Shown piece by piece: positions 1 to 64,000 of a stretch of 64,000 nt of DNA (positions within the stretch are counted from its first letter, which is position 1; every line of letters starts with the position of its first letter). The notes beneath the pieces were generated by a model. That model was not told the origin of the DNA, did no database searches, and saw only the letters and a list, made by a program, of their open reading frames with translations. The stretch lies in NCBI GenBank assembly GCA_019828565.1, contig JAHDYR010000033.1, forward strand, positions 155,827 to 219,826, in the 5' to 3' direction. Source of the DNA: Carpediemonas membranifera BICM (Eukaryota; Protista; Fornicata). The position numbers and the translations under genes were made by a program.

Positions 1-1964
1 TGCTTCACTCCCCCTGTTTGTTCTCTCCCATGACCCTGCCCCCTTCACCGAGATCCATGTCTCTTCTAGTGTACTCTGTATTGCCCTGATGAGGTGGTCT
101 TCGACCCCCATTCCCTGCAGCTTATCTATGAGGATGTCCCTCGGGACGGTGTCATAGGCTTTCTCTATGTATAGGAAGATCGACGTGGTCTCCCCCTTCC
201 TGGTGTCTCTGCACGATGTATTGTATCTGTTGTATTACGTCCTTATCCGATTGGAACCCTGCTTGCTCTCTTGGGATGAGGTGCCATGTGGCTGCTTCTA
301 ATCTTCTCTTCAGGAGCCTACCATACACCCTATACAGTAGTGGTGTTAGCGAGATGGGTCTGTACGACTCCGGCTTCACTCTGGGCTTCCCTGTCTTGTG
401 GATGGCCGAGACTGTAGCATACTTCCATGTTGTCGGGATCTTGCCCTCCCTGTATACCCTGTTCATGAGCCTAGTTATCTGAGCGATCCCCTGGTCATCT
501 GTGTCCCTGAGCATGTCCCCTGTAGTGTGGTCCGGTCCCGGTGCAGTGTCCCTCTTTATCCTTCTGATCGCTTCTCGTATTTCTCTCTCCTTAAATTCGT
601 CCTCCCTCTTTCCATTGCCTCTATCCTTCCACTCCGGTTCCCTGCCCTGCTCACTCCTGCATACTGTTGTAGGAGGATCTTACCTATTTCTTCCTTGTTG
701 GTGGTAATCTTCCCGTCCTTCAGTATGCTCTCTGGCATGCCCTTGAACTGGTTTTCACACCACCATCTTCTTACCGCTGCTTCCACCATGGACCTGGATG
801 CTTTGTATCCTTCCCTTCGCGCTCCGGCTGAGGTCCTGGATCCACTCTTCCCTGCGTTTTCCCCAGAAGGCCTGTAGCTCACGCTTCATGATCTCACTTC
901 TGGTCTTGTTTCCCTCTTCTGTCCATGGTGTGTGCCGGAGTTCCGACCACACCTTTTCTTTGATGACCTCTTCCCTGTATCCACTGCCTGGGTGACCTGA
1001 CGGCTCGCCCATATCCTTCCTGATATCCTCCTCCCACTCATCCAGGCTCTTAAAAACGGTGCAGTCTTCTGACTGATGTGCGTTCAGCCTTCTTCCCTCA
1101 TGTTCCACACTCTGACGCCCGGTATGTCTAGGACTTCCTCTCTCTTTGTAGTCCGTTGGATCCGTTGTTCCCTCCATTCCAGTCTTATCATGTTGTGGGC
1201 TGACCCCCAGACTCCGAGTCGACTAGCATCCAGTACTTCTATCCTTGCTCCTCTGATCCCTGATGATACCAGCGCGAAGTCCGGAGTGGTAGTTCCCTTG
1301 GTGAGGGTACCTTCCATGGGGATCACTGCTCCCAGCTTATAGTCCCTGATCAGGTCCTTCCATCTTGCCATTGTGGCTATCCTTTTTGGGGTCGAGGTTC
1401 CAGTCCCCTATGATGATTGTTTCCATCTCTCCTTTCATCTCCAGAATGCTCCTTATTCCGTCCCTGAACTCGTCCTTCTCCTCCCTTCCGTGGCCGACCG
1501 GTGGGCCATACACGTTGATCACCAGGATGTCCCTATGGGTTCTGAGTATGCTCACCTGTATCCTCCCCTGATAAGCTATCTGTGATGCCTACGTCCCAGC
1601 TCCCTCTTGCTCTTGGGTTGATGATTGTGCCCACTCCTTCTCTAGTACCCCTCGTCCTGGGCGTCCGGCTACTGCTCCCTGCTATGCCCAGCTGGGCATC
1701 TATTCGGCGCTGGCTTTGGGCTTCTTTCTTCCTCCTCTCGTTGTCCATAGCTAGCTCCTCCTCTGTTTCCTTCCCTGCCATTGCGTAGTCGAAGTCTATG
1801 AAGTTGTGTACCCTCGTATTCGCCGTCCTCCACGTTTCTTGGATGCATACTGCATCTGTGTCGCTCAGTTTCATCCTTATAGCCGTTGCCATTGAGGCCG
1901 TGAAGTCCTTTCCCTTCCCGATGTGTCCCTCAGTGTTCAGGCTCGCTATCTTGATCGTTTCCAT
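1..1964 (-). pseudogene. LINE ORF2 (AP endonuclease + reverse transcriptase), multiply frameshifted
   Basis: APE: IASLN, CIQETW, INVYGP, IGDWN, PDFALVS, SAHNMI. RT: WKYATVSAIHKTGK, YRPISL, EQAGF, FLYIEKAYDTV (catalytic D appears as Y, codon 169-171), GVKQ at window edge. Confidence 0.92.
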
Positions 1965-2280
1965 TCTTGTACTCCGTCTTTCCTATCCTGCGAATTTTCG
2001 GAAATTCCCTGCAATCTGCCCTTGTCCCGTCACGGGGCCTTCGTGCCGGCTCCGGTTACCCATGGCGGGCCAACTATGGGTTACCCTGGTGACCATCCTT
2101 ACCTTCGGGCAGGGATACTTAGGAGGGGGCGCATTGGCGAGACCCCCTTTGGCTGCCGCCACAGCCCACCGGCAGTGCATTTCAGCTAATGCCGGACCCT
2201 GGGTGGGAGCCAGGGTTGGATTAAAAGAAAAGAACTCACAACTGTCACTATCACTCTCAAAGAATACCACTTTACCCTGC

Positions 2281-3183
2281 TTAATCGGTCTCCGTTGAGT
2301 TGCCACTGTCACTGCCATCATCGCTCTGGTTCTCGGTTGCCATCCCCTGTTGTTGCTGCATGGTCTTCATCACCGTTGACACGATCTGGGCCACTAGCTC
2401 CATCTGGTTTAGCTGTCTCGGCTTGCGAGACCTCTTTGTCCGAGTCCTCTTCTTGTGGCGGACTACCCTGTGCTCCTTGCCGGTACCCTGGTTTCCCTGG
2501 GTGTCAGCCGGTGCTGGGGTTGGCGTCGCCTGCTCCTCCTCCCTGCTGTCCCTGGCCCTGAGTGCGAGAATCAGCTTCTTGGCTTCATCAAGTTCCTTCC
2601 TGAGTTCGTCCCTCTCCGCGTCGCTGTCACTCGACTGTCTGCTTCCAGCCTCGTAACGGGCGTCGCCGTCGAGCTTGCCCCTCTTTCCAGCCCCTGTGTA
2701 GCTCACCGCCCTGTCCTTGCCACTCCTCTTGCCGGTCCCATGAGGGGGTGAGCGGCGTCTGCTCTCTCCGGAGTCTCTGCCCTGATCGTCCCTGCGCTCT
2801 CTGTCCTCATGGCGAGGCCCGTCGTCCCTGCGCTCTCTGTCCTCATGGTGAGGCCTGACGTCCCTGCGCTCTCTGTCGCACCGATGGACGCCGTTGTTTC
2901 TGGGCTCTCTCTCGTCTCTGAGGGTTCCGTCGGCTCGGCGGTTGTTGGTATAGAGGTCATCTCGGCCTACTGGCCCGACCGGCGTGCCAATCATCTCGGT
3001 GAGCCGTCTGATAGATCCCTCTATGCCCATGTCCGAGTAATCGACCGTGTAGCATGCTGTCTGGAGGGGGTGTATGGGTGGCAGTATACACCTACGGAAC
3101 AGAGGGGCTCTGTCAAAAATGTCCGATTTAGAACGTCTTACTCTGGCACCATGTAGCCCCCTTCCTGATGCACCTTTGAGCAC
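2281..3183 (-). CDS. LINE ORF1-like protein (R/D/E-rich repeats, coiled coil, basic patch)
   Basis: Position upstream of APE-RT; internal RERRD repeats at about 2787-2878; true start uncertain. Confidence 0.6.
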   Translation of the reverse strand: MLKGASGRGLHGARVRRSKSDIFDRAPLFRRCILPPIHPLQTACYTVDYSDMGIEGSIRRLTEMIGTPVGPVGRDDLYTNNRRADGTLRDEREPRNNGVHRCDRERRDVRPHHEDRERRDDGPRHEDRERRDDQGRDSGESRRRSPPHGTGKRSGKDRAVSYTGAGKRGKLDGDARYEAGSRQSSDSDAERDELRKELDEAKKLILALRARDSREEEQATPTPAPADTQGNQGTGKEHRVVRHKKRTRTKRSRKPRQLNQMELVAQIVSTVMKTMQQQQGMATENQSDDGSDSGNSTETD

Positions 3184-4000
3184 GTGCTTGGCCTGCGATA
3201 ATTACTTGGCGTCCCGTAAAGCCCAAAAATTAATCAAATCGTCATCAAATGCGAATTAAAGATGCTGATATTGCTCATGAAACGACTCTGCTGATCAGCT
3301 GGGACTCTACGCGGCGATATGGCATGGCAAGTCTCTACACTTTGGAGACAATTCGGTCCCATGGTTCCTACCTTGACCCACGTTGTCTCGCGCGCGCGAG
3401 GGACTCACTAAAAGGATATATCAACACTGGGAGCAGAAAAAAGGCACAGCGAGATGCAGGCGCTGTTGCTGAGCTCATTTTCCGGATAAGACCCGTTTTT
3501 GTCACCTCAACCCATTCATATTGGCGGCTGTTGCTTCGTTTTTGATCAAATCAAATGGAAACCAAAACGAGATCCGGGAAACGAGGATGAATGGGAGAGA
3601 TAGACACATCATAAGGTCTTTAATATAGTAATGCACCGTCAATGAGAAGTTCTTGGTTCCTGAAATGGATTATTGATCCCAAACGCTTTTCTTTGAGGAT
3701 AACGCACTTATAGCGGTGATTTCCACACAATTCATCCAAATACTGATCAAAACATCAGAACTGCAAGTAAAATGGGTATAGATCGTTTATCCACGGAGAT
3801 ATCAATTGCTCCCAATCCCAGCTTGCAAGAAAAAAGTTAAGGGGCTGTATTGGGGCTTGCACTGATATCTCTATATATGCCGACACAGTCACTGGGCTGT
3901 CCATCACTGAACAGCTCTAGCCCAATACAAAAACATGAGGGCTCGAAGTTTTGGCCTTCTCGGAAAAGGGTGGCGGAACGCTGCAACACTACAATGCTAA

Positions 4001-4069
4001 TGGACAGAGGGGAGGAAGTGGTCCACTGGTATGTCCTATGGGTCGCTTCTTCCCCTCTGTCCATTTTTT
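4001..4069 (+). other. About 25-bp G:U-containing hairpin followed by a T-run; second copy at 59441-59509
   Basis: tggacagaggggaggaagtggtcca pairs with tgggtcgcttcttcccctctgtcca; then T6. Confidence 0.75.
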
Positions 4070-4145
4070 ACACGATATCGATTTGCCGGATTTGACACAT
4101 GTTGTGCGATCTTTAACTCCTCGCGTCCAACCACCTCTCCCAAAC

Positions 4146-5146
4146 GATCTGCAAGATCGACCAGCCCCTGGATCACTTGGGCCTGCCTCCGTGCCCGGCC
4201 TGTTGCGATCAATGATGGTGATTACTTGCAACGAACGCGATCACCGGAAATTACCTTACCTTACCTTACCTGCAGGTACCATGGGTGTTCGTTTTCGTCT
4301 CCAAACGCCATGGTGTAAGAGCATAAAGTGCATTTTCTGTTTACTGTGCCGTTGGGGATTGATGGCGCTGGCGTAGGGGTGCTGTGTGGGCGCCAGGGAT
4401 GAGGGAGCCAAGATGAGGGCGCCAGGGATGAGGCGCCAGGGATGAGGCGCCAGGGATGAGGCGCCAGGGATGAGGCGCCAGGGATGAGGCGCCAGGGATG
4501 AGGCGCCAGGGATGAGGCGCCAGGATGAGGGAGCCAAGATGAAGGCGCCAGGGATGAGGCGCCAGGGATGAGGCGCCAGGATGAGGGAGCCAAGATGAGG
4601 GCGCCAGGGATGAGGCGCCAGGGATGAGGCGCCAGGATGAGGGAGCCAAGATGAGGGCGCCAGGGATGAGGCGCCAGGATGAGGGAGCCAAGATGAGGGC
4701 GCCAGGGATGAGGCGCCAGGGATGAGGGAGCGATGAGGCGCCAGGGATGAGGCGCCAGGATGAGGGAGCCAAGATGAGGGCGCCAGGGATGAGGCGCCAG
4801 GATGAGGGAGCCAAGATGAAGGCGCCAGGGATGAGGCGCCAGGATGAGGGAGCCAAGATGAGGGCGCCAGGGATGAGGCGCCAGGGATGAGGGAGCCAAG
4901 ATGAGGGCGCCAGGGATGAGGAGTACAGTATTTGAACCCCGAAAACGCCATATTACCAGCACCAATGAGCTTCATCAACGAAGATGCGCTCACTGGTGCC
5001 GGTTATGGCGTTTTCGGGGTTCGTCGATCATTCTGCTCCCAAATCTGCACCTGTATTTTCGTGAGCATGCCCGGGAGCTGGGCCAGACGAGTGGTGCCAC
5101 AGGGACTAAGCTCCGCTGCTCAGCCTCTGCCAGGCGACACTCGTCT
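4146..5146 (+). repeat. Direct copy of unit-1 right-end block (12246-12758) with expanded tandem array
   Basis: Near-identical to 12246-12758 apart from array length. Confidence 0.95.
4389..4921. repeat. Minisatellite of about 14-bp units (gcgccagggatgag / ggagccaagatgag)
   Basis: Directly visible; short versions at about 12488-12532 and 38700-38755. Confidence 0.97.
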
Positions 5147-5284
5147 GAATTCTGCACGAAAAAATTCAGACGACGAATGATGGGCAAAGGGCCGCGAAAA
5201 CGCTGAAGTACCAGCGCAAGTAGAGCGGTTTGCAATAAAATAGCTTACTTGCGCTGGTGCTGGCGTTTTCGGGGCCCTGAATTG

Positions 5285-5670
5285 CCCCGGGCGCTCTCCC
5301 GGGCTTCTCTCTCCCGCGCTCTTCTCCCCCGGACGCTCTCCCGGGCTTCTCTCTCCCGGGCGCTCTCCCGGGCTCCTCTCTCCCGGGCTCCTCTCTCCCG
5401 GGCGCTCTCCCGCGCTCCTCTCTCCCGGGCGCTCTCTCCCGGGCTCCTCTCTCCCGGGCGCTCTCCCGGGCTCCTCTCTCCCGGGCTCCTCTCTCCCGCG
5501 CTCTTCTCCCCCGGGCGCTCTCCCGGGCTCCTCTCTCCCGGGCTCTATCCTCCGGGGCTCCTCTCTCCCGGGCGCTCTCCCGGGCTCCTCTCCCCCGGGC
5601 GCTCTCCCGGGCTCCTCTCTCCCGGGCTCTATCCTCCGGGGCTCCTGTCCCCAGCGCTGTTTCCCAGGCG
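5285..5670. repeat. Minisatellite (gcgctctcccgg / gctcctctctcccgg), diverged inverted relative of the 4389-4921 array
   Basis: Reverse complement unit gagcgcccgggagagaggagccc resembles gggcgccagggatgagggagcca. Confidence 0.93.
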
Positions 5671-6141
5671 CTCTGCTCTCTCCAGCGTCCTCACTCGTAA
5701 ATGTACGTTGCTGTCTTGTCTGCTTGATCTGATTTCATTTAGTGTGCACTTTAGGGGATAATTTCATTGCAACGCCAAAATGGCGAGTTCAGGTTGTAGC
5801 AATGATCTGATGCGCGGAATGTACTAGAAAACATTGCAATTACAACGCAAAGCAGCGAAAAGCGGAGAAATCAACATCAATAACAACATCAACACCAAAA
5901 GAACAGTATCCCAAAGAATTGTGGGCGTTGCTGCGCCAAAGAGCAATAAATGACCACAAAGCATTCGCTTATGCACAATTAGCTGCCAGAAAGAACACTA
6001 CACCGTTACTTTGGATCATCCCAGTTCGCCGGAGATGACGCAGGTCCAGAACGCTGCCTTGGAGGGCTGGTGAAGCGGTTGTGTAGCGCTTACTCGCCTG
6101 GCCTTTGGGGCTCTCTCAACATCCTTCCAGACTACTGCATT

Positions 6142-6565
6142 GTCATTCACCGGAGGAGCAGGCCAGAGTCACTTGCCATCTGGCGCATCATGAGGAGATA
6201 TTGGAATGTGATGATGTGTTTATTGACTAAATGAGCTGGAATTAGGCGGGTTTGATGTTGCTTACATGTTCTGTGGCATGCCTGATGTCCAAAGATGTAT
6301 TTTGGCACAGTGATGTTGTTTAGTGTGCTCATTGCTGACCGCATAGTTATCTGACTTCAATGTGTCGTGTTGATGCCAAGAAATCGATGGTAGCTCGCAC
6401 GTTTGAGGTAGTTGCTTGTTGCATCGATGCAACGCACTTTAAGGATTAAAAAGCTGTACCCCATAGCCGTTTCCTAAGGCCAAATGCGGCCCTCTCTAGC
6501 GTATATACACGCGTGAATTGGGACTAGATGGGACTAGATGGGACTAGATGCAGTGTTGTGGCATG
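6142..6565 (+). repeat. Direct copy of 11833-12246
   Basis: Near-identical sequence; gggactagat x3 here versus x2 at about 12211. Confidence 0.95.
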
Positions 6566-6759
6566 CCCGGTTTAGCTGAATCCACAAATGTGGATCGGCT
6601 CGGGCTGCCGTATAGGTGGCCATGCTTTGAACTTATGGCTGGAGACTGATACAATTGGCAGGTAGTTGACTGCTACGGACGTGCTATGGACAACCGACGG
6701 TATGCCTGTCTGGGCATCAGCGCTGTCGTTCAGGCCAATCCACGTTTGTGGATCCGTGC

Positions 6760-6963
6760 AGTTTATGGTTTCTCGGCCTCCATGCAACAGCCCTGCCTCA
6801 CCATCGGTATCGACGTGTACTGCGGCAAGAACAGCTTCACCCAGGGCGAGGATAACGTCCGCCAGGGTCAGCGCCGCTCCGTCATCGGTATGTCCGCCTG
6901 GTACGTCGAAGAGCAGGGCCACCTTGAGACCGTCAACCGTCCCGTCGAGACCATCGCCCGCTT
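6760..6963 (+). pseudogene. Fragment of an Argonaute/Piwi gene (start of the PIWI RNase H domain)
   Basis: QPCLTIGIDVYCG...RRSVIGMSA matches the PIWI motif P..hhhGhDV.H....SV.Gh.A; strongly C/G-ending codons unlike flanks. Confidence 0.7.
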
Positions 6964-7413
6964 GGCGAGTAAGCGCTACACTACCGCTTCACCAGCCCTC
7001 CAAGGCAGCGTTCTGGACCTGCGTCATCTCCGGCGAACTGGAATGATCCAAAGTAACGGTGTAGTGTTCTTTCTGGCAGCTAATTGTGCATAAGCGAATG
7101 CTTTGTGGTCATTTATTGCTCTTTGGCGCAGCAACGCCCACAACTCTTTGGGATACTGTTCTTTTGGTGTTGATGTTGTTATTGATGTTGATTTCTCCGC
7201 TTTTCGCTGCTTTGCGTTGTAATTGCAATGTTTTCTAGTACATTCCGCGCATCAGATCATTGCTACAACCTGAACTCGCCATTTTGGCGTTGCAATGAAA
7301 CTATCCCCTAAAGTGCACACTAAATGAAATCAGATCAATTTGTGGTCAGCTGCGCCAAGTCGATGGCTTAGTCAGTGTTTGAGTCATTCCCACGACTTAT
7401 TTACTTCGTTCAT

Positions 7414-8730
7414 TTACTTCTGGTGCTTTTCCTGCTCTCTCTTCTCCATCAGGTCGTCATACTCGGCCCTCGTCAGCCTCACAGTTGTCATCCCGGCATC
7501 ACGGATGTGCTCAAAGGCCTCAACAGGCAGCTTCGGCATCCCGTCGTCGCTGTCGCTGCTGCTGCCCAAGTCTGACTCGCTCTCGTGATAGCGGCGAAGG
7601 TGAATGCGTCTGCTGGGCTCCCTGGTCTTCATAGAGTCATAGAGCGGAGCGAGCCCACTTCCATTGGTCCCGCTACGGACACCCTCATCGGTATCTCTCT
7701 CAGACATATCACACTCAACCTGTTGTGACTGAACAAATGACAGGTTGTCGACGAGGCTATCCTCGACATCGCTGTCTGAACTCTCCTCATCCTCCCACTC
7801 TCCTTCCAGCATCTCCAACCCGGCCTCATCGTCAGACTCCCCCTCCCCCGTGTCGTCCCCCTCGGGCTTACGCTGGTCGTGGAGCTGGACCATCCTAATC
7901 CTGAGCTTGTTGTAAAGCCAGTCATCGAGCGTCGGCGGCACCAGGTCGGCAGAGCTTCGGATCTCCGGGTTGAGATCGAGGATCGTTGGGCGTCGCGTGG
8001 TCGTTAAGTGACTGGACGCCAACTGGCGCCTGAACTGCTCATCGGTCAGGCTGATGCGCTTGTCCTTAATGACCTTACGAACCTTGGTCGGATCCCTGGG
8101 CCTGCCCGTCCGTCTCTGTGTCTCAATCACCCGCTTCTTGAGCTGATTGAGATCGACATGCACAGTGGGCGCATAGCGAAGCTGGTTAACACTCAGCCCG
8201 ACCGACTTGAGAGCCTGCGAGAAGGTGCTAGGCATCACAGCGGACATCGCGGATGGTGCCCCGGTGAATAGCAACCAGTCAGCGAGTTCCGGGGGAATCT
8301 GGAGCTCGCTCACATCAATATCGCGGGCTGATGTGGCAGTCATGCCTGTGTGGCTGATGATAAGAGCCAGCGCATTGTAGGGGAAGACTAGTCGGACAAT
8401 AGCTTCCAATGCGACAGGCTCAAACTGCCCAAGCGGCTTGACATTGTCTCTGCCGGAGTTTCGGAATGAGTTGACGGCACTGAGAGTGACAGCAGCGGTT
8501 GCCTTGCTCAACGATGCAGCAAAACCGGGCACAAGCGATCTAACCTCCTCGGACCGGATCACGGAGAGCGCTTCGTCCTCGGTACTCCCTCGCTCACGTT
8601 GTACGAATTGAACGAACCGCGAAAGGTTGTTTGCGGCCGCTTTCCGGGAAGATTTCTTGCTGATGGTGCACAACCAAGCATTCTTCACGTCTTGCATGCT
8701 TGTTTCCATCTCCCGCGGGCTTCCTTCCAT
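7414..8730 (-). CDS. Degenerate tyrosine-recombinase-fold protein with AT-hook and acidic tail (unit 1)
   Basis: Core-binding-like helices (LSKATAAVTLSAVNSF), ALALIISHTGMT (box I, R missing), GLSVNQLRY (box II, H missing), RTGRPR AT-hook, D/E-rich C-terminus; paralogue of 36899-38260. Confidence 0.6.
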   Translation of the reverse strand: MEGSPREMETSMQDVKNAWLCTISKKSSRKAAANNLSRFVQFVQRERGSTEDEALSVIRSEEVRSLVPGFAASLSKATAAVTLSAVNSFRNSGRDNVKPLGQFEPVALEAIVRLVFPYNALALIISHTGMTATSARDIDVSELQIPPELADWLLFTGAPSAMSAVMPSTFSQALKSVGLSVNQLRYAPTVHVDLNQLKKRVIETQRRTGRPRDPTKVRKVIKDKRISLTDEQFRRQLASSHLTTTRRPTILDLNPEIRSSADLVPPTLDDWLYNKLRIRMVQLHDQRKPEGDDTGEGESDDEAGLEMLEGEWEDEESSDSDVEDSLVDNLSFVQSQQVECDMSERDTDEGVRSGTNGSGLAPLYDSMKTREPSRRIHLRRYHESESDLGSSSDSDDGMPKLPVEAFEHIRDAGMTTVRLTRAEYDDLMEKREQEKHQK

Positions 8731-8731
8731 C

Positions 8732-9061
8732 GATATACGGATTTCAGACTTTCGTCATGCACAAAAATTCGAATCTCTCCAAATGCCCAAAACAGTGGTC
8801 AAACCGTGTTCAGGGGTACAAAAGAGTGCCATAGGCACGTTCTTGCATTTCAAAATATTCTAGAGGTCGTTCATAAATTCTCAGATGGCCAACAGTACGA
8901 AAGTCTGAAATCCATTTATCATGAGACCCGACAAATTTGAAATCCATTTATCGGGTGGATACATCACTGTAGAGGGTATTCATGGATATAGGTGCCTTTT
9001 CGGTGCCGAGGGGAGTCAACATTTGAGGTCGTGCAGGCAGAAAGTCTGAAATCCGTATATC
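8732..9061. promoter_or_regulatory. Operator-like repeats upstream of the unit-1 YR-like gene
   Basis: Perfect 22-bp inverted pair gatatacggatttcagactttc (8732-8753 / 9040-9061), extra copy at 8899, partial at 8938. Confidence 0.6.
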
Positions 9062-9185
9062 TCATCACTGCTTATAGATCCTGGCAGACAACGCCTTCCT
9101 GGCGACGTCTGGGGTGTAAGGATTCGCTTGCCTCTGTGTTGTCGCATCAGCTTCGCTGAAAACGGGTGAACTGACCCGCGCATTC

Positions 9186-9637
9186 GCGCACTTTACGCTC
9201 GCAACGAGATTGAAATGGCGAACTTAAGAATAGAAAGAATACTGGCGGCTTTAACGTAGTAGGCATGTGCACAACACTAAGAAACATCAGTTGGCGGGCG
9301 CAGAGCATCATTAAAGCAACAATTATCTCTAAACGACATCAAGTACCAAAAGTCCATCATGATCATACGATATGAACTATAAATGAACTACAGATCAGTA
9401 TATATGATTTGAGAGTACCAGGCATGGCCAAAATACCGCAATACTCGTCCTTTGATCCACGTGACCTCCATCTTGGTCGGTATCCAGAGAACCTCCGTCA
9501 GACGCTTGCAACGGAACATTTAGGGGGAGCATCCTGAATGGGGCCAGATTTGAGGGACCCTTGGTCTGACATGTCATGACCGAGTACTCTAGGGGCCTCC
9601 ACAGTGCGTCCCGAGGTACGTTAGAGCACCACAGACC
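9186..9637. promoter_or_regulatory. Conserved non-coding core, copy 1
   Basis: Homologous to 35987-36437 (inverted) and 46676-47080; 37 bp invariant at 9455-9491. Confidence 0.8.
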
Positions 9638-9964
9638 TTCCCCCAAAAGCTGACTCCTGGACCCCTTGGCCGGAGCTCGCCCGAAGCGTGCCTCGGCTTG
9701 AACTAACGGCAAGAGAGCATAAAATCAGCCCTTTCGAACCGTGTTTTATGCTCTGCTGCAGTTATAGAATTATTCAAAGGGCCCTCTCTTTGCGCTTTTT
9801 TCTGGTTCGTGGGACGAAGTAGGGACGGACAAAAAAGCAGATACGGAAGGTATTGGAGGTAATGAGGCCGCCTAGGTACATAGTTGCCATGTGGATGGTT
9901 TCAGTTTATTACTTTTGGCACTCTATGTCCATTTTTTTATGCTCTCTTGCTGATAGTGCCGAAC

Positions 9965-11717
9965 ATGGACTTGCTAAAGTGGATTGAGAGCGCTAGCAAG
10001 GAACAGTACGATGCGATATTGGCTGCATACACCAAGGCAACCACCAATCATGCCAAATGTGCTGTCCTTCGCGCGGTTTTGCTGGATGAACGGAAACTGC
10101 TCGATCTAGTCATCAGGAAGCGTTTGTAGTCATAGCAATGCTTATATAGGAATCAACCTGAACCATATCACCACGAAATTCCGCCTCACGAAGAACGAGA
10201 AGGAGGAGCTCCATGATAAGTTGAAGAAGCAGTTTATGGCACTCGCCGGACCAAGAAGTTCCAAGAAGCTCGGCGCGCTGGCGAAGTGGGTTGACGACAA
10301 CCAGGCTGATATCGTGTATAGCAAGGAGAAGCGCAAGGCGCGTAAGGCCATTATTGAGGCCATTGACGCCGAGGAGAAGGACAAGGGCAAGGGCAAGGCC
10401 GAGAGCGCTAAGAAAGAACCCGTCGACGATGAGAGTGGCGTGGACAGTGGTGAAGAGAGCGGCGTCGACGATTCTGAGTTGTGCGACAGTGAGAGTGAGG
10501 TGGACTTTGACAACGAGTCCGACGATGAGATTAGAGAACGCGCGATCAAGCGCCGGCGCGAGAGAAAGATCGCCCAGAAGCTCAAGGAGTGGGAGGACAA
10601 TAACGCTCGCAACTACGTCCTGTGGCATAGAGTCCAGAAGGAGGTGCACGGCGAGCTTCGCATTCGCGCCTCTCGAGAGTCAGCTTCGGTTGCTGGGGAC
10701 AACCACGTCGACGTCCAGTTCGACAGATACCTTCGCGTATCCAAGCTGCTCGAAATGAAGGACTGGATTCACAAAGACCTCCCATCTCTTCCGATGGAGG
10801 CACGAGTGCTCCATCACAAGGCGCAGAAGAGAGTACTCGAGCTGGAGGAGACCGTCACGAGGCTGCTGCAAGACGTGGGGTACGCAGCTGACATCTCCAT
10901 GGGTGCCAGCCCGACACCCGCGCCGTTTCGCCGCGACCTACCCCAGTCGGGCACACACCAAGCACGAACGAGTACCCCCCGCCGTACGGGGAAGAGCGAC
11001 ACAATCCACATGAAGCGCAAGGCCCTCATGACAATCCCTCAGAAGATCGCTGATGTCGATAGCAACTCAGAGGAGTCAGACGAGGAGGAGATGGTGACAG
11101 AGGAGAAGAAGCGCGAGGCACACGAGGAGGTGGTGACAGAGGAGAGGAAGGGTGAGTCACATGAGGAGGACGTGACCAAATGCGACGCCTGCATCCAGAC
11201 TGAGCCGGAGACTCAGACTCGCATCACCTCTGAGGCCGCGGTGCAGACGTGCATCAACGCGGAGGCTCTCACGGCTGGCTGTACCGCGATTCATGTCAAG
11301 AGTGACGGCAACTGCGTTGCATATTGTCTCCAAGCCATTGAGTTGGGTGGCCGAGTTGATGGCGACTTCGAAAAGTGGCAGCGTGGCCTCTGCCAGTCAG
11401 TGAAGGCCAAGTACTGGTCTAAGAAGAATTTCACGGAGCGTAGCCTGACAGATCCGGACTCCGGCTACTATAACTCGAACGCCATCCGAGTCTGGGCGAG
11501 GAAACAGAAGCGGAACATCCTTGTTGTCCAGTCATACGACGGATACAACGGCATGCAAGGCATCTCCGCCATCTTATACCTGTTTGATGGCACCACCATG
11601 CTTGCACCCGATGCAGACTTGTGGGGGTTGACAGATAATTTCGCTATTGTCATCGAAGGCGATCCGGCTCACGCCACGCTGTACCAGAAGAAGTGCGAGG
11701 TCGTTGAGATTGAATAA
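9965..11717 (+). CDS. OTU-like cysteine protease/deubiquitinase with coiled-coil and acidic N-region (unit 1); intron 10122-10149
   Basis: VKSDGNCVAYCL and distal IVIEGDPAHATLY; removing the 28-nt GT..AG intron joins ORF 9965 to ORF 10221 in frame. Confidence 0.75.
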
Positions 11718-11832
11718 AGATTTGGATATGCCCGTGTAGCCAGCGGTTCATGACCTGCAGCAGACATTTGGACGTACAGCGGGATACCACATCAATTAGG
11801 TCACTTGCGGGCTAAGATTGTCGTTGTCGATC

Positions 11833-12758
11833 GTCATTCACCGGAGGAGCAGGCCAGAGTCACTTGCCATCTGGCGCATCATGAGGAGATATTGGAATGT
11901 GATGATGTGTTTATTGACTAAATGAGCTGGAATTAGGCGGGTTTGATGTTGCTTACATGTTCTGTGGCATGCCTGATGTCCAAAGATGTATTTTGGCACA
12001 GTGATGTTGTTTAGTGTGCTCATTGCTGACCGCATAGTTATCTGACTTCAATGTGTCGTGTTGATGGCAAGAAATCGATGGTAGCTCGCACGTTTGAGGT
12101 AGTTGCTTGTTGCATCGATGCAACGCACTTTAAGGATTAACCACCTGCACCCCATAGCCGTTTCCTAAGGCCAGATACGGTCCTCTGTAGCGTATATACA
12201 CGCGTGAATTGGGACTAGATGGGACTAGATGCAGTGTTGTGGCATGATCTGCCAGATCGACCAGCCCCTGGATCACTTGGGCCTGCCTCCGTGCCCGGCC
12301 TGTTGCGATCAATGATGGTGATTACTTGCAACGAACGCGATCACCGGAAATTACCTTACCTTACCTTACCTGCAGGTACCATGGGTGTTCGTTTTCGTCT
12401 CCAAACGCCATGGTGTAAGAGCATAAAGTGCATTTTCTGTTTACTGTGCCGTTGGGGATTGATGGCGCTGGCGTAGGGGTGCTGTGTGGGCGCCAGGGAT
12501 GACGGCGCCAGGATGAGGGCGCCAGGGATGAGGAGTACAGTATTTGAACCCCGAAAACGCCATATTACCAGCACCAATGAGCTTCATCAACGAAGATGCG
12601 CTCACTGGTGCCGGTTATGGCGTTTTCGGGGTTCGTCGATCATTCTGCTCCCAAATCTGCACCTGTATTTTCGTGAGCATGCCCGGGAGCTGGGCCAGAC
12701 GAGTGGTGCCACAGGGACTAAGCTCCGCTGCTCAGCCTCTGCCAGGCGACACTCGTCT
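11833..12758 (+). repeat. Unit-1 right-end block (short array plus hairpins)
   Basis: Duplicated in two pieces at 6142-6565 and 4146-5146. Confidence 0.9.
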
Positions 12759-12759
12759 C

Positions 12760-13287
12760 AATCATCTCAGCGACGTTGGCACCGTTGACTGACGAAGCTT
12801 GCATTGCACGCGTGGAGTCAACGGACATAGTGGGCTGCTCAGCGGTCTGAACAGTGGGGTGGGGGGTGGGGACGGCAGGATTGCGGCGCGGCTGGCACAC
12901 CCGGAAGGCTCTTTGGGAGCTGTCGAGCTTGGAATTTCGCAAATGATCAATTTCAGCGTCAGTGAGGGTTACAAGCTGGCTGAGTCCGGCTATCAATGCG
13001 GCACGCCCTGTATCTGTCGCGTGAATTCCTTGGTAGATGCCCTTCGTGTTAGGAGAGAGTTTGCGGCCAGCAAGGTTCTCGATAGCCTTGGGTACTGACC
13101 TCATGAAGTCCTACTTGCGCGGCATGCGCTCTAGAATAGTTTTTGGGAGGATTGCAAGGATTGCATCCGCGATGGAGCGACAATCGCATTTCGTGCTTCT
13201 CTCTTCCCAACGATAGCATGTTGCGATGATTGTGTGCACAATATCACGCACAGTATCTCTTGAAAGCCGCTCCTGGTCTTCTACCAT
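12760..13287 (-). pseudogene. Truncated gene, possibly N-terminal homologue of the PHD proteins at 39981 and 51000
   Basis: ATG 13287, one in-frame TAG near 13111, cut by the 12758 block; weak similarity RDIVHTIIATCY..CRSIADAIL versus RSFVTAVVSSVF..ARDIHKVL. Confidence 0.4.
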
Positions 13288-13341
13288 ACTGCCCCCCTTT
13301 TGTGGGGGTGTAAAAAAACTGAGTGCAGTTTTAAGTTGGAA

Positions 13342-13557
13342 ATGGAATCCTACAGGTATAGAGACTATTACGAAGAGATAGGAACCGTTATAGCTGCAAT
13401 TGATGCAATATTAGCACATCCAGGACTGTGGGCGGTAGCAGAGCGTGTTGGAATGGATAGATTAGCAAGAGCGAAGGACTTACTCAATATAGAGCAAGAA
13501 AGGGCCAAATGCGGGATTCCGCCATCAAGTTCAGAAGAGTACAGTGATTCACAGTAA
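13342..13557 (+). CDS. Small helical hypothetical protein
   Basis: 71-aa ORF divergent from the 12760-13287 gene, same arrangement as 52319-52534. Confidence 0.4.
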   Translation: MESYRYRDYYEEIGTVIAAIDAILAHPGLWAVAERVGMDRLARAKDLLNIEQERAKCGIPPSSSEEYSDSQ

Positions 13558-14088
13558 ACCGTAGCGATCTATTGAGTTATATTCAGTTCTGGCCATGTTC
13601 GGCTTTTCCGGAATGTCAAAAATTTGACACGTCCATTTCTCCAAATTGCTGATTGCCAACGCTAGACCAGACATGCCAGGCTGTAGTACACGTGCTATAC
13701 TACAACGTGGTGGTTCTGGTTTGCCGTTGGCAATCAGCAATTTCGAGAACAGACAAACTTCTTTTGCGATTTTTGCAACTTCTGGAGCATATATCATTTG
13801 GTACAGACCCAGCCACGCAATAAAAACGCATAGCGTGGCTTACCATGGTCGGAACTATCCTAAAAAAGTTTGCGGTAAATATTGAGTAAATATTTAATAT
13901 AGATCTCGAGATTTAACGTCCCTTAGGTAGCCCTTGGATGCAAACATCCGCCCAGTAAATTTCGCTGTACAGCTCTAGCCCAAGACAAAAATATGAGGGC
14001 TCGAAGTTTTGGCCTTCTCAGAAAAAGGTGGCAGTATACTGCTACTTTTCTTTGCTTGAGTAGCTGTATTACACCCCCTCCAGACAGC

Positions 14089-14637
14089 ATGACAGCTGAG
14101 GGAGCCCTCCTGGCGCTGAAGCGCACTCGAGAGCCGGGTGCCACGGTCTCTCGTGATGTGGTGGTGGACCTCCTCAAGCGCGTGGTGATGGCAGGCCGAC
14201 ACCCAGCCATGTTCTCGCTGCTTATGGCGGCTGAGAACCGCGGTGCCTCGCGCCTGACCGCCACCCGCTCCCGCGACTTCGTTCGGGCCTATTGGACCTG
14301 TGTCCGGCTTGAGCATCTCCCGGCTATGGAGCTTGCCATGAACAAGGAGCTGTTCACGCTCCAGCTCACGGACACGTCCGCCGCGTACGGTGTGGTGGAG
14401 GTCAAAGAGCACATCGAGCTCTACGAGAACGCCCGCCAGGAGGAGTCGTTCATCCTGCTCGTCCAGTTTTCGGGCTATCCGCTGCCGTCACTGACCTTCC
14501 TGACCCAGGATCTTTGCCGCACCATGCCTGTCACTCGTTATCTCAACGAGCATAACTTATGGCGTCGTGTTCGTCGGCGCTGGGAGCATGACGGCATCTT
14601 CTTTGAGCTTGGTGACAGCCTTGGTGCCATTGAATAA
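14089..14637 (+). CDS. Protein with C-terminal chromodomain-like region
   Basis: AYGVVEVKEH...FILLVQFSGYPLPSLTF resembles Y.VE.I..H...YLVKW.GY....TW; GC3-rich codons. Confidence 0.55.
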   Translation: MTAEGALLALKRTREPGATVSRDVVVDLLKRVVMAGRHPAMFSLLMAAENRGASRLTATRSRDFVRAYWTCVRLEHLPAMELAMNKELFTLQLTDTSAAYGVVEVKEHIELYENARQEESFILLVQFSGYPLPSLTFLTQDLCRTMPVTRYLNEHNLWRRVRRRWEHDGIFFELGDSLGAIE

Positions 14638-14666
14638 ATCAGATTGTGACTCTCTCTGGGCGCCAT

Positions 14667-17600
14667 TTACTTGGCCCTTCCCAGGAATACATCCAGTGCT
14701 TCACAACCCTTGACATTCCCATATGGTTCCCATGTGTCCTCTGACGGCTCATATCCCAGCCATCTAACCCGGAACTTCCTGTCTCTCATCCTGGCCTCAC
14801 TCGTCGACTCTAGTATGGACTCGACCAGATATTCACCGAGCGTGACTGCCGCGAGTTCCTGAGCCCGTTGCTCGGACAACTCACCCATAAAGGCGCGAAC
14901 TCTCCGAGGCGACTTGGAACTCCTTCTTTGTGTTGACATCCTTGACGACATAGCCCACCGTGAGGTTCTGCCTCACGATAGGACGCACTAGCTTCATAGG
15001 CCCTCGCCATCCTGACGCCAACTTGGACGGCGGTCCATTCGGGTACTTGACCAACACATAGTCGGACGAGATAGGTGTCGTTGCTGACACTTTGTCTAGC
15101 GCATCTTGGTGCATGACCTTGATTCTCGCCTCTGCCAAGTCTCGGGCTAACTGAGCTGCTTGAACATTACTGCTGGGCTGTCCAGCCATACTCTGGACGT
15201 CTGCCATCATCACGTCTGCCGGGACACGGAAATCGCTACCGAAGATGACCTCGGCCGGTGTTAAGCGTGTCGCGGTGTGGGGAGACGCGTTGACGATATA
15301 CTGCGCGACAGGGAGGGAGTCTGACCACAACTCGCTCCGAAGCTGGTATTGCCTGTTGCGTAAAATGCGCTCAATGCGGCTGTTCGCCCGTTCCACAATG
15401 CCGTTTGACTGTGGATGGTACGGGGTGGTGACGTGAGTAGCAAACCCTACGCGCACCGATAGATCTGTGAATAGCTTGTTGACGAACTGCTTGCCACCGT
15501 CTGTCTGTAGAACTCTGGGCACGCCGTACCGGAGAATCCATCCGTTGACGAAGGCAGTCACAGCTTCGTCCGCCCTTGTGGACTTGAGTGGGACGAGCTC
15601 GGTCCACCGCGAGGCCATATCAATAATAACTAAGATGAACTTGTACCCGCGAGACTCTGGTAGGGGGCCAATAGTATCCATGGCTACCCACTGGAACGGT
15701 CGCAGGCTCGCCGTGTGGAGGTACGGTCTGGACGCCTCGGCCGGCTTGGCGGTAAGTTGGCACACGGGGCAACGATCCATGACCCGCGCTACCCTATCCA
15801 CTGGAGCCCGGAGCCCGTTAGATCTCAGCCACTCTACCGTCGTATAAACCGGGAGGTGGGCCTGGCCGTGCATATGAGCTGCCTGGATCTCGTCATCGGT
15901 AGCTGTTGCCTGTCTGGCAGTTGCGGAGAAGACTCGACTCAGCCCGTCCGCCGCTCCGTTGTCAACCCCGGCCACATGCTTCACTGTGAAGTCTAGGTCT
16001 GCGATTGACTCGTACCAACGCTGGACTTTTTGCGTTAGACGATCGTGACATGTAGACCAGGTTCCGGTGGTCAGTGAGGAGAGTAAACGACGTCCAGCAC
16101 AGGAAACGGCGCCACCTCTGGAGGGCGGTGACAATCGCATACGCTTCCTGTTCGATCGTGCTCCAACGCGTCTGCACATCTGAGAACGCGTGGGACATAT
16201 AACACACCGGCTTGCCGTCCTGGAGGAGAACACCCCCGATCCCGAGATCAGACGCGTCTGTCATGACCACATGATCCTTCGAAACGTCAAAGTGCTCGAG
16301 TGCCGGTGCGTGGCAGAGGCGGTCCTTAACCTTGGCCAGCGCCTCTGCCTGAGGTAATCCGTCCGGAGCCTCCTTGCCGCTTGCCGCCCGGGCTAACGGT
16401 CGGATAAGCTCGGAGAAGTTAGGAACAAAGTCTCTCATAAAGTTGAGGAATCCCATAAGGGCCTGCGTGGCCTTCTTCGTCTTCGGTAGCCGCAGGCCTT
16501 CTACATCGCGGATCCTGTCTGGAGCAATCCGGAAACCCGAGCCGGACACAACCCATCCTAGGAACTCCACTTCGGCTAGGCCGAAATGCGACTTCTCCTT
16601 GTTCAACGATAGCTTGAGCTCGTCACATCGGCGGAGCACCTTAGCGAGATTGGCCAGATATTCCTGCTCCGAGCGTCCAAAGATGATAATGTCATCTATA
16701 TATATAATGCAGGCGTCGCCTAAGAGGTCCTGGAACCCGCGCTCAATCGCGTACTGAAAGTGCGCGCCAGCGTTCTTCAGGCCGAACGGCATTCCGGTGT
16801 ATTGGAACTTCCCACGGGGGTCATAAACGCCGTGTATTGCCTAGAACGCTCGGTCAGCTCGACCTGGTGATACCCTTTCGAGAGGTCGAGAGTGGCGAAG
16901 ACCTTGGCACCAGCAAGCCTGGTCAAGCACGTGTTAACCTCGGGGATCGGATAGTCGAATGGCGTGGTCAAATCATTGATTCTGCGGAAGTCTACGACCA
17001 TCCTGGTCTTGTCCTTGCCCTTGGGGACGAGCAATGCTGGAGAAGAGTATGGCGAGAAGCTGGCCTCGATGTATTTCTTCGACAGTAGTTCGTTGACGTG
17101 CTCGTCGAACAGGCCCTGCTTCTGGTACGGTATGTAATTGGATCTCGTGGCGACGACGCGGTCCTCCTTGAGTACGAGGTCGTATGGCTCTAATGCTGAG
17201 AACCCTTCTCGAGCATCAAAGCAATGAGCATAAGCTGCGAGGATGCGGTCATGAGTGAGAGTGTAGTCCGAAGACAGAGTATACGCCTGGAGCGGCTCAG
17301 GCTCTGGCACGAAAGGCTCCAAGGCGTCTTCATTGTCAGACTGAGACGGTTCACACAAGCTGGGGAGAATACCCCACTCGACCATGGTCTGATATGACAA
17401 GAGGAGATCATAAGCACAGTCAACCCCATACGCGGAGACTGTGGTGGATAGACCTTTCGGGGTGAAAGGTGACTTACACATCTTCAACGGCACCTCATAA
17501 CACGTATCAGTCTCGATCGTTCCACCCGGAGTCTTGATCTTAATGGGTGCAGCGAGCTTCGTCGGAATGAGCTCGGCCGCTCTGGCGGAAGCCGGGTTGA

Positions 17601-18755
17601 CAAGAGAAATGTCAGCACCACAGTCGAATAAGACACGGTGCCATGTGGTAGATTCGTCGCTACCCATAGGGACGACGGCACTCACGACGGGTAGGGAGCG
17701 CTGGCCTTCAGCCGCCGACGTAGAAACAGAGACAGAGAAGCATGATCTGGGGTTTACCTGACAGAACTTGTCTAGGTGCCCCGACTTGCCGCACTTCGCG
17801 CACACGGCCTTCTCTCTGGTGCATTCGAAAGCGCGGTGGTTCGGCCTGCCGCAGTTAAAGCATACGATGTCTCGCTGGTGACCGTGGTGTTGCGTCTGCT
17901 GCTGACGCTGACCGTGACGTTGGCCTTGCTGGTGGAAGTGCGTCTGATACTGGCGGGGCTGGTGTTGCTGCCGCTTGTCTTGGCGCGGCTGATCCTGAGG
18001 CTCGCGCTGCTCACGCGGGGGGCGTTTGCGGACAGCGGACTGCTTAGAGCGTTCGCGCTCTTGAGCAGGGGCAGGCTTGGACGTTGAAGTGAGCTTGATT
18101 GCTTCCTCCAGACGCTTACATGTCAGGAGGGCGGTCGAAAAGGTCGCATCAAGTGACAGACCCTTGGAGGCGTGAGAAACCTCCTCTCTGAGCGTTTCGT
18201 CTTGGATTCCGCGCAAAAACTGGCCGCGAAGGACTGAATCCTTGCCCGTGGGTGCAATGAGACGGCGGCGGGAAGCGAAGCGGTCGATATAGAGAGATAG
18301 GCGGCCAATATCGATACCAGTGGTCGATAGGTCGAAAAGGCGGCGCTCAAGGATCGCATCGGAGGGCTTAACAATGTCCACAATCGCCTGGAATACGATG
18401 TCCTCGCGTTCGTGCTTCGTTCTTTTGGAGCCATCATCGTGATGTTTTGCGGCCTGATACTTTCTGGTAATATCAGTACCCATCGCCTTGCAGTATGAGG
18501 TCACCGCGGGTCCGAGTCGCTTAAGCAAGCGCCTCTTTCCGCCCGCGCGAACATGCTTATCCAATTTCTCGGCAAATGAGAGGACTGCGTGAATCTCAGG
18601 CTGTGTACATAAAGGTCCCTTATCCATTAGTTTGGAAGTAAGCTTACTGTGATCACTAAGGAAAAAGACTTTACAAAGAGAGCTCGACACAAGGGTGTCG
18701 AGCTGGACGGATCAAGACCGTATCAAATACGTATCTCATATATAAATGGCTGACA
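14667..18755 (-). mobile_element. Ty3/Gypsy chromovirus A (gag-PR-RT-RH-IN-chromo), frameshifted; 5' LTR present, 3' LTR not found
   Basis: Two CCHC knuckles, LFDCGA, LDLSKGYHQ, YIDD, TDASD, DTIGP/TDGG/VER, EYLVESI..VRWLGY..DTWEP. Confidence 0.96.
18696..18755 (-). repeat. 60-bp 5' LTR of element A
   Basis: TGTC..GACA termini; abuts the DLSKAFHQ codons of element B; similar to 25782-25837. Confidence 0.8.
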
Positions 18756-21003
18756 GACCTATCCAAAGCGTTCCACCAGATCATAATCAACCAGGACTCG
18801 CGCAAGTATACCGCTTTTGTGGCTGGTGGGAAGAAATACCAGTATAAGCGGATGCCCTTTGGGCTTCGTAATGCTCCCATCCACTGCCAGAAAGCCATGG
18901 AACACATTCTGGGTCAATCCCTTTATACTCAGTGTCTCGCTTACATAGATGACATTGTCGTCTTTGGAGCGAACCGTGACGAGTTCCTGAAGAATCTGGA
19001 GGACGTGTTAGCTCGCATCCACGCGGCCGGTCTGAAGCTTAATCCTTCCAAGACGGTCATTGGAGCGACTTCCATCGACTATTTGGGCTGGCGAGTAGAC
19101 AAGGACGGTAAGCGGATCTCCCCCGACCGTCTGGAGGCCATCCATGATCTCAAGGAGCCGACTAGTCTGACGGACGCCCGAGCCTTGCTCGGGTTCGCGA
19201 ACTACTTTCGAGCACTCATTGAGCGTTACGTCGATATGACTGAACCCATCACCGAGCTCACCCGAGCCGCCGAAAAGTTCGTTTGGGGCGACCGACAACA
19301 TGACGCGTTTGAGCAGATTAAGCGAGAGCTTCTACTGCAGCGCACGCTGGTCCACCCCTGTCCCGACGAACATCTCCACATTTTTACGGACGCATCAGAC
19401 TACGGCATTGGTGGCGTGCTGATGAACGCGGAGTTTAAGCCCATCGCGTTCTTCGCCAAGACGCTCACGCCCCAACAGCGCCGTTGGTCTACGATAGAGA
19501 AAGAGTGCTACGCTCTGTACTTCGGTACTACCAAGTTCAGACGCTATCTCGCTGGACGAGACTTCACAGCTCATCTAGATCACCGTAACTTGGTCTACAT
19601 GGACCGTTCCTTGAATTCCAAGGTGATTAGATGGAGCCTCGCGCTGTCTGAGTACTCATTCGACATCGTACACGTTCCAGGTTCCGACAACTCTGTAGCG
19701 GACACCCTGTCCCGCCTCGTTCACCTGGACGAGACCTCCGTCGAACCTTCCCCTCCACCCGAGGCGCATCGGGAATCCTTCCAAGAAGCACATGGCGGAG
19801 ATGCTGGTCACCTTGGCCGTGATGCCACCTGCAAACGCATCATAGCCGCCGACAAGGGCTGGCCTGGCATGCGCCGGGACGTTACTGCCTGGATAAGACA
19901 GTGCCCTGTTTGCCAGTTGACACGCCTCAAGCTTTCACCGTTTCCCCAAGCGACCCATCCCATGACCGGCAGCCGACCCTTCGAAGTAGTGGAGGCCGAC
20001 ACCATTGGTCCCCTCTCACTGCCCGGGCAACACCGCTACGCGGTTGTGATTATCGACACGTTTACTAGACTCACCCAAGCCTACCCCCACGAAGAGCACG
20101 GACGCTGTATCTGCACGTTCGGCTTTATCGACATGGATGAAACACTATGGCTCCCCGACATGTTTGATTACCGATGGTGGCTCACAGTACCATAACAGAA
20201 CCATCAGAGAATTTTGCCAAGACCACGGTATAAGACACGAGATCGGTACGCCTTATCATCCTGCGGGACAGGGTGCTGTTGAAAGAGCGAACAAAGAGGT
20301 GAAGAGACACCTACGCGCCTGGATTCTCGAACATGACGACGACTGGGAGGACGCCTTACCACGAATCACGAATATAATCAACAACGCACCTCTAACGGCC
20401 TCCAACCTGTCGCCGTACGAAGTCCTATACGCCAGGGACGTTCACGAACCGACTAGACAACCTTCCCTCACCGTCGACCACTTTCGTACCACCCTACGCT
20501 GTTTACAGAGCAGACAACGCGCTGTCGGTGGCCAAACTCCAGCGCAGAGCCATCCAGCGAGTCATCTCCTTGGATCCGCCGCCATGATCCAGCGCAAAAC
20601 TGCCATAGGCATCGTACCCCGGGGCCCGGTCCGGGTAATCTCCACCAATCCCGACCGCCCCAACACCTACGTCGTTCAAGACCTCACCACTGACCACCGC
20701 CTGACAGTACATGCCTCTGAGCTTTACCAGTTCGAGGGCAGCTACACTGACGCTGAGCTCAAACACTGGGCAGCCCGCAACGAAGGAGAGTACGTGGTTA
20801 GGAAGGTTGCTGACCATCGCCGACAAGCGGGCAACCTTCAGTTCCTCCTCTTGTGGGAGGGCTACGATGACGACGAAGGCACATGGACCGATTACAGCCG
20901 CGAAATCGATGGATTAGCTGCCCTGGACGCATACATTAATGAGCATCCGAGATTGAAGCTTCCATCGCTCAGGAAGGGACGCCACGCCGGTAAATCCCCC
21001 TGA
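18756..21003 (+). mobile_element. Ty3/Gypsy chromovirus B, 5'-truncated pol (RT-RH-IN-chromo)
   Basis: DLSKAFHQ, MPFGL, YIDD, TDASD, DTIGP, TDGG, EYVVRKV..LWEGY..GTW; one frameshift near 20090. Confidence 0.95.
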
Positions 21004-21143
21004 GACGTGTGCTGTTGATGTTGTTTGATGAAGAAAGAAGAGAAGAAGAGGAAAAGTGATTGCAATCACGAGGATAATGATAATGAACGCAAATGATCAC
21101 CTAAGAGAGAGAGAGAGAGCGTGAACTCGCCGAAACGAACTAA

Positions 21144-24100
21144 TGTGCCCTTAACCTGCGGAATTCGTAAAACAGTCTTTATCATATTTCTGGGCCCTAG
21201 CACGGCACAGTATCGATACTGCCGATTCAAATGAAGACTCTTACAATTGACACCCCGTTCGCCGTCGAGAGAGCACTCCAGGAGTACCTCTCGGCGATGC
21301 CCCACGAGAAGAATCCAATTTCGTTCTTTAGGGCATTGTCCCCCGAGACAACAGAAAAACTTCGCGCCCAGTGGCGCCCAACCACTCTTTTTGACACTTT
21401 CGAGGACCTACAACGAACCGTTCTGTCCGATTCCGATGCTCGCCGCGCGGCGAACACAAGCTCTGCCAGTACTGCGGCACGAGCCCGTACAACGAAGACC
21501 GACAACCTCACCGCCATCTGGGTAGAGGAGGTACAGAAGACCATAAGAAAAGCCACGTTCGCCGCCTGTAGCGAGTGTGCAGCTAAGCACAAGGACCCCA
21601 CCCTGACAGCAATGACCCGGGAGTGCCTTGAAGCTCAACATCCCCAGATACTGACTGACTGCGGCAAGAAGGCCCGCGACTTCTTCACCCAGCTGACCGA
21701 CGACCACGACATCGCAAACGTCGAGACAGTCGCACGGCCTGGCAACCTGACCGGCCCGGACGGCGAAGACGTCTCGGTGGCGTTCGTGTACATGCCCCCA
21801 GTGCCCGAGGAGACCAAGCCCGCCCCCTCCTCGGCGGCTTGGCCAGTCTTCGATGGCGGGGACGTCTACGCTTTCCTCGCCAAGGAGGCGACCTCCATCG
21901 CCCCCTACCTCGCATATACCCTCTTGACTAGTACGGACCCGGGCGCAAGAGCCAAGCTCCTCAAGGCAAAGCTCGACAACATCACGCTATACGGTCCGGA
22001 GCCCCGGCACCGAACGGCCGTCGAGAAGGCACGTAAGCTCATAAGCGCCCTCAACCCAGACATCAAGGACGTCCCCACCATCTCCGCAAAACTGCTCGAG
22101 CGGATCATTCGGGACTTCGCCACTAGAGGTTTCTCCAAAGAAGCCGAGGATGTATACGAAGAAGAGATTGAGGACTACTCCGACAAGATCAGCGAACTTC
22201 TCGACAAACTACGCGACTTGGATGTTGATCACGACGAGAACATCATTATCCCATGGCGTGCCTTCAGACTCGCCAGCCCACAAGCCGACAACAACGAGCA
22301 GGCGTCGGGCACTTCAGGCAGGAAGCCGCTCGCTCGCAGGCTCGATGGTCGCGATCCGTTCCAGCAGTTCAGGGACAAGACCAAGTTCCGCATGCCTCCT
22401 TCCCACACGAGATACTGCACACAGCATGGCTGGAACCCGCACCACGAGACGAAGGACTGCAGGTTCCTCATCAGACGGGAGGCTTACAAGGCCCAAGAAC
22501 GCCAGCCACAGACCGAGAAGCGTCAGGAACGCAGACCCGAAGAGCGGCAAAAGCAGCCCGGCAACCGCGCACGCCCTGTGGCGCCCACCAGTCACCAACA
22601 GTCGGATCGCCGGGCCGGCCGCATGGACCTCCGCCCCTCGTCTACCCTGAAGAACCCCCGCCGCGTCGATGAGGTGTTTGACGCGGATGAAGCGTCTCAT
22701 TCGGAGTTGGAGAACGAAGTCTACGAGATCGAGGACATCATACTCGACAAGGACCCGGTGAAGGTCCCGGCTGTTATCAACGGCCAGCACATGAACGTCA
22801 AGTTCGACATCGGCGCTTGCACGTCGGTCATATCAGCCCCTGCCCTCGCAGCGATCCCCCGACGTGACCCTGATACCGACCTCAGTCGAACTTCTCGGCG
22901 CTGGGGACGATATCATCTCCACTGGCAAAGCCGCCAAGGTCTCGCTGACCCTCCCCAGTGTCGACGGAAAGACCGTGACCACCACTGCGTTGCTCATGGT
23001 CACGAAGGGCCAGAGGAAGAAGGTCCTCATTGGACGCGATTTGCTCCGCCGCCTCGGCTTCCTGCTGAACGACCGGCTACTAATACCGTCCGCTGACCCG
23101 ATCGATGACGACGACGGCCTGGGACAGCACCCCTACCTCGACTCGACAACAGAAGAAGTCGACCCCGAGGAAGAGTGGCGCAAGGTTAAGCTGCCGACCG
23201 AAGAGAACCCGGAGCTGGCTGCCTGGCTGACCGACTTCCTTCGCGAGCGCAAGGCCGTGTTTGGCCCTCTACCTCCGGATGGCAGCAGGATGCCGCCACA
23301 CGAGATCGTCGTCGATCCAAGCCGCCCTACACCCAGGGCCCGACCCAGGCCGTTGAAGGGTGACCCGGGAAACTCAGCCCTCGCGGAGATCGACAAGATG
23401 CTCAACCAGGGCGTGATCCGAGAGAGTCAAAGTCCGCACTCTAGCCCGCACGTCATGGCAAAGAAGAAGAGCGGCGAAGACCGCTTCTGCATCGCTTACA
23501 ACGTCTTGAACAACGCCACCATCGACGACCTGTACCCCACGCCGGACATCCGATCGTTTGTACACGAGGCGAGCGGATGCTCCGTGTTCGCGGCGCTCGA
23601 CCTGCGCAGCGGATACTGGCAGCAGAACATGGCAACCGATAGCATCCCGCTCACCGCATTCACCGTCCCGGGCGGGCATTACGAGTTCTTACGTACACCA
23701 TTCGGGCTGAAGAACGCCCCAGCAAAGTTCCAGCGAGCCATGGACGAGATGCTCGCTGGTATCGACGGTTCGAGAGCCTATATCGACGATATCTTTGCGT
23801 ACGCCCGCTCCATTCAGGATTTCAAGTCGACCCTCACCCAGATCTTCGACCAGTTGGAAGCTTACGATATCAAACTCCGCGCCGACAAGTGTGCCATTGG
23901 CATGAAGGAGGTTGAAGTCTGTGGGTTTATAGTCAACGAGTCTGGCAGGTCGGTTTCCCCTCACGTATCGCAGCCATCCAGGACCTCACACCCCCAACGA
24001 CGACAACGGAGCTGCGCCGCACGCTAGGCAAGTTCAACTATCTGTCAAACTATATCCCACACCTCGCCCACGCATCAGCCCCGCTCAACGCCCTCCTAAA

Positions 24101-25382
24101 GGGATCGCCGCAGAAGTCGGCCCCCCTCGATTGGACTGCCACTGAGGACGAAGCATTCGCCCGTATGAAGACCCTAGTAGCCGAGCACACCGCCCTCGCG
24201 CTCCCAGACCTGAGTGCAAAGTGGACTCTCGAGACCGACGCATCGTCGACCGCCATCGGTGGTGTACTGTGGCAGGGCGAGGGTGACGAGAAGGTCCCAC
24301 TCGCCTTCTACAGCAAGACCCTCGACGAGACCCAGCAACGGTGGTCCACGGTGGAACAGGAGCTTTTCGCCATTGTCTATTGTGTAACGCGACCAGAGTT
24401 TTCCCCCCTCTTCAAGCTGAAGCCGTTCGAGCTTCGCACGGACCATCGTAATCTGATATGGCTACTCAGGAAGACAGACGAGGACGGCACTAAGAAACTG
24501 ACACGATGGCGACTCACCATGACAGAGTATCCGTATAACGTCACACACATAGCTGGAGCGCAGAACCTCGTAGCCGACGCACTGTCGCGGCCATCATCTC
24601 AGCGCAAGAACGAGGTGCGCCGCTCGATCGACCACGTCACCACGACGCGCCAAGAGCAGATCACCAGGGCGCACGCCGGTGCACAGGGCCACGTCGGCCC
24701 AGACCAGACCATCGCCAATCTGAAGCAGTCCGGTGTCACGTGGCCAGGCATGTCGGATGACGTCCGCGCGACCTTACGCCAGTGTCCAATCTGTCGCAAG
24801 ACAAAGCCAGCCCGCAAGGAGCCGATCAAGTGGCACTCTACTCAGCGCATCCGCCCATTCGAGACGGTGCAGGTGGACACCATTGGCCCTTTGCCCGAGA
24901 GAGACGGTCTCAAGTACGTCATCACGGTGGTGGACGTGTTCTCGAAGTTCACCATATTGAAGCCCACACGGTCAACGAGCGCAGCCGAGGCAGCAGCCGC
25001 ATTGCTGGAGATCTGGGCGACTTTCGGCGTCCCGGCCGAGCTCCAGTCTGACCAAGGTACACAGTTCAGGAATGCCCTAGTCGAGGAGATGAACGAGCGA
25101 CTGAGCCTCAAGCACCGGTTCAGTACGGCATATCATCCGGCCAGCAACGGCGTAGTCGAACGCCTGAATGGTACCGTCATGAGACGCTTAAGAGCGCTCC
25201 TGCTGGACGCCCGCGACGACAACTGGCCCGCATACCTGCCCATCGCCCAGCACGTTATCAACGCCACCCGCCACTCCACCACAGGCCTCAGCCCCTTCGA
25301 ACTATTGTTCGGACGCAAGTCAACCATGCTGCGCGTCGCGCCCGACGCCCTGACCAACGCAACCCAGATGCTCGAGCACTGA
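21144..25382 (+). mobile_element. Ty3/Gypsy element D (66-bp 5' LTR 21144-21209, gag-PR-RT-RH-IN), 3'-truncated
   Basis: LTR tgtgcc..ggcaca; CHHC knuckle, FDIGA, LDLRSGYWQ, YIDD, TDAS, DTIGP/SDQG; frameshifts near 22860 and 23960. Confidence 0.95.
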
Positions 25383-25837
25383 GCCCGGCTCGAGCATCTG
25401 GGTCGTTAGCTGGAAAAGACGGCGCTCTAGGATCGGATCAGTGGGCTTAATTGCGTTAGCAATCGCTCTGAAAACGAGGTCCTCTCTCTCATGTTTCTTA
25501 CGCTTCTCGCCCGTCACTGTGTTGTGCTTCGCGCTCTTGTATGTCTTGGCTACGTCTATACCAACTGCTGCACAGTATGAGGTGACAGCCGGACCCAAAC
25601 GCTTGATAAGTCGGCGTTTTCCGCCCGTTCGGACATGGCGTTCGAGTTTCTCCTTAAACGAAAGCAGAGCATTAATCTCTGGTTGAGTACATAACGGACC
25701 CTTGTCCTCAGTCATTGTAAGTAACGTTACTGTGGGTTCGTGAGAACAAAGCTTTACAAAGAATAGAGCTCGACACCCATGTGTCGAGCTGGACGACTCA
25801 AGACCTACCTATTAAATAATCTATTGATGAACCAACA
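25383..25837 (-). mobile_element. Ty3/Gypsy fragment E (56-bp LTR 25782-25837 plus gag N-terminus), close relative of A
   Basis: DKGPLCTQPEI..GGKRRL.KRLGPAVTSYC shared with A gag. Confidence 0.9.
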
Positions 25838-26359
25838 GGGGTACTAGGCCTTGCAGATCTAGAGTCTGTGTTAGCCCTAGCCCACGCCGCCTAACAGGGG
25901 TAGATGAGAGGGACTTAGTTGCTTTCCCCGCCCACGGGTAGGCCACTTAACAGAGTCGTGGGGGCACTGAACAGGGAATCTGGAAAGATGAGAGGGTGCC
26001 ATGCTTGAACGACCCCGTAGGGACTGCAGGGAATCAGGGAGTGCTATAGAGAAGGTCTTGCAGGACAAACCTGCCTGTGGAAGCACCGAGGACAGACCCC
26101 CAGGCTCCCTGGAAGCTGCCGGGTTTACAGGGAGACAGGAAAGCGCTCAGCGCACGGAGATGGCGAAGGCCTATGGGGGGAAGTGAAATCGGGAGTGAGC
26201 GGAAGCAGTAGCACCGAATCGCTCGTTGGACGCAGCTGACAAGTTCAATCGCAGGGAGGAGGCAGCGCCCCGGGGAACTCGGCTCCAGTAATAAGGGAGA
26301 TCAGCCTAAGTAACCGGGGCCCGATACCAGGCACCATAAATTTTCTTTCTTTCTTTCAG

Positions 26360-27813
26360 CGCAGGGTGCTCACCGTCTTCACGGACAACTCCACAGCCCA
26401 GGCTTGGGTCAACCGTCAGGGCTCTACGCACGCGCCCCAAGCTGCGATGGATCTTGTGCAGGAGCTTCACACTCTGCTCGCAAGCCGCAACCTTATCATC
26501 AAGGCCGAGTTCACGCCGGGTCGAGCCAACATCCACGCAGACCGGCTGTCTCGCAACATAGAGGTGCCTCCGACACTGACAGAGCAGCTCCTAGCTCTGT
26601 GGGGGCCGGCCAACACCATCTGGGAGGGCGACGGCCCGAAGGTCTGGCGCGGTCGTCGAGTTCTGGTGGTGAATACAGCAGTGACGAGAGCAGTGACGAG
26701 TCTATGTCTCAAGGCTACAGCTCCGACAGCACCTACGTCCCATCCGAGGACCTGGACCTCGTCGATATTCCTCCTCGTGAAAGACACTATGTCGCCAGAG
26801 TTGCGCCTCCTCAAGCAGGCAGCTCGCCTGAAGCGCTACTTCTCGACAACCGAGCCCCAGAGCGGCATGAAGTCGAGGTACATCGGTCTGGCCCTTCCAA
26901 CCTGTTCGAAGGAATCAGACTATCTGATCAGCTCTCGCACCTCGAGGAGCAAGGAAGGCGAGCGGTCGCCGGCTGGGTTACCAAGTTCATCGAGAGTAGA
27001 GATCCGAAGCTGTCCCACGCAGCCCAGTTCAGGGCATTCCTGCTCAAAGAGGGAAGGAACTCAGGGCCGGACTCGGTCGGCCGCAAGGCTTACTGGGTCA
27101 TCCAAGCAGCCCCGCGATGGTCTAGCTGGAGAGTTCCTCTCGACGCGCAGGCGATCCAGAAAGAAGCCCGCAAGAGAGCTACCCTGAAGGGTCTCACCGG
27201 AGGGTCACGCCCAGTCTACAGGATCGAGATGAGCGACGCCATCGCGAACCGCAACAGTTCTATTAGGGCATACCAGGCAACCCTGTTTGCGTCCATGTGC
27301 TACTTGACGGTCAGTAGAGGAAGGGAGATCTTCACGCTAACGCCCGGGCGCATCACCTTCGAGCCTAACGGTGACGCCACACTCGGCATCCCTCGTACCA
27401 AGACCATGATAGGGGTGGCTAAGAGACTCCCTAACGTCTGGATCCTGGGTTTTAACCCAGCTAAGGCTTTACAGCGCTGGCTGACTGGCCTATCTCTTCC
27501 GGACGATGCCTGCATGTGGCGGGAGGTGACTCCCCGCAATACGCTCAGTCGTCGCAACCCACGGTCAGCTAGGGGTTTGCTGCAGGACGTGAAGCGCTTA
27601 TTCGGCCCAAGGTCGGGCTGGCATTCGTTCCGCAAGGGTGCCGCCTCGGAGCTTGCCCTATGTGGCACGCCTCTGGAGGCTCTGCTCGCCATGGGTACCT
27701 GGCGGGAGGTTCGTAGTTTGCGCTCTTACATCGGACAGGCTATGCGCAACGAGCCTCTCTTCGTCCGCGAAGCGACAAGGAGTCTGCTGCGGCCTAGCGC
27801 GAAGCGTCTTTAA
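26360..27813 (+). mobile_element. DIRS/Ngaro-type YR retrotransposon remnant G (RNase H + tyrosine recombinase)
   Basis: TDNSTA..PGRANIHADRLSR; overlapping YR ORF with VSRGRE, HSFRKG, GTW, Y. Confidence 0.92.
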
Positions 27814-28059
27814 CGCTGCGCTCCTAATCATTCTAAACAATCTTTAAACGCGTTCGTCGAAGCGAAATGGTTTCGCCTTGATCCGCTCCCGCTATAACAA
27901 TGCGAGGCTATTGTAGTGAGAGTAGCGGTAGTAGTGTGTCCTCTGGGTGAGTGGTTCCATCTGGGTTGGTGATTATATGTTAGTTGGCCATGTTATATGG
28001 CTGGTTATCAAGCGGCCATGAAATATGGCTAAGGTGACAAGAAGTGAAATGCAAAAGTT

Positions 28060-28132
28060 TGGTCCCTGCCAGACTCGAACTGGCATCGCAGGATTCAGAG
28101 TCCTGAGTGCTAACCACTTACACTAAGGGACC
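28060..28132 (-). tRNA. tRNA-Gln (anticodon CTG)
   Basis: GGTCCCT acceptor stem, D-arm, CAGGA-CTCTGAA-TCCTG anticodon arm, GTTCGAG T-loop, T4 downstream. Confidence 0.96.
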
Positions 28133-28136
28133 TTGG

Positions 28137-28395
28137 CGGACCACTGTCCCCACGCGCGTGCATCCGTGCCCGGATGCGCGGCGAGCGCATGCTGCGGAGA
28201 GCAGCACAGAGAGAGGAGCCAGGGAGGCTCCTCCCCTCTTTTCCCAATCTGGGCATCGTCCCCTGCTGGTGGACGCCCATTTGGTCGTCGGCGTCTGCAG
28301 TGCCATAAACACTATTTGGGATTGTCTACAGTTGTAGACGTGCGCCGCACGCTGGTATGGCAAACCTGCCAACCCCGTCGGACAAGCGTGGTCCG
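28137..28395. ncRNA. Candidate structured RNA adjacent to tRNA-Gln
   Basis: Closing stem cggaccac/gtggtccg enclosing at least five GC-rich hairpins; family not recognised. Confidence 0.4.
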
Positions 28396-29494
28396 GTTGT
28401 GCCGTGCCTTTGGGGCGTGCTAGCAAAACCTGGTGAGGAAGTATTTAATAGATTGCGATACGGTGCCGCGGGCCAGCCGGGACCGTATCGTATCGGCTAA
28501 AAATAAATACTGATCGAGCCTAGAGTGGCATCAGCCATGACACTACCCCTCCCAGAGCGTCAGCTCGCATGTGCATTGGCATCTCTGGGCGCGTTGGGCT
28601 GTTACATGTTTTGTCAGGTTAGGCTAAAGTGCAGGCTAAGGTTTCGCAACGGGGGGCATACGAAGGTGGGGACAAAAAAAATGAACAGCAGGGCAATCCG
28701 TCTAGGCTTGTGTTGTAGTGCTGTGGTGACGTAGATGGTTCTTGGTTGGGCCTGTAGCTCGAGTGAGTGACGCTAGCGTCGTCGATGATGAGTGAGGTGA
28801 ACTCCTAGAAACCTCGTGGAAGTTGAAGTAGATAGTTCTAGTAAAGGTACTGTATCTAGTTGCGTTGTTGTTCTCGTGATCCGAAGGGTATTTGCTGAGA
28901 TATTCGACGTTTTGTCAAATTTTGCTGAGAAAATGGGAAGATGAGGTCGCTATGAGGTTGGTGATGGAGATAGGGGAAATGTGATCGTGGATTTGAGAAG
29001 TAATTACTTTGTTGTACGGTTCTCCATGACCTTTTCCGCGTCAAAGGGCGTATAGCTTGTGGGGTGATGATCGTTCGATTCTGGAAATGAGCTCGTCATG
29101 CGTCAGAGTCGATTCACGATGAGAGCAGTAAGAGACCGGGGCATACGAGCTGATTGCCGGTCCTGGACCGGTTGAGTGCCCCTTTGGGGGGTATTTTGAC
29201 CAAGTCGGAAAGCTTCGAAATGGTTCAATGACGGTGGTGTAGTGCGGTAATGTGGCTTAGAAACCGTTGTTGAGGGTGAAACGTCTTGATTAAATGACAT
29301 TTGTTGTGTTTGTCTGCTTCTGGATGGTTCTTCAGCTCCAGAAATAGAGTGTTGTGTGAGTGAGAATAAAACGAGGGCCTTTGGGGCCGTTTCATGAGTG
29401 ATTTGTGATTGTTTTGGCGGCTTTATGTACACTTACGCTTGCCAGCCTTTCTTTTTGATGTATCTGTTGATCTTTGGTGCCTCTGAGGGGTAGG

Positions 29495-32400
29495 TGTCCC
29501 AATCAATTGATTAAATCTCTTTCGCTAGCTGTTCTATCCATACCACAGTGATCACTGTCATGGTTTTAGTCAGCAACAGCCGTTTAGACGAGTATCGTCT
29601 TCACGTTGCAAGCAAAAAGCAGCCGTCTAGCATCCTCTTTTTCCTCGGGAGCGAGAAACTAGCCGAAATCCGCGCGGCGTTCATCCCGACAACGAGATTC
29701 CCAACATTCGAGGATTTCCAATGCTTCTTTGAGACAGAGATCCGTCCTCCCATTCATAAGCCTTCCGAGCAGAATGAACCCGAGAAGAACGACGACGACA
29801 AATCGGCCGAGGAGCTCAGCGCTCTCCTGGCCAAGCTCAAGGATATAGACACCCAAGCGGCCTCGATCGCTTCAGACGAGCTGAAGCAGGCCTTCATCAC
29901 CGCAGCCCTCAAGGCGGTCAGTCCGCCACCGACGGCCCCAGACACCTCGACCAACGCCTCAGAGCGCCTCTCGAGGGAGGAGCTCCGCGAGCGGGCGGAC
30001 CTCTTGCTCACCTACACCGCGTACTTCGAGCTGACACCCGCCCAGCGGGCCAACCCAGCCGCTCGCGCGGCGGCGATCCTGGAAAGGACCACGCTCACAG
30101 GTGGAGACATCACCTCTATGCAGAAGATGTTCCTAGCTTTCGGCAAGCACTGTCGCCAGCTGAACCCCAAGTTCCCGACAGAAGAAAACGGTTACACGCC
30201 CCTCACCGAGAAGAGGCTGATATCCACGCTTTTCCGCGTGCTGACCCGCGGTTTTGACGTCACCGAAGCCGCCCTCGCCTTCGAGGATTTCGCCGACGGC
30301 GCCACCACCATCGATGACGTCCAGCACCGCATCCTGGCTTTGCCAACTAACTCCGATGGGACGATCGTCACGCCTTGGTCCTTCTGCCAGAGGACCTCCG
30401 GTCCCATGGCAGGCGCCAAGGTCCCCGCTACACCGGGCAACGGCCGCAAGACCTGCCGCGTCCACGGTCCCGGCGGCCACTCTACTGAAGAGTGCCGGCT
30501 GCTGAAGCGCCAGAGTCAGGCTAACAGAGCCACACCGGCGGGCCGCCAACCTCAAGATCCCCGCCAGGGCCAGGCCTCTCAACGCACACCACACCAAGCC
30601 TCAGCCGCCCAGCAGAACCAGTCACGCCAGCCGCAGGCAGTTGGTCCCCAACGACAGGCCGCTGGACAACCACAGCAGCCCCAGCAACCATCGACGTCGA
30701 AGGGTCCTTGGCAGTTCAGGCAGAACCCCAAGCAGGCCACACCATTCACACCGACACCCCCCAACAAGCCCCAACAAGGCAGCGTTCAGAACGTAGAGCA
30801 TGCCGAGCACGCTTACTCGCCGGGCCGGCTTCTCCGGATTCCAGTGACGATAGGTGACACGCTTATCTCAGCGACGGTCGACCCTGGCTCCGTAGTGTCC
30901 ACCATCTCGCTGGACCTCGCCAACGCACTCGCCCAGTTTGGCAGGAGGGGCCCCGACATGGTCCAGCTGACGGGCCCTGACGACCAAGGTCTCCAGCAAC
31001 ACGGCACCTTCGAGACAACGCTGGTCGCGGACCGCTTGGGCGACCGCCGAACGATCATCGATTGGCCCCTGCCCGTCATCAGCGGCAGGGCCGATAAGGT
31101 CCTCATCGGCTCGGATATATTGTGGTTCTTAGGCCTCATGTCCGACGAGGGCATCATGCTTCGCCTCCGCCCGCAAGTTCACGACGGCGAGGACGAAGGC
31201 CTCCCCGACGACCAGACCGATGACTTCCACGCAGTCAACAACATTGTCAGCGACGACGCGGGCCCACTTGGCACACGCATCGCAAGCGACTTCCCGCTCA
31301 AAGCCGAGATGGCTGATGTCATCCGCCGGCACGCACCGGTATTCGGCGAGCTGCACCCTGACGGCGCCCAGATCGCCGCCGCAACGATTGACATCGTGCC
31401 AGGCGCACCCCTACCCAACCATGCCCCTCGACCGCTCACGGCACCCACCGCCGAAAGAGTGCACGAGATTATCGACGACATGGACAGACAGGGCATCGTA
31501 CGCGATTCCTACAGCCACGTGGCATCCGCAGCCGTCATCGTAGTGAAGAAGTCAAGCGAGTTACGACTTTGCGCCGACTACCGCGAGCTTAACTCGGTAA
31601 CTACACCAGACAGGTTCCCCCTCGCAGATATCCGCACCTTCACCAACGACTTCATCGGTGCCAAGTACTTCTTCGCTTGTGACCTCCGGTCAGGTTTTCA
31701 TCAAATGCCAGTACGCGAAGACCACAAGTACCTCACCGCTATAACGCTGCCAGGCCGGTTCAAAGAGTACAACTTTGCACCCTTTGGTCTTCGTAACCTA
31801 CCGTCACAGTTCCAGCGGGCCATCCAGGCAATCCTTGCCCCTGTGCGCGCCGACGGTACGAAGAACTACATCGACGACATCTTTGGTCGAGCCAAGACAC
31901 CTCAGGAGCTTCTAGACCACGTCGACCGCCTACTCTGTATCGCAGAGGAACGCAACGTCCGCCTCCGCGGCGACAAGTGTGTCTTCGGGGCGACGTCTAT
32001 CGAGATCCTCGGCGATATCGTCGATGGCAAGGGCCGCCGCATGAGCCCTACTCGTGTCAGATCCATGCAGGACCTCGCCGCACCTCACTCGGTCAAGGAC
32101 CTACGCATGATCATCGGTATGTTCACATACCTCAGTGACTATATCCCCGACTGCCAGACACGCCTCAAGCCGCTCCAGGCCTTGGTCAGCAAGGTCCCAC
32201 CCTACACCTTCAACGACTGGGACGACACGCTTCAGGCTCTGTTTGATCAGCTCAAGCAGGCCGTGACAGACGAAGAGGTCCTCGCCCATCCGGACCAGAG
32301 CAGGCCCTGGCGCCTCGAGACCGACGCCTCTCTCGAAGGCATCGGCGGTGTCTTACTGCAGCTTGACTCGGACAACACATGGCGCGTCGTGTCATTCTTC

Positions 32401-34019
32401 TCAAAGGTCTTCAACGACACACAGTCGCGTTGGTGCACGTACGACCAGGAGCTGTTCGCGATCATCTACTGCCTCACTCGGCCTGACCTCTCGCCCATCT
32501 TTAGAGTCCACCAGGACCTGACGATCTGGACGGACCACCGCAACTTGGTCTACCTGCACTCCAAGGCTGGCCAGGAAAACCGTAAGCACCTCCGCTGGCT
32601 GCTTATGATCCAAGAGTTCGAGTTCGTCATCAGACACATCGCAGGCGCGCAGAACACACTGGCCGACGCACTCAGTCGATACAACCCGCAGGCCACAGTC
32701 ACGCAGGTCAACAACGTCTCAGAGGCCGAGCTCGACGAAGACGCCAAGCGCAAGATCGTGCAAGAAGCTCACCGATACCACGAGGGCGAGCAGGCCACCA
32801 TCAGGAACGTCCGCCAGCTTGGGCACGATTGGCCAGGCCTCCACTCCGACGTGCACGCAGTCGTGTCAACCTGCGTGTACTGCGCTAAGGCACGCCTCTC
32901 CGCTTTCATTAAGACCACAACGCAGTCTTCTCTGCGCGACCGACCCTTCCAGACCATCGCTGTAGACACCATGGGTCCTTTCCCTGTCGACTCCGAGGGT
33001 TTCAGATACATCGTGGTGGCAACCGACATGTTTACCCGCTTCACGGAGCTCATCCCCACAGCTTCCAACAACGCGACGACGGTCGGGCTGGCACTTTGGT
33101 CCATCATCGGACGCTACGGTGTGCCTCGCGAGTTCCTTTCGGACAACGGCCCCGAGTACCGCAATCGGATGATAGAAGCTTTCCTTGATCGCTTGCAGGT
33201 CACGTACCACCGGACAATCCCTTTCCACCCTCAGTCAAACGGCCTGGCCGAGAGACGCAACCAGGAAGTCAAGCGACACTTACGTGTGCTCTGTCTGATG
33301 TTTGACCGTTACGACGCCTGGGCCTCCGTGGTCCCATACGTCCAGTACATCCTGAACACTACGGTCCACTCCGTCACCGGCGGTCGAACCCATTGCTCTC
33401 TTGATGGGCAAGCATGCCTCCGCTCGCGACTTCACGATCGCACCCAAGGAGGAGGGTAGAGTTCATACTCCCCTGGACGACATAGCCTCCTACATCGACG
33501 CGCTCACCGAGCACCTCCAGATCCTCGCCGACCAGGCCCTCAACCGCCAGCAGGCAATGACAAGGACCGCAGAGCCGACGCCCCCGATCGAGCCGGGCAC
33601 TCTGGTCCTTCGTAAGAACGAGAGCCCCACGAAGCTACACGGCCACCGCGGCCCATTCCGCATCACAGCCGCCGACGGTTACGCAGCGGAGATCACGCCG
33701 CTCACTGGCGGCAAGAGCCGCCGGGTCCACCTGAGCCAGTTAATCCGCATCTGCCAAGGCCCCCTCAGCGACGCCGAACTGTTGCGCATCGCGGCTACCG
33801 ACGACGAGGAGTATTACGTCGAGAAAGTCCTAGAGGTCGACGACGAGACTGGCGACCTCCTCATTAAGTGGCTCGGCTTCCCTGAGGCTAAGGCCACGTG
33901 AGAGGGTCCCAACTCTGACGCCGCCCGCACGTCCGTCGTGCGCCGTCACCTCGAGGAGAGGGGTAGTGTCCCAATCAATTGATTAAATCTCTTTCGCTAG
34001 CTGTTCTATCCATACCACA
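29495..34019 (+). mobile_element. Full-length Ty3/Gypsy chromovirus C with identical 53-bp LTRs and GTAGG target-site duplication
   Basis: LTRs 29495-29547 and 33967-34019 (TG..CA), TSD 29490-29494 / 34020-34024, polypurine tract gaggagaggggtag. Confidence 0.98.
29548..33901 (+). CDS. gag-pol polyprotein of element C (one frameshift near 33380, W to stop in the chromodomain)
   Basis: CHHC knuckle, VDPGS, CDLRSGFHQ, YIDD, TDAS, DTMGP/SDNG/AER, EYYVEKV..IKWLGF. Confidence 0.95.
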
Positions 34020-34045
34020 GTAGGACTTGAGATATGAGTCAAGGG

Positions 34046-35777
34046 TTAAACAGGGTTAAACGCGACATGTGTCACCTTGCCCTCCTCAGACTTGCTAAAA
34101 ACGTACATGCCGACGACTGGATCGATCTTTGGGTCAAAATCCCGGACAACATGGAGGTATGCAACGGACTTTCCAGTCATTGAGCACCAGGCTTCAACAG
34201 CCCACTGAGTCAACCACTTCTCCTGTATGATTGGCTTACCGATGTTGCCCTCCTCCGTGACAGTGTGTACACTGCACACTTCATGGAAAAGTTCGTCCCG
34301 GAGACCCTCCTCGGGCCGCCTGTACCCCGGAGTGGCCCGCCGGTTCATCTCTATCGCTTCCTTGTATATCTGCTCGCGGTATTTGTCCGCCTTCGTCTCC
34401 GCTGCACACTGCTCTTCATTCGTCATCGTCTCCCAGCTCTTGAACGCATGAGGCTCCGTGACGCCCTCGATCATCATGAGGCAGTGTGTTATACAGTTGC
34501 CGTGGGGCAGGGTTTTGTATCTGACCCACTGCTTGCTCTTCTCCAGCTGATTGGCGACGTCAACTCTAAACTTGACTTCCCTGCTCCTCATCTGCTCGGA
34601 AGCTGGGTCGACGTGGTCGACCTGGACATATTCAACGTCCGACTCAGCCTCGAATGCCACCTCGTTGTCTGCCTCTTGCTCCTTATCTGCCTCACGCTTC
34701 TCCTCTGACTCTGCATTCACCTCTGACTCAGCCATCTCGTCCTCCTGCTCCTCCTCCTCTGCCTCACCCTCCTCCACTGGCTCCTCTTCCTCCTCTGACT
34801 CCTCCTCCGAGTCCTCAGGCCTGGCCTTCTCGGGCGTGATGATGAGGGCCTTGCGCTTCACAGACATGGAGGCCTCGGGCTCGTCCGTAGTGCGTCGGGG
34901 ACAGGAAGTCCTGGAGACTGTGCCAGACTGTGGCGGGATGGGGCTGCATGGGAGTGATGCATCCATGGACTTGTCAGCGTCATAGGCTGCCTCTCGCTCA
35001 GCCTGCTGCTGCAGAAGGCGTCGATGCAGCGTGATGACTTCCTCACTCTTTGCCGTCAAGCTCTTCCTCAACTGCTTGACTCTCTTCTTGTATCCTCGAA
35101 CAATTTTGTGATAGTAATCGATGATAGCGCCAGTACCTGGGGGAGCAGGGGCGTACCTTCTCCCGCGGGGGTCTCCAACCATTCCAGGGCGATGATGTAC
35201 TCTTCGAAGTACGAGCGGCAGGAGTGCTTCATGTAAGCAAGGTCTGCCTCCTTGCTGCGCACCCTGGCAACCATTGCTGTGACATGGTCGCGCACAAGCG
35301 CGTTGGTGGATGTCGCGTTGCGCCACGCCCGAACCTTGACACTCAGCGCCTCTTTTTCGATACGCGCGCCCTCATTCTCCTTGGCATACTCAGCCCTCTT
35401 GGAGTTCTTGAAGGCTGTGACAGCGGCCGACTCAAACGCCTTCATCTCCTTCTCCGTGAAGGTTGCCTCGATGTTCTCGTTCGAGGTCTTATCCTGCACC
35501 TGCTGAGACAGCAATGCCTCGAGTTCTGCCTTCTTCTCGCCCTGAATCTCGAAATATGAGCACAGGTGGTTAAAGTTGATCCCTATATAAACATTTGCAC
35601 CAATTACGTACCGTTCTTGACGACTATATCGAAGATATCGTTCTCGTCGAGCAATTTGTCCCGAAGAACGGCACTCTTCGCCTTGTTTGTCTTCTTCTCC
35701 TTGAATTCGGTGATAACGGCCTCAATCACATCATCTGAGGTGCTCTCGATCCACTCGTGAAGGAATTCGAACGTCAT
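34046..35777 (-). pseudogene. OTU-like protease gene (unit 2); intron 35583-35611, frameshift near 35140, catalytic His region not found
   Basis: N-terminus homologous to 9965 gene (WIES..KSAVLRDKLLDE), KRKALI motif, TLPHGNCITHCL; 3' end next to element C. Confidence 0.7.
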
Positions 35778-35986
35778 TCTTCTCTTCGTTATATCCCAAT
35801 AATGGACATATAACAGAGATGAGAAAATTGCCAGTAACCGTAGGCAACGGGGTGTCGGAAACGTTATACCATACAAACGGGGGATATAATCGCTCCGAAA
35901 ACATCCATTATGTGGACTGAATGGCGATATAACGTATGGGGAGTGATCCGACGAGCTTTCGGGCGGTGCAGGCTAAGACACACCAA

Positions 35987-36437
35987 GTCTGTGGTGCTAT
36001 AACGTACCTCGGGACGCACTGTGGAGGCCCCTAGAGTACTCGGTCATGGCATGTCAGACCAAGGGTGCCTCAAATCTGGCCCCATTCAGGATGCACCCCC
36101 TAAATGTTCCGTTGCAAGCGTCTGACGGGCGTTCTCTGGATACCGACCAAGATGGAGGTCACGTGGATGAACGGACGATAATTACGGTATTCTGGCCATG
36201 CCTGGTACTCTCAAATCATCTGTACTGCTCTATGCTCCATTTATAGTTCATATCGTTTCGTCCTGATGGACTTTTGGTACTTGATGTTGTTTAGAGATAA
36301 TTGTTGCTTTAATGATGCTCTGCGCCCGCATACTGATGTTTCTTAGTGATATGTGCATGCCTGTATCGTTAAAGCCGCCAGTATTCTTTCTATTCTTAAG
36401 TTCGCCATTTCAGTCTCGTTGCGAGCATAAAGTGCAC
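35987..36437. promoter_or_regulatory. Conserved non-coding core, copy 2 (inverted)
   Basis: Reverse complement of 9186-9637; invariant 37-mer at 36132-36168. Confidence 0.8.
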
Positions 36438-36898
36438 ATTGTGAAAGGAAAGTGGGTGGTTATCTAATGGATACAGGGCAGGACAAGGCACACAAATGCC
36501 GTCCTGAGGTTTGGCATGGGATACTGATCTCATACGACAAAAATGGGCGGTGGTATTCGAATTTCAGAATTTCGGCATGTCCGAATTCCGAGGCAAGCGG
36601 GTAGGGTGTACAAAACCTGGCCTGGGTCCCTACTGGAGCTAATAGATAACAGTATCACCGTGTATTCGTATTCAGAAATATAACTTGTGTTGGTATTGCT
36701 ATTTCAGAATTACTTCCAGTCCAGGAGATTGTCTTAGAATTTGGATGTTCATGACTACTTTAAAAATTTAAAAAGTTCCCATGAACCCACTCCAGCTCAG
36801 GATTGCGGATCTGAGCCAAGTTTAGGTCGAATCCAAGTATTTGATAATTTTGTATGTACGAAATTCTGAAATTGCAATACCAACAGAAAACTCGTGAT

Positions 36899-38260
36899 AT
36901 GGAGGATCTAGCTGCAAATAGCGACGATATTGTTAAGCGCTGGTCTGATAGAGTTTCATTGAAGACGCGTAGTGTGTACAAGAAGCACCTGGAGGACGTT
37001 TTGGCCAGCCTTTGCCAGGAAACAGGCGCTGAAATGCAGAAGGGCATCGAGATTGTCCGAAGCGACAACGTTACGACTTATTTGGCCCATTATTTCGCTA
37101 CAAAGACGCCTGCTATGGCTAAGAGGATCGTTTCGGCTGTTCAGTCTTTCCGGAACTTCGACTTGCCACACCCCGCGAAGCCGTTGTCCTGGAAAGAGGA
37201 GGAAGAGGTGTCGCCTGCATCAGTTGAGAGTCTCCCCAGCCCGTATGGCGCCATTGCCATTCTGATCAACCAGACGGGCTGGGAGTATTCGTATCTCCAA
37301 GGTAATCTCCCCGATGCGATAGACCTTACCTCGTGCCCGAGCTGGATGGGCTTTGGCACGCTCAAATCGGGATTCCCGCAGGCCAGTGCTGTATCGGAGG
37401 CGCTCAAGGTTCAGGGGTTGACGGTTCGCATGCTTCGCTTGTCGCAGCGGATCAACGTGTCCACCGATAGGATGCAGTCTATCGGCACGCTAGAGCGCCG
37501 CGGCAGACCGCGGGAGAAGCCTCAGAAGGTCATTAAGGACAAGCGCATCAGCCTGACCGATGAGCAGTTCAGGCATCAGTTGGCGTCCAGTCACTTAACG
37601 ACCACGCGGCGCCCAACGATCCTCGATCTCAACCCGGAGATCCGAAGCTCTGCCGACCTGGTGCCGCCGACGCTCGATAACTGGCTTTACAACAAGCTCA
37701 GGATTAGGATGGTCCAGCTCCACGACCAGCGTAAGCCCGAGGGGGGCGACACGGGGGAGGGTGAGTCTGACGATGAGGCGCTGTTTGACGAGACAGCTGG
37801 CGAGGCAGAGATGCCGGAGACCGCAGTGGAGGGCGAGTTTGACGATGAGGCCGGGTTGGAGATGCTGGAAGGAGAGTGGGAGGATGAGGAGAGTTCAGAC
37901 AGCGATGCCGAGGATAGCCTCGTCGACAACCTGTCATTTCTTCAGTCACAACAGGTTGAGTGTGATATGTCTGAGAGAGATACCGATGAGGGTGTCCGTA
38001 GCGGGGCCAATGGAAGTGGGCTCGCTCCGCTCTATGACGCTATGAAGACCAGGGTGCCCAGCAGACGCATTCGCCTTCGCCGCTATCACGAGAGCGAGTC
38101 AGACTTGGGCAGCAGCAGCGACAGCGAGGACGGGATGCCGAAGCTGCCCGTTGAGGCCTTTGAGCACATCCGTGATGCCGGGATGACAACTGTGAGGCTG
38201 ACGAGGGCCGAGTATGACGACGTGATGGAGAAGAGAGAGCAGGAAAAGCACCAGAAGTAA
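36899..38260 (+). CDS. Degenerate tyrosine-recombinase-fold protein with AT-hook and acidic tail (unit 2)
   Basis: SLKTRSVYKKHL, VTTYLAHY..TPAMAKRIVSAVQSF (integrase core-binding pattern), AIAILINQTGWE, GLTVRMLR, RRGRPR. Confidence 0.62.
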   Translation: MEDLAANSDDIVKRWSDRVSLKTRSVYKKHLEDVLASLCQETGAEMQKGIEIVRSDNVTTYLAHYFATKTPAMAKRIVSAVQSFRNFDLPHPAKPLSWKEEEEVSPASVESLPSPYGAIAILINQTGWEYSYLQGNLPDAIDLTSCPSWMGFGTLKSGFPQASAVSEALKVQGLTVRMLRLSQRINVSTDRMQSIGTLERRGRPREKPQKVIKDKRISLTDEQFRHQLASSHLTTTRRPTILDLNPEIRSSADLVPPTLDNWLYNKLRIRMVQLHDQRKPEGGDTGEGESDDEALFDETAGEAEMPETAVEGEFDDEAGLEMLEGEWEDEESSDSDAEDSLVDNLSFLQSQQVECDMSERDTDEGVRSGANGSGLAPLYDAMKTRVPSRRIRLRRYHESESDLGSSSDSEDGMPKLPVEAFEHIRDAGMTTVRLTRAEYDDVMEKREQEKHQK

Positions 38261-38760
38261 ATGGCGAGTGATTATCAACTGGATGCAGAGGCTGAGCGGC
38301 GTAACTAGCCTGCCAGGGTCCGTGTACACAGTATGTGTCTTGGCCAAGCTTGACTTCGTCGGTTGGCCGAAAAAGCATAAACTGCACGGGTCCAGGTCGG
38401 CAACGGTTGCCGACCTGGAAGCCGCTCCTTGGGCGTTGAAGAACAGAAGAGAAAGCGATCAGCGATGCTTTTATGCAGTATTAAGCAGGTTGTGCGCGTC
38501 AAATGTCCGGTAATGCATTCGTCACCATCTAATCAACATCAACTCTTTTTCTCGGCAATGCAGAGGAGAATGCCCGTCACTAAAGGATGATTTGGTACTG
38601 AATAAACATTATAATGAGACTGGAATGCTTGTGGACACGAAAACAGCAATGACAACATCGGGAGCAAGACAAGAAGATGATTCAGATTTATGAGGGAGAG
38701 GACGCCAGGGATGACGGCGCCAGGGATGAGGCGCCAGGATGAGGGCGCCAGGATTACCTT

Positions 38761-39695
38761 AAGCTCTGCCGACCTGGTGGCTTTACAAAAAGCTCAGGAT
38801 GAGGATGGTCCAGCTCCACGACCAGCGTAATCCCGATGGGGTCGACACAGGGGAGGGTGAGTCTGACGATGAGGCGCTGTTTGACGAGACAGCTGGCGAG
38901 GCAGAGATGCCGGAGACCGCAGTGGAGGGCGAGTTTGACGATGAGGCCGGGTTGGAGATGCTGGAAGGAGAGTGGGAGGATGAGGAGAGTTCAGACAGCG
39001 ATGCCGAGGATAGCCTCGTCGACAACCTGTCATTTGTTCAGTCACAACAGGTTGAGTGTGATATGTCTGAGAGAGATACCGATGAGGGTGTCCGTAGCGG
39101 GGCCAATGGAAGTGGGCTCGCTCCGCTCTATGACGCTATGAAGACCAGGGTGCCCAGCAGACGCATTCGCCTTCGCCGCTATCACGAGAGCGAGTCAGAC
39201 TTGGGCAGCAGCAGCGACAGCGAGGACGGGATGCCGAAGCTGCCCGTTGAGGCCTTTGAGCACATCCGTGATGCCGGGATGACAACTGTGAGGCTGACGA
39301 GGGCCGAGTATGACGACGTGATGGAGAAGAGAGAGCAGGAAAAGCACCAGAAGTAAATGGCGAGTGATTATCAACTGGATGCAGAGGCTGAGCGGCGTAA
39401 CTAGCCTGCCAGGGTCCGTGTACACAGTATGTGTCTTGGCCAAGCTTGACTTCGTCGGTTGGCCGAAAAAGCATAAACTGCACGGGTCCAGGTCGGCAAC
39501 CGTTGCCGACCTGGAAGCCGCTCCTTGGGCGTTGAAGAACAGAAGAGAAAGCGATCAGCGATGCTTTTATGCAGTATTAAGCAGGTTGTGCGCGTCAAAT
39601 GTCCGGTAATGCATTCGTCACCATCTAATCAACATCAACTCTTTTTCTCGGCAATGCAGAGGAGAATGCCCGTCACTAAAGGATGATTTGGTACT
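38761..39695 (+). repeat. Tandem duplication of the 3' part of the unit-2 YR-like gene and its downstream region (about 37646-38599)
   Basis: Near-identical sequence; duplicated ORFs in the ORF track. Confidence 0.95.
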
Positions 39696-39980
39696 AACAG
39701 GCTTTAATAAGCATGTCAAGCCTGTGATCACGATAACAGCCTTCAATAACTACATCAAGGCAATACATCAAGAAGATTGTTTAAAGAGACGGCGGGGAGC
39801 AAGATGCAGGGAGAGCGGCAGGGAAACGAAGGCATGGGGACAGGAGCCCGAGAAGAGCGCCTGGAGAACGGTGAGGAAGAACGGCGGGGAAGAGCAGCCG
39901 GGCGCATGGTACACACATCTGTCATCATGTGGCATCAACATTGCCACAGTGGTCAACTCAATAACAAGCAATGTCTTCAT

Positions 39981-41265
39981 TTACTCACTGTTCTGGATCA
40001 CCAATTCGTACGACGAGTAACAGTCGGGACAGAGCCGAATCTTGGGAATCGACTTGCCACAGATGACAATCTTCAGCAGCTCCATCTGTACGCAGTTGGC
40101 AGAGTTACAGAACCAGTGCCCGCACTGCCTACAGTGCACGGCTGAGTCGTTGCGTCGGCATGCGTAACACTTCTTCTCATTGAGGCAATAGCTACACGTG
40201 TATTTCCAGCGACCCTTATTGGACTCGGCCCAGTTCTTGTTCTTTCCAGTCTTAGGCCGGGGAGGGACACAGCGTGAGTTGTCGTGGAAGTTCACTTTGC
40301 ATTCCTGGCAAGTCACAAACTTTGACGTCACGCGATTGTCGATCCAGTCCAGACTGTGGCAATGGCCGCAACAGAAACAAAGCAGCCTATTCTGAATGTC
40401 GAGAATCGAGAAAGAATCATCACCGACCTCAGACACATCGTCATCGTTGTCCCCTTGGCTGGCCAGACGTGCCTCCACGGTGGCGAGCCTCTGATCGACA
40501 CTCATCGCGACACGGTGAACATCGTGCAGCACAATCGACTCGCGAGGCGCTTGAGGGGAAGCTGGAGAGGGAACCGAAGTGGGACCGGACGATGAGTGCA
40601 GGAAAGGCTTCACTTTTCACGCAAAGCTCTTGCTTCACGTGTGTAAGGGCGGGGGTGGCAGGGTTGGGGATTTCAACTGTTCTGCACTTGCCCACAAATC
40701 TCTCCGGGTCATTGATATCGGGCACACAGAGATTAAAGTCTCGGGAGTCGAGATTATCTGGCACAGGAATATTGAGTCTCGACAGGACGGATCTGATCGC
40801 GCTGGTTAGCTCCGAACGGACTGGGCGAGGGAGCTCTTGCAGAGAGCATGGACAACCTTGGGTTTCCCGTCAGATATGGCCACAGTAACCCCCATCGTCT
40901 CAGCCCAATCTCGGACGTTCTTCGCAACAACCCTTCCCATCGAGACGCCAGGTTTCAACTTCAGCTCATCGAGGAAGTCCGGTGTTTCGGAGCACGGCTG
41001 AAGAAACGACACGATGATGTGGTTGAACGCATTTCCGAGCTTTTTTGATGGACAGGCCAGTTGGGTCTGAGTCAAAGACGTCAAACGCAAACGTGAAGAA
41101 GGCCTTAAGCATGCCCATCATGAGAATTGACCGGCAAGTACTCAAAGCGGTTGTGTTCCACTTCGTCATCGGTCTCGATCTCTTAGAAACAGCCTTAACT
41201 GCATGATCGTCCGCCATGTTCTCATTTACGGCCGCGCGCTTCGTTTCTAGCTCCGTTTCTGTCAT
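39981..41265 (-). pseudogene. PHD-finger plus second Zn-finger protein, frameshifted
   Basis: CFCC..CQEC..H...C..CSYC followed by CYAC..CRQC..FC...C..LCPDC; homologous to 51000-52223. Confidence 0.75.
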
Positions 41266-41455
41266 TCCAGAGTAGATTTTCTACTAAAAATTGGCATTGT
41301 TACAACCAATCATTAACATTAATAGAGAAGGAGAATAAAGACTCACCAGCCCGCGGCCAATCGTGACTCAGGTTCGCATCAGACGTCGACAGAGACGAGT
41401 TAAACATGAGGCTGGGCAATTGTCTTCTGAGCTAATCCTTAACCTTTCAAAGAGG

Positions 41456-43980
41456 ATGCTAATACCGAAGTGGACGCTATTACACGGCACTATTTATGCT
41501 CCTCAAGAGGATACTGGCATCAACACCATTCTATGCAGCGTGTACCTTTCCATTGACTCAGATAACGTCAGCACACATCGGTTTCGTGTTTCCAAAGCTC
41601 CCCAACGCCGTGAGTTCGTCCAGGTTGTTCAAGAGTTGCTCAGTGCAGGATATATATGTCGCCAGGATGTTTCAAAGCAGCTGTACCCCTCTCCGACTGC
41701 CACATCTATCGCTGCGGAGAAGAGGAATCACACGACTTACCCAAGAGCCTACGTGAAGCATACATCCGCAGTTGACACTCTCGCAGCCGAGAATGAGTGT
41801 CTACGGAAGCGTCTGGCCGACACGGAGCGCCTGATTCAACTAACGAACCAGCTCAAGTCCATCACAAACGGATACAATGCCGTTAACGACGAGATCCGCA
41901 TAATGAACTCTCTTGCAGGTAGGCTTAACCTTGATATTGTGCGGATATCTCCTGTTACCTCGAAGATCAAGTCTCTCGCGTGTAATATCCAGAATATGGA
42001 GGAGATAGAATCACTTCTCCAATCTGACACCGCTTGGAGGAGATTTATCCGCAGTCACGTTCCCGCCAACATTCAGCACAGGGTAACGGCGAGAAGGTCT
42101 GATCAGGCCAATCAGGAATATGAGCTCGACCTCATCACCCATGTCGAAGCTCCTCTTGATGTTGTACGATCATCTATTCAGGGCGACTCGGCCCATGCAG
42201 AGCACGTTGCAGGAAAGATCGTCGTCTTCTATGACTCAGAGCAGGACCGTGAGACTCACTATAGCATCATGAAAGAGCAAGGCCTCACCCCTCGGATGCA
42301 GACGAGTGCAAGATATACCCATGTATATCATGCATCATTTGATATCATGGAGTATTATCGCCAAGCGGTTGCATTCCCCGTATCGCTGGAGACGTCACGA
42401 TCCGGGCGCAAGAGTGCAGCTCGGACATTAAGACGACAGAGTCATTCCGCTGAGACGGGGACGATCCCACTCGTGTTAGAGGTGTGGGTCGATGCGTGGA
42501 GAGGGCTGACAACCGCTGTTAAGATTCGTTTCCTCGACGACTCCCACAAAGTCTTTCCGTCTGGTGCGACTCCTCCTTTCCGGATTCTTGAATACAACGG
42601 CCCAGAAAGTCTCATCACTGAGCATTTTGCCTTCATTGAACAGTCCATCGAGAGCACACACCGCGAGGTGCTGGAAGTCAGGAACACGGGTCTCCTCTGC
42701 CGAGTAACGCGTGTCTTTATTATCGCTGACCATCCAGCCATGTCCAAGGTTTGCGGGGCACTCATTGGAGGCAATTACCCCTCGCCATTCAGTCCCGTTC
42801 ATTCGAAGAACAAGGGCTGGAGTCCCTTTGGTCGCACCCCGCGCTGCACCTTGGCAGATATCCTGCTGGCGAAGCATAAGTCACAGTTCGACACTATTAT
42901 GGACAGAGAGGCCAAATGGGGATCCTTCTATAACCATCAGAAGAAGTGCATCGCTCCCACTTTGTTTGAGACGTCGACTGCGTCGCTGCCCAGAGACTGC
43001 GTCTTCTTATTCCCTCCAATCATGCATGTCAGTCATGACTTTGTGTCGTTGATTCATGCCATGTGCCGCATGTTCAAGCCAGAGCCAATTGACCCAGAGA
43101 GCGACCCTCGTCAAATTAAGGAGGTGAAGGCAAGGAACGCGATGCTAGCGAATCTGGCGTCGTTTGAGCCACCCAGCCGTACGACGGGCTGCAACGAGCA
43201 AGTCAAGGGGAGAAAGATGATAGCATCGATTGGACTTAAGCTGCATCGTGCGTTCCCGCCACCCCCGTGCAGTCATTATTCATACTCGCTGCATACCTCC
43301 AGGAGCACTACTATTCCCACGAGGATGTAACTGAGAACATGGTCGTGTGGCATCGCTTGACAGCACTTCTCGTGCACCTCTTCTCTGTGACCATGTGTCT
43401 TAGCACATCTAACACGGTTGCCCCAGACATTCCGATCCGTCAACCATCTGCGACTCCCGATACGGCGCCGTGTGTTGATACACTTCACGGATTGGCGCGT
43501 ATTGCCGCGCTGCCGGATATACAAGCGAAGACTCGGGCTTCCTTTGGTCGAGTCATCGAAGAGTGCTTTGAACGTGATTTCATTGGGAATCAGGAGAGTC
43601 GAGTGCGATTGCGTCAGAACCAGACGGTTCTTGAGAGCACTATTCTGAAGGAGCAGGTTGAGTTGCTGTTCAGATGCCTTCGTGGAGTGATTTCCTACGG
43701 AAGACGCGAAACAGATGTCCCACCCCAGTCACCCCTGAAACATATGCGCATTCATAAGTGTTGTAAGGATGCCAATTGGTGGCTTCGTATCCGGAGTGTG
43801 CATTCTAAGACGCTGACAGCGACTGAGTGCCAAAAGCTGCACATGGTGTTTACGAAGGAAGTCAACGGCCTATGGCGCACTGTCTTGTCGAAAGCAGACT
43901 GTACCTTTGACTCAGACTGGCTGTATGTTCCCATTCACGAGCAGGGACACACTCTTGATGTTTGCATATGTAAGAGATAG
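41456..43980 (+). CDS. Candidate DDE transposase (Transib/RAG1/Chapaev/CMC-like), one frameshift near 43262
   Basis: Ordered motifs LEVWVDAW (D1), FIIADHPAMSKVCG..GGNYPSPF (D2 plus degenerate CxxC), PPIMHV, IEECFER (E). Confidence 0.6.
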
Positions 43981-44184
43981 TAAAGATCGGATTTAGTCTC
44001 GCGGTCAATCTCACGTGGCCCAGAGCAGCGTGCTCCTGGAATCAACAGGGCATAAAACACCCTGCGTATTCCGGTAGCACACCGTTCTGACTCATACGTC
44101 CGTCTCTGGTTGTCGTATACAGGTCTATTTACGTGTTTGGCGATGGCGCTCCCTTAAATCTGCTTGAACAGCGTGTCGTGGCTG

Positions 44185-44391
44185 TCAGTATGCTGCAAAT
44201 GTCTCAGCGAGAAAGGAGTCACCAATCGCGTTCAGCTTTCTTGTTTCTCGCCTGATAAGGCTCGTAATATCGTTCAAGCGTGAATCTATGAAGTAATGGG
44301 ACTGAATGGCCTCTATTGCGTCAATTTCTTGCGTAATCGTTGTTGAATGGCCTAGAATAGATGTTGCAGCTGCTTCCAGCTCCTGTTGCAT
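44185..44391 (-). CDS. Small helical hypothetical protein
   Basis: 68-aa ORF with amphipathic pattern; no homologue recognised. Confidence 0.3.
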   Translation of the reverse strand: MQQELEAAATSILGHSTTITQEIDAIEAIQSHYFIDSRLNDITSLIRRETRKLNAIGDSFLAETFAAY

Positions 44392-45130
44392 GCTAAATGC
44401 TGTGTTTTGGACAATTGGTCGTGTTCAGGCAGATTTTTTTCGTGCAAAGTGCAGGCTAATACGCGCCCTTAAACTGTGGGATCAGCCGCTGGGTAAATAT
44501 ACTGAGAAAAAACCATATAGCTGAGTTCACTGTCTTGTGCTGAATACGGTGGCGCCATTTATTTCTCTGAATCGCTAAGTTTTGTCAGCGTTGACCGCGC
44601 ACGACCGGTCGTCCTTACGCGATGTCACCAACACCATCATATTCTTCCCCCTGATATTCTACGTGTCCCCCAGTCTGGATTCGTGGTCTGCAATATTCAC
44701 AGAGATATTCGCCTTCTCTTTCGCGAATTTGACTCTGATCAAGTCGAAAACCGAAAAAACGACCATATCTCGAAATCTACACGTTGGAATCGGTACCAGA
44801 GTGATTTTGCGCATATGTACATCCCGTCAGCAGTCTGCAAAATCACTCTCATACCGATTCCAACGTGTCAATTTTGAGATATTGCTCGTTTCATCGTTTT
44901 GCCTTAACCTGCGTCGCAAAGAAGTCGAAATCAGTGCTTAGACCGCACTGGACCTCTTTACAGGCTCTCTGCATACGCGCTTTAGTATGCAATGAAGGTA
45001 TTCATTTTCCCGTAAATTGTTTAAATTCAATGAATACTTCATTTTCGGTCCGGAAGAAATAGATAATCTAGGTTTTTTAGGCCCTAGATTATCTAGAAAA
45101 AATCGTAGATTATCTACCGACTTTCACAGT

Positions 45131-45954
45131 ATGAGAGGAGTTGATGACATCGATCATCGCTTCTTCATGTTTGTTCACCCAGTGTTGCCCAGGTATTTAC
45201 CCAGATTGGTTGCGATTCGTGACTGCAAGACTGATTCCATCATTTCGGCCTTGTTGCTCACGAAGGAGTCATACAACACCGAAGCTACTGATGAAACCCC
45301 TTCCGAGCTGCGCCAGGACTTATATGTTGTGGTTATTCGCACGGCATTCTATGCCAGGGGCAATGGTCTCGCCACGATTCTTCTTTCGGTTGCCTCTGCC
45401 GGACAGAGGATCCGCCTGCAGTGTGTAAGTTCTCTTGTGCCAGCCTACCAGCGTATGGGGATGTCCATCTCCAAGCAAAAAGTCCACGATGGAGTACCTG
45501 GATGATGCGAAACTGGTGACCATGGAGGCAACATACGGCCCGAACAAGTGGACGAAGCTCGGTGAGAGTCTCGTTGCTTGCCATGGATATGCCATGAAGT
45601 CCTGGAGGGCTCCCCCGTCCGTCGACTACGGTACGGCTTTTCACTTCTGTGGACCAGGTCCAGCCTCCCCCAAAGAGAACCCAAGCCACCCAACCCACCC
45701 TGCCCACCAAGCCCTCGGACAAGCTCAACCGCTACATTAAGCGTCTGAGGAAGAGTGTTACCCCGCACCCGACGCGCAAGAAGCAACGTGAGATAATCAT
45801 CGCCCTTTACGACAGCAACCGAAGGGATTTGGTCCAAAAGATCGTGGATAAGAGATCAAAGATGCGTAAGGATTACCAGAAAGAGAACTATTTCGAGGAA
45901 GAGTGGTACCATCTGCTGTCTGAGAAGGAAGATGAGGAAGAGAATGAAGATTAA
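45131..45954 (+). CDS. GNAT acetyltransferase with basic/acidic C-terminus (two frameshifts)
   Basis: LYVVVIRTAFYARGNGLATILL (motif A R..G.A), LVPAYQRMGM (motif B). Confidence 0.75.
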
Positions 45955-45974
45955 ATGAAGAAGCAGTCGATTTA

Positions 45975-46661
45975 TTACTCATTTGAGTTGACGTTAGCTG
46001 CGTGGAAGAGCAGGAGGCTCGCGTAAACGGGTATACGCAGAACATCACGAGCCTCTGCAGCGGCACGGGCAGCGTTCCTCTTCTCAATCACAGCGGCGAG
46101 GTCCTTGAAGGTCTTCGAGTGCTTCTTGAGGACAAGCTGCGGACGCTCGAAGATGAGCTTAGAGTCCTTGCGGCACACACTCTCCAGAAGGACCTCTCTG
46201 ACCTTGTCGACAGAGATACCAAGCCTCTGGGCGACGAAGGCGTAAGCGCGGGGGCGGACCGACTGAGGGATGCCGTGGAACAGCTCGCGGTACTCACGGA
46301 CAGTTGCCAAGAGAGGGCTGCCATGGTCGACCTCATCTCCTTCGGCGTCCAGGCTGATGAGGGCCCTGAAGCGCTTCTCCTTGGCCTCAGAAGACTCGCC
46401 CTTGTACTGCGCCATGATCTGCTCAATGCTATCGAGAGAACGGAACTCCGCTTCATCCCTAAGATCCTCCGGAACGAATGTGGGGAGGTCATTGGGGCGT
46501 CTGTCAACCACCTCATTGCAAATGCGGTTTCCGGTGGCGACATCGGCAGCGGAGATGCTTCCAGCAGCGTGCTCCTTTTCTAAGTAAGTAGAAATCATTT
46601 CCACAGCGTTTAGACGCTTTCTGCCCTTGCTCTTAGCAGTATTACTCCGTTTCGGAGGCAT
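45975..46661 (-). CDS. Highly diverged positional homologue of the YR-like gene (unit 3)
   Basis: Same position relative to the core; AYAFVAQRLGISVDKVREV resembles ALALIISHTGMTATSARDI; LKKHSKTFKDL resembles LKSVGLSVNQL. Confidence 0.5.
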   Translation of the reverse strand: MPPKRSNTAKSKGRKRLNAVEMISTYLEKEHAAGSISAADVATGNRICNEVVDRRPNDLPTFVPEDLRDEAEFRSLDSIEQIMAQYKGESSEAKEKRFRALISLDAEGDEVDHGSPLLATVREYRELFHGIPQSVRPRAYAFVAQRLGISVDKVREVLLESVCRKDSKLIFERPQLVLKKHSKTFKDLAAVIEKRNAARAAAEARDVLRIPVYASLLLFHAANVNSNE

Positions 46662-46675
46662 AACGTTTCTTCAAG

Positions 46676-47080
46676 GTGCACTTTATGCTCGCAACGAAAT
46701 TAGAAAACCAAACGAAGAAAGGAGAAGAGTATCGATCCTCAAACGCTGGCAAGCATGTGTATATCACTAAAACAACATCATGAGAGCTCTGTGGCCTCGA
46801 ATGGCCTGTAATAGAACCTAAACAACATCAACAATTGTAACTCGTCGAGGAAGCGTTGAGATGAACTATAAACGCGGGAATGGATCAAACAATGGATTTA
46901 AGAGTGGCATACAAGGCCAGAATACCGCAATTATCGTCCGTTGATCCACGTGACCTCCATCTTGGTCGGTATCCAGAGAAAGCCCTTCAGACGCTCGCAA
47001 CACAACATTTAGAAGACTTATCGTGAATGGCTCCTTCCATGATGGACCTTCACCTGGACATGCCATCTCTGACATGTCCA
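46676..47080. promoter_or_regulatory. Conserved non-coding core, copy 3
   Basis: Starts gtgcactttatgctcgcaacg; invariant 37-mer at 46944-46980. Confidence 0.8.
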
Positions 47081-47190
47081 ATGGTCTCCATTGAGCTCGC
47101 ATTCATCCCTCTGAGCATCCGCCCCATGGTCCAATCAGATGCCCAATCAAAATTCTGCACCGAAGTGCCCCGAGGACCTCCTCTGAGTTC

Positions 47191-47355
47191 ATAAGGCTCT
47201 CAGAGCCTTATACACCAATTCGAAATCGTGTATAAGGCTCTCAGAGCCTAATGAATCTCCCGCGCCGTTGCCTACTGATACTGGTCATTTTTCCGCATGG
47301 TTTATTAGGCTCTCAGAGCCTTATGAATTTTTTCATTAGGTCCTGAGAGCCTTAT
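47191..47355. promoter_or_regulatory. Four copies of a 21-bp palindrome (ataaggctctcagagccttat)
   Basis: At 47191, 47232, 47304 and 47335 (last degenerate), ending 4 nt before ATG 47360. Confidence 0.75.
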
Positions 47356-47359
47356 AATC

Positions 47360-48724
47360 ATGCAATCGGTTTTCGACTTCTACATGCTCTTGAAGCGTTC
47401 GAAAACGTTTGGTAAGCAGTTCTTTATCTTCTATGACAGCGCTGAGATTAGTCAGGCCTCATCAAACGCGCAGGAGATGATCAAGTGCTCACTTCTTCGT
47501 AAGTTCCTTCTGCCCGATGACAAGATCCTCACCGCCCTTCTTCGTGATCGTAAGTACTTTCCCCATACCTTTTTACACAGATATTGGCTGGAAAACGCTT
47601 CGCAAGCTCTTCAGGTCGCCTCACCTTATCCTGCACCTAAGAGAAACTGCCGAGGCTCAGCTTGAGCTGATCACGACATCGGCTGAGCTGAAGAAGGTCA
47701 TGGGAGATCATGCCTACGACAGCCTTGTCCAGAAGGTCCGCCGAGAAGTGTCTTCGGATCACGAGCACGACGTTGGAGGTAAGTACTCCAAATAACTCCT
47801 GCTTATTCAGTCCTTTCGCTGCTCCGTGAGCGCATAATGCGCAAGGTGAAGCCAGGAAGGTCGGGGGTCGTCCGTTCGTTCAAGAACAACGCCGAGCCTG
47901 AGCTGTCGGACCCGGTCGACGTGCAGTTCGACCGGATAAGGCACCTGGACGCGCTTCTGATGGACTCTCCCGTCCACAGAAGTACCCTGAGTGGCACATC
48001 GCGCCTCCTGCGCCGCCATCTTGCCGTGGAACACAACGGTGCGATCCGTGATTTGAAGAGGGAGCTTTGGCAAGCCCGGGCCAAGATTGAAAAGCTCGAG
48101 ACGGAGAAGCTTGTGCCCTTGAAGAAGGAGGCTGAGGTCATAGACCTGGATCGGGAGGCTTTGGTGGCCGCAGACCCCAAAGATGACGTCCAGACCATCA
48201 TGGAGAAGACCGCTAAGAAGTTTAAGAACGATACAAGCTCTCTGAAGCGGTCTGAGGTGCCTGGGGATGGCTCATGCATTCTCAGCGCCATGCATCTCAT
48301 CAGGACTGGGTCCCAGCCTACTGTTGGTGAGAAGCTTCAGCTGTACGAGGACATCCGATCCTTCTGTGAGGGCAAGGGGTTCGAGGGCGACCCGTTCTCT
48401 GAGATGCCTGGCTCCCCTTTCCCCTGGGCAGACCATGAGGCCATCCAGGCCAGTGTAGAGCTGAGTCACACTCCGGTAATCATCACCCAGATCGACGAGG
48501 ACCTTACCTGCCTCTGGGTCCACAAAGGTTGGGAAGATTCAGAGTTCTTGCCCATCCAGGATGCGACGCTGGACAAGATCTTAGGTCTTTGTGAGAGCAT
48601 GAAGCTCACTCAGTTCATCGTCATCGAGAATCGTCATGCCTGTGTCTACAGTCTTCCGGACCGCAAGCGCAAGGCAGAGCCCGAGAAGCGTGCTACTCGT
48701 CCGGAGGATGTCACCCGCTCATAA
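47360..48724 (+). CDS. OTU-like protease (unit 3); introns 47550-47580 and 47779-47810
   Basis: Splicing two GTAAGT..CAG introns joins three ORFs in frame; VDVQFDR shared with unit 1; VPGDGSCILSA, W, IVIENRHACVY. Confidence 0.8.
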
Positions 48725-48754
48725 ATGATTGATTGAATTGATATCTCTTCAAGT

Positions 48755-49756
48755 TTATTCACTCTTGCCTTGAGTCATGCGCGCAGTGTGGAAGCGCTTA
48801 CGGGCGGGGTTGGACTTGGTCTTCCGCTTGCGGGGCTGCGGCTTGACCTGCAGTATTTTGAACTGCTCCACCTTTCGAGCGAGGTAGTGAGGGTCATCTA
48901 TGGCGAGACTCTTGAAGCGAGCAATCGGGTGCTCCTCTTCATCGGCCTCAAAGTAGGTCTCGCCATAATCGATGCGCAAGAACTCGCCGCGAACGATGTT
49001 GGCAGTGGCCCTGACCGATATCACTGGCAGGCCATCCACCAAGACGTCCACGAACTCACAGTTGACATCGTCAGGGCTGTGGTTAATCAGGTGGACACCC
49101 GCTGCGGCCGACATGGCATCGACGGCGACCTGACTGTCAGCGAATGACATGCTGTGTAATGGTAATGGAATATGCGAAACAAACACCATCTGGCCGTTGT
49201 TGCTGGCCGTCTCAGCATCGGGAATCAGCTTCCCGAAGTATATGCCGAGACATGTGCCAGCTGAGATATCCTCAGTGGCAATCATGCCTCGGCCGACGCT
49301 CTGCGTCCGATTGAGGGCCGGATGGTCGGGCTCCTGGGTCAGACGGGGGTCGCAACGGGTCTCGGATGAGATCCAGGCCGGAGCAGGAATGGCCTGAAGG
49401 CTTATCTCATCCGAAATCAGCCGCTTGACGTCCTGCAGGTCTGAACCCGGGTAAACATGCGTCCACCTAGGGTGGACGTGCATGACGGACCCCTCGACGG
49501 AGTCCTCCTCGGCTTCAGACGAGCTGGATGAATGGGAAGGCGACTCGGGAGGCGGAGGAGGAGGAGAATCTTGCTCCTTACCATCCTCGGGCGACTCGGG
49601 AGGCGGAGGAGGAGGTGATGCTGCCGTTACAGTCGTTTCCGCAGGACGTTGATCCTGCGGAGAAGCAGATGACTCAAAAGTCTTGTTGGGTGGATTTTGA
49701 GTCCTTCTCTTACCTACCGGTTGCTGCTTCCTTGCGGACATCTTTCTTCTCGCCAT
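48755..49756 (-). CDS. SET-domain lysine methyltransferase
   Basis: GRGMIATEDI..G..LGIYFG, LINHS...NC, VRATANIVRGEFLRIDYG..Y. Confidence 0.92.
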   Translation of the reverse strand: MARRKMSARKQQPVGKRRTQNPPNKTFESSASPQDQRPAETTVTAASPPPPPPESPEDGKEQDSPPPPPPESPSHSSSSSEAEEDSVEGSVMHVHPRWTHVYPGSDLQDVKRLISDEISLQAIPAPAWISSETRCDPRLTQEPDHPALNRTQSVGRGMIATEDISAGTCLGIYFGKLIPDAETASNNGQMVFVSHIPLPLHSMSFADSQVAVDAMSAAAGVHLINHSPDDVNCEFVDVLVDGLPVISVRATANIVRGEFLRIDYGETYFEADEEEHPIARFKSLAIDDPHYLARKVEQFKILQVKPQPRKRKTKSNPARKRFHTARMTQGKSE

Positions 49757-49951
49757 ATCTTCGTTCTCTTTTTTTTTCTCGCAACTCCCGATCCGAAGAA
49801 CAGGCGCATCGCTGATCAGATCCGAACAATACTGCAGTAGCATGCATAAATAGTGTAGCAATGAAGGTATACCTCTTTACTTGGATCAAAAGCTTGTCCT
49901 TTGCTTCAAATCAAAATGTGCCATTCATGAAAAAAAAAAGGCACATTGCAA

Positions 49952-50956
49952 ATGGACGAGAAATACGGAGAATTCGGCACGCGACGCATCAGTAAGGACC
50001 AAGAAGTCTTTGAATGTGTCTGTGGTAAGGTTCAGCTCAGGCGTGGACATCGCGGGATCGGTTTCAAGTCTTCTTCCTCTCACGAGTGTCCTTTTACAAC
50101 AGAGAAGTTGATTAACCGACGGGTGCTAATCACCATCGAGCCGCTGCATGGTTTCGAGACCCCGACTCAGCCCTACCCCGTCTTCCGCGTGGAAAGTCTT
50201 GCCAACTCATCTGGCTATCATTTCAAGCTCAAGACGGCTCTAGAGCTCGTTGATGATGAGTGGCTGACTGCCGTTGCCCGCACCTTTAAGTCTACGTCCC
50301 ATCTGGCCGAGGTACTTGAGGAGTTGGCGTCGCAGTACTCTAACTTCGACACTTACTGGGTGATATCGGGTCATTCTGATACAGAAACGTCGCGTATGAT
50401 CATTGATACGTCTACGAACGAGTTTCTGTATCACCATGATCTGGTCCAGCTCATCCTCAGGTCATTCGAGAGCCCTTCCTTGGTGAGATCGACGCGTGTG
50501 CGTCTGATTTACTTTGCCACCTGCTCCGGACTCGACAGATCTGAGGAGTCTCAGCTGTGCAGTGCTATTTCGACAGCCAAGTACAAGAACACATGCATTA
50601 TCCTCACTCCTGAGAAGGTTCTGGCGCATGAGCTTGTTCTCCAGGACGCCTATTGGCTCTACCGCGTGACATGCCTCGACAATCCTCTTTTCTTTCTGAC
50701 GAAGTACTTCTCTGGCTATCGTTTCGCGCCTGGCTCAGCAGGAAGACGGATTATAGCCAATGGTTCCTTGTCATTTCCCAACGAGGCCAGGGTCATCATG
50801 TCTGAGACTAGCTATGCCCGGCCCATTCCTCTTCCTGAAATGCAAGACATCGTTTCTGATGTCAACGAGTATGACCCGTTAAGAACCGACCAGAGAAGAC
50901 TTATGAATGATCGATACATAAGCATGATGACCCGTGCGCTTGAGAGAGACGTGTAG
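49952..50956 (+). CDS. Clan CD (caspase/CHAT-like) peptidase candidate
   Basis: YWVISGHS and LIYFATCSG with His-Cys spacing typical of the caspase fold. Confidence 0.55.
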   Translation: MDEKYGEFGTRRISKDQEVFECVCGKVQLRRGHRGIGFKSSSSHECPFTTEKLINRRVLITIEPLHGFETPTQPYPVFRVESLANSSGYHFKLKTALELVDDEWLTAVARTFKSTSHLAEVLEELASQYSNFDTYWVISGHSDTETSRMIIDTSTNEFLYHHDLVQLILRSFESPSLVRSTRVRLIYFATCSGLDRSEESQLCSAISTAKYKNTCIILTPEKVLAHELVLQDAYWLYRVTCLDNPLFFLTKYFSGYRFAPGSAGRRIIANGSLSFPNEARVIMSETSYARPIPLPEMQDIVSDVNEYDPLRTDQRRLMNDRYISMMTRALERDV

Positions 50957-50999
50957 TAAACAGATATATATACAATTTATGATCATCTCTCACTAAACA

Positions 51000-52223
51000 C
51001 TAAACAATCGGTCTCATGCCCTCTACTCGCTTATAGACAACCTTACATTTGCTGCAGAGGGGAACGATGTACAACTTGCCATCAATGGTGTACTGCACTT
51101 CCTCAGAGCAATGCTCACAGTACCACCAGTGACAGCCTCGGCAGCAAAGAAGAGTAGAAGCCTGTTCTTCTGCTTTCTTCGTGTTCTTGGATCTTAGGCC
51201 CTTTTTGCACGCCTGGCACTTGTTGCTAGAGCCGGTAATATAGCACGCGGGACAGTAGTCCTTCTTGCCCTTCGTCCTGACACATTGCTCGTGCAGGAAA
51301 CCTTTGCAAGCACAGCATCTCCTGAACGTAGTGCCGTCTGGATTGAAGAACCACTCGGGGGTACCACACACAAGACATCCAAATAGCATTTTGCGCTGAT
51401 GAAGGCTAAGGAAAGTCGTCTTACATGTCTCGGGTTCGGTAGGCGGGTCTCTCACACGGGTCTCTGAGACAACGTCGTTGATCAGGACCTTAATACGGTC
51501 AACAACAGCATCGGACACGTTGTTAGACACCTGCTGCAGATCGTCGTCACCAAGCCTGGGTCGCTTGGCTTCCTCGTCGTCAAAGACGATCTTCTTCCGA
51601 ACCGGCACCGATCGATCTGTCGTTGACTGAGGTGTGTCTGCTTCATCACCAACACCAAGTGAAGACAGTTGCGTAGTCGACCGTATCGGTGGGATCTCTG
51701 CCTTGATCATCGTAGTCGGGGTCGATTTGACCGTTGCCTTTTGCTTGACAGGCTTATATCTCACCCGGTTGATCACAGGCAAGTTCTCAAGGCTGATTGA
51801 GTCGGAAACATCGTTCAGTCCAGCATCTGAGAGAACTTCTGAGAGCATCTGGCGGAACTCGGCATGGCAGGGCTGACTACGGACAGCAATGTGCTGCATG
51901 ACAGAGCCATTGTACTCCGCAGAGGGTCTAACTGCTGTTATAAACGTAGTAACGCCGACAACAGTCGTCCGCCTGACCTGTTCCCGGAGTTCAATTGACT
52001 TGAACCCAGGGCATTCGGCGGCGACCCTGCGCTGGACCTCCAGAAGTACCTTATGGATGTCGCGTGCACTCAAGCCGAGGTCAGTTGCCTCGTCGTCCTC
52101 AAATACTGAAGAAACAACGGCTGTAACAAATGAACGACGGAGATTTGCGAGCTTACTGTTGCCATACTGTCTGATGGGGGGCGTAGCAGCAATAGGTTCT
52201 GGTACAGACACTTCTGAATTCAT
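51000..52223 (-). CDS. PHD-finger plus second Zn-finger protein
   Basis: CLVC..CCAC...HEQC..YCPAC (C4HC3), then CQAC..CRGC..YCEHC..LCSKC. Confidence 0.85.
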   Translation of the reverse strand: MNSEVSVPEPIAATPPIRQYGNSKLANLRRSFVTAVVSSVFEDDEATDLGLSARDIHKVLLEVQRRVAAECPGFKSIELREQVRRTTVVGVTTFITAVRPSAEYNGSVMQHIAVRSQPCHAEFRQMLSEVLSDAGLNDVSDSISLENLPVINRVRYKPVKQKATVKSTPTTMIKAEIPPIRSTTQLSSLGVGDEADTPQSTTDRSVPVRKKIVFDDEEAKRPRLGDDDLQQVSNNVSDAVVDRIKVLINDVVSETRVRDPPTEPETCKTTFLSLHQRKMLFGCLVCGTPEWFFNPDGTTFRRCCACKGFLHEQCVRTKGKKDYCPACYITGSSNKCQACKKGLRSKNTKKAEEQASTLLCCRGCHWWYCEHCSEEVQYTIDGKLYIVPLCSKCKVVYKRVEGMRPIV

Positions 52224-52318
52224 GAGAATTTCTATCCAAGCTGTTTACGTTGTTACATTTGTCTATTTACGTAGACTCCTGGCATTGACAATACCTAAAA
52301 CTGCGACATTTGTCGATC

Positions 52319-52534
52319 ATGATTCGAGCAACTAGCCACCAAAAGGTAGAAACGGTAACGTCAGGGCTCGTGGAAGTTGCCAAAGTACAAGATTCTTACC
52401 AAATAATCCGAAAAACTGCTCAGGGCTTGCGAAAGGAAGAAGAAATCAACAAAAAGGTGAATGACACAGAGTTTCTGCTGCAAGAGATACGCGATTTGTT
52501 TATAGATGCCATACAGACGATGAGGGACAAGTAA
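52319..52534 (+). CDS. Small coiled-coil hypothetical protein
   Basis: 71-aa ORF divergent from the PHD gene. Confidence 0.4.
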   Translation: MIRATSHQKVETVTSGLVEVAKVQDSYQIIRKTAQGLRKEEEINKKVNDTEFLLQEIRDLFIDAIQTMRDK

Positions 52535-52619
52535 AAATGACATTCACTAGCTTTGCTTCTCATTTCACATATTCTTGTGAAATATGTGAAATGTGAAACA
52601 GATTCTAGTGAATCTCATT

Positions 52620-54863
52620 TTTTCTTGCACTTTTTGGAGTATCTCCAGGGTATCTCCCGGGAGACTCTAGCCATTCTTACAGTATGAGAGCAGGAATTTC
52701 TGGGAGCCGTCGTCAATTCAAGAGAGATGTGCATCAAACTCACCGAAGCCAAGCGCAAGAAGTACAAGAACGCCGTGGACAACATTTTAAGAGAAAGAAG
52801 GTTCTTTATAAGCGAACTAAGCCGGCTGGTCGGAAGACTGACCTTCACCAAGGTGTGCTGCGGCACAACAGCGCTCATCAGGGTCAGGGAGCTCTGCATC
52901 GCCGCACAAGGTCTCAAGAGGAGCAAGAACCCCAGAGCCACTCGAGGATGCCTCTCAGAGGCAGCGATAGCGGACCTTCAGTGGTGGAGCCGCAAGCTGG
53001 AGACGATCCCGAGCTGCCCGATCAGACCACCCAGGAGCGCCACAATAAGGGTCGAGAGCGACGCATCAGACGAGGCGGCCGGGGCCATCGTGTTCCGGGG
53101 ACCGGCGCTGGCCAGGTCGTGGTCACGCCAGTGGACGAAGGACGAGCTGAAGATGTCAATCAACGCGAGGGAATCTTTGGCGGCCATGGAGGCAATCATG
53201 GCCATGCTGCAGACGGAGGACTCGGCCGTCATACTGCTCACGACCGACAACATCTCGGCCCGCAAATGGGTGGCGAAGAGCGGCACGAGGGCGCCCAAGC
53301 AAGTACGAGCGCTCGCCCGGGCATTCGGAGATTGGTTAGACCAGCACAAGCACAAGCTCATCGTCAGATACCAGCCAGGGCCACTGAACTGGCAGGCCGA
53401 CAGAATATCCAGACCGAGATCCTTCCAAGTCGGGCACTTTATCCCGACAGAGGTACTGCTGGCAGCGTCATGGAGATGGGGTGCAGTGGAAGAAGACTTG
53501 TCAGAGCAGCAGCTGGAGCCGCTCACGGAGGAGTTGAGAGGACGGCGACTGCTCCTATGCCCCAAGTTACAGGCTCCTCGGCAGATACACACAGAGACTG
53601 GCCGAGATCGCACGCAACACAGAGACCCCACCAGCACTTCAGGACAGCGGAGTCATGTTAGTAACGGTCAAGGTCCGCAACAACCACCAGCTCACACTCA
53701 GGAAGATCGCCCAGAAGTCAGTCGTGGTCAGCGTGAACAGAGAGGAGTGCCCGCAGGAGTGGCGTGCCCTCTCATGGAACAGATGGAAGATACAGCTGGT
53801 CGCATATTGGATCGCGACCTGAGGGCAGCGGGCGTCAACATTGGCAGGATTAGCACAGCATCAGCCGCAACAAGGAGAGATCGCGATATCCACGTGGACA
53901 GGACGGTGCAGAGCCGAGTGAACACCGCTCTCTGCCTGGTCAAGTACTCCCAAGCCGTGAAGGACGACATCGCCCGCGAGACAACAGCCTACCTCACCTA
54001 TGCCCGCGGTGCACGAGAGAGACCCAGCCTGCCGCCCGCCCTGGAGAAGCTGTGGGTCGTGATTAGCCTGCATGGAGACCTCTTATGGAACTATATGATG
54101 ATTGAGGGCCAATACTGTGCGGGTGCGAGGGTCTCGACTAAATTCTCACGGATCTGTAAAGGTCTGGGGGCAATTGGTCAACCAAGAGGTCTGCACGCAG
54201 AGGACCAAGACGTGATAAGGGCAATAGCGAAGGCGGCCAGCAGCACTAGGGGAGCACTCGAGAGGAAGCAAGGCAGAGCACTGCCCATTGAGTGGAGGTG
54301 GATAGAGCGAAGTATCCGATCGTATGAACGATGCAAGCACACCCCACACCTGGTCCAAGCTGTGACAATAGCTCTGCTGGCATTCACGACAGTCTCGCGG
54401 CTGGGGGAGGTCCTAGCGCTCAGGCGTGAGGACGTTCTACAGGTCGACGGGGCGATAGTACTGCGCTTTAGGACGACTAAGACCAGACAGAATGTGCTCA
54501 AGGCGGTACCGAGAACGAAGACGGAGACATGCCCGACAAGGTGGCTCGTGGAGCACCTCAAGTCGGTACGAGATGGACCGCTCTGGCGCGAGTCTGTGGC
54601 CGACGGCAAGCCGATCGCAAGAGCCCCTGGCCGGGACCCAGGCGAGGAGGTGGGAGGTGATCGAAGATCTCCGCGAGCTGTTACACCTGGACATTTCTGG
54701 CCATTCATTCAGAAGGGGCGGCGTAGTCGAACTCGTCAGAAGAGGAACACCATTGACAATAATTCAAGCGTTAGGTACCTGGAAGTCGAGTGAGTCAGTA
54801 TTAGCATATTGTGAGGAGGCGATACGTCTGGCCCCGGAGATCGCCCAGCTGACCATGGGCTAA
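52620..54863 (+). mobile_element. DIRS/Ngaro-type YR retrotransposon remnant H (RT C-terminus, RNase H, YR)
   Basis: EFLG, ESDASD, INARESLA, TTDN, QADRISR; VSRLGEVLAL, GHSFRRGG, LGTWKS..LAY. Confidence 0.92.
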
Positions 54864-55368
54864 AAGATTGGATTTGATGACGGTTGGCACGGAATGGGAT
54901 GTTACACCCTGTTGCCTGTTGCCTGTTCAGGCCGTGCATAGCACGTTGGCAAGGCCAGCGGAGCCAACACTTCGGCGCGAGAGGTCGAGGATGATTCGAT
55001 ACGATCTCAAAGACGGGATCGTGCGTCTCATAAGGGCGGTTCAGTTGTTCAAGAGCGAACTGAAACCGCGGGGCAGCCTTGCTCCCGATCCCCTCCTTCG
55101 GAGGGTGACGCTCGGCATCACGTAAGGTCGAGCGAGGTAATTTACTCCGGCTTACGCAGAGTTAGACCCGGGACGATGCGAGAACGCGACACAATAAATT
55201 ACCCCCCCCCTGTGGGAATGGACGGAGTCTACCGGATTGTCAGCCTGTCTGACTGACAAGGAGAGCGAAGCGTCAGTAGTTCGGCGCAGGTGGCCGAGGG
55301 GATTTAGATTCGGTCCTGATTTGGTCTGGCTCTGTGGAGTCGATCGAGATCGAATCGAAGAGGCCTAG

Positions 55369-58355
55369 ATGGAACGGGAGCAAGAAGAACAAGCCCAGCA
55401 AGGGCAACATGAGTAGGAGGTGCTCAACGCCCCAATTGAAGAGGAAAAACCAGTAGCTGAAGAACTACAAGCCCTACGGGCGGAGCTCGCTGATCTTAGA
55501 GCCGAGCGAGCACGCAACCATTGGATCAAGCCTTCAGCGGGCGCCATGCGTGAGGAAGCCGACTTCCTTGAACGCCTGTACCGTGACCTGCGCTTCAACC
55601 GCGCGACCTCAGGCGATGTCGTCCTCAACCGCCTCTACGCCCGGCACCGCCTCCTCTGGGCCAAGGACCGTTATGGTTATGAGGTCTCCCTCTCTATCAA
55701 CGCCGTGATCGAGGCTGAGCTGGCCAGAGAGCCCGAAATCGATGAGGATCAACTCGAGTCTAAGATCCTGACGGCCCTCTCAAAAATTCCCCGCCTCGGA
55801 GAGAAGGAGCGCACACGCTCTTCTTTTCAGAAGAGGAAGCGCGCCGGCCCTCGGCAGCATTAACGAGCAAACCCGATCAAGATGCATTTTACCCAACACC
55901 TCCTTCAGATCCTCCTCCTTCCCCACCTCCTCTTCCCCCTTCCTCACCAACGCCTCCACAACCGAGCTACGACATCCCGTCTCACCCCGCACGCCCTGTA
56001 GACGAAGAGCCTCTATCCTATCCCTCCAACGCGGACAAGACCTTTCTCTCCATGAATCTGCGGTGGAAAACATGGCAGCGCTTTGGAGCGCCCTCCGAAG
56101 TGGTACAGTGGCTCAGAGAAGGCGTCCCGATCACAACAACAGCGACACCGAAGCGCCCCAGCCTCCAATGCGCCAGAAAGGACCAGCTAAGACACTTCCG
56201 CGCTCATCTTCGAGAACTTCTAAGGGTGGGCGCGGCATCCCCAGTGTCGTGGGTCCTACCCACAATTTACATAGTTAACATTTACATAGCCATGTTTCTC
56301 GACACACAAGTGGCAACCCCCTTCTTTGTTCTAAACTCTTTTCTTCTTTTGAGGTTAACGGACCACATTACTAGTAATCAAAGCCAGAAAACCGAAATGC
56401 AGAAGAAACAACTCATCCCTCCGCTGTTCAAGACGCCGTCTGTCTCCGAGCTGATCAGCTTTGCCGAAAAGTTCCGAGACTACCGCGCAATGGGAGGTAA
56501 GCGATCGATCGACGCAATGATCGACCCCGCGATTAAGGACCTATTCCCTGTCGATGACGAAGACGAGACCCCACTTATTCTTAGCAAGAAGAAAGCTCGC
56601 CGCGAGCATCGGGACAAAGTGGTCCTCAAGCGCCTCGGCACAACGCTGAAGCCCCGTAACTTAACAGCTCAACTGATGCCATTCCGCCTCCACGCCTCCG
56701 ACTTCTCGGTTATGGAGGTCGCCCGCGTCAACCGCCGCTTCAAGCTCGTCCTCGCCCTATTCCAAGACGACAGCCTTCTAACCGATGTGGTCGTAACCCC
56801 GTTTTTAACAGTATGCAGACTCGATTGCCGCAGCCGCCTGGATCAACAAGCAGGGGTCTACATCCGCCCCGTCCTCCGTCATCACAGCGCTTCAGAGCCT
56901 ACTCCCAAGACTGGCAGAGGCGGCCATCAGCGTCCACGCGGTTCACACACAAGGCCATATGAACGTGGAAGCAGACGCTCTCTCACGCTTCGCAAAGCTC
57001 GACTGGCAGACCCCAAGGGGGATGCTCGCTTGGATCCAAAGGGCGTGGGGCCCAGTACAACTGGACGCCTCAGGACACCCCCAGAAGGAGCTCCTACTCC
57101 CAGGATTCGCCTCGCAGTCCCTGTCGTTCACGGACAGAGGCCTTCAGGCAGAGTGGCGCGGGTCAAGGGTGTTCGTCGCTCCACCATGGGCCATGCTCCC
57201 GGCGGTCGCCGCAAAGCTGGCCAGGATCCGGCTGCCCACCTCCACCAGACACCCAAGATCAGTTGCATCGGCAGTCATCCTGGTCTGCCCGGACATTGCG
57301 TCGACGGCAACGCTGTGGCTGAGGCGACAGGCTCACTGCAAGCGCTTCTTTCGAATCCCGCGCGATCAACTGGTCAACACCGAGTTGGAGCGGCTGCAGA
57401 GCGACGGCTCCATCCGCATGCTCGCACTATTCATCGAGACGAGATCTTTGACAGAGCAGTCGCCCATTCAGTACTAGCCGGCTACTCCGAGGCATACAGG
57501 CGCCACATCGCAGGGACAGTGGCACAGTTCGCCACATTCAACAGCGACCTCCCGCTCAGCTCGGACGAGCTTGTCTCCCGGTGGGCTGCAGAGCAGGCAA
57601 CCCATGTAGGAGAGGTCACGCTACGAAGCAAGGCCTTCACCATAGCCCGGTTCACACCCCTTTTAGTGGGCGAGGTCTCCCAGTTCATATCCCAGCTGGC
57701 GCAGCAGCATGCCAAGCAAGCTAGGTCCGCACCAAGAGGCCCTGCGGTTCCTATCCGCGCGCTCATCATCATAGACCGCTGGGGCTCGGCCACGCCCGAG
57801 CAGAGGGCCGACCCCTGCTGGCTGCAGGCCTTCTACTTCGGCGTCATCACTTACGTCACGACATCAAGGCCTGGTGAGATCTTCTCGCTGACTCCGGCCG
57901 ACGTCGCCGGCAGACCAGGTCGTGGTCTGAGGGTCTGCATCCGTCGGACTAAGACCGGCATGACGAACGTGTACAAGGTGGTCCCGAGGCTGGGCGATGC
58001 CCCCTTCTGCCCGGCCACTTGGCTTCACGCCCATGCTCGTAACCTCCCTAGTAGCCAGCGTCTCTGGCGGGCCCCTGCCAATATCCGAGGAGACCTATCA
58101 CTGTCGACTGAGGTGTCCTATGCCGTGCTCGAGGACCAGGTTAGGGGGGTCTTCGGCAAGGTGACGCGATTGCACGGATTCCGCAGAGGATCAGCCGCCG
58201 ACCTCCTCCTGTGTGGCATCCCAGTAGAGGTTGTCGCCGCGAAGGGCACCTGGGCGACGACGGTGAGCCTTATCCGCTATGTGGGCGATACCCTGCGCCT
58301 TGATGGCGCCTCCTCCGCAACCCCACTGAGGAGAATGTTAAGAGAAGAAGAGTGA
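55369..58355 (+). mobile_element. DIRS/Ngaro-type YR retrotransposon I (gag-like, RT start, RNase H, MTase-like, YR), interrupted by Gypsy fragment F
   Basis: WQRFGAPSEVVQWLREGV, NVEADALSR, WGPVQLDA..WRGSRVFVAPPW, TSRPGEI, HGFRRGSA, GTW..IRY. Confidence 0.9.
56245..56790 (+). mobile_element. Ty3/Gypsy fragment F (60-bp LTR 56245-56304 plus gag N-terminus)
   Basis: tgtcg..cgaca termini; ISFAEKF..GGKRS..EHRDKVV homologous to A and E gag. Confidence 0.8.
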
Positions 58356-59734
58356 TATAGTCGACTATGGCGATTGAGGAGTCGCCGTGGTCGACACCGT
58401 TGAGAGTCCCGAGGGACTAACGGTAAATGAGCTGATATCAACTATGTTTTGGGTCCGACCGGGACAACCCCATGGTTTTAGAGCAGCGAGACTGCCTAGT
58501 CGTCTGCACGTCAGACCGGTGACGTCAGCTCCGACGTGCGTTAATCGAGCATGGGCGATGGCTCCGGTCACACCCTGTCTGCTATGATGTGGTTCGAGAC
58601 CACCTCAATAAGCTCAACTTGGGTTGGATCATTAGAGTGAGTCAATTGATCGAGTCATTTGATCCGATCATTTCACAGAAGGAAAGGAACGCGGGGAACG
58701 AGCCCCATACCGCATTTGGGAACCCCATATTGCCCGTCCCATGACCTACTGGGAGCAGCCCGGGATGGACGGCTGTACGGCAATTGCAAGTGCGTAAACG
58801 AAGAGTGTTTAATAGGGGGTTTAGACCACATATGCATAAATGGCCGAAACCAAATATCTGAATCTAATTCTGTATCTATAAATATATCTTGCGATATTGC
58901 TATCTATGGCCGTGGTAGGGTATGATAGCAACACGGCAGAGCGCTGCGGAGGTACCCACACATGGCGGATTCGACTGCTGGAGAGCAGGCTCTCAGACTT
59001 ACACAGGAATTATCTACGGCACCAGCAGGGTCGGTGTTTTCTCATGGCATAGGCCACTTCTTTCTCCGACCCTGCCGAGCGCATGTCGTTCTCAGGTACG
59101 CCCAGGGGCGTCTCTAAGGAACATTTATCCGGCTGATCCATATAAATGTTTCTCCCCCCCATTGGAAATACAGAAGTGAATGTGAGTGTCTGCCTCATAC
59201 TGTCAATGTCCCTAGATTATCTTTGCTAAACCCTAGATTATCTTCGACCTCAAAAAGCTAGATAATCTACGGTTGCAAGAAAAAATGAACTCGACGATGA
59301 GCCGGAGCTGGATCTTCAAAGTGGTATGGTAGTACTTGGCTATACCTAAGCAATACGCATGCGCAGTATCAAACTTTAAATCCTGCTAGAAAAAAGTAAC
59401 ATAGGGACAAATTCGAATTGAGAGTTGAGACTCAAAAAACGGGCAGGGGGGAGGAAATGGTCCATAAGTACGCCTTATGGGTCGCTTCCTCCCCTCTGCC
59501 CCTTTTTTTATCGCAAAATCGATTTGCCGGATTTGACACACGTTTGATGTGATCAAAATGGATTTGATAGACATGGGTCCAGATCATGCAGTTGGCCATC
59601 CTGAAGCGCTAGGGCGGCCTGCAGCAATGCCTCTGCTGAATGCCCTTCATGCCTGACGGACAGGACGCGCGTTGAATCTAAAGGACTGCATGTTTCGGCA
59701 TCAGAAGAAGGTGTGGAATACAACGAAGTCATCG

Positions 59735-64000: not shown

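Follow-up and report, generated by a model that had tools for sequence, protein, structure and literature searches.

A mirror-image region of Carpediemonas membranifera DNA where, most probably, two copies of a yet undescribed cargo DNA element family meet end to end

Introduction

What brings an array, a hairpin, a centre hairpin, a second hairpin, and an inverted array together in mirror-image order? This arrangement is found in the window, the whole 64,000-nt stretch of DNA analysed here. The window is TE-rich, with LINE, Ty3/Gypsy, and DIRS-type tyrosine recombinase (YR) retroelements, and the proteins it encodes match those of the free-living protist Carpediemonas membranifera at 94–100%. 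The five-part order had been proposed in a preliminary description of the sequence, and all five parts were found. The mirror-image stretch is a genuine DNA structure. Most probably, it joins the ends of two elements of a cargo DNA family not described before, the right end of one copy likely facing the left end of its neighbour over a gap of 44 bases.

Structure of the mirror-image region

The two halves of the whole mirror (4922–5112 and 5114–5284) align with a score of 64, against a maximum of 26 among shuffled sequences (0/500 as good). For the linkers between the hairpins alone, the mirror alignment is marginal (20/500 shuffles as good). Read outward from the centre, both halves show CACTCGTCTG, CACGAAAA, GAATGAT, a long hairpin starting with CGAAAACGC, and the array. 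Counted from the start of the terminal 10-mer, CACGAAAA is 17 nt away at the left end and 30 nt away at the right end (an offset of 13 nt), and GAATGAT is 37 and 60 nt away, respectively. The mirrored blocks of the right end, GAATGAT (5027–5033) and CACGAAAA (5056–5063), are on the minus strand and had been overlooked.

Both long hairpins fold as DNA far better than shuffled sequences on the plus strand (0/200 as good for each): hairpin 1 of the right end (4934–5022) has a z value of −11.8 and an identical copy at 12546–12634, and hairpin 2 of the left end (5189–5277) has a z value of −10.9. They are indeed related as proposed, being 69% alike over 84 nt. When the pair lists of the two folds are compared by eye, five stem pairs are altered on both sides. 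Paired changes of this kind may reflect selection, or copying from one arm to the other. Other long intergenic hairpins in the window are at 3999–4065, 13637–13749, 44731–44915, 47188–47363, 52528–52627, and 59425–59516, and the hairpin regions 3999–4103 and 59438–59544 are 81% alike. A scan against Rfam found no family at threshold; the 15 sub-threshold matches are mostly to miRNA hairpin models.

The centre hairpin had been placed at 5083–5147. It has perfect 10-mer arms, but its inner 44 nt are not palindromic. The left-end terminal 10-mer CACTCGTCTG occupies 5138–5147 on the plus strand, and its first 9 nt recur at 12750–12758. The right-end 10-mer, terminal or subterminal, occupies 5084–5093 on the minus strand, with a copy at 12696–12705. 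The two form a perfect inverted match 44 nt apart, and the folding of the centre (DNA z −2.8/−3.7) is due to them; the inner stretch 5093–5137 alone folds as DNA no better than shuffles (181/200 and 144/200 as good). The 44-nt linker (5094–5137) might be a target remnant or a native tail. It is placed right after CAGACGAGTG on the right-end side and right before CACTCGTCTG of the left end, and it recurs at 12706–12749. As DNA the linker folds like shuffles; as RNA on the minus strand, 5/200 shuffles are as good. Its best match elsewhere in the 64-kb window is not significant, being equalled by 8/60 shuffles. Since the linker has neither a fold nor a significant match elsewhere in the window, the centre hairpin can be considered the product of two facing terminal repeats. 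An ancient palindrome continuing up to the centre is disfavoured, the linker alone not being palindromic. A piece of the element's own interior (38279–38310) was also considered as the source of the linker and rejected: none of 500 local shuffles is as good, yet window-wide 8/60 are.

An 11-bp inverted repeat (5141–5151/5163–5173, z about −4), likewise overlooked before, has its 5′ arm nested in the left 10-mer and encloses the CACGAAAA block at 5155–5162. It is one of seven perfect 11-bp inverted repeats with a short gap in the window.

Subterminal arrays

The right-end array (4389–4921, plus strand) is a purine-rich 14-mer family, with a TRF period of 14 and 38.1 copies. The left-end array (5285–5690, minus strand; TRF end 5646 or 5690) has a period of 15–27 and is its inverted, diverged relative. 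This inverted kinship of the minisatellites, claimed earlier, was confirmed: the reverse complement of the array at 5285–5690 aligns with the array at 4389–4921 with a score of 250 (shuffle mean 170, maximum 203, 0/200 as good), and the same-strand control scores 13, with 199/200 shuffles as good. The arrays have no exact 7-mer in common, and thus their kinship is old and partly compositional. The suggestion that array length varies also holds, as the arrays measure 533 bp, about 45 bp (12489–12533, about three copies), and about 60 bp (38693–38752, 4.2 copies).

Contigs from two public-run data sets, X1 and X2, whose RNA nature is only a program's guess, occupy bins across 4821–5741, and one of them joins hairpin 2 to another array variant. 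X1 and X2 are counted as one data set because of their near-identical tables, with depth in 12 of 30 bins and none over the YR-like and OTU-like genes, which has no bearing on their expression. Among the contig matches listed, no loose end falls at 5093, 5138, 5146, or 12705; as contigs break at branch points, this does not speak for or against termini there. The gene model J8273_1813 consists of a transposase cut at residue 574 and a fused array translation, which indicates that the array is present at another transposase locus. A tRNA-Gln(CTG) gene (28060–28132, minus strand) adjoins a short purine-rich array-like stretch at 28173–28227.

The second copy of the right end and other partial copies

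The left half of the mirror had been equated with the right end of unit 1. This is correct: 4922–5146 equals 12534–12758, and the first mismatch is at 5147/12759. Upstream of the array, the unique sequence inside the right end (Segment B, 4146–4388, plus strand) is repeated at 12246–12488 with one mismatch in 243 nt. The second copy (12246–12758, plus strand) therefore contains the right end, the linker, and 9 nt of the left 10-mer, with an array of about 45 bp where the first copy has 533 bp. Its last bases are those at the foot of the centre stem, where it abuts a truncated ORF in the flank (12759–13290, minus strand). An X1/X2 contig matches this flank from 12757 and apparently runs on for 598 other letters. 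Five of the six bases around the break (5145–5150 and 12757–12762) are alike, which would fit microhomology.

Segments A and B are apart at 6139–6565 and 4146–4388 and joined at 11830–12488. A 375-bp inverted pair, the arms of which are 99% identical, surrounds copied fragments at 5724–7338, a rearranged part of unit 1. It encloses a 95% copy of 11830–12246 and a 186-nt piece (6776–6961) that is about 90% like a 2.4-kb X1/X2 contig. Around 5724–7338 no target duplication was found. Fragment capture or rearrangement by fold-back might have produced this arrangement.

The right half of the mirror had been said to resemble sequence downstream of the YR-like gene of unit 2. The likeness is present, with scores of 59 against 38600–38770 (shuffle maximum 49) and 102 against 39740–39920 (shuffle maximum 67), 0/500 shuffles being as good in each case, but 38693–38752 is nearer to the array in the left half of the mirror (4389–4921). 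Array remnants are seen at 38693–38752 and 39812–39902 on the plus strand, and neither a hairpin nor a 10-mer was found after them. A recent tandem duplication (37682–38682/38778–39778, 96% over 1005 nt) starts just past an array remnant; another, at 59735–60008/60966–61239, is 99% identical over 274 nt. A diverged copy of hairpin 2 with one array-like unit lies at 62977–63062 (plus strand, 74% over 94 nt), without the CACTCGTCTG 10-mer; it, too, had been overlooked. No relatives of A2 or of the left-end 29-mer were found in metagenome contigs, nor of A1 in viral contigs. An LTR-type element spanning 4146–12758 is disfavoured, as no duplication is seen and no X1/X2 contig joins its two flanks.

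Genes between the ends

Unit 1 (5138–12705) contains a YR-like gene and an OTU-like ORF in divergent orientation. The YR-like gene (7414–8730, minus strand) encodes a protein with an N-terminus like a recombinase core-binding domain and an acidic tail, without catalytic motifs. For its relative P0001, the top matches of the predicted fold are all YR N-terminal domains (Z 8.6–8.0, residues 12–114), and the Atlas leads agree. A TGxR or SGxR motif is found in none of eight aligned YR-like proteins, and their box II position shows MLR or QLR, without His. No Pfam YR domain was found in the YR-like protein, Foldseek with its model gave nothing at E ≤ 0.001, and the profile of the family does not match the DIRS-type YRs of the window (probability 0.4%). 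Judging from these sequences, the YR-like protein is unlikely to be a recombinase that makes or integrates a circle. The DIRS/Ngaro-type YR retroelements of the window are at 52612–58355 and 26240–27813, and one of them includes a Dam-like ORF (56809–57477, Pfam E 6e-4).

The OTU-like cysteine protease ORF (10110–11717, plus strand) has no Pfam match; its label is based on a DGNC-type motif, which we take to be the motif of that family. The label is also based on two of its relatives, which bear the UniRef name "OTU domain-containing". Unit 2 (34046–38260) is a diverged pair of an OTU-like (minus strand) and a YR-like (plus strand) gene, inverted relative to unit 1. Five of 11 OTU-like genes adjoin a YR-like gene. 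The gene models of C. membranifera include at least 24 YR-like, at least 16 OTU-like, and at least 24 transposase-like genes, with copies 94–100% identical.

At each YR-like gene (8732–9061 and 36551–36888) and at the OTU-like ORF of unit 1 (9702–9957), a motif of 23–34 bp covers the gene start and occurs three times, with two of the copies inverted upstream; these are possibly autoregulatory sites. A conserved non-coding block is seen upstream of all three OTU-like ORFs (9188–9636, 35987–36435, and 46678–47090).

A DDE-type candidate enzyme

A DDE-type transposase-like gene (41456–43980, plus strand, frameshifted near 43264) stands 3.2 kb from unit 2 and is the candidate for an enzyme acting in trans. 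Its near-identical relative P0010 (99% to 41456–43901) has RAG1 as the best Foldseek match (E 1.3e-5), and RAG1 accounts for 26 of the 26 matches listed at E ≤ 0.001 (35 in total). The best VIA match is HzTransib, with Z 7.8 (below 8), an rmsd of 4.5, and 240 aligned positions. These matches come from a weak fold model, with a mean pLDDT of 47.8. The Atlas leads for the family are DUF1280 (0.91) and RAG1 (0.87–0.89). At the sequence level, HMM searches of PDB and Pfam gave no match of this family to RAG1 or Transib, and the PDB searches with A1 and A3 gave coiled-coil noise only. Among 1.84 billion representatives, 25 relatives are found at E ≤ 0.001, all of them C. membranifera models or unnamed sequences. 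The family alignment shows invariant D346 and D425 and near-invariant E701/E702/E705 in an EExxER motif. Intact transposase genes include J8273_8658, J8273_5809, J8273_7645, J8273_7647, and J8273_6729. The enzyme is thus predicted from the modelled fold to belong to what is called here the RAG1/Transib-fold group. It is not named Transib, because a CACTA-type enzyme would probably match RAG1 first too. We know of no solved CACTA structure.

Among the 21 transposase-like members with accessions (three without were left out), eight are within five accessions of one of 24 YR-like genes, where random placement gives a mean of 0.64 and a maximum of 5 in 20,000 draws, a model that does not include the clustering of TEs. 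The other 13 are not within five accessions of any known YR-like gene. Two of the left-out members, numbered 5138 and 1813, have a YR-like gene at a distance of 1 and 10 locus tags, respectively. Shared TE-rich islands alone may account for the linkage.

No CACTCGTCTG-type end was found near the transposase gene of the window. Its flanks show a marginal inverted match (91 against a shuffle maximum of 86) in a long, gappy alignment. CACAGTG at 39945 and CACAGT at 44478 (minus strand) were rejected as ends of this gene, since they are common motifs and show no duplication. Upstream, at 39945–39972, CACAGTG is followed after 12 nt by a 9-mer starting with ACAA; downstream, at 44434–44478 on the minus strand, CACAGT occurs with GCACGAAAAAAATC. 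Neither is significant alone. Site-specific insertion into transposase genes, considered in view of four YR-adjacent models that stop near residues 550–575, is unsupported because two of them can be read as frameshifted versions of the same DNA, a third has no explanation, and the array occurs only in J8273_1813.

The transposase-like gene adjoins a cluster of likely chromatin-related cargo (44996–52244). This includes an ORF with what we assume to be a GNAT-like motif (44996–45505, no Pfam match), the third OTU-like ORF (47783–48724), a SET domain (48755–49876, Pfam E 4.7e-11), and a cysteine-rich finger (51000–52244).

Comparison with cut-and-paste transposons

According to PMC1131882, CAC are the only heptamer bases kept universally in RSSs. 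If the 10-mers are termini, both ends here start with CAC (CACTCGTCTG at 5138 on the plus strand and at 5093 and 12705 on the minus strand), and a second, A-rich block at an unequal distance on the two ends may correspond to that of the Transib/RAG-like systems of that source. The A-rich 9-mer 14 nt past the left heptamer agrees with the Transib nonamer consensus, as given there, at eight of nine positions. A further likeness is the RAG1-core-like DDE protein with RAG1 and HzTransib as its best structural matches, although it is a linked gene only and its model is weak. On the other hand, the offset of the block is 13 nt and not the 11 nt of RSS12/23, the heptamer is CACTCGT, no 5-bp duplication was found, and long hairpins and arrays are present, with no match at the sequence level. 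The element is about 7.6 kb long with YR-like and OTU-like cargo, whereas Transib is 3–4 kb with one ORF in that source.

The CACTA/En-Spm transposons, as described in PMC2613891, share a short terminal repeat starting with CACT and inverted, asymmetric subterminal arrays at both ends (here 4389–4921 and 5285–5690, 0/200 shuffles). TnpA binds the subterminal repeats of CACTA (PMC2613891), and by analogy the second gene, YR-like, is a candidate for a TnpA-like binder. The differences are the fifth terminal base, which is C here (CACTC), the YR-derived accessory protein, and the lack of a 3-bp duplication (flanks CGA and GTG). No Tnp2/TnpD or other CACTA domain of Pfam was found at E ≤ 0.5 in the 19 transposase-like proteins scanned.

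Tandem dimers of TIR transposons that arise by double insertion also have a head-to-tail junction with intact ends and an intervening sequence, and this sequence can be amplified by unequal exchange (PMC5932611). There, the intervening sequence is the target duplication, 8 nt long for P and hobo, as against 44 nt in the present case.

The preferred reading and its alternatives

At a probability of about 0.5, we read the region as the point where two copies of a non-autonomous cargo DNA transposon meet head to tail; the element would have CAC ends, with the termini at 5093 and 5138, and subterminal arrays like those of CACTA. The preliminary description had put a right-end/left-end junction near 5147. 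The end junction itself is supported, since the left half is found again at the other end of unit 1, and 5147 is one of two candidate breaks; a circle or concatemer, as suggested there, is a possible origin. The alternative termini 5093 and 5138 are proposed because a 10-mer resembling a terminal repeat that begins with CAC flanks the 44 nt on each side. Between the ends, the terminal 10 bp are identical, and the sequence further in is about 69% alike. Termini bound by a transposase usually show this pattern of identical outer and diverged inner sequence.

The element is likely moved by the nearby enzyme with the predicted RAG1-like fold. This enzyme, supplied in trans, would cut at the CAC-starting ends and bind both the 10-mer and the CACGAAAA block; this block lies 17 nt from one end and 30 nt from the other, unequal in a way that recalls RSS12/23. 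In the manner of TnpA in CACTA elements, the catalytically dead YR-like protein might bind the arrays. The 44 nt could be leftover target between two close insertions, and the tandem would arise by such a double insertion plus exchange. It can be speculated that unequal exchange or templated repair recently copied the linker and 9 nt to 12706–12758, and that copying halted at the point at which fold-back of the new strand on the 10-mer became possible.

Several observations stand against the preferred reading. Unit 1 encodes no transposase, the arrays of unit 2 are internal, and the copy at 62977 is without the 10-mer. The second copy runs 51–53 nt beyond the proposed terminus, and therefore an extra event, a later deletion or a templated copy, is needed; a break near 5147 explains its end at 12756–12758 without extra events. 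No target duplication is seen around 5138–12705 (GGCGA and GTGCC), a comparison based on a single copy; besides, none would be expected for a member inside a tandem. The element is considered to work like the CACTA/Transib type. Because no target duplication was found, it is filed as none of Transib, CACTA, and Helentron.

The main rival reading, which is less likely, is that the element is of the rolling-circle type, like Helentrons or HINEs. The 10-mers would then be subterminal repeats and the 44 nt a native 3′ tail plus a few 5′ bases, with the end at 5144–5146 of the preliminary description included, and the overshoot at 12750–12758 would be a circle or concatemer product of an HUH Rep/helicase in trans. 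According to PMC4067079, the short subTIRs of HINEs lie 2–4 nt from the 5′ end and 38–60 nt from the 3′ end. For subTIRs in tandem this adds up to 40–64 nt, and the 10-mers here, 44 nt apart, are within that range. DINE-1 has a short inverted repeat nested within its 5′ subTIR (PMC4067079), which the repeat nested at one end here (5141–5151/5163–5173) resembles. The same source has OTU in Helentrons and a SET gene in a proto-Helentron, besides internal tandem repeats; here, OTU and SET genes are nearby. The linker is identical at both junctions, the repeat ends precisely at the stem base of the centre, abutting the cut ORF, and helitron-related helicase-endonucleases and four geminivirus-like Rep genes are reported, with no loci given, for C. 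membranifera (PMC8516963). However, the repeats are 10 bp rather than 12–15 bp as in HINEs, neither a T run nor TT termini are seen at 5137/5138, 5146/5147, or 12758/12759, and no clear 3′ stem-loop is seen in the linker. Pfam gave no Rep/Hel match in the 77 of 118 window ORFs scanned, a set without array-spanning ORFs and alternative frames over retroelements. Moreover, the inverted likeness of the two ends extends over 150 bp and both arrays, far beyond short subTIRs, and the linked mobile gene is of the DDE type.

The array, hairpin, and blocks could alternatively be a regulatory signal downstream of genes (a terminator, a 3′-processing signal, or an insulator) in mosaic mobile islands, with two modules facing each other between convergent genes and 12246–12758 as a local templated duplication. 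We regard this as distinctly unlikely, since the perfect CAC-starting 10-mers and the adjoining blocks would be left unexplained and no Rfam family reaches threshold. Such a signal would agree with the purine-rich array behind the 3′ end of a gene in unit 1, in unit 2, and at 62977, with the internal position of the unit-2 arrays, and with the many other long intergenic hairpins. The stem pairs altered on both sides, the separate and joined occurrences of Segments A and B, and the X1/X2 contigs (RNA by a program's guess) on arrays and hairpins also favour it.

Collapsed or mis-joined repeats might be suspected in a TE-dense region, where near-identical transposase copies (the window and P0034) have different indels in the same C-run. 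An artefact of assembly is nevertheless very unlikely. The mirror halves are diverged rather than copied, the right end's two copies have arrays of different length and one base change, and the public-run contigs are in bins across 4821–5741. In addition, the published assembly of the species, from which the window may come, reports 83x long reads.

The YR-type N-terminal fold and the 5/6 like bases might suggest an attP-like site of a circle integrated near 5145–5150 by the element's own tyrosine recombinase, as in Cryptons, but this is hardly credible, as catalytic motifs are absent in 8/8 aligned proteins, the fold match is confined to residues 12–114, neither DIRS-type YRs (probability 0.4%) nor the Pfam YR domain is matched, and YR core spacers are far shorter than 44 nt.

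Implications for the element family

No description of the element family was found in the literature, and "transpos" has no occurrence in the main text and the 10 readable supplements of PMC8516963, one scanned supplement being unreadable. The region apparently reveals an undescribed, young mobile family in C. membranifera. If the 44 nt are a native tail, it would have a rolling-circle-type end without T termini. It is unlikely, but can be imagined, that this is a fornicate family of large cargo transposons whose unequal, RSS-like ends are served by a RAG1/Transib-fold enzyme, with a YR converted to an array-binding helper, OTU/SET chromatin-modifier cargo, and a fixed 44-nt linker joining the ends into circles or tandems. 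If true, the element would mix cut-and-paste ends with a rolling-circle-like end geometry in a eukaryote reported to be without ORC and Cdc6. Should the CAC ends be those of the RAG1/Transib-fold enzyme, they would provide testable end substrates, and the lineage and its unequal end spacing would extend to a deep branch of eukaryotes.

Follow-up and report, generated by a model that had tools for sequence, protein, structure and literature searches.

The window (the whole 64,000-nucleotide stretch of Carpediemonas membranifera DNA that was analyzed) contains three units in which a left gene (L) and a right gene (R) diverge from a conserved core. A sequence-only reading of this DNA had proposed the three-copy architecture, with unit 2 inverted. 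Both the copies, whose cores align, and the divergent gene order proved real. The genes and cores are as follows.

5151..12762: unit 1, inferred extent; each end has a tandem-repeat array and a hairpin, and the hairpins have related arms
7414..8730, minus strand: L1 (438 aa), with a tyrosine recombinase (YR)-fold domain lacking catalytic residues at aa ~10-200, an AT-hook-like motif, a host-derived segment and an acidic tail
9188..9636: conserved core 1, probably noncoding, with the 37-mer at 9455-9491
9965..11717, plus strand: R1, with an intron at 10122-10149 and an OTU-like domain at ~11226-11714
34046..35777, minus strand: R2, with an intron at 35611-35583 and a probable second intron at 35156-35137
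35987..36435: conserved core 2 (inverted), with the 37-mer at 36132-36168 (minus strand)
36899..38260, plus strand: L2 (453 aa), laid out as L1, with the captured segment at ~37532-37729
45975..46661, minus strand: L3 (228 aa), from a separate multicopy family and without the captured segment
46672..47090: conserved core 3, with the 37-mer at 46944-46980
47360..48724, plus strand: R3, with introns at 47550-47580 and 47779-47810 and an OTU-like domain

Core 1 (9188-9636) and the inverted core 2 (35987-36435) were identical at 413 of 449 positions, and 9406-9601 matched 46895-47090 in core 3 at 145 of 196. The 37-bp noncoding word that had been read as conserved is present at all three cores, and an invariant run of that length arose in only 9 of 100,000 column shuffles. 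A TATAAA-containing 12-mer is also conserved in core 1, which had no match in Rfam, and the core contains a GTCACGTG word, which we take to resemble CDEI. The tiny intron was likewise confirmed at a fixed position: R1, R2 and R3 each have a phase-1 intron (28, 29 and 31 nt, respectively) at the same alignment column.

C. membranifera, a free-living protist, has 10 named left-gene copies and 17 named right-gene copies encoding near-identical proteins on 15 scaffolds. Three of the 10 left copies have a right copy at the adjacent locus tag, and adjacency was as frequent in 1 of 100,000 random placements. Single scaffolds carry multiple distinct sites (tags 8551/8552 and 8663; 7058 and 7187; 0003 and 0516), some copies are truncated or interrupted, and no relative was found outside C. 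membranifera. The copies are mosaics. The N-termini of the 11 left proteins compared fall into three types and their tails into two, the right proteins join four OTU types to three N-terminal types, left and right types are not strictly paired, and a single module can hold blocks at 40% and at 95% identity. The two-gene family is dispersed and recombining, and it is likely a selfish non-autonomous element. The mosaicism, overlooked by the sequence-only reading, argues for recent exchange and against independent divergence long ago. The description of the proteins as strongly diverged holds for the YR part of L1 and L2 (31% identical) but not for their C-terminal half, whose DNA is 96-98% identical.

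Spread across 15 scaffolds, the module is not the plain segmental duplication confined to this locus that had been raised as an alternative. Duplication of ordinary host genes is largely refuted, and we consider it extremely improbable. A PHD-type gene and the L3 family recur as neighbors near other copies, and duplication may have involved larger blocks, but such duplication fits poorly with 15 scaffolds, with 40%/95% block mosaics within one module or with paired hairpin-and-array ends.

R1 consists of a helical N-terminus, a coiled coil, an SP/TP-rich block and an acidic linker, followed by the OTU-like domain. The earlier identification of an OTU protease gene was supported by OTU-like domains in all three right proteins; that of R2, whose complete relatives are P0010 and P0021, stops before the catalytic His and adjoins a long terminal repeat (LTR). 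The D/H-G-x-C motif and a downstream His, in OTU order, were both present in 15 of the 17 named right copies. The best OTU support came from a profile search (top match OTUD3, E 0.016); UniRef labels two right copies OTU, and none of five right-protein domains matched Pfam OTU. R is likely a ubiquitin protease.

The L1 model had pLDDT values of 82 to 94 across aa 11-90. When it was searched against 48,161 chains, the best 15 of 50 listed rows, with Z scores of 6.1 to 8.5 and rmsd of 2.6 to 4.1 Å (7.5 for 2kob), were all YR-family or YR-derived proteins, and because VIA Z scores of 6 to 8.5 are also reachable by chance for helical models, the case for a YR fold rests on the class of these top rows. 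The rows included XerD (Z 8.3), lambda Int, Cre and Ndc10 (10th; Z 6.9), the best Z being that of 3nrw (8.5). MrpR and SroF ranked 3 and 13, and we assume that SroF, MrpR and 2kob are YR derived. The three top Foldseek rows were Xer recombinases (E 0.09-0.34), and L2 scored 0.97 to integrase N-terminal clusters in the Atlas. L1 and L2 thus have the four-helix core-binding domain of the tyrosine recombinase superfamily. Active tyrosine recombinases have a catalytic Arg, a His-x-x-Arg motif and a nucleophile Tyr. In L1 and L2, the box I Arg position holds Met/Trp and the box II His is Asn/Arg, no nucleophile Tyr was found at the expected place, and the catalytic domain is just ~90 aa long (Z 5.4). 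The missing Arg, His and Tyr rule out an active tyrosine recombinase, and the YR is inactive in every L1/L2-type copy examined. Similarity of L to the DIRS YRs of the window was not significant, and the module matched neither GCR1_C nor DUF3504 in Pfam. The AT-hook and acidic tail described previously for units 1 and 2 were again read from the sequence, as an AT-hook-like motif and an acidic tail.

The degenerate YR-fold left gene of the sequence-only reading therefore stands for L1 and L2 and is unsupported for L3. The hhalign probability for L3 as a YR homologue was 0.5%, and in shuffle tests 34 to 750 of 1,000 shuffles did as well. An Atlas search with L3 gave no feature match (model pTM 0.21), and its weak matches were H2B-like and HTH-like.

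Ndc10/Cbf2, Gcr1 and DUF3504 proteins also have a YR fold that lost its catalytic site and serves in DNA binding; unlike Ndc10/Cbf2 and the Crypton-derived single-copy host genes, the module is multicopy and has its own cis sites and a host-derived segment. The units might be a domesticated chromosome function, with an Ndc10-like protein marking centromere-like or cohesion/replication sites. The GTCACGTG word of the core and the copies seen on most of the largest scaffolds are consistent with such a role, as are the dead YR fold of Ndc10 (PMC3212892), 10th in the fold search, and the wide loss of kinetochore components and ORC/Cdc6 (PMC8516963). However, there are several separate sites per scaffold, each with its own gene pair, copies are truncated or interrupted, and no relative was found outside the species; we regard domestication as very unlikely.

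Directly after the dead YR domain lies a 66-residue segment that was absent from the first account of this DNA.

7873..8070, minus strand: captured segment, L1 aa 221-286, identical at 45 of 66 residues to P0032 aa 289-354

A search of 1.84 billion proteins (E<=0.001) gave seven matches: six family members and P0032 (J8273_2889), a single-copy host protein (E 6.9e-15, aa 280-346). The L segments and P0032 289-354 are identical at 44-45 of 65-66 residues (67-68%), and outside the segment identity drops to 0-5 of every 10 residues. Nine of 11 left proteins retain the segment at 85-100% identity, and it is the only constant part of the left family, with N-termini and tails shuffled around it; it is partly deleted in P0001 and absent from P0031. 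Since near-identical DNA in L1 and L2 covers the segment and runs on into the tail, recent conversion rather than selection may explain part of this constancy.

The N-terminus of P0032 (aa 30-88) matched Pfam Rad21_Rec8_N with an E value of 0.0096 and 16.5 bits, below the 23.1 cut-off. Its C-terminus, by eye, presumably resembles the kleisin winged helix; Pfam gave no C-terminal winged-helix match in P0032, a single-sequence model had a pLDDT of 42, and fold searches were uninformative. P0032 matched no PDB sequence at E<=10, and the segment profile did not find RAD21/Scc1 chains. We infer that P0032 is likely a Rad21/Rec8 alpha-kleisin, a call to which the computational tools lend weak support. 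J8273_2889 is not one of the two Rad21 genes in the published inventory and would be a candidate third kleisin. The segment occupies 50-61% of the length of P0032 and has two predicted helices (298-311 and 336-353). Its position, these helices and an i/i+4 hydrophobic pair, F301 and L305, fit the STAG-binding pattern; the segment had no sequence match, and human P356 has no counterpart at equal spacing. In yeast Scc1 (566 aa), Scc3 binds at 319-327 and 349-393 (PMC4175184). The segment sits in the region through which kleisins bind Scc3/STAG and probably corresponds to that binding part, and its capture points to cohesin, not merely to the altered ubiquitin marks suggested at first.

The ends of unit 1 and the repeats beside the genes are as follows.

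4146..5150, plus strand: second copy of the unit 1 right end, 98.5-98.6% identical to 12246-12762, with a G-rich 14-mer array at 4389-4921 and a hairpin at 4934-5022
5141..5173: perfect 11-bp inverted repeat with an 11-nt spacer, spanning the end-to-end junction; candidate terminal tips
5192..5646: unit 1 left end, with a hairpin at 5192-5274 and a C-rich tandem array at 5285-5646
8739..9054: three GGATTTCAGACTTT copies (8739 plus, 8900 minus, 9041 minus) upstream of L1; candidate binding sites
12246..12762, plus strand: unit 1 right end, with a short G-rich array at 12488-12533 and a hairpin at 12546-12634
36561..36872: three ATTTCAGAATT-type motif copies upstream of L2
47188..47356: four near-palindromic AGGCTCTCAGAGCCT repeats between core 3 and R3

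The right end of unit 1 was set at the point beyond which the two end-block copies no longer match (5150 and 12762), and the left-end hairpin is 71% like the right-end hairpin. The extra right-end copy abuts the unit 1 left end in a junction of tandem or circle type. At 12753 the tip is imperfect. A target-site duplication was not seen at the unit 1 tips (one junction and one outer end), and no empty site, circular form or mobilizing enzyme was found for the module. All six ATTTCAGA occurrences in the window fall in two L-side spacers, and AGGCTCTCAGAGCCT gave seven strand matches at four sites versus 0.25 expected.

Such ends could mean that the gene pair is carried as cargo by a Helentron-like or Pack-type DNA transposon that is itself non-autonomous, with L acting only as a repressor and the segment being a gene-conversion passenger. 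MrpR (SPbeta) and SroF (phi3T), YR folds turned into DNA-binding repressors, ranked high in the L1 fold search, although both are bacterial and full length and have no segment from a eukaryotic host. The upstream motif repeats coincide in part with the promoter region of L. With short inverted tips, hairpins and tandem arrays, the unit ends recall HLE2 elements, which have short terminal inverted repeats (TIRs), stem-loops and OTU cargo (PMC11417382) and, like Helentrons, capture genes. Against Helentron criteria of 12-16-nt TIRs and a 3' stem-loop, the module has 11-bp tips and hairpins at one junction and one outer end. Helitron-related genes have been reported in the C. membranifera genome (PMC8516963), but no RepHel gene was found in the module or among the scanned open reading frames (ORFs) of the window. 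Moreover, the junction showed no T|T insertion site, hairpins lie at both ends and the arms suggest symmetrical ends, and the captured piece is in frame, limited to a 66-residue island and retained with both tail types. We consider transposon cargo unlikely.

Our preferred reading, in which we place about even confidence, is that of a selfish, non-autonomous element: the left protein would attach to the element's repeated DNA sites and recruit STAG/cohesin there, giving partition like that of the 2-micron plasmid. We infer that L would bind the TTTCAGA-type repeats and may also bind the core or the ends. If P0032 is an alpha-kleisin and the segment its Scc3/STAG-binding part, L-bound STAG would tether copies of the element, and any that are excised or circular, to chromosomes bound by cohesin or to one another. 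Such tethering would favor their inheritance and the exchange between them. R may be a cysteine isopeptidase that shields the proteins involved, or local chromatin, from ubiquitin-dependent removal. Movement would be supplied in trans, because the module has no gene for an active recombinase or transposase. In unit 3, which is a core plus R with a left gene lacking YR and segment, the hook would be missing; thus, it is not required in every unit.

Two proteins and a repeated cis site of the 2-micron plasmid (Rep1/Rep2-STB) are reported to recruit cohesin (PMC2174020). The module similarly has two element proteins, a repeated cis site and proposed cohesin recruitment, and tethering of its copies would work as Rep1/Rep2-STB does. 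Unlike the plasmid, it is chromosomal, intron containing and mosaic, has no active Flp-type recombinase and apparently uses as its hook a captured piece of kleisin itself.

A poison-antidote or drive family, for which Wolbachia cidA/cidB is a comparison, would make L a STAG decoy or R a toxin, with the partner rescuing and recombination generating incompatible types. Two linked genes, many scattered copies and combinatorial mosaics would suit it, a free kleisin fragment could titrate STAG, and wtf drivers are described as diversifying by recombination. We consider it quite improbable: the DNA-binding fold and matching upstream repeats suit action in cis, pairing between L and R types is not strict, and the organism is predicted to be haploid, with its sexual cycle unobserved (PMC8516963).

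No family tested fits the module, in agreement with the mismatch to known layouts noted from the sequence, and a literature search found no such element described. CryptonF/S elements with a C48 peptidase also set a YR gene beside an accessory cysteine-protease gene, but in the module the YR is dead and the protease OTU-like, not Ulp1/C48; Cryptons have just 4-6-bp terminal direct repeats, in contrast to the inverted tips, hairpins and arrays seen here. A Crypton was rejected since L1 and L2 lack a catalytically intact YR, and a 2-micron-type episome with active Flp and FRT since the module has no active YR. DIRS-type YR retrotransposons, also in the window, share the YR fold and are a possible source of the YR domain or of activity in trans; DIRS/Ngaro/VIPER identity was rejected because no reverse transcriptase (RT) or RNase H ORF lies inside any unit. 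Polintons and Starships were rejected as well (no pPolB with integrase and no active captain YR in the units).

More tentatively, the module may represent a new class of selfish element in eukaryotes, in which a stolen kleisin STAG-binding segment and a dead recombinase make private cohesin anchors, perhaps partitioning episomal copies. The 2-micron plasmid already provides an example of a selfish element that exploits cohesin. To our knowledge, the sole sequence-specific DNA-binding protein known to carry a kleisin segment of its own is a laboratory construct (LacI-Scc1 281-420). Human Scc1 281-420 fused to LacI recruited Wapl, along with coexpressed SA2, to LacO arrays (PMC11331136). A natural analogue, if true, would be a new way of hijacking chromosome cohesion and another case, beside Ndc10, of a dead YR turned to segregation. 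It would place cohesin anchors in an organism marked by the loss of many kinetochore and origin-licensing proteins and give a direct handle on chromosome organization and segregation in Carpediemonas.

Two further features lie in or beside units 1 and 2.

5724..7338: insert between inverted arms of 375 bp (99%); it is likely a separate element
38778..39778, plus strand: tandem partial copy covering the 3' half of L2 and its downstream DNA

Unit 2 has G-rich end-type repeats at 38693-38752 and ~39810-39900. The inner frame of the insert at 5724..7338 recurs, by eye, at the end of the truncated left copy P0031.

Each of the three module copies (units 1, 2 and 3) consists of a left gene (L1, L2 or L3) and a right gene (R1, R2 or R3) on either side of a conserved core. 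The cores of unit 1 (9188-9636) and unit 2 (35987-36435, inverted) aligned without gaps and were identical at 413 of 449 positions, and those of units 1 and 3 were identical at 145 of 196 (9406-9601 versus 46895-47090); directly beyond the core edges, identity dropped to 10 to 14 of 50. The longest word shared among the three cores measured 37 nt, a run of a length reached in 9 of 100,000 shuffles. The three-copy architecture and the shared 37-bp word reported in the sequence-only reading were thus both recovered, as was the kept position of a tiny intron: a phase-1 intron of 28, 29 or 31 nt interrupts every right gene in the same alignment column, and splicing it out yields a long frame. Identity between units 1 and 2 was mosaic, at 94 to 98% in the 3' half of L, 42 to 47% in the tyrosine recombinase (YR) part and spacer, 90 to 94% in the core, and 35 to 64% in R.

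The core is most simply read as a shared promoter, a site for binding, or a platform for recombination. A structured RNA was rejected, since the cores had no match in Rfam and 39 of 42 core windows had fold z-scores above -2 (the exceptions were -2.3 in unit 2 and -4.8 and -2.6 on the minus strand at the right edge of unit 3). Coding DNA across the 449 bp was also rejected, as stops occur in all six frames. Within the 196-bp three-way block, one minus frame is open (pN/pS 0.59), and a short ORF may lie there.

The named proteins, 10 L and 17 R, are spread over 15 scaffolds, counting annotated proteins within the search length limits only. Plain duplication, which the sequence-only reading had linked to confinement of the module to this locus, is therefore extremely unlikely as an account of the three copies. 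Adjacent L and R locus tags (8043/8044, 6726/6727, and 8551/8552) were found for 3 of the 10 L proteins, an outcome seen in 1 of 100,000 random placements. The R proteins combine three N-terminal types with four OTU types in mixed fashion. No relatives were found in metagenome contigs (by protein or by a 22-nt core word), in viral contigs, or beyond Carpediemonas membranifera in protein searches.

L1 and L2 are 57% identical overall, and a protein search with L2 returned three clusters, all from C. membranifera and 80 to 96% identical. A left-protein model built from 3 sequences had a mean pLDDT of 68 (82 to 94 across aa 11 to 90). In a search of 48,161 chains with this model, the top 15 rows were all YR-family or YR-derived (Z 6.1 to 8.5; Ndc10, 6.9), and aa 101 to 190 aligned with integrase catalytic cores (Z 5.4). 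Foldseek ranked XerD and XerA first (E 0.09 to 0.34), and an Atlas search (score 0.97) also backed the YR fold. We assign this fold because the top matches share one class and because Foldseek and Atlas agree; Z alone is not decisive in a helical model. The YR catalytic motif comprises a box I Arg, a box II His, and a nucleophile Tyr. In L1 and L2 the Arg and His are substituted and no nucleophile Tyr follows them, so the earlier description of the leftward protein as a YR fold lacking its catalytic residues holds for these two, whereas for L3 the relationship was not established. L3 belongs to a family of its own, with 6 cluster members, and is 34 to 35% identical to its relatives P0033 and P0036. 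The N terminus of this family (window 46362-46661) gave weak histone H2B matches with a 3-sequence profile (E 0.08 to 0.24) and none with the L3 N-terminal 100 aa as the sole query; the C-terminal half gave weak HTH matches. Unit 3 pairs a core and an R gene with a left gene that is not recognizably YR-derived and lacks the host-derived segment described below, a pairing for which no explanation offered here accounts.

When a 4-sequence left profile was run against 1.84 billion representatives, the 7 matches were 6 family members and P0032 (J8273_2889), a single-copy host protein of 578 aa (E 6.9e-15). P0032 aa 289 to 354 matched L at 44 to 45 of 65 to 66 positions, falling to 0 to 5 of 10 in the flanks, and this captured segment follows the YR-fold domain in L1 and L2. 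Continuation of the host similarity past aa 355 was rejected, because it did not reach significance relative to shuffled acidic sequence (46 and 106 of 2000). On either side of the segment, left proteins vary, with three types of N terminus and two tails; the segment itself is 85 to 100% identical in 9 of 11 proteins. In P0032 it forms a basic, hydrophobic island within an acidic middle region, with two helices predicted in a low-confidence model (pLDDT 42) whose fold searches were uninformative. P0032 aa 30 to 88 matched Rad21_Rec8_N, the sole family at E<=10, with an E of 0.0096, under the cut-off. PDB sequence searches, which gave no match for P0032 and no RAD21/Scc1 chain for the segment profile, count against kleisin identity; by eye, we take P0032 to resemble kleisins in its N-terminal, middle, and C-terminal motifs.

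Yeast Scc1 (566 aa) has Scc3-binding sites at 319 to 327 and 349 to 393 (PMC4175184), a helix of human Rad21 (383 to 392) binds SA (PMC3709894), and human Scc1 281 to 420, with I337 and L341, makes an SA2 subcomplex, including in a LacI-tethered form (PMC11331136). P0032 F301 and L305 have the same spacing as human I337 and L341; human P356 has no exact equivalent. The available part of the cohesin inventory in PMC8516963 lists two Rad21 proteins (J8273_2470 and J8273_2448) and one STAG (J8273_8643), with no Pds5 or Rec8, and J8273_2889 is absent from its table. P0032 is a candidate for a third Rad21/Rec8-type kleisin of C. membranifera beyond that inventory.

Among the right proteins, N-terminal similarity was strong between R1 and R2 (0 of 1000 shuffles) and weaker for R3 (0, 4, and 23 of 1000); a search with the N terminus matched ribosomal L31e only (E 0.11). 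Five OTU-like domain types aligned with G-x-C and H-A invariant, and a profile built from any four of them recovered the fifth (E 2e-6 to 1e-24 in a single comparison). Against PDB, the profile gave 7 matches, the best being OTUD3 (E 0.016); 4 more were viral L-protein fragments, which we take to be OTU domains. The Cys motif is present in 16 of 17 named R copies, and both Cys and His motifs are present in 15. The proposal that the rightward gene encodes an OTU protease is supported by the invariant motifs and the OTUD3 match but not by Pfam, which gave no OTU match for these domains. R2 in the window stops ahead of the His, adjoining an LTR. A poison-antidote drive, as another account of such two-gene units, is distinctly unlikely. 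A block at ~10890-11050 and ~34830-34960 with SP/TP sites and KRKAL, presumably CDK-site and destruction-box-like, is common to all R types except R3 and hints at cell-cycle control.

All 6 copies of ATTTCAGA in the 64-kb window lie in the L-side spacers of units 1 and 2, three per unit and with unit-specific extended versions. Chance predicts 2.1 copies, and a count of 6 was attained in 3 of 100 shuffles; the pattern was picked after inspection. Unit 3 has four near-palindromes ahead of R3. That the module copies mark domesticated centromere-like sites is very unlikely. Each end of unit 1 consists of an array and a hairpin, and the two hairpins are 71% alike. A second right end adjoins the unit 1 left end, with an 11-bp inverted repeat spanning the junction; no target duplication was visible in the window at the unit 1 ends. 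Downstream of L1 and L2, a 30-nt motif recurs with a palindrome after it (6749-6778, 38365-38419, and 39461-39515). At 62977-63062, downstream of the minus-strand ORF 63519-64000, a hairpin and C-rich stretch 77% like the unit 1 left end is perhaps the end of a further family member.

Mobile elements are nested in the window, which contains Gypsy-type RT/integrase ORFs, DIRS-type YR ORFs with RNase H-like neighbors, and tiny introns. The surrounding features are as follows.

14881-34021, nested LTR elements of Gypsy type, of which one has a chromodomain
28060-28132, tRNA gene
26240-27813, 52612-54836, and 55764-58355, three DIRS-like YR ORFs, mutually related
44748-52627, gene block: an acetyltransferase-like frame (by eye), L3, R3, a SET domain (E 4.7e-11), an ORF bearing His/Cys motifs, and a PHD-like gene rich in Cys

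The most likely mechanism, to which we give an even chance, is one in which L binds repeated sites of the element and offers its kleisin segment to STAG, the cohesin subunit bound by kleisin, while R deubiquitinates and movement occurs in trans. The YR-derived domain would bind the sites, presentation of the segment to STAG would tie the element to cohesin, and removal of ubiquitin by R would stabilize the assembly. YR activity in trans might come from the DIRS-like YR ORFs. Two overlapping ORFs at 41339-43980, whose motifs we take to be DDE-transposase-like and for whose identity Pfam and PDB gave no support, are a possible mobilizer. That the module is instead passenger cargo, with L a repressor, is rather unlikely. 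For the proposed cohesin-tethering action of L, the model is the link of 2-micron plasmid Rep1/Rep2-STB to cohesin (PMC2174020).

The module was compared with Crypton (criteria from PMC3212892), DIRS, Polinton, Starship, 2-micron episomes, and Helentron (criteria from PMC11417382), and it failed the defining tests of the first five. With regard to Helentron, unit 1 has 11-bp inverted tips and hairpins, no RepHel gene lies in the module, and T|T insertion was not seen at the one junction and one outer end covered. Its layout is thus unlike Crypton, DIRS, Polinton, and Starship, as had been stated. No such module was described in the literature covered, in the text available (most subscription journals lay outside coverage), nor in the accessible part of bioRxiv 10.64898/2026.05.21.726589. 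Provisionally, we regard it as a new kind of element; the earlier observation is partly confirmed, and its interpretation as a selfish element with a DNA-binding YR-like protein and an OTU enzyme is partly supported and is extended here.

Unit 3 sits within the tight gene block at 44748-52627 (gaps of 20 to 146 bp outside the core), flanked by two long imperfect hairpins. The His/Cys-motif ORF there is presumably caspase-like, and the whole block may constitute a single larger element carrying chromatin modifiers. The PHD-like gene (51000-52223) is multicopy, with 6 cluster members and one sequence on 4 contigs, and copies lie 13 tags from L copies (0529/0516 and 4981/4994). Two further hairpins, at 3999-4111 and 59434-59554, are 81% alike and have a downstream tail in common, and an ORF at 60302-60784 that weakly matches HEPN (E 0.0015) lies between 274-bp direct repeats at 59735-60008 and 60966-61239.

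Follow-up and report, generated by a model that had tools for sequence, protein, structure and literature searches.

A captured and amplified Piwi gene fragment in a foldback element of Carpediemonas membranifera and its possible role as antisense RNA

We analyzed a 64-kb window of the Carpediemonas membranifera genome, the term window referring throughout to this whole stretch of DNA. It is a transposon nest, with Ty3/gypsy-type reverse transcriptase (RT), RNase H, and integrase open reading frames (ORFs), tyrosine-recombinase-like ORFs, and a SET gene (family in 11 of 38 ORFs scanned). Within it, two inverted arms enclose 865 nt to form a foldback unit (Table 1). The near-perfect foldback with 375-bp arms described from the sequence alone is confirmed: the arms match at 371 of 375 positions, with mismatches at left-arm positions 5761, 5918, 6020, and 6080, and folding of the whole unit is predicted to pair 370 of the 375 arm bases. 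A GC-rich satellite (5285-5646) lies to the left of the unit. To the right, after 72 nt, comes the stop of a gene (7414-8730) that diverges from its other copies in the window at 7411.

Table 1. Components of the foldback unit and of three related units in the 64-kb window (positions are those of the window).
Feature	Position	Strand	Remarks
Left inverted arm	5724..6098	+	375 nt; no protein or RNA family match
40 nt with no second occurrence in the window	6099..6138	+	Joined to the left arm in run contigs too
Repeat segment	6139..6565	+	95% identity to 11830-12246; first 300 nt 99%
Mosaic filler	6566..6775	.	Between repeat segment and Piwi piece
Captured Piwi piece	6776..6961	+	186 nt, 62 codons, corresponding to P0001 residues 562-623
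31-nt stretch identical to the P0002 gene	6874..6904	+	Inside the Piwi piece; donor differs at 3 silent sites
Right inverted arm	6964..7338	-	375 nt; inward reading would enter the Piwi piece antisense (orientation from sequence)
Chimeric ORF, 135 aa	6686..7093	+	Filler + Piwi piece + arm; annotated hypothetical protein P0022
Related unit 1 (gene / module / divergent gene)	7414-8754 / 9188-9636 / 10110-11717	- / / +	
Related unit 2 (gene / module / divergent gene)	36848-38260 / 35987-36435 / 34046-35721	+ / / -	
Related unit 3 (gene / module / divergent gene)	45975-46670 / 46678-47100 / 47783-48724	- / / +	

At least three unrelated segments are patched together in the loop. The filler of the loop includes a stretch (6701-6748) that occurs in run contigs with different flanks and another (6749-6778) that is similar, in inverted orientation, to 38365-38394 and 39461-39490 (27/30), along with a weak self-inverted pair near 6578/6755 (E 0.17). 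The unit interior holds short ORFs only, and a six-frame search of 5724-7410 matched only the repeat at 11830-12288 and none of the RT or recombinase genes of the window. A 65-aa ORF at 6147-6344 is identical to one at 11838-12035, so finding this ORF on another contig does not signify a copy of the whole element. The fold of 5821-6218 was no better than shuffled sequences (z -0.15), which argues against a structured RNA. An Rfam search of 4000-14000 gave no matches, nor did a comparison of the start of the arm with metagenome contigs. At 6208-6309, a contig joins up between 6-nt direct repeats into a circle or tandem unit of 102 nt, and the same is seen at 11899-12000.

The sequence-only reading had recognized about 200 bp encoding the first catalytic strand of a PIWI domain beside the right arm. 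We find a piece of 186 nt that ends 2 nt short of that arm and contains the first catalytic aspartate (D574), terminating two codons before the catalytic glutamate (E625). A Pfam test of the fragment had been suggested; it returned no family, either with 6650-6961 as query (E<=0.01) or with 6776-6961 (E<=1), and there was no PDB match to the piece at E<=1. Since the piece alone matches neither, its Piwi identity comes through the parent gene, which had also been proposed as a check and which exists: 56 of the 62 residues are identical to P0001 (E 1e-27; 1 match among 338 candidates), an 823-aa protein named "Piwi domain [Carpediemonas membranifera]." P0001 itself matches Pfam Piwi (E 7e-38), and its best relatives of solved structure are Piwi-clade proteins (E 2e-24). 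A donor contig of 2,423 nt, present in runs X1 and X2, spans exactly 6776-6961 with 168 of 186 bases the same, 18 differences, and no gap. Its unaligned ends translate to the P0001 residues flanking the piece, so both capture boundaries are sharp. Piwi homology extending upstream of 6776 or into the arm can be discarded, as the donor contig diverges at both ends. What was captured is thus 62 of 823 donor residues with one tetrad residue only, and a complete PAZ-MID-PIWI protein with its catalytic tetrad is absent.

We found two Piwi proteins for C. membranifera (2 of 21 matches), P0001 and P0002, which are 48% identical. The available text of PMC8516963 gives the species 8,300 predicted proteins and a 24-Mb genome, with Helitron-like genes present. 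The two proteins differ at the active site. Pfam PAZ has no match in P0001. Read against the Piwi catalytic tetrad, P0001 has D574-E625-D660-S797 (D-E-D-S) and P0002 has the full D-E-D-H tetrad; one host Piwi, the donor, thus lacks the last catalytic residue. Both are represented by mRNA-sized contigs (2,423 and 2,404 nt versus 823 and 801 codons), the unaligned ends of the 2,404-nt contig translating to P0002. Because both are present as near full-length contigs, neither gene appears to be shut off.

The fragment is not confined to this locus. The 90% cluster of the 135-aa P0022 comprises 7 sequences at 12 annotated contig places (3+4+1+1+1+1+1) on at least 5 different contigs, these counts being of annotated ORFs that cover 6686/6782-7093 only, i.e., the piece plus the 130 nt of the right arm nearest to it. 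Five cluster members carry a name, and all are hypothetical proteins of C. membranifera. All seven sequences, each of which we examined, exit Piwi at the same residue and then run into the arm. This shared Piwi-arm junction indicates one capture followed by amplification, and the element, to judge from these ORF sequences, is an amplified family. An eighth sequence, P0023, has only 4 Piwi codons left before the arm. Some copies are clustered, with locus tags 4992 and 4999 on one contig and two accessions three apart on another. The right neighbor gene (7414-8730) did not spread along, as its cluster in the annotation has a single member. No longer or diverged copies appeared among 14 candidates of 80-258 aa, and relatives of the chimeric protein outside C. 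membranifera were absent among the 14 and 338 candidates and from the 50% library. P0024-P0027 were set aside as copies because they are repetitive proteins matching in many short stretches. Exact look-ups of window ORFs found 2 of 10 and 4 of 10.

To which class does the element belong? It has long terminal inverted repeats and a host coding fragment whose parent gene exists, both hallmarks of Pack-TYPE transposons, the group in which the sequence-only reading had placed it. That placement is not supported as it stands. No exact 2-15 nt repeat was found at offsets -6 to +4 of the outer ends, where the best pairs have 3/8, 4/9, and 4/10 mismatches; target-site duplications of MULEs measure 8-11 bp. 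Short palindromes within the arms mimic a duplication and might be one (4 nt at offset 6, 2 nt at 18, and 6 nt at 26). Nothing else in the 64-kb window matches the arm at E<5, and so neither an autonomous partner nor a second element with these ends is present there. Lacking a target-site duplication at its outer ends and an autonomous partner in the window, the element is Pack-like and is not filed in any family. DIRS1-like elements are defined by an internal complementary region that matches the outer ends (PMC3266345, PMC7192593). In all six comparisons, scores for such a region were 7-10, against shuffle maxima of 10-11, and the short ORFs and a six-frame search gave no Gag, RT/RNase H, or recombinase, nor remnants of them, between the repeats. 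A DIRS1-like tyrosine-recombinase retrotransposon, which should have both, is therefore ruled out. The arm may be akin to the modules at 9188-9636 and 35987-36435: its pairwise scores were above 300 of 300 shuffles for two of three modules, with no profile match.

Several other features of the window deserve mention. Three related units each consist of a gene, a conserved noncoding module, and a divergent gene (Table 1). The divergent gene has what we take to be an OTU-protease-like motif, the first gene scores 0.92-0.93 for resemblance to phage-integrase-type proteins, and the units are possibly Crypton-like elements. An 8-base motif occurs 11 times versus 1.6 expected (about 7 independent) at the edges of several repeat modules, with sites at 5746, 6434, 7316, 9188, 12125, 12431, 4331, 36435, and 46678, including one 22 nt inside each arm; it could be a promoter element or a recombination core. 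A 14-base satellite (4389-4921) has 38 copies, and contig depth reaches the thousands at a short copy (12488-12533); it is either very abundant or strongly transcribed. An ORF pair at 41339-43980 (+) has no Pfam match, and language-model features liken its middle part to RAG1/Transib-type transposases (0.95-0.97), which we treat as a lead only; a palindrome (44748-44900) adjoins it. At 48755-52244, the SET gene sits beside a PHD-like gene and a gene that, from its motif, is presumably caspase-like. The latter two are multicopy and adjacent elsewhere as well (tags 3911/3912 and 4980/4981), and the three may be chromatin-related cargo of a large element. Tyrosine-recombinase-like ORFs at 26314-27813, 52688-54793, and 55764-58355 (weak matches), one of them fused behind RNase H, are putative DIRS-order retrotransposons.

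Is the captured piece still a protein? Two residues that are invariant in all nine intact Piwis aligned, P565 and H577, are altered in every one of the seven copy sequences, as is the aromatic F614, and in 2 of 7 the catalytic D574 has become histidine. In six of the seven, the chimeric frame runs uninterrupted across piece and arm; in the other it is frame-shifted near its end. Because Piwi-invariant residues are changed in every copy and D574 in two, the piece appears not to be kept as protein and is probably dead in that role.

The differences between copy and donor lean toward silent ones. Relative to the donor contig, 7 of the 11 listed differences are silent. For all 18, with the 7 unlisted ones inferred from proteins, the ratio is ~11 silent to 7 replacing, or 9:9 in the worst case, and dN/dS is 0.15-0.34. 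Such an excess would be consistent with silent substitutions in the host gene. If the donor stayed as it was and the copy evolved neutrally, the excess has a P of 0.0005-0.03; under a neutral model with equal time on both branches, P is 0.02-0.06 (11:7) or 0.13-0.27 (9:9), so the excess is not robust. The 31-nt stretch matches the P0002 contig at 31 of 31 positions; the donor contig has substitutions there at 6883, 6889, and 6898, all silent, and its longest perfect run with the piece, within the middle part whose differences are listed in full, measures 20 nt. Codon bias alone would produce a 31-nt match with a probability of 2e-4 to 2e-2. Only three silent sites can be polarized, and all three differ in the donor and not in the copy. 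Either these donor sites changed after the capture, or conversion took place between the paralogs or with the copy; paralog conversion or strong codon bias accounts for the match equally well. Whatever the origin of the match, an antisense guide made from these 31 nt would be fully complementary to the mRNA of P0002, the full-tetrad paralog.

The contigs come from four runs (X1-X4) of at most two samples, none recorded as RNA and all without strand or level, and X1 and X2 may be one data set, as their depths are identical on most contigs. In X1, a contig of 398 nt (377 nt in X2) spans the left arm-loop junction between 5821 and 6218. It has two of the three left-arm variants of its span and may derive from a further copy or reflect an assembly error. 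The mRNA-sized Piwi contigs hint that the runs are RNA and, together with the arm-loop contig, that the arm is transcribed. Contig coverage of 7339-27000 (8 of 30 bins in X1 and X2, 3 in X3, 1 in X4) is a weak hint that X1 and X2 are RNA. No contig carries the window's own Piwi version, the 6961-6964 join, or 6324-6683, which is neutral evidence because contigs drop rare forms.

The reading that we favor, if narrowly, makes the element a source of antisense RNA. In this scenario, a non-autonomous mobile element would have captured the Piwi piece once, perhaps by template switching, and then spread, presumably as a whole 1.6-kb mobile unit. The arms would act as inward promoters, and transcription from the right arm would cover the Piwi piece, in antisense, within some 280 nt. 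The piece would likely act as RNA, not protein: if the antisense RNA were processed into small RNAs, these could pair with both Piwi mRNAs, and the pairing might weaken silencing of the element. We regard inward reading from the right arm, with antisense small RNAs against host Piwi as its product, as quite possible, though short of probable. The small RNAs had been proposed earlier to come from a hairpin, with spreading into the loop. That route is unsupported in this form, as no transcript across both arms was found and a simpler one exists: spreading could be dispensed with, since inward reading would give antisense Piwi RNA directly. A stronger version, itself a subset of the antisense reading, would make the foldback a natural RNAi cassette against the two host Piwis, favored for this effect, with the donor escaping by silent substitutions; we consider it doubtful. 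Scanning many windows will also bring some Piwi captures by chance.

Nearly as likely as the antisense reading is that the piece is an inert passenger, taken up by a non-autonomous element through template switching during repair, and that the spread of the element was unrelated to it. The mosaic loop of at least three unrelated pieces is what such uptake would leave behind. The P0023 place, which retains only 4 Piwi codons beside the arm, points the same way, as do other repeats of these nests that lack Piwi and are similarly numerous (clusters of 5 and 6 sequences). An inert piece explains less readily why, among about 8,300 genes, the donor should be one of the two for Piwi, why 31 nt inside the piece match the other paralog perfectly, and why three of three polarizable silent sites differ in the donor rather than the copy.

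We think it improbable that block duplication or recombination among transposon nests multiplied the Piwi-arm junction, with the foldback a recent local inversion and no transposition of its own. Break-induced replication has been proposed for this lineage (PMC8516963, in the text available), and the missing target-site duplication is in keeping with such a process, as is the divergence of only 1% between the arms versus 10% between piece and donor. On one contig, three copies are spaced over some 10 locus tags (4992/4999), beside the gene pair 4980/4981 shared with the window, and the neighbor gene is severed from its other copies 3 nt past its stop, at 7411. However, the immediate right neighbor is single in the annotation, and the left arm-loop junction recurs in run contigs with two of three left-arm variants, as a further copy or an assembly error would leave it. 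Least credible of all is a chimeric protein of 103-135 residues that interferes with Piwi: in its favor, 6 of 7 copies keep an uninterrupted frame across piece and arm, the frame is annotated as a gene, and nonsynonymous change is low, but the Piwi-invariant residues are lost in 7 of 7, one frame is shifted near its end, no relative occurs outside the species (14 and 338 candidates, 50% library), and 62 residues of one strand region are too little to form a PIWI domain.

Returning to the antisense reading, the nearest parallels are in Drosophila. There, telomeric elements have made at least nine captures, eight of them of piRNA genes (piwi/aub among the sources), of 140-235 bp at a median identity of about 90%; antisense piRNAs are produced, and the host region changes twofold faster (PMC13534243, in the parts available). 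The capture of nxf2 by a Drosophila telomeric retrotransposon is the TART-nxf2 case (PMC7785250). Like these, the C. membranifera element is multicopy and holds a short Piwi-family piece, 186 bp at 90%, with signs that the host copy may have changed silently. Unlike them, it belongs to a metamonad protist and is a DNA foldback that lacks coding capacity, whereas theirs are non-LTR telomeric retrotransposons; it is known from sequence alone, and its single piece can pair with either of the two paralogs. Pack-TYPE and Pack-MULE elements, as defined in the portions of PMC8903248 at hand, were described from plants. The foldback shares with Pack-TYPE elements its non-autonomous nature, long inverted ends, a host coding piece amid mixed internal segments, and, for the piece with the inner right arm, several copies, and it departs from them in having no target-site duplication, known terminal motif, or autonomous partner found. 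In Dictyostelium, a gene piece between opposed DIRS-1 repeats, which act as inward promoters, silences the gene in trans (PMC4482531), and DIRS elements lack target-site duplications (PMC3266345). Our element likewise sets a gene piece between two opposed long repeats and has no such duplication. The DIRS-1 cassette was engineered, with proven promoters and a trigger of about 400 bp, whereas the foldback is natural, with putative promoters and no internal complementary region.

In the literature searched, subscription journals aside, we found nothing on Carpediemonas Piwi or on this element. The word piwi is absent from the available text of PMC8516963, and piwi, argonaute, and dicer are absent from its 10 supplementary files, a picture-only file aside; as far as its accessible part goes, bioRxiv 10.64898/2026.05.21.726589 mentions C. 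membranifera for methyltransferases only. Within the same literature, targeted capture of Piwi-pathway genes by transposons is known only from Drosophila telomeric elements. To the sequence-only reading, the present analysis adds an amplified family and matches to each of the two Piwi genes. Some dozen annotated "hypothetical proteins" in this species would be transposon-borne Piwi debris. If the piece is a passenger, this is ordinary gene-fragment capture. The host Piwi is likely an anti-transposon defense, and a cultured free-living protist in which only two Piwi genes were found offers a test of how general counter-defense is. If the stronger version of the antisense reading, with a favored cassette and an escaping donor, proves true, the same arms race as at Drosophila telomeres would have evolved independently across the eukaryotic tree.

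Follow-up and report, generated by a model that had tools for sequence, protein, structure and literature searches.

A repeated two-gene cassette in Carpediemonas membranifera with a conserved core and a kleisin-like segment in its predicted recombinase-fold protein

Results

A conserved core between divergent genes

The stretch of Carpediemonas membranifera DNA analysed here (64,000 nucleotides; hereafter the window) contains three copies of a conserved core, lying head-to-head between two genes, A and B, in 3/3 cases. Protein A is predicted to be a truncated tyrosine-recombinase fold fused to a kleisin-like segment, and the core includes a 37-bp word that is the same in all three copies. With moderate confidence we regard this word as a DNA site recognised by a factor that all cassette types share, placed in a shared control and crossover region. 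Taken alone, the word is of modest interest, being the conserved middle of a repeat; more weight attaches to the cassette and its kleisin-derived segment.

Core copy 1 (449 bp, positions 9188-9636) separates gene A1 (7414-8730, minus strand; 438 amino acids comprising a recombinase core-binding domain, a truncated catalytic-type domain, the kleisin-like segment and an acidic tail) from gene B1 (9965-11717, plus strand; a C-terminal OTU-like domain and a short intron inferred at about 10122-10149). Copy 2 (35987-36435, minus strand) matches copy 1 at 413 of 449 positions (92%) and is bordered by A2 (36854-38260, plus strand; kleisin-like segment at 37493-37834) and B2 (34046-35777, minus strand; introns inferred). 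Copy 3 (46678-47125, plus strand; right edge approximate) shares 64% identity with copy 1 and 66% with copy 2, and its neighbours are B3 (47360-48724, plus strand; two introns inferred, OTU-like motifs) and A3 (45975-46661, minus strand), a gene of 228 codons that starts 17 bp from the core edge and has no detectable relation to A1 or A2 (probability 3%). An earlier note, made from the letters of the window, had described the proteins next to the cores as barely alignable; this is accurate for copy 3 but not for copies 1 and 2, since A1 and A2 are 57% identical overall and 97% identical at the DNA level in their 3' part. The 3' half of A2 is present in a 1-kb tandem duplication (37682-39778), with AAATGGCGA following both stops (38259, 39355). 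Short GT-AG introns occur in genes of the window, and each of the three B genes has a GTTGCC motif, a common hexamer, 70-95 bp upstream of its ATG (9883, 35848, 47267).

Core copies 2 and 3 (449 and 448 nt) have ten identical islands of 9-37 nt in common, which we read from the alignment as a pattern of sites at fixed spacing. Recurrence of the motif GCACTTTA, located at the core edge, was borne out in both arms of a nearby foldback (5746, 7316) and at 4331 and 12431, and additional occurrences lie at 6434, 12125, 28632 and 53434; the earlier description had to be corrected, in that copy 1 carries CGCACTTTA and copy 3 lacks AAATGGCGA. The edge motif has no match in viral contigs. The foldback (5724-7338, with 375-bp arms at 5724-6098 and 6964-7338) bears a weak resemblance to the left-hand part of the core and does not contain the word; its arm is weakly colinear with core copy 2 (0/200 shuffles) but not with copy 3 (65/200). 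The islands of identity, the reuse of motifs in the foldback arms and in nearby repeats, and the peak of conservation at the word point to the core as a region that may control the cassette from between its divergent A and B genes. The foldback arms are 99% identical to each other, and the foldback adjoins the 3' end of A1. A solo LTR was considered and rejected, as similarity continues past the TG...CA ends and target duplication was not seen. Likewise, a Transib end at CACTTTA was not supported: the foldback arms reach 23 bp outside it, and the window has 13 sites against about 8 expected. Mapping of 62 proteins onto the cores returned nothing beyond one match, between protein A1 and core copy 3 (E 0.005), which is attributed to chance because it crosses two stops and is equalled by 2/30 shuffles.

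A mosaic gene family

All named homologues of A1 and B1 are C. membranifera proteins. The A family has at least 24 members on at least 15 contigs, with up to four A genes per contig, and the B family at least 16 members on at least 13 contigs, these counts being lower bounds because the homologue searches were restricted by length. The A profile found no match in viral contigs. For seven of the B proteins the neighbouring accession is an A protein (one of these pairs probably being copy 1), and the consecutive numbering implies that no gene is annotated between A and B in these seven pairs. Judged from the accessions, the other paired loci would also carry a core, with their genes oriented around it in the same manner.

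Both genes are mosaics, and their N-terminal types are reassorted: A1-B1, A2-B4, A2'-B4, A1-B2 and A2'-B1 occur among the pairs, and copy 2 is A2-B2. Six combinations of A and B type among seven pairs plus copy 2 require exchange between the two 5' ends. As the core is the only sequence common to all types in that interval, it is where A and B would be exchanged, and it is likely a crossover zone at which the two genes are swapped. Multicopy neighbours (SET, PHD/FYVE-like and others) are found as well, some of them near A or B genes by locus tag. Together with the multicopy, reassorted A and B genes, these neighbours point to a dispersed cassette within larger repeated islands; the cassette is probably mobile and may ride on a larger mobile element. 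Common element ends were not seen in the 64-kb window, nor were circle joints, expected of an extrachromosomal form, seen in the contigs of two sparse runs. An ORF pair at 41339-43980, in which residues 300-620 resemble RAG1/Transib-like transposases (Atlas 0.95) and for which Pfam and PDB sequence searches gave no support, is a possible mobiliser of the islands.

Upstream repeats specific to each gene type

Operator-like repeats particular to each gene lie upstream of it, one of them at the start codon (A1, A2, B2 and B3 have four each, B1 has three). Those of A1 span 8732-9061 and include an inverted repeat abutting the ATG (8732-8755) and three further copies at 8899, 8931 and 9040; those of A2 (36551-36888) likewise have their inverted member at the start codon. 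The B1 repeats are located at 9702-9724, 9744-9764 and 9935-9957, the last just before the ATG. Upstream of B2 are four TTATAT repeats (35787-35934), and upstream of B3 four palindromic ones (47188-47356). When search patterns were written from the A1, A2 and B1 repeats themselves, no further occurrences were found in the window.

These upstream repeats vary with the N-terminal type, whereas the word is constant, even beside the unrelated A3. This combination suggests that the recombinase-fold protein is probably not what binds the word. Binding by that protein had been put forward in the earlier note; copy 3, which has no recombinase-like neighbour, and the type-specific repeats beside each gene speak against it. 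Protein A probably binds its own repeats instead, and a similar arrangement for B would make both genes autoregulated. Selection would then maintain the word as a site for a host or trans-acting factor other than the neighbouring recombinase-like protein.

Protein A combines a truncated recombinase fold with a kleisin-derived segment

Residues 8-105 of protein A align with XerD (Z 8.7, rmsd 2.5, 81 residues aligned), and the top 16 rows of the comparison are integrase-family domains; further matches to this core-binding fold are SroF (Z 8.7), Ndc10 (7.5) and MrpR (6.9). The next domain resembles the catalytic core of lambda Int (residues 177-315; Z 5.4, rmsd 3.0, 88 aligned). The Z values of both domains are middling; since both match the same family, and in its domain order, a tyrosine-recombinase fold is nevertheless indicated. 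Atlas clusters are also integrase-like (0.95-0.96). Foldseek returned nothing at E 0.001, and sequence searches of Pfam, PHROGs and PDB nothing significant. The match stops at residue 315 of lambda Int, short of His333 and Tyr342, which we take to be catalytic. By eye, box I reads TGMT/TGWE and box II NQLRY/RMLRL; the core-binding and catalytic folds of an active tyrosine recombinase are represented, and the R-K-H-R-H/W-Y set is not. The suggestion of an inactive recombinase fold next to the word therefore holds, although not in its specific reference to Ndc10, which ranks behind XerD and SroF. The binding domains of A1 and A2 have diverged to 27/105 identical residues.

The kleisin (Rad21-like)-derived segment is encoded in A1 at 7801-8103, minus strand. 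A profile search with A over 1.84 billion representatives gave seven matches, two of which are host proteins, P0043 and P0045, that themselves match Rad21_Rec8_N (E 0.0096 and 1.8e-7, respectively). About 80 residues are common to A and the host kleisin P0043 (E 1e-24, 60% identical). The motif of this segment is present in 23 of 25 A proteins and intact in 22, with 43-48 identities in 80, and it is retained also in A proteins with the other type of tail. Between A1 and A2 the segment is identical at 71/75 residues; the acidic tail matches almost as closely (139/148), and some of this identity may therefore stem from recent exchange.

The STAG-binding domain of human RAD21 comprises residues 321-392 (PMC7170815), and the Scc3-Scc1 interface has been described (PMC6120753). 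In the profile alignment the segment extends on human RAD21 as far as residue 343, a stretch that scores only 3 bits. This placement suggests that the segment of A may correspond to the region that binds STAG/Scc3 in human RAD21, and we infer that A may bind Scc3/STAG. The occurrence of a conserved piece of host kleisin in the predicted DNA-binding protein of an element would suggest direct mimicry of cohesin's STAG/Scc3 interface. No paper listed in literature searches describes this cassette, although repeat annotation may exist in the supplements of PMC8516963.

Extent of the invariant block

The three exact copies of the 37-bp word were confirmed at 9455-9491 (plus), 36132-36168 (minus) and 46944-46980 (plus). 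Not one of 100 shuffles gave any exact copy; an invariant run of 37 nt in all three copies was obtained in 0/50,000 permutations over 9330-9636, and in 109/50,000 when the permutations were restricted to the best-conserved 136 bp. Private changes in copies 1 and 2 limit the word to 37 bp, and the actual conserved block is 66 bp long (9426-9491): throughout it, each base of copy 3 is that of copy 1 or copy 2. Within the leftmost 29 bp of the block, copies 1 and 2 carry six changes; the chance that neither is privately changed in the 37-mer is about 0.10. That copies 1 and 2 agree over 37 nt is unremarkable, as they have longer identical runs elsewhere in the core (49, 46 and 41 nt). The conservation signal of the word consequently rests on copy 3, identity to which climbs from 50-60% to a peak of 97% at the word, then declines.

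A contig from run X1 spans 9364-9681 and differs from copy 1 at ten letters, seven of which are listed. Four of these seven lie in the block, and there the X1 allele has the letters of copies 2 and 3, and alignment on copy 3 shows no listed difference within the 66 bp. X1 is thus a fourth allele of the core with an unchanged word, the four alleles including three from one subfamily. In this run, which consists of scattered pieces, depth is 21.5 over the core and 2.5-4.7 over gene pieces, values that do not measure copy number. A second run, X2, has no coverage of the core.

No clear dyad symmetry is apparent in the 37-bp word, and the 64-kb window contains no stretch of at least 11 nt complementary to the 66-mer. 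A 20-mer of the word has no match in viral contigs; its one match in a metagenome contig was set aside as chance, lying inside a bacterial gene with dissimilar flanks. CACGTG is present at 14 sites in the window, about the chance level, and the CDEI motif RTCACRTG, contained in all three copies of the word, at seven.

Alternative readings of the block

The 66-bp identity might reflect a gene-conversion or crossover tract and nothing more, copy 3 having recently received the stretch from the major subfamily and the word being functionless. We consider this the main rival, a serious possibility if an unlikely one. The perfect run itself is what such an event would leave: the next longest is 12 nt, and 0/100,000 permutations reproduce the 66. 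The A and B genes reassort, the left-hand portion of the block has accepted changes in copies 1 and 2, and 66 unchanged base pairs are long for a single binding site but match one conversion event. On the other hand, conservation in the flanks is graded on both sides (70-90%), the remaining islands persist at fixed spacing, and a core must already be conserved enough to recombine. A non-coding cis site remains the best, and a plausible, reading; the argument originally offered for it, the absence of synonymous changes, fails: nothing in the word varies, and a single conversion would give the same picture. Exchange between copies may well help to keep a selected site uniform.

A small minus-strand protein gene in the core (some 66 codons, beginning at the ATG at 9577 and perhaps overlapped by a plus-strand frame) is improbable. 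The ATG is kept in all three copies, and the frame stays open in copies 2 and 3 although they differ at 70 positions, as happens in 2,122/20,000 simulations (p ~0.11); differences are in excess at third positions in 9546-9636 (21/45, p 0.043) and less clearly overall (37/89, p 0.064). Copy 1 has a premature stop, although by eye the X1 letters remove both copy 1 stops in this frame. Against a gene, pN/pS in the best of six frames, that on the minus strand, is 0.61-0.68, stop-free runs of 78 codons arise in 1,777/5,000 shuffles, and a profile search found no protein of 42-191 amino acids. Moreover, 22 codons with no synonymous change are atypical of coding DNA, and the word is unlikely to be coding.

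We give still less weight to a non-coding RNA gene, perhaps starting behind the conserved GAACTATAAA, of which the word would be an unstructured functional stretch. All three copies do have ATGAACTATAAA about 25 nt before the conserved block, but X1 has ACAATAAA at this TATA-like site and the core has no Rfam match at E up to 1. An RNA had been proposed beside the cis site, and structure lends it no support: folding is no better than that of shuffles (z-scores +1.0 to +2.0 for six 141-nt strands, +1.3 and -0.3 for the 66-mer), and the consensus folds carry a covariation penalty, with compensatory pairs at 2/50 and 3/49, figures of low power that derive from three sequences.

The core motif of CDEIII is TTYCCGAA, which occurs in the window only at 2004 and 49230. 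A point centromere, an origin or an att-like site of the neighbouring recombinase-fold protein is very improbable: RTCACRTG lies in the word, A has the recombinase core-binding fold also seen in Ndc10, and the host is reported in PMC8516963 to be devoid of ORC and Cdc6, but the AT-rich CDEII that by definition adjoins CDEI (PMC13017519) is missing (57-62% AT in the 80 nt after the motif, where no CDEIII-like motif is found either), the catalytic part of A is truncated, copy 3 has no recombinase-fold gene, and three cores in 38 kb, with up to four A genes per contig, do not fit one site per chromosome.

Relation to known systems

In lambdoid phage immunity regions, divergent genes with type-specific operators are swapped via conserved linkers. 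The cassette resembles them in its divergent genes with type-specific repeats, exchanged as it appears through a shared core, and differs in being eukaryotic, in its introns and OTU-like second gene, and in having no phage genes. Crypton transposons also place a eukaryotic tyrosine-recombinase fold in a dispersed repeat; here, however, an intact catalytic domain and termini were not found, and Cryptons have neither the second gene nor the central core. The SroF repressor has an integrase-like fold (bioRxiv 10.1101/2025.11.27.690993). Protein A shares an inactive recombinase core-binding fold with SroF, MrpR and Ndc10, but ends after the box-II region, is fused to the kleisin segment and acidic tail, and exists in diverged types, each with its own upstream repeats.

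In the Rep1/Rep2-STB partition system of the yeast 2-micron plasmid, the proteins of a selfish element recruit cohesin to its cis locus (PMC2174020). Protein A recalls this arrangement by joining a predicted DNA-binding fold to a kleisin-derived segment; the cassette differs in being chromosomal and dispersed, in lacking an active Flp-type recombinase and in that its putative cohesin contact would be made through a captured kleisin piece. The core is at most a functional analogue of a phage immunity region or of 2-micron partition, and a member of neither.

A more far-reaching, rather doubtful reading is that the cassette is a selfish cohesin-hijacking module, in which a disarmed recombinase sitting on the repeats would dock STAG/Scc3 via the captured Rad21 segment while the core would act as an STB-like partition, tethering or replication-start locus. 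C. membranifera is described as missing many kinetochore parts in addition to ORC and Cdc6 (PMC8516963). In such a host a repeated invariant site is a concrete target for replication start or chromosome anchoring, and the cohesin-linked reading is worth testing.

Other features of the window

Four frameshifted Ty3-type retrotransposons are present at 14881-25808 and 29485-34021, the last bounded by 65-bp direct repeats, and DIRS-like pieces with RNase H-like and tyrosine-recombinase-like ORFs at 26240-27813 and 52612-58355. Genes of chromatin type near the cassettes (48755-52244, 39981-40830, 45130-45790 and 13927-14637) comprise a SET-domain gene, multicopy cysteine-rich PHD/FYVE-like genes and a multicopy gene for 334 amino acids; by eye, a possible acetyltransferase and a chromo-like gene belong to the same set. 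A tRNA gene lies at 28060-28132 on the minus strand.

Non-coding blocks recur in rearranged order on both sides of copy 1 (4146-5150, 6139-6565 and 11830-12762). An array of 38 copies of GGCGCCAGGGATGA occupies 4389-4921, with short versions at 12489 and 38693, and is followed by a long hairpin at 4934-5022. Long imperfect hairpins are also found between genes at 3999-4065, 13637-13749, 44748-44900, 52528-52627 and 59434-59508; the segments 3999-4103 and 59438-59544 are 81% alike.

What the first reader, a model, noticed from the sequence alone, without database searches (positions are those of the whole stretch)
39981..52534. Compact chromatin writer/reader/eraser cluster next to a candidate DDE transposase
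Seen: in about 12.5 kb lie PHD, transposase-like, GNAT, YR-like, OTU, SET, caspase-like, PHD and small ORFs, with several convergent gaps of only about 20-45 bp. Known: GNAT, SET, PHD and OTU domains write, read or erase histone marks; some transposons carry anti-silencing factors (VANC in VANDAL; TET/JBP beside KDZ/Plavaka). Inference: a large DNA transposon or virus-derived element that carries a full chromatin toolkit to escape or redirect silencing. No capsid, polB or packaging ATPase is visible.
Basis: partly seen in the sequence, partly recalled or inferred. Interest (0 to 1): 0.88.

Follow-up and report, generated by a model that had tools for sequence, protein, structure and literature searches.

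The report
RAG1-like transposon carrying chromatin enzymes
This is a multi-copy jumping-gene family in a single-celled protist (likely Carpediemonas) whose transposase is predicted to fold like our antibody-gene shuffling enzyme RAG1, and which carries genes for likely histone-marking, mark-reading and protein-cutting proteins that it probably uses to keep itself active in the host's chromosomes.

Summary
The cluster is real and is transposon cargo. The transposase has 16 relatives, and its model matches RAG1, ProtoRAG, P and Transib transposases. A separate assembly holds a complete 11,629-bp relative (L001) whose transposase is 25% identical. It has 71-bp inverted ends (5'-CATACTG) and a 2-bp target duplication, and sits inside a Gypsy pol gene. 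It carries homologues of the caspase-like, PHD and SET genes and an OTU-like gene. The window's genes recur at 90% identity or more in records named Carpediemonas membranifera. The window is probably two joined elements: matching ends at 45133 and 52686 cut a GNAT gene and a DIRS gene, and no left ends were found. SET passes Pfam; PHD and caspase-like are supported below family cut-offs; OTU and GNAT are weak; 'YR-like' is unsupported. No viral link was found. The zinc motifs that define the CMCT clade are not conserved, so this looks like a new CMCT-like lineage. Chromatin self-protection is inferred, not shown (about 55%).

The parts
39981..40830 (-). PHD + FYVE-like double zinc-finger gene (element A); a 288-aa version exists elsewhere, the window copy has a frame break near 40610
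   Evidence: SW z 19 to the L001 PHD gene
40966..41265 (-). 99-aa ORF, no family, not found as an exact protein record; may not be a gene
41456..43980 (+). DDE transposase with predicted RAG1/Transib fold (conserved D346, D425, E701/E702/E705 in P0002 numbering); frame break at about 43264 in a C run; an intact 840-aa copy exists elsewhere (P0019)
44127..44428 (-). 3' end of a probably polyadenylated transcript from a related copy (13 differences); no ORF assigned
   Evidence: X3 contig with an oligo-T loose end
44748..44900 (.). Subterminal hairpin of element A
45060..45133 (-). Inferred right end of element A (reads 5'-CATACTG inward from 45133), 74% like a left-type end at 59196; partner end not found
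45134..45954 (+). GNAT-like acetyltransferase gene (element B); begins at the element-A end, so likely 5'-truncated; two further frame breaks beside short A and C runs
   Evidence: no longer homologue found
45975..46661 (-).
46672..47090 (.). Non-coding spacer shared (72-92%) with 35987-36441 and 9188-9636, each between a divergent gene pair
47188..47357 (.). Four near-palindromic 25-nt repeats just upstream of the OTU-like gene; candidate binding sites
   Evidence: 7 matches on both strands; 0 of 100 shuffles reach 7
47360..48724 (+). OTU-like cysteine protease gene, 433 aa with two short introns (47550-47580 predicted; 47779-47810 seen spliced)
48755..49843 (-). Stand-alone SET lysine methyltransferase with NHS and DYG motifs; predicted 33-nt intron; a related copy is covered by a probable RNA contig
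49952..50956 (+). Caspase/CHAT-like protease, His141-Cys191; at least 8 gene positions at 90% identity or more; three paralogue families
51000..52223 (-). PHD + FYVE-like double zinc-finger gene (element B), 407 aa; at least 9 gene positions at 90% identity or more
52319..52534 (+). 71-aa ORF, no family; covered by a probable RNA contig from a related copy
52528..52686 (-). Subterminal hairpin and right end of element B (5'-CATACTG inward from 52686); a DIRS reverse-transcriptase fragment starts at the next base; an X4 contig stops at 52686
34049..39356 (.). Second OTU-like gene (minus strand, 3' end cut next to a Gypsy LTR) and divergent 468-aa gene with a tandem partial duplicate; probably the left part of element A or B

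Best explanation
The cluster is the internal cargo of large cut-and-paste DNA transposons whose transposase is predicted to have the RAG1/Transib fold, and the cargo likely keeps the element's own chromatin active. SHOWN: a transposase family with conserved acidic residues; a complete 11.6-kb relative with inverted 5'-CATACTG ends and a 2-bp target duplication; caspase-like, PHD and SET homologues kept between elements whose transposases are 25% identical; many near-identical copies; splicing of the OTU-like gene. INFERRED anatomy: element A (PHD, transposase, end at 45133) has inserted into or abuts the GNAT gene of element B (GNAT, 228-aa protein, OTU, SET, caspase-like, PHD, end at 52686), and both left ends are lost or lie outside the window. 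INFERRED mechanism: the transposase binds the ends, excises by RAG/Transib-type chemistry and reinserts. The double zinc-finger protein would read a histone mark, and the 228-aa protein may bind the palindromic repeats. These would bring SET (lysine methylation), GNAT (acetylation) and OTU (ubiquitin removal) to element chromatin. The caspase-like protease would process these proteins or cut a host repressor. Odds: transposon with conserved cargo about 0.92; cargo acts mainly on chromatin about 0.55-0.6.
For: Fold: Foldseek RAG1 E 2.6e-8; VIA Z 14.4 (rmsd 5.7, 440 aligned) RAG, 13.5 ProtoRAG, 12.9 P element, 10.4 Transib, next rows 7.5. L001: 66 of 71 terminal bases match; of duplication lengths 1-10 only 2 is a true duplicate, and it restores the interrupted Gypsy pol frame. 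Window versus L001: caspase-like z 40, PHD z 19 and 9, SET z 10, each 0 of 300 shuffles. Copies: 5 transposase records at 90% identity or more, 8 caspase-like and 9 PHD gene positions, window included. 4 of 10 named transposase records lie within 7 accession numbers of a cargo homologue and 5 of 10 within 12; uniform-null means are 0.38 and 0.62. The ends at 45133 and 52686 fall where other ORFs are cut, and a contig of run X4 stops at 52686. A 32-nt GT..AG intron is spliced in X1/X2 contigs. SET genes on Harbinger and MuDR transposons and VANDAL anti-silencing proteins are described (PMC12730594, introduction).
Against: No biochemical or chromatin data. OTU (E 0.021) and GNAT (E 0.11) are weak calls, and the window's OTU is not significantly similar to that of L001 (102 of 300 shuffles reach it). 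L001 has no GNAT-like ORF, its SET lacks the NHS motif, and its 292-aa protein is not detectably related to the 228-aa one. None of 5 located near-identical caspase-like records lies within 60 accessions of a listed transposase (nearest 69), so element B's own transposase is unidentified. The co-location null ignores clustering of repeats. CATACTG occurs 16 times in the window, mostly by chance, and no left ends were found. The target duplication rests on one locus. PRC2's E(z) was reported absent from all metamonads studied (bioRxiv 2021.07.16.452543, passages), so the silencing to be countered is undefined. The SET's best matches include bacterial effector-type SETs, which also fits general host manipulation.
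Confidence: 0.58

Rival explanations
1. Same transposon family, but the cargo mainly protects and tunes the transposition machinery or disarms host stress responses through non-histone targets. OTU would rescue the transposase from degradation, the caspase-like protease would cut host proteins, SET and GNAT would modify non-histone proteins, and PHD would steer insertion.
For: The caspase-like protease is the best-conserved cargo and is the one most often near a transposase (4 of the 5 close pairs), and it is not a chromatin enzyme. OTU-like proteases occur on Helentrons (PMC6431247 passage). The L001 SET lacks NHS. The second zinc finger is FYVE-like.
Against: SET and a PHD-type finger recur together in distant elements, and the window SET's closest eukaryotic matches are histone methyltransferases (KMT5A, KMT2A, ASH1L).
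Confidence: 0.3
2. The genes are passively captured host fragments (Pack-type cargo) or a chance pile-up of unrelated repeats, with no role for the element.
For: The window is a nest of insertions. Several genes have frame breaks. Gene order differs between the window and L001.
Against: Homologous long ORFs lie inside one pair of ends in L001. The His-Cys pair and zinc ligands are kept at 25-28% identity. Intact copies exist elsewhere. Three of the four breaks sit beside short single-base runs, as sequencing errors would.
Confidence: 0.07
3. The block is an endogenous virus or Polinton-like element that borrowed a DDE transposase.
For: OTU, SET and proteases occur in viruses (own knowledge). 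Two of the top OTU hits are L-protein fragments. Teratorn is a precedent (PMC6431247 passage).
Against: The complete L001 element has seven main ORFs and no Pfam hit to a polymerase, capsid or ATPase. Two scans of viral contigs found no relative. The transposase model has 0 viral matches at E 0.001. The genes have short spliceosomal introns.
Confidence: 0.03

Closest known systems
CMCT clade (EnSpm/CACTA, Mirage, Chapaev, Transib, Plavaka, ESTA, Lanisha; PMC12730594)
   Same: DDE transposase of RAG1/Transib type, 5'-CA..TG-3' ends, target duplication within 2-5 bp; some members carry an epigenetic enzyme (TET/JBP); 16-20 kb EnSpm elements with 4-5 ORFs are known in Chondrus (PMC6431247).
   Different: C(2)C and H(3-4)H motifs not conserved; ends are CATAC, not CAC (EnSpm) or CATCA (PlavakaB); no Pfam transposase hit for any of 18 members; cargo is SET, PHD/FYVE, caspase-like, OTU-like and GNAT-like.
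RAG1 / ProtoRAG (RAGL) transposons
   Same: Best structural matches of the transposase; RAG works with a PHD-bearing partner, RAG2.
   Different: About 10% identity; no kelch-type RAG2-like gene; 2-bp rather than 5-bp duplication (5 bp recalled); many more cargo genes.
HarbingerS and oomycete MuDR elements with SET genes; VANDAL/VANC
   Same: DNA transposons carrying a histone methyltransferase or an anti-silencing protein (PMC12730594 introduction).
   Different: Different transposase superfamilies; described with one such factor, not a reader, writer and protease set. The Repbase Reports originals could not be read.
Helentrons with OTU; EpiLTR and DAM retrotransposons
   Same: Mobile elements with an OTU protease or several epigenetic modules (PMC6431247; bioRxiv 2026.05.21.726589).
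   Different: Rolling-circle or RNA-based movement; DNA-methylation modules rather than histone-type ones.

Membership tests
CMCT clade | DDE transposase related to RAG1/Transib | tested here: met
   (fold); D346 17 of 17, E705 15 of 15 rows with a letter; D425 14 of 14. Matching these to the catalytic triad is by motif, with RAG1 motifs recalled.
CMCT clade | 5'-CA..TG-3' termini with inverted repeats | tested here: met
   L001 2171-13799, 66 of 71 bases; same start in L002
CMCT clade | 2-5 bp target duplication | tested here: met
   2 bp at one locus. An end one base longer with no duplication also fits L001, but L002 and three window ends have another base there.
CMCT clade | C(2)C motif after the second Asp | tested here: not met
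   First Cys in 7 of 15 rows, Cys three places on in 2 of 16; the window's enzyme has neither
CMCT clade | H(3-4)H motif before the last Glu | tested here: not met
   One His in 10 of 16 rows at 679 and no second His; H524/H527 are spaced H(2)H
CMCT clade | Placement among CMCT transposases in a tree | not testable with these tools
   No reference transposase sequences on hand; the tree has no outgroup
Transib / RAGL | 5-bp duplication and CAC ends (recalled) | tested here: not met
RAGL | RAG2-like kelch plus PHD gene | tested here: not met
   PHD genes of 288-426 aa without a kelch hit
PlavakaB | 5'-CATCA..TGATG-3' ends (PMC12730594) | tested here: not met
   Ends are CATAC; the 2-bp duplication would fit
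P element | 7-8 bp duplication (recalled) | tested here: not met
   the fold is shared (Z 12.9)
Polinton / endogenous virus | Family B polymerase, capsid, packaging ATPase | tested here: not met
   None among the seven main ORFs of the complete L001 element or the window ORFs scanned
SET methyltransferase | Pfam SET above cut-off with NHS and DYG motifs | tested here: met
   the L001 homologue lacks NHS
SET methyltransferase | Methylates a histone lysine | not testable with these tools
   Needs an assay
PHD finger | Cys4-His-Cys3 ligand pattern | tested here: met
   Invariant in 3 of 3; Pfam PHD only E 0.014 in L001; that the top PDB hit 1wev is a PHD finger is recalled
PHD finger | Binds a histone H3 tail | not testable with these tools
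   Needs an assay
OTU deubiquitinase | Cys and His motifs and OTU fold | tested here: inconclusive
   Cys motif in 4 of 5 domains, His in 5 of 5; best PDB hit OTUD3 E 0.021; no Pfam OTU hit; not folded
Caspase/CHAT protease | His-Cys dyad on a caspase-type fold | tested here: met
   model pLDDT 52; VIA Z 8.3 is tied with unrelated folds; Atlas 0.91 to a cluster with DUF6642 on 23% of members
GNAT | Acetyl-CoA motif and GNAT fold | tested here: inconclusive
   Motif aligns to one GNAT structure at E 0.11; not folded
Tyrosine recombinase | Catalytic domain match | tested here: not met
   No family hit for the 228-aa ORF; Atlas rows are under the bar on a poor model

The most novel reading that the evidence does not exclude
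An undescribed superfamily-level lineage of RAG1-fold transposons, old in fornicate protists, that keeps a modular reader-writer-eraser-protease kit (PHD/FYVE, SET, OTU, caspase-like, sometimes GNAT) to set its own chromatin state. A PHD partner may license or steer the transposase, an independent parallel to the capture of RAG2.
Probability: 0.4. Interest if true: 0.92.

Novelty: new variant of a known kind. Interest (0 to 1): 0.8.

Why it matters
In the papers read here, DNA transposons that counter silencing carry one such factor. This family keeps several predicted chromatin-type and protease genes across elements whose transposases are only 25% identical, so the kit looks old and selected. 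It widens the RAG1/Transib structural family to a deep eukaryote lineage, with 2-bp duplications and without the clade's zinc motifs. It offers compact enzymes whose substrates could show how metamonads, reported to lack PRC2's catalytic subunit, silence repeats. These elements also sit unrecognised among 'hypothetical proteins' in a published genome.

Tried and rejected
No whole genome was available, so copies were mapped only through record names and accession order. Sequence searches gave no transposase family: Pfam on 18 members and a PDB profile search. 'YR-like' was rejected; the 228-aa, 468-aa and L001 292-aa proteins are not detectably related. A conserved ORF in the shared spacer was rejected as a gene (8 synonymous against 26 non-synonymous codon changes); Rfam found only a tRNA in the window. 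Viral scans were empty (fold). The one bacterial hit, L003, is 30 aa long and was treated as chance. No longer GNAT homologue was found (weak evidence), so its truncation rests on position alone. A search for left ends found none. A predicted complex of transposase and PHD protein gave no answer (score 0.00, alignments not used); it is no evidence either way. No RNA holder is on record as RNA. X1-X3 showed no contig over the transposase, GNAT, caspase-like or PHD genes, which is no evidence. A hairpin motif shared by the two right ends is only suggestive. P0018 in the transposase cluster looks unrelated and was dropped. P0021 was dropped from the co-location count as possibly the window's own gene model. 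The transposase tree has no outgroup and shows only deep divergence. Three look-ups of earlier findings returned nothing.
Full report
Setting. The window is eukaryotic and dense in repeats: Gypsy, DIRS and other retroelement genes surround the cluster. Proteins near-identical to those of the cluster are labelled Carpediemonas membranifera, so the host is likely this free-living metamonad. No whole genome was held.

Observation. The ORFs and the three tight convergent gaps (20, 30, 43 bp) are as reported. Of the 14 cluster-region ORFs scanned, only SET passes a Pfam cut-off. The two cysteine-rich ORFs are paralogues with a PHD-type finger and a FYVE-like finger. The 334-aa ORF has a His-Cys pair invariant in 4 of 4 aligned proteins, and its weak model (pLDDT 52) matches caspase-4 and CHAT best; in the wider search CHAT ties with unrelated folds. 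OTU and GNAT rest on motifs and weak top hits, E 0.021 and 0.11. The 'YR-like' ORF has no recombinase signal.

Transposase. A search of 1.84 billion representatives gave 16 relatives, with invariant D346, D425, H524 and E701/E702/E705 among rows that have a letter. The model (pLDDT 74.6) matches RAG1 (Foldseek E 2.6e-8; the first 36 listed rows are RAG1, ProtoRAG or Transib). In the wide search the Z-scores are 14.4 RAG (rmsd 5.7, 440 aligned), 13.5 ProtoRAG, 12.9 P element and 10.4 Transib, against 7.5 for the next rows. The C(2)C and H(3-4)H motifs that PMC12730594 gives for the CMCT clade are not conserved. The window copy has one frame break in a C run; an intact 840-aa copy exists elsewhere.

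A complete relative. A scan of metagenome contigs gave 2 loci from 72 candidate stretches. L001 holds an 11,629-bp element inside a Gypsy pol gene. Its ends match at 66 of 71 bases and start 5'-CATACTG. Of duplication lengths 1-10 only 2 bp is a true duplicate, and it restores the pol frame. Inside lie the transposase (25% identical), an ORF with two OTU-like domains, a small ORF, a caspase-like gene, a 292-aa gene, a SET-like gene and a PHD gene. Against the window, caspase-like (z 40), PHD (z 19 and 9) and SET (z 10) beat all 300 shuffles. The window's OTU, 228-aa and 71-aa proteins do not (102, 66 and 42 of 300); a paralogous OTU-like gene at 10110-11714 nearly does (1 of 300). L001 has no GNAT-like ORF, and its SET lacks NHS. 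L002 shows the same end upstream of another transposase.

Copies in the host. At 90% identity or more there are 5 transposase records, 8 caspase-like and 9 PHD gene positions, the window's own included, plus more distant families. By accession order, 4 of 10 transposase records lie within 7 entries of a cargo homologue and 5 of 10 within 12 (uniform null 0.38 and 0.62; one record dropped as possibly the window's own; records with hidden accessions could not be used; the null ignores repeat clustering). Against a single element: none of the 5 located near-identical caspase-like records has a listed transposase within 60 entries.

Anatomy here. CATACTG occurs 16 times in the window, so the word alone proves little. 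Two occurrences stand out. At 45133 the GNAT frame begins at the next base, and the end resembles another at 59196 (20 of 33 further bases; mean of 120 pairs 8.5). At 52686 a DIRS reverse-transcriptase fragment begins at the next base and a contig of run X4 stops. Both have a hairpin just inside. I read this as element A (PHD, transposase) ending at 45133 and element B (GNAT to small ORF) ending at 52686. No left ends were found. The OTU-like and 468-aa gene pair at 34049-39356 shares a spacer with element B and probably belongs to one of them: its OTU relatives lie beside either PHD family in other records.

Expression. Contigs of X1 and X2 (nearly the same contigs, counted once; RNA status guessed by the tool) skip a 32-nt GT..AG intron of the OTU-like gene. 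They also cover the 228-aa, SET and 71-aa genes, partly from other copies.

Mechanism. Movement by cut-and-paste follows from the fold, ends and duplication; hairpin chemistry is inferred from RAG and Transib (own knowledge). The cargo's job is inferred. A PHD-type reader and a SET writer kept together over this distance, with OTU-like and sometimes GNAT-like genes, fit best with the element setting its own chromatin state (about 0.55-0.6). The main rival is action on non-histone targets (0.3): the protease is the best-kept cargo. Passive capture (0.07) and viral origin (0.03) fit poorly.

Literature. PMC12730594 (part 1 of 7, passages, supplement search with 0 hits) defines CMCT and cites SET genes on HarbingerS and MuDR. 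PMC6431247 (passages) notes enlarged EnSpm elements and Helentron OTUs. PMC8516963 (passages) has 0 occurrences of 'transpos' in its main text; its supplements were not read and may list repeats. bioRxiv 2021.07.16.452543 and 2026.05.21.726589 were read as passages; their supplements are closed. PMC11316075 (passages) gave nothing relevant. Searches listed no description of this family; most listed papers were seen as titles and abstract openings only, and Repbase Reports and subscription journals are not covered.

Verdict. A real transposon family, apparently undescribed. It works like CMCT/RAG-type elements but is not filed as a CMCT member because two defining motifs fail. Novelty: new variant of a known kind. 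Interest 0.8.

Noticed in passing
window 7417-11714 and 34049-39356: Two more divergent pairs of an OTU-like gene and a 440-470-aa gene of no family, sharing a 420-450-nt spacer with 46672-47090; a 27-nt stretch is identical in all three copies.
   Followed up: partly
window 13285 and 59196: Further left-type CATACTG ends; 13285 begins like the L001 and L002 ends, 59196 like the 45133 end.
   Followed up: partly
window 56809-57474: Dam-like adenine methyltransferase ORF (E 6e-4) overlapping a long ORF at 55764-58352 that I take to be DIRS-like; a Carpediemonadida DAM clade is reported in bioRxiv 2026.05.21.726589.
   Followed up: partly
L001 5274-5329, 9651-9695, 11707-11762: A 45-56-nt non-coding repeat lies in three intergenic gaps of the element; candidate shared cis-signal.
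   Followed up: no
window 4385-4921, 12489-12533, 38693-38754: A short-unit satellite with very high contig depth in X1/X2; a similar repeat interrupts transposase record P0004.
   Followed up: no
window 18660-21000; L001 677-2218: Gypsy elements with chromodomains: another chromatin reader on mobile DNA in these hosts.
   Followed up: no
transposase residues 183-287 (model ma2b5a58680c3): An RRM/ACT-like ferredoxin-fold subdomain fills the lower rows of the structure search.
   Followed up: no
P0001, P0048: Gene models that join a caspase-like paralogue to a SET gene or a HEPN-labelled region; probably prediction chimeras across element fragments.
   Followed up: partly
window 28060-28132: tRNA-Gln gene on the minus strand between a DIRS fragment and a Gypsy LTR.
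   Followed up: no
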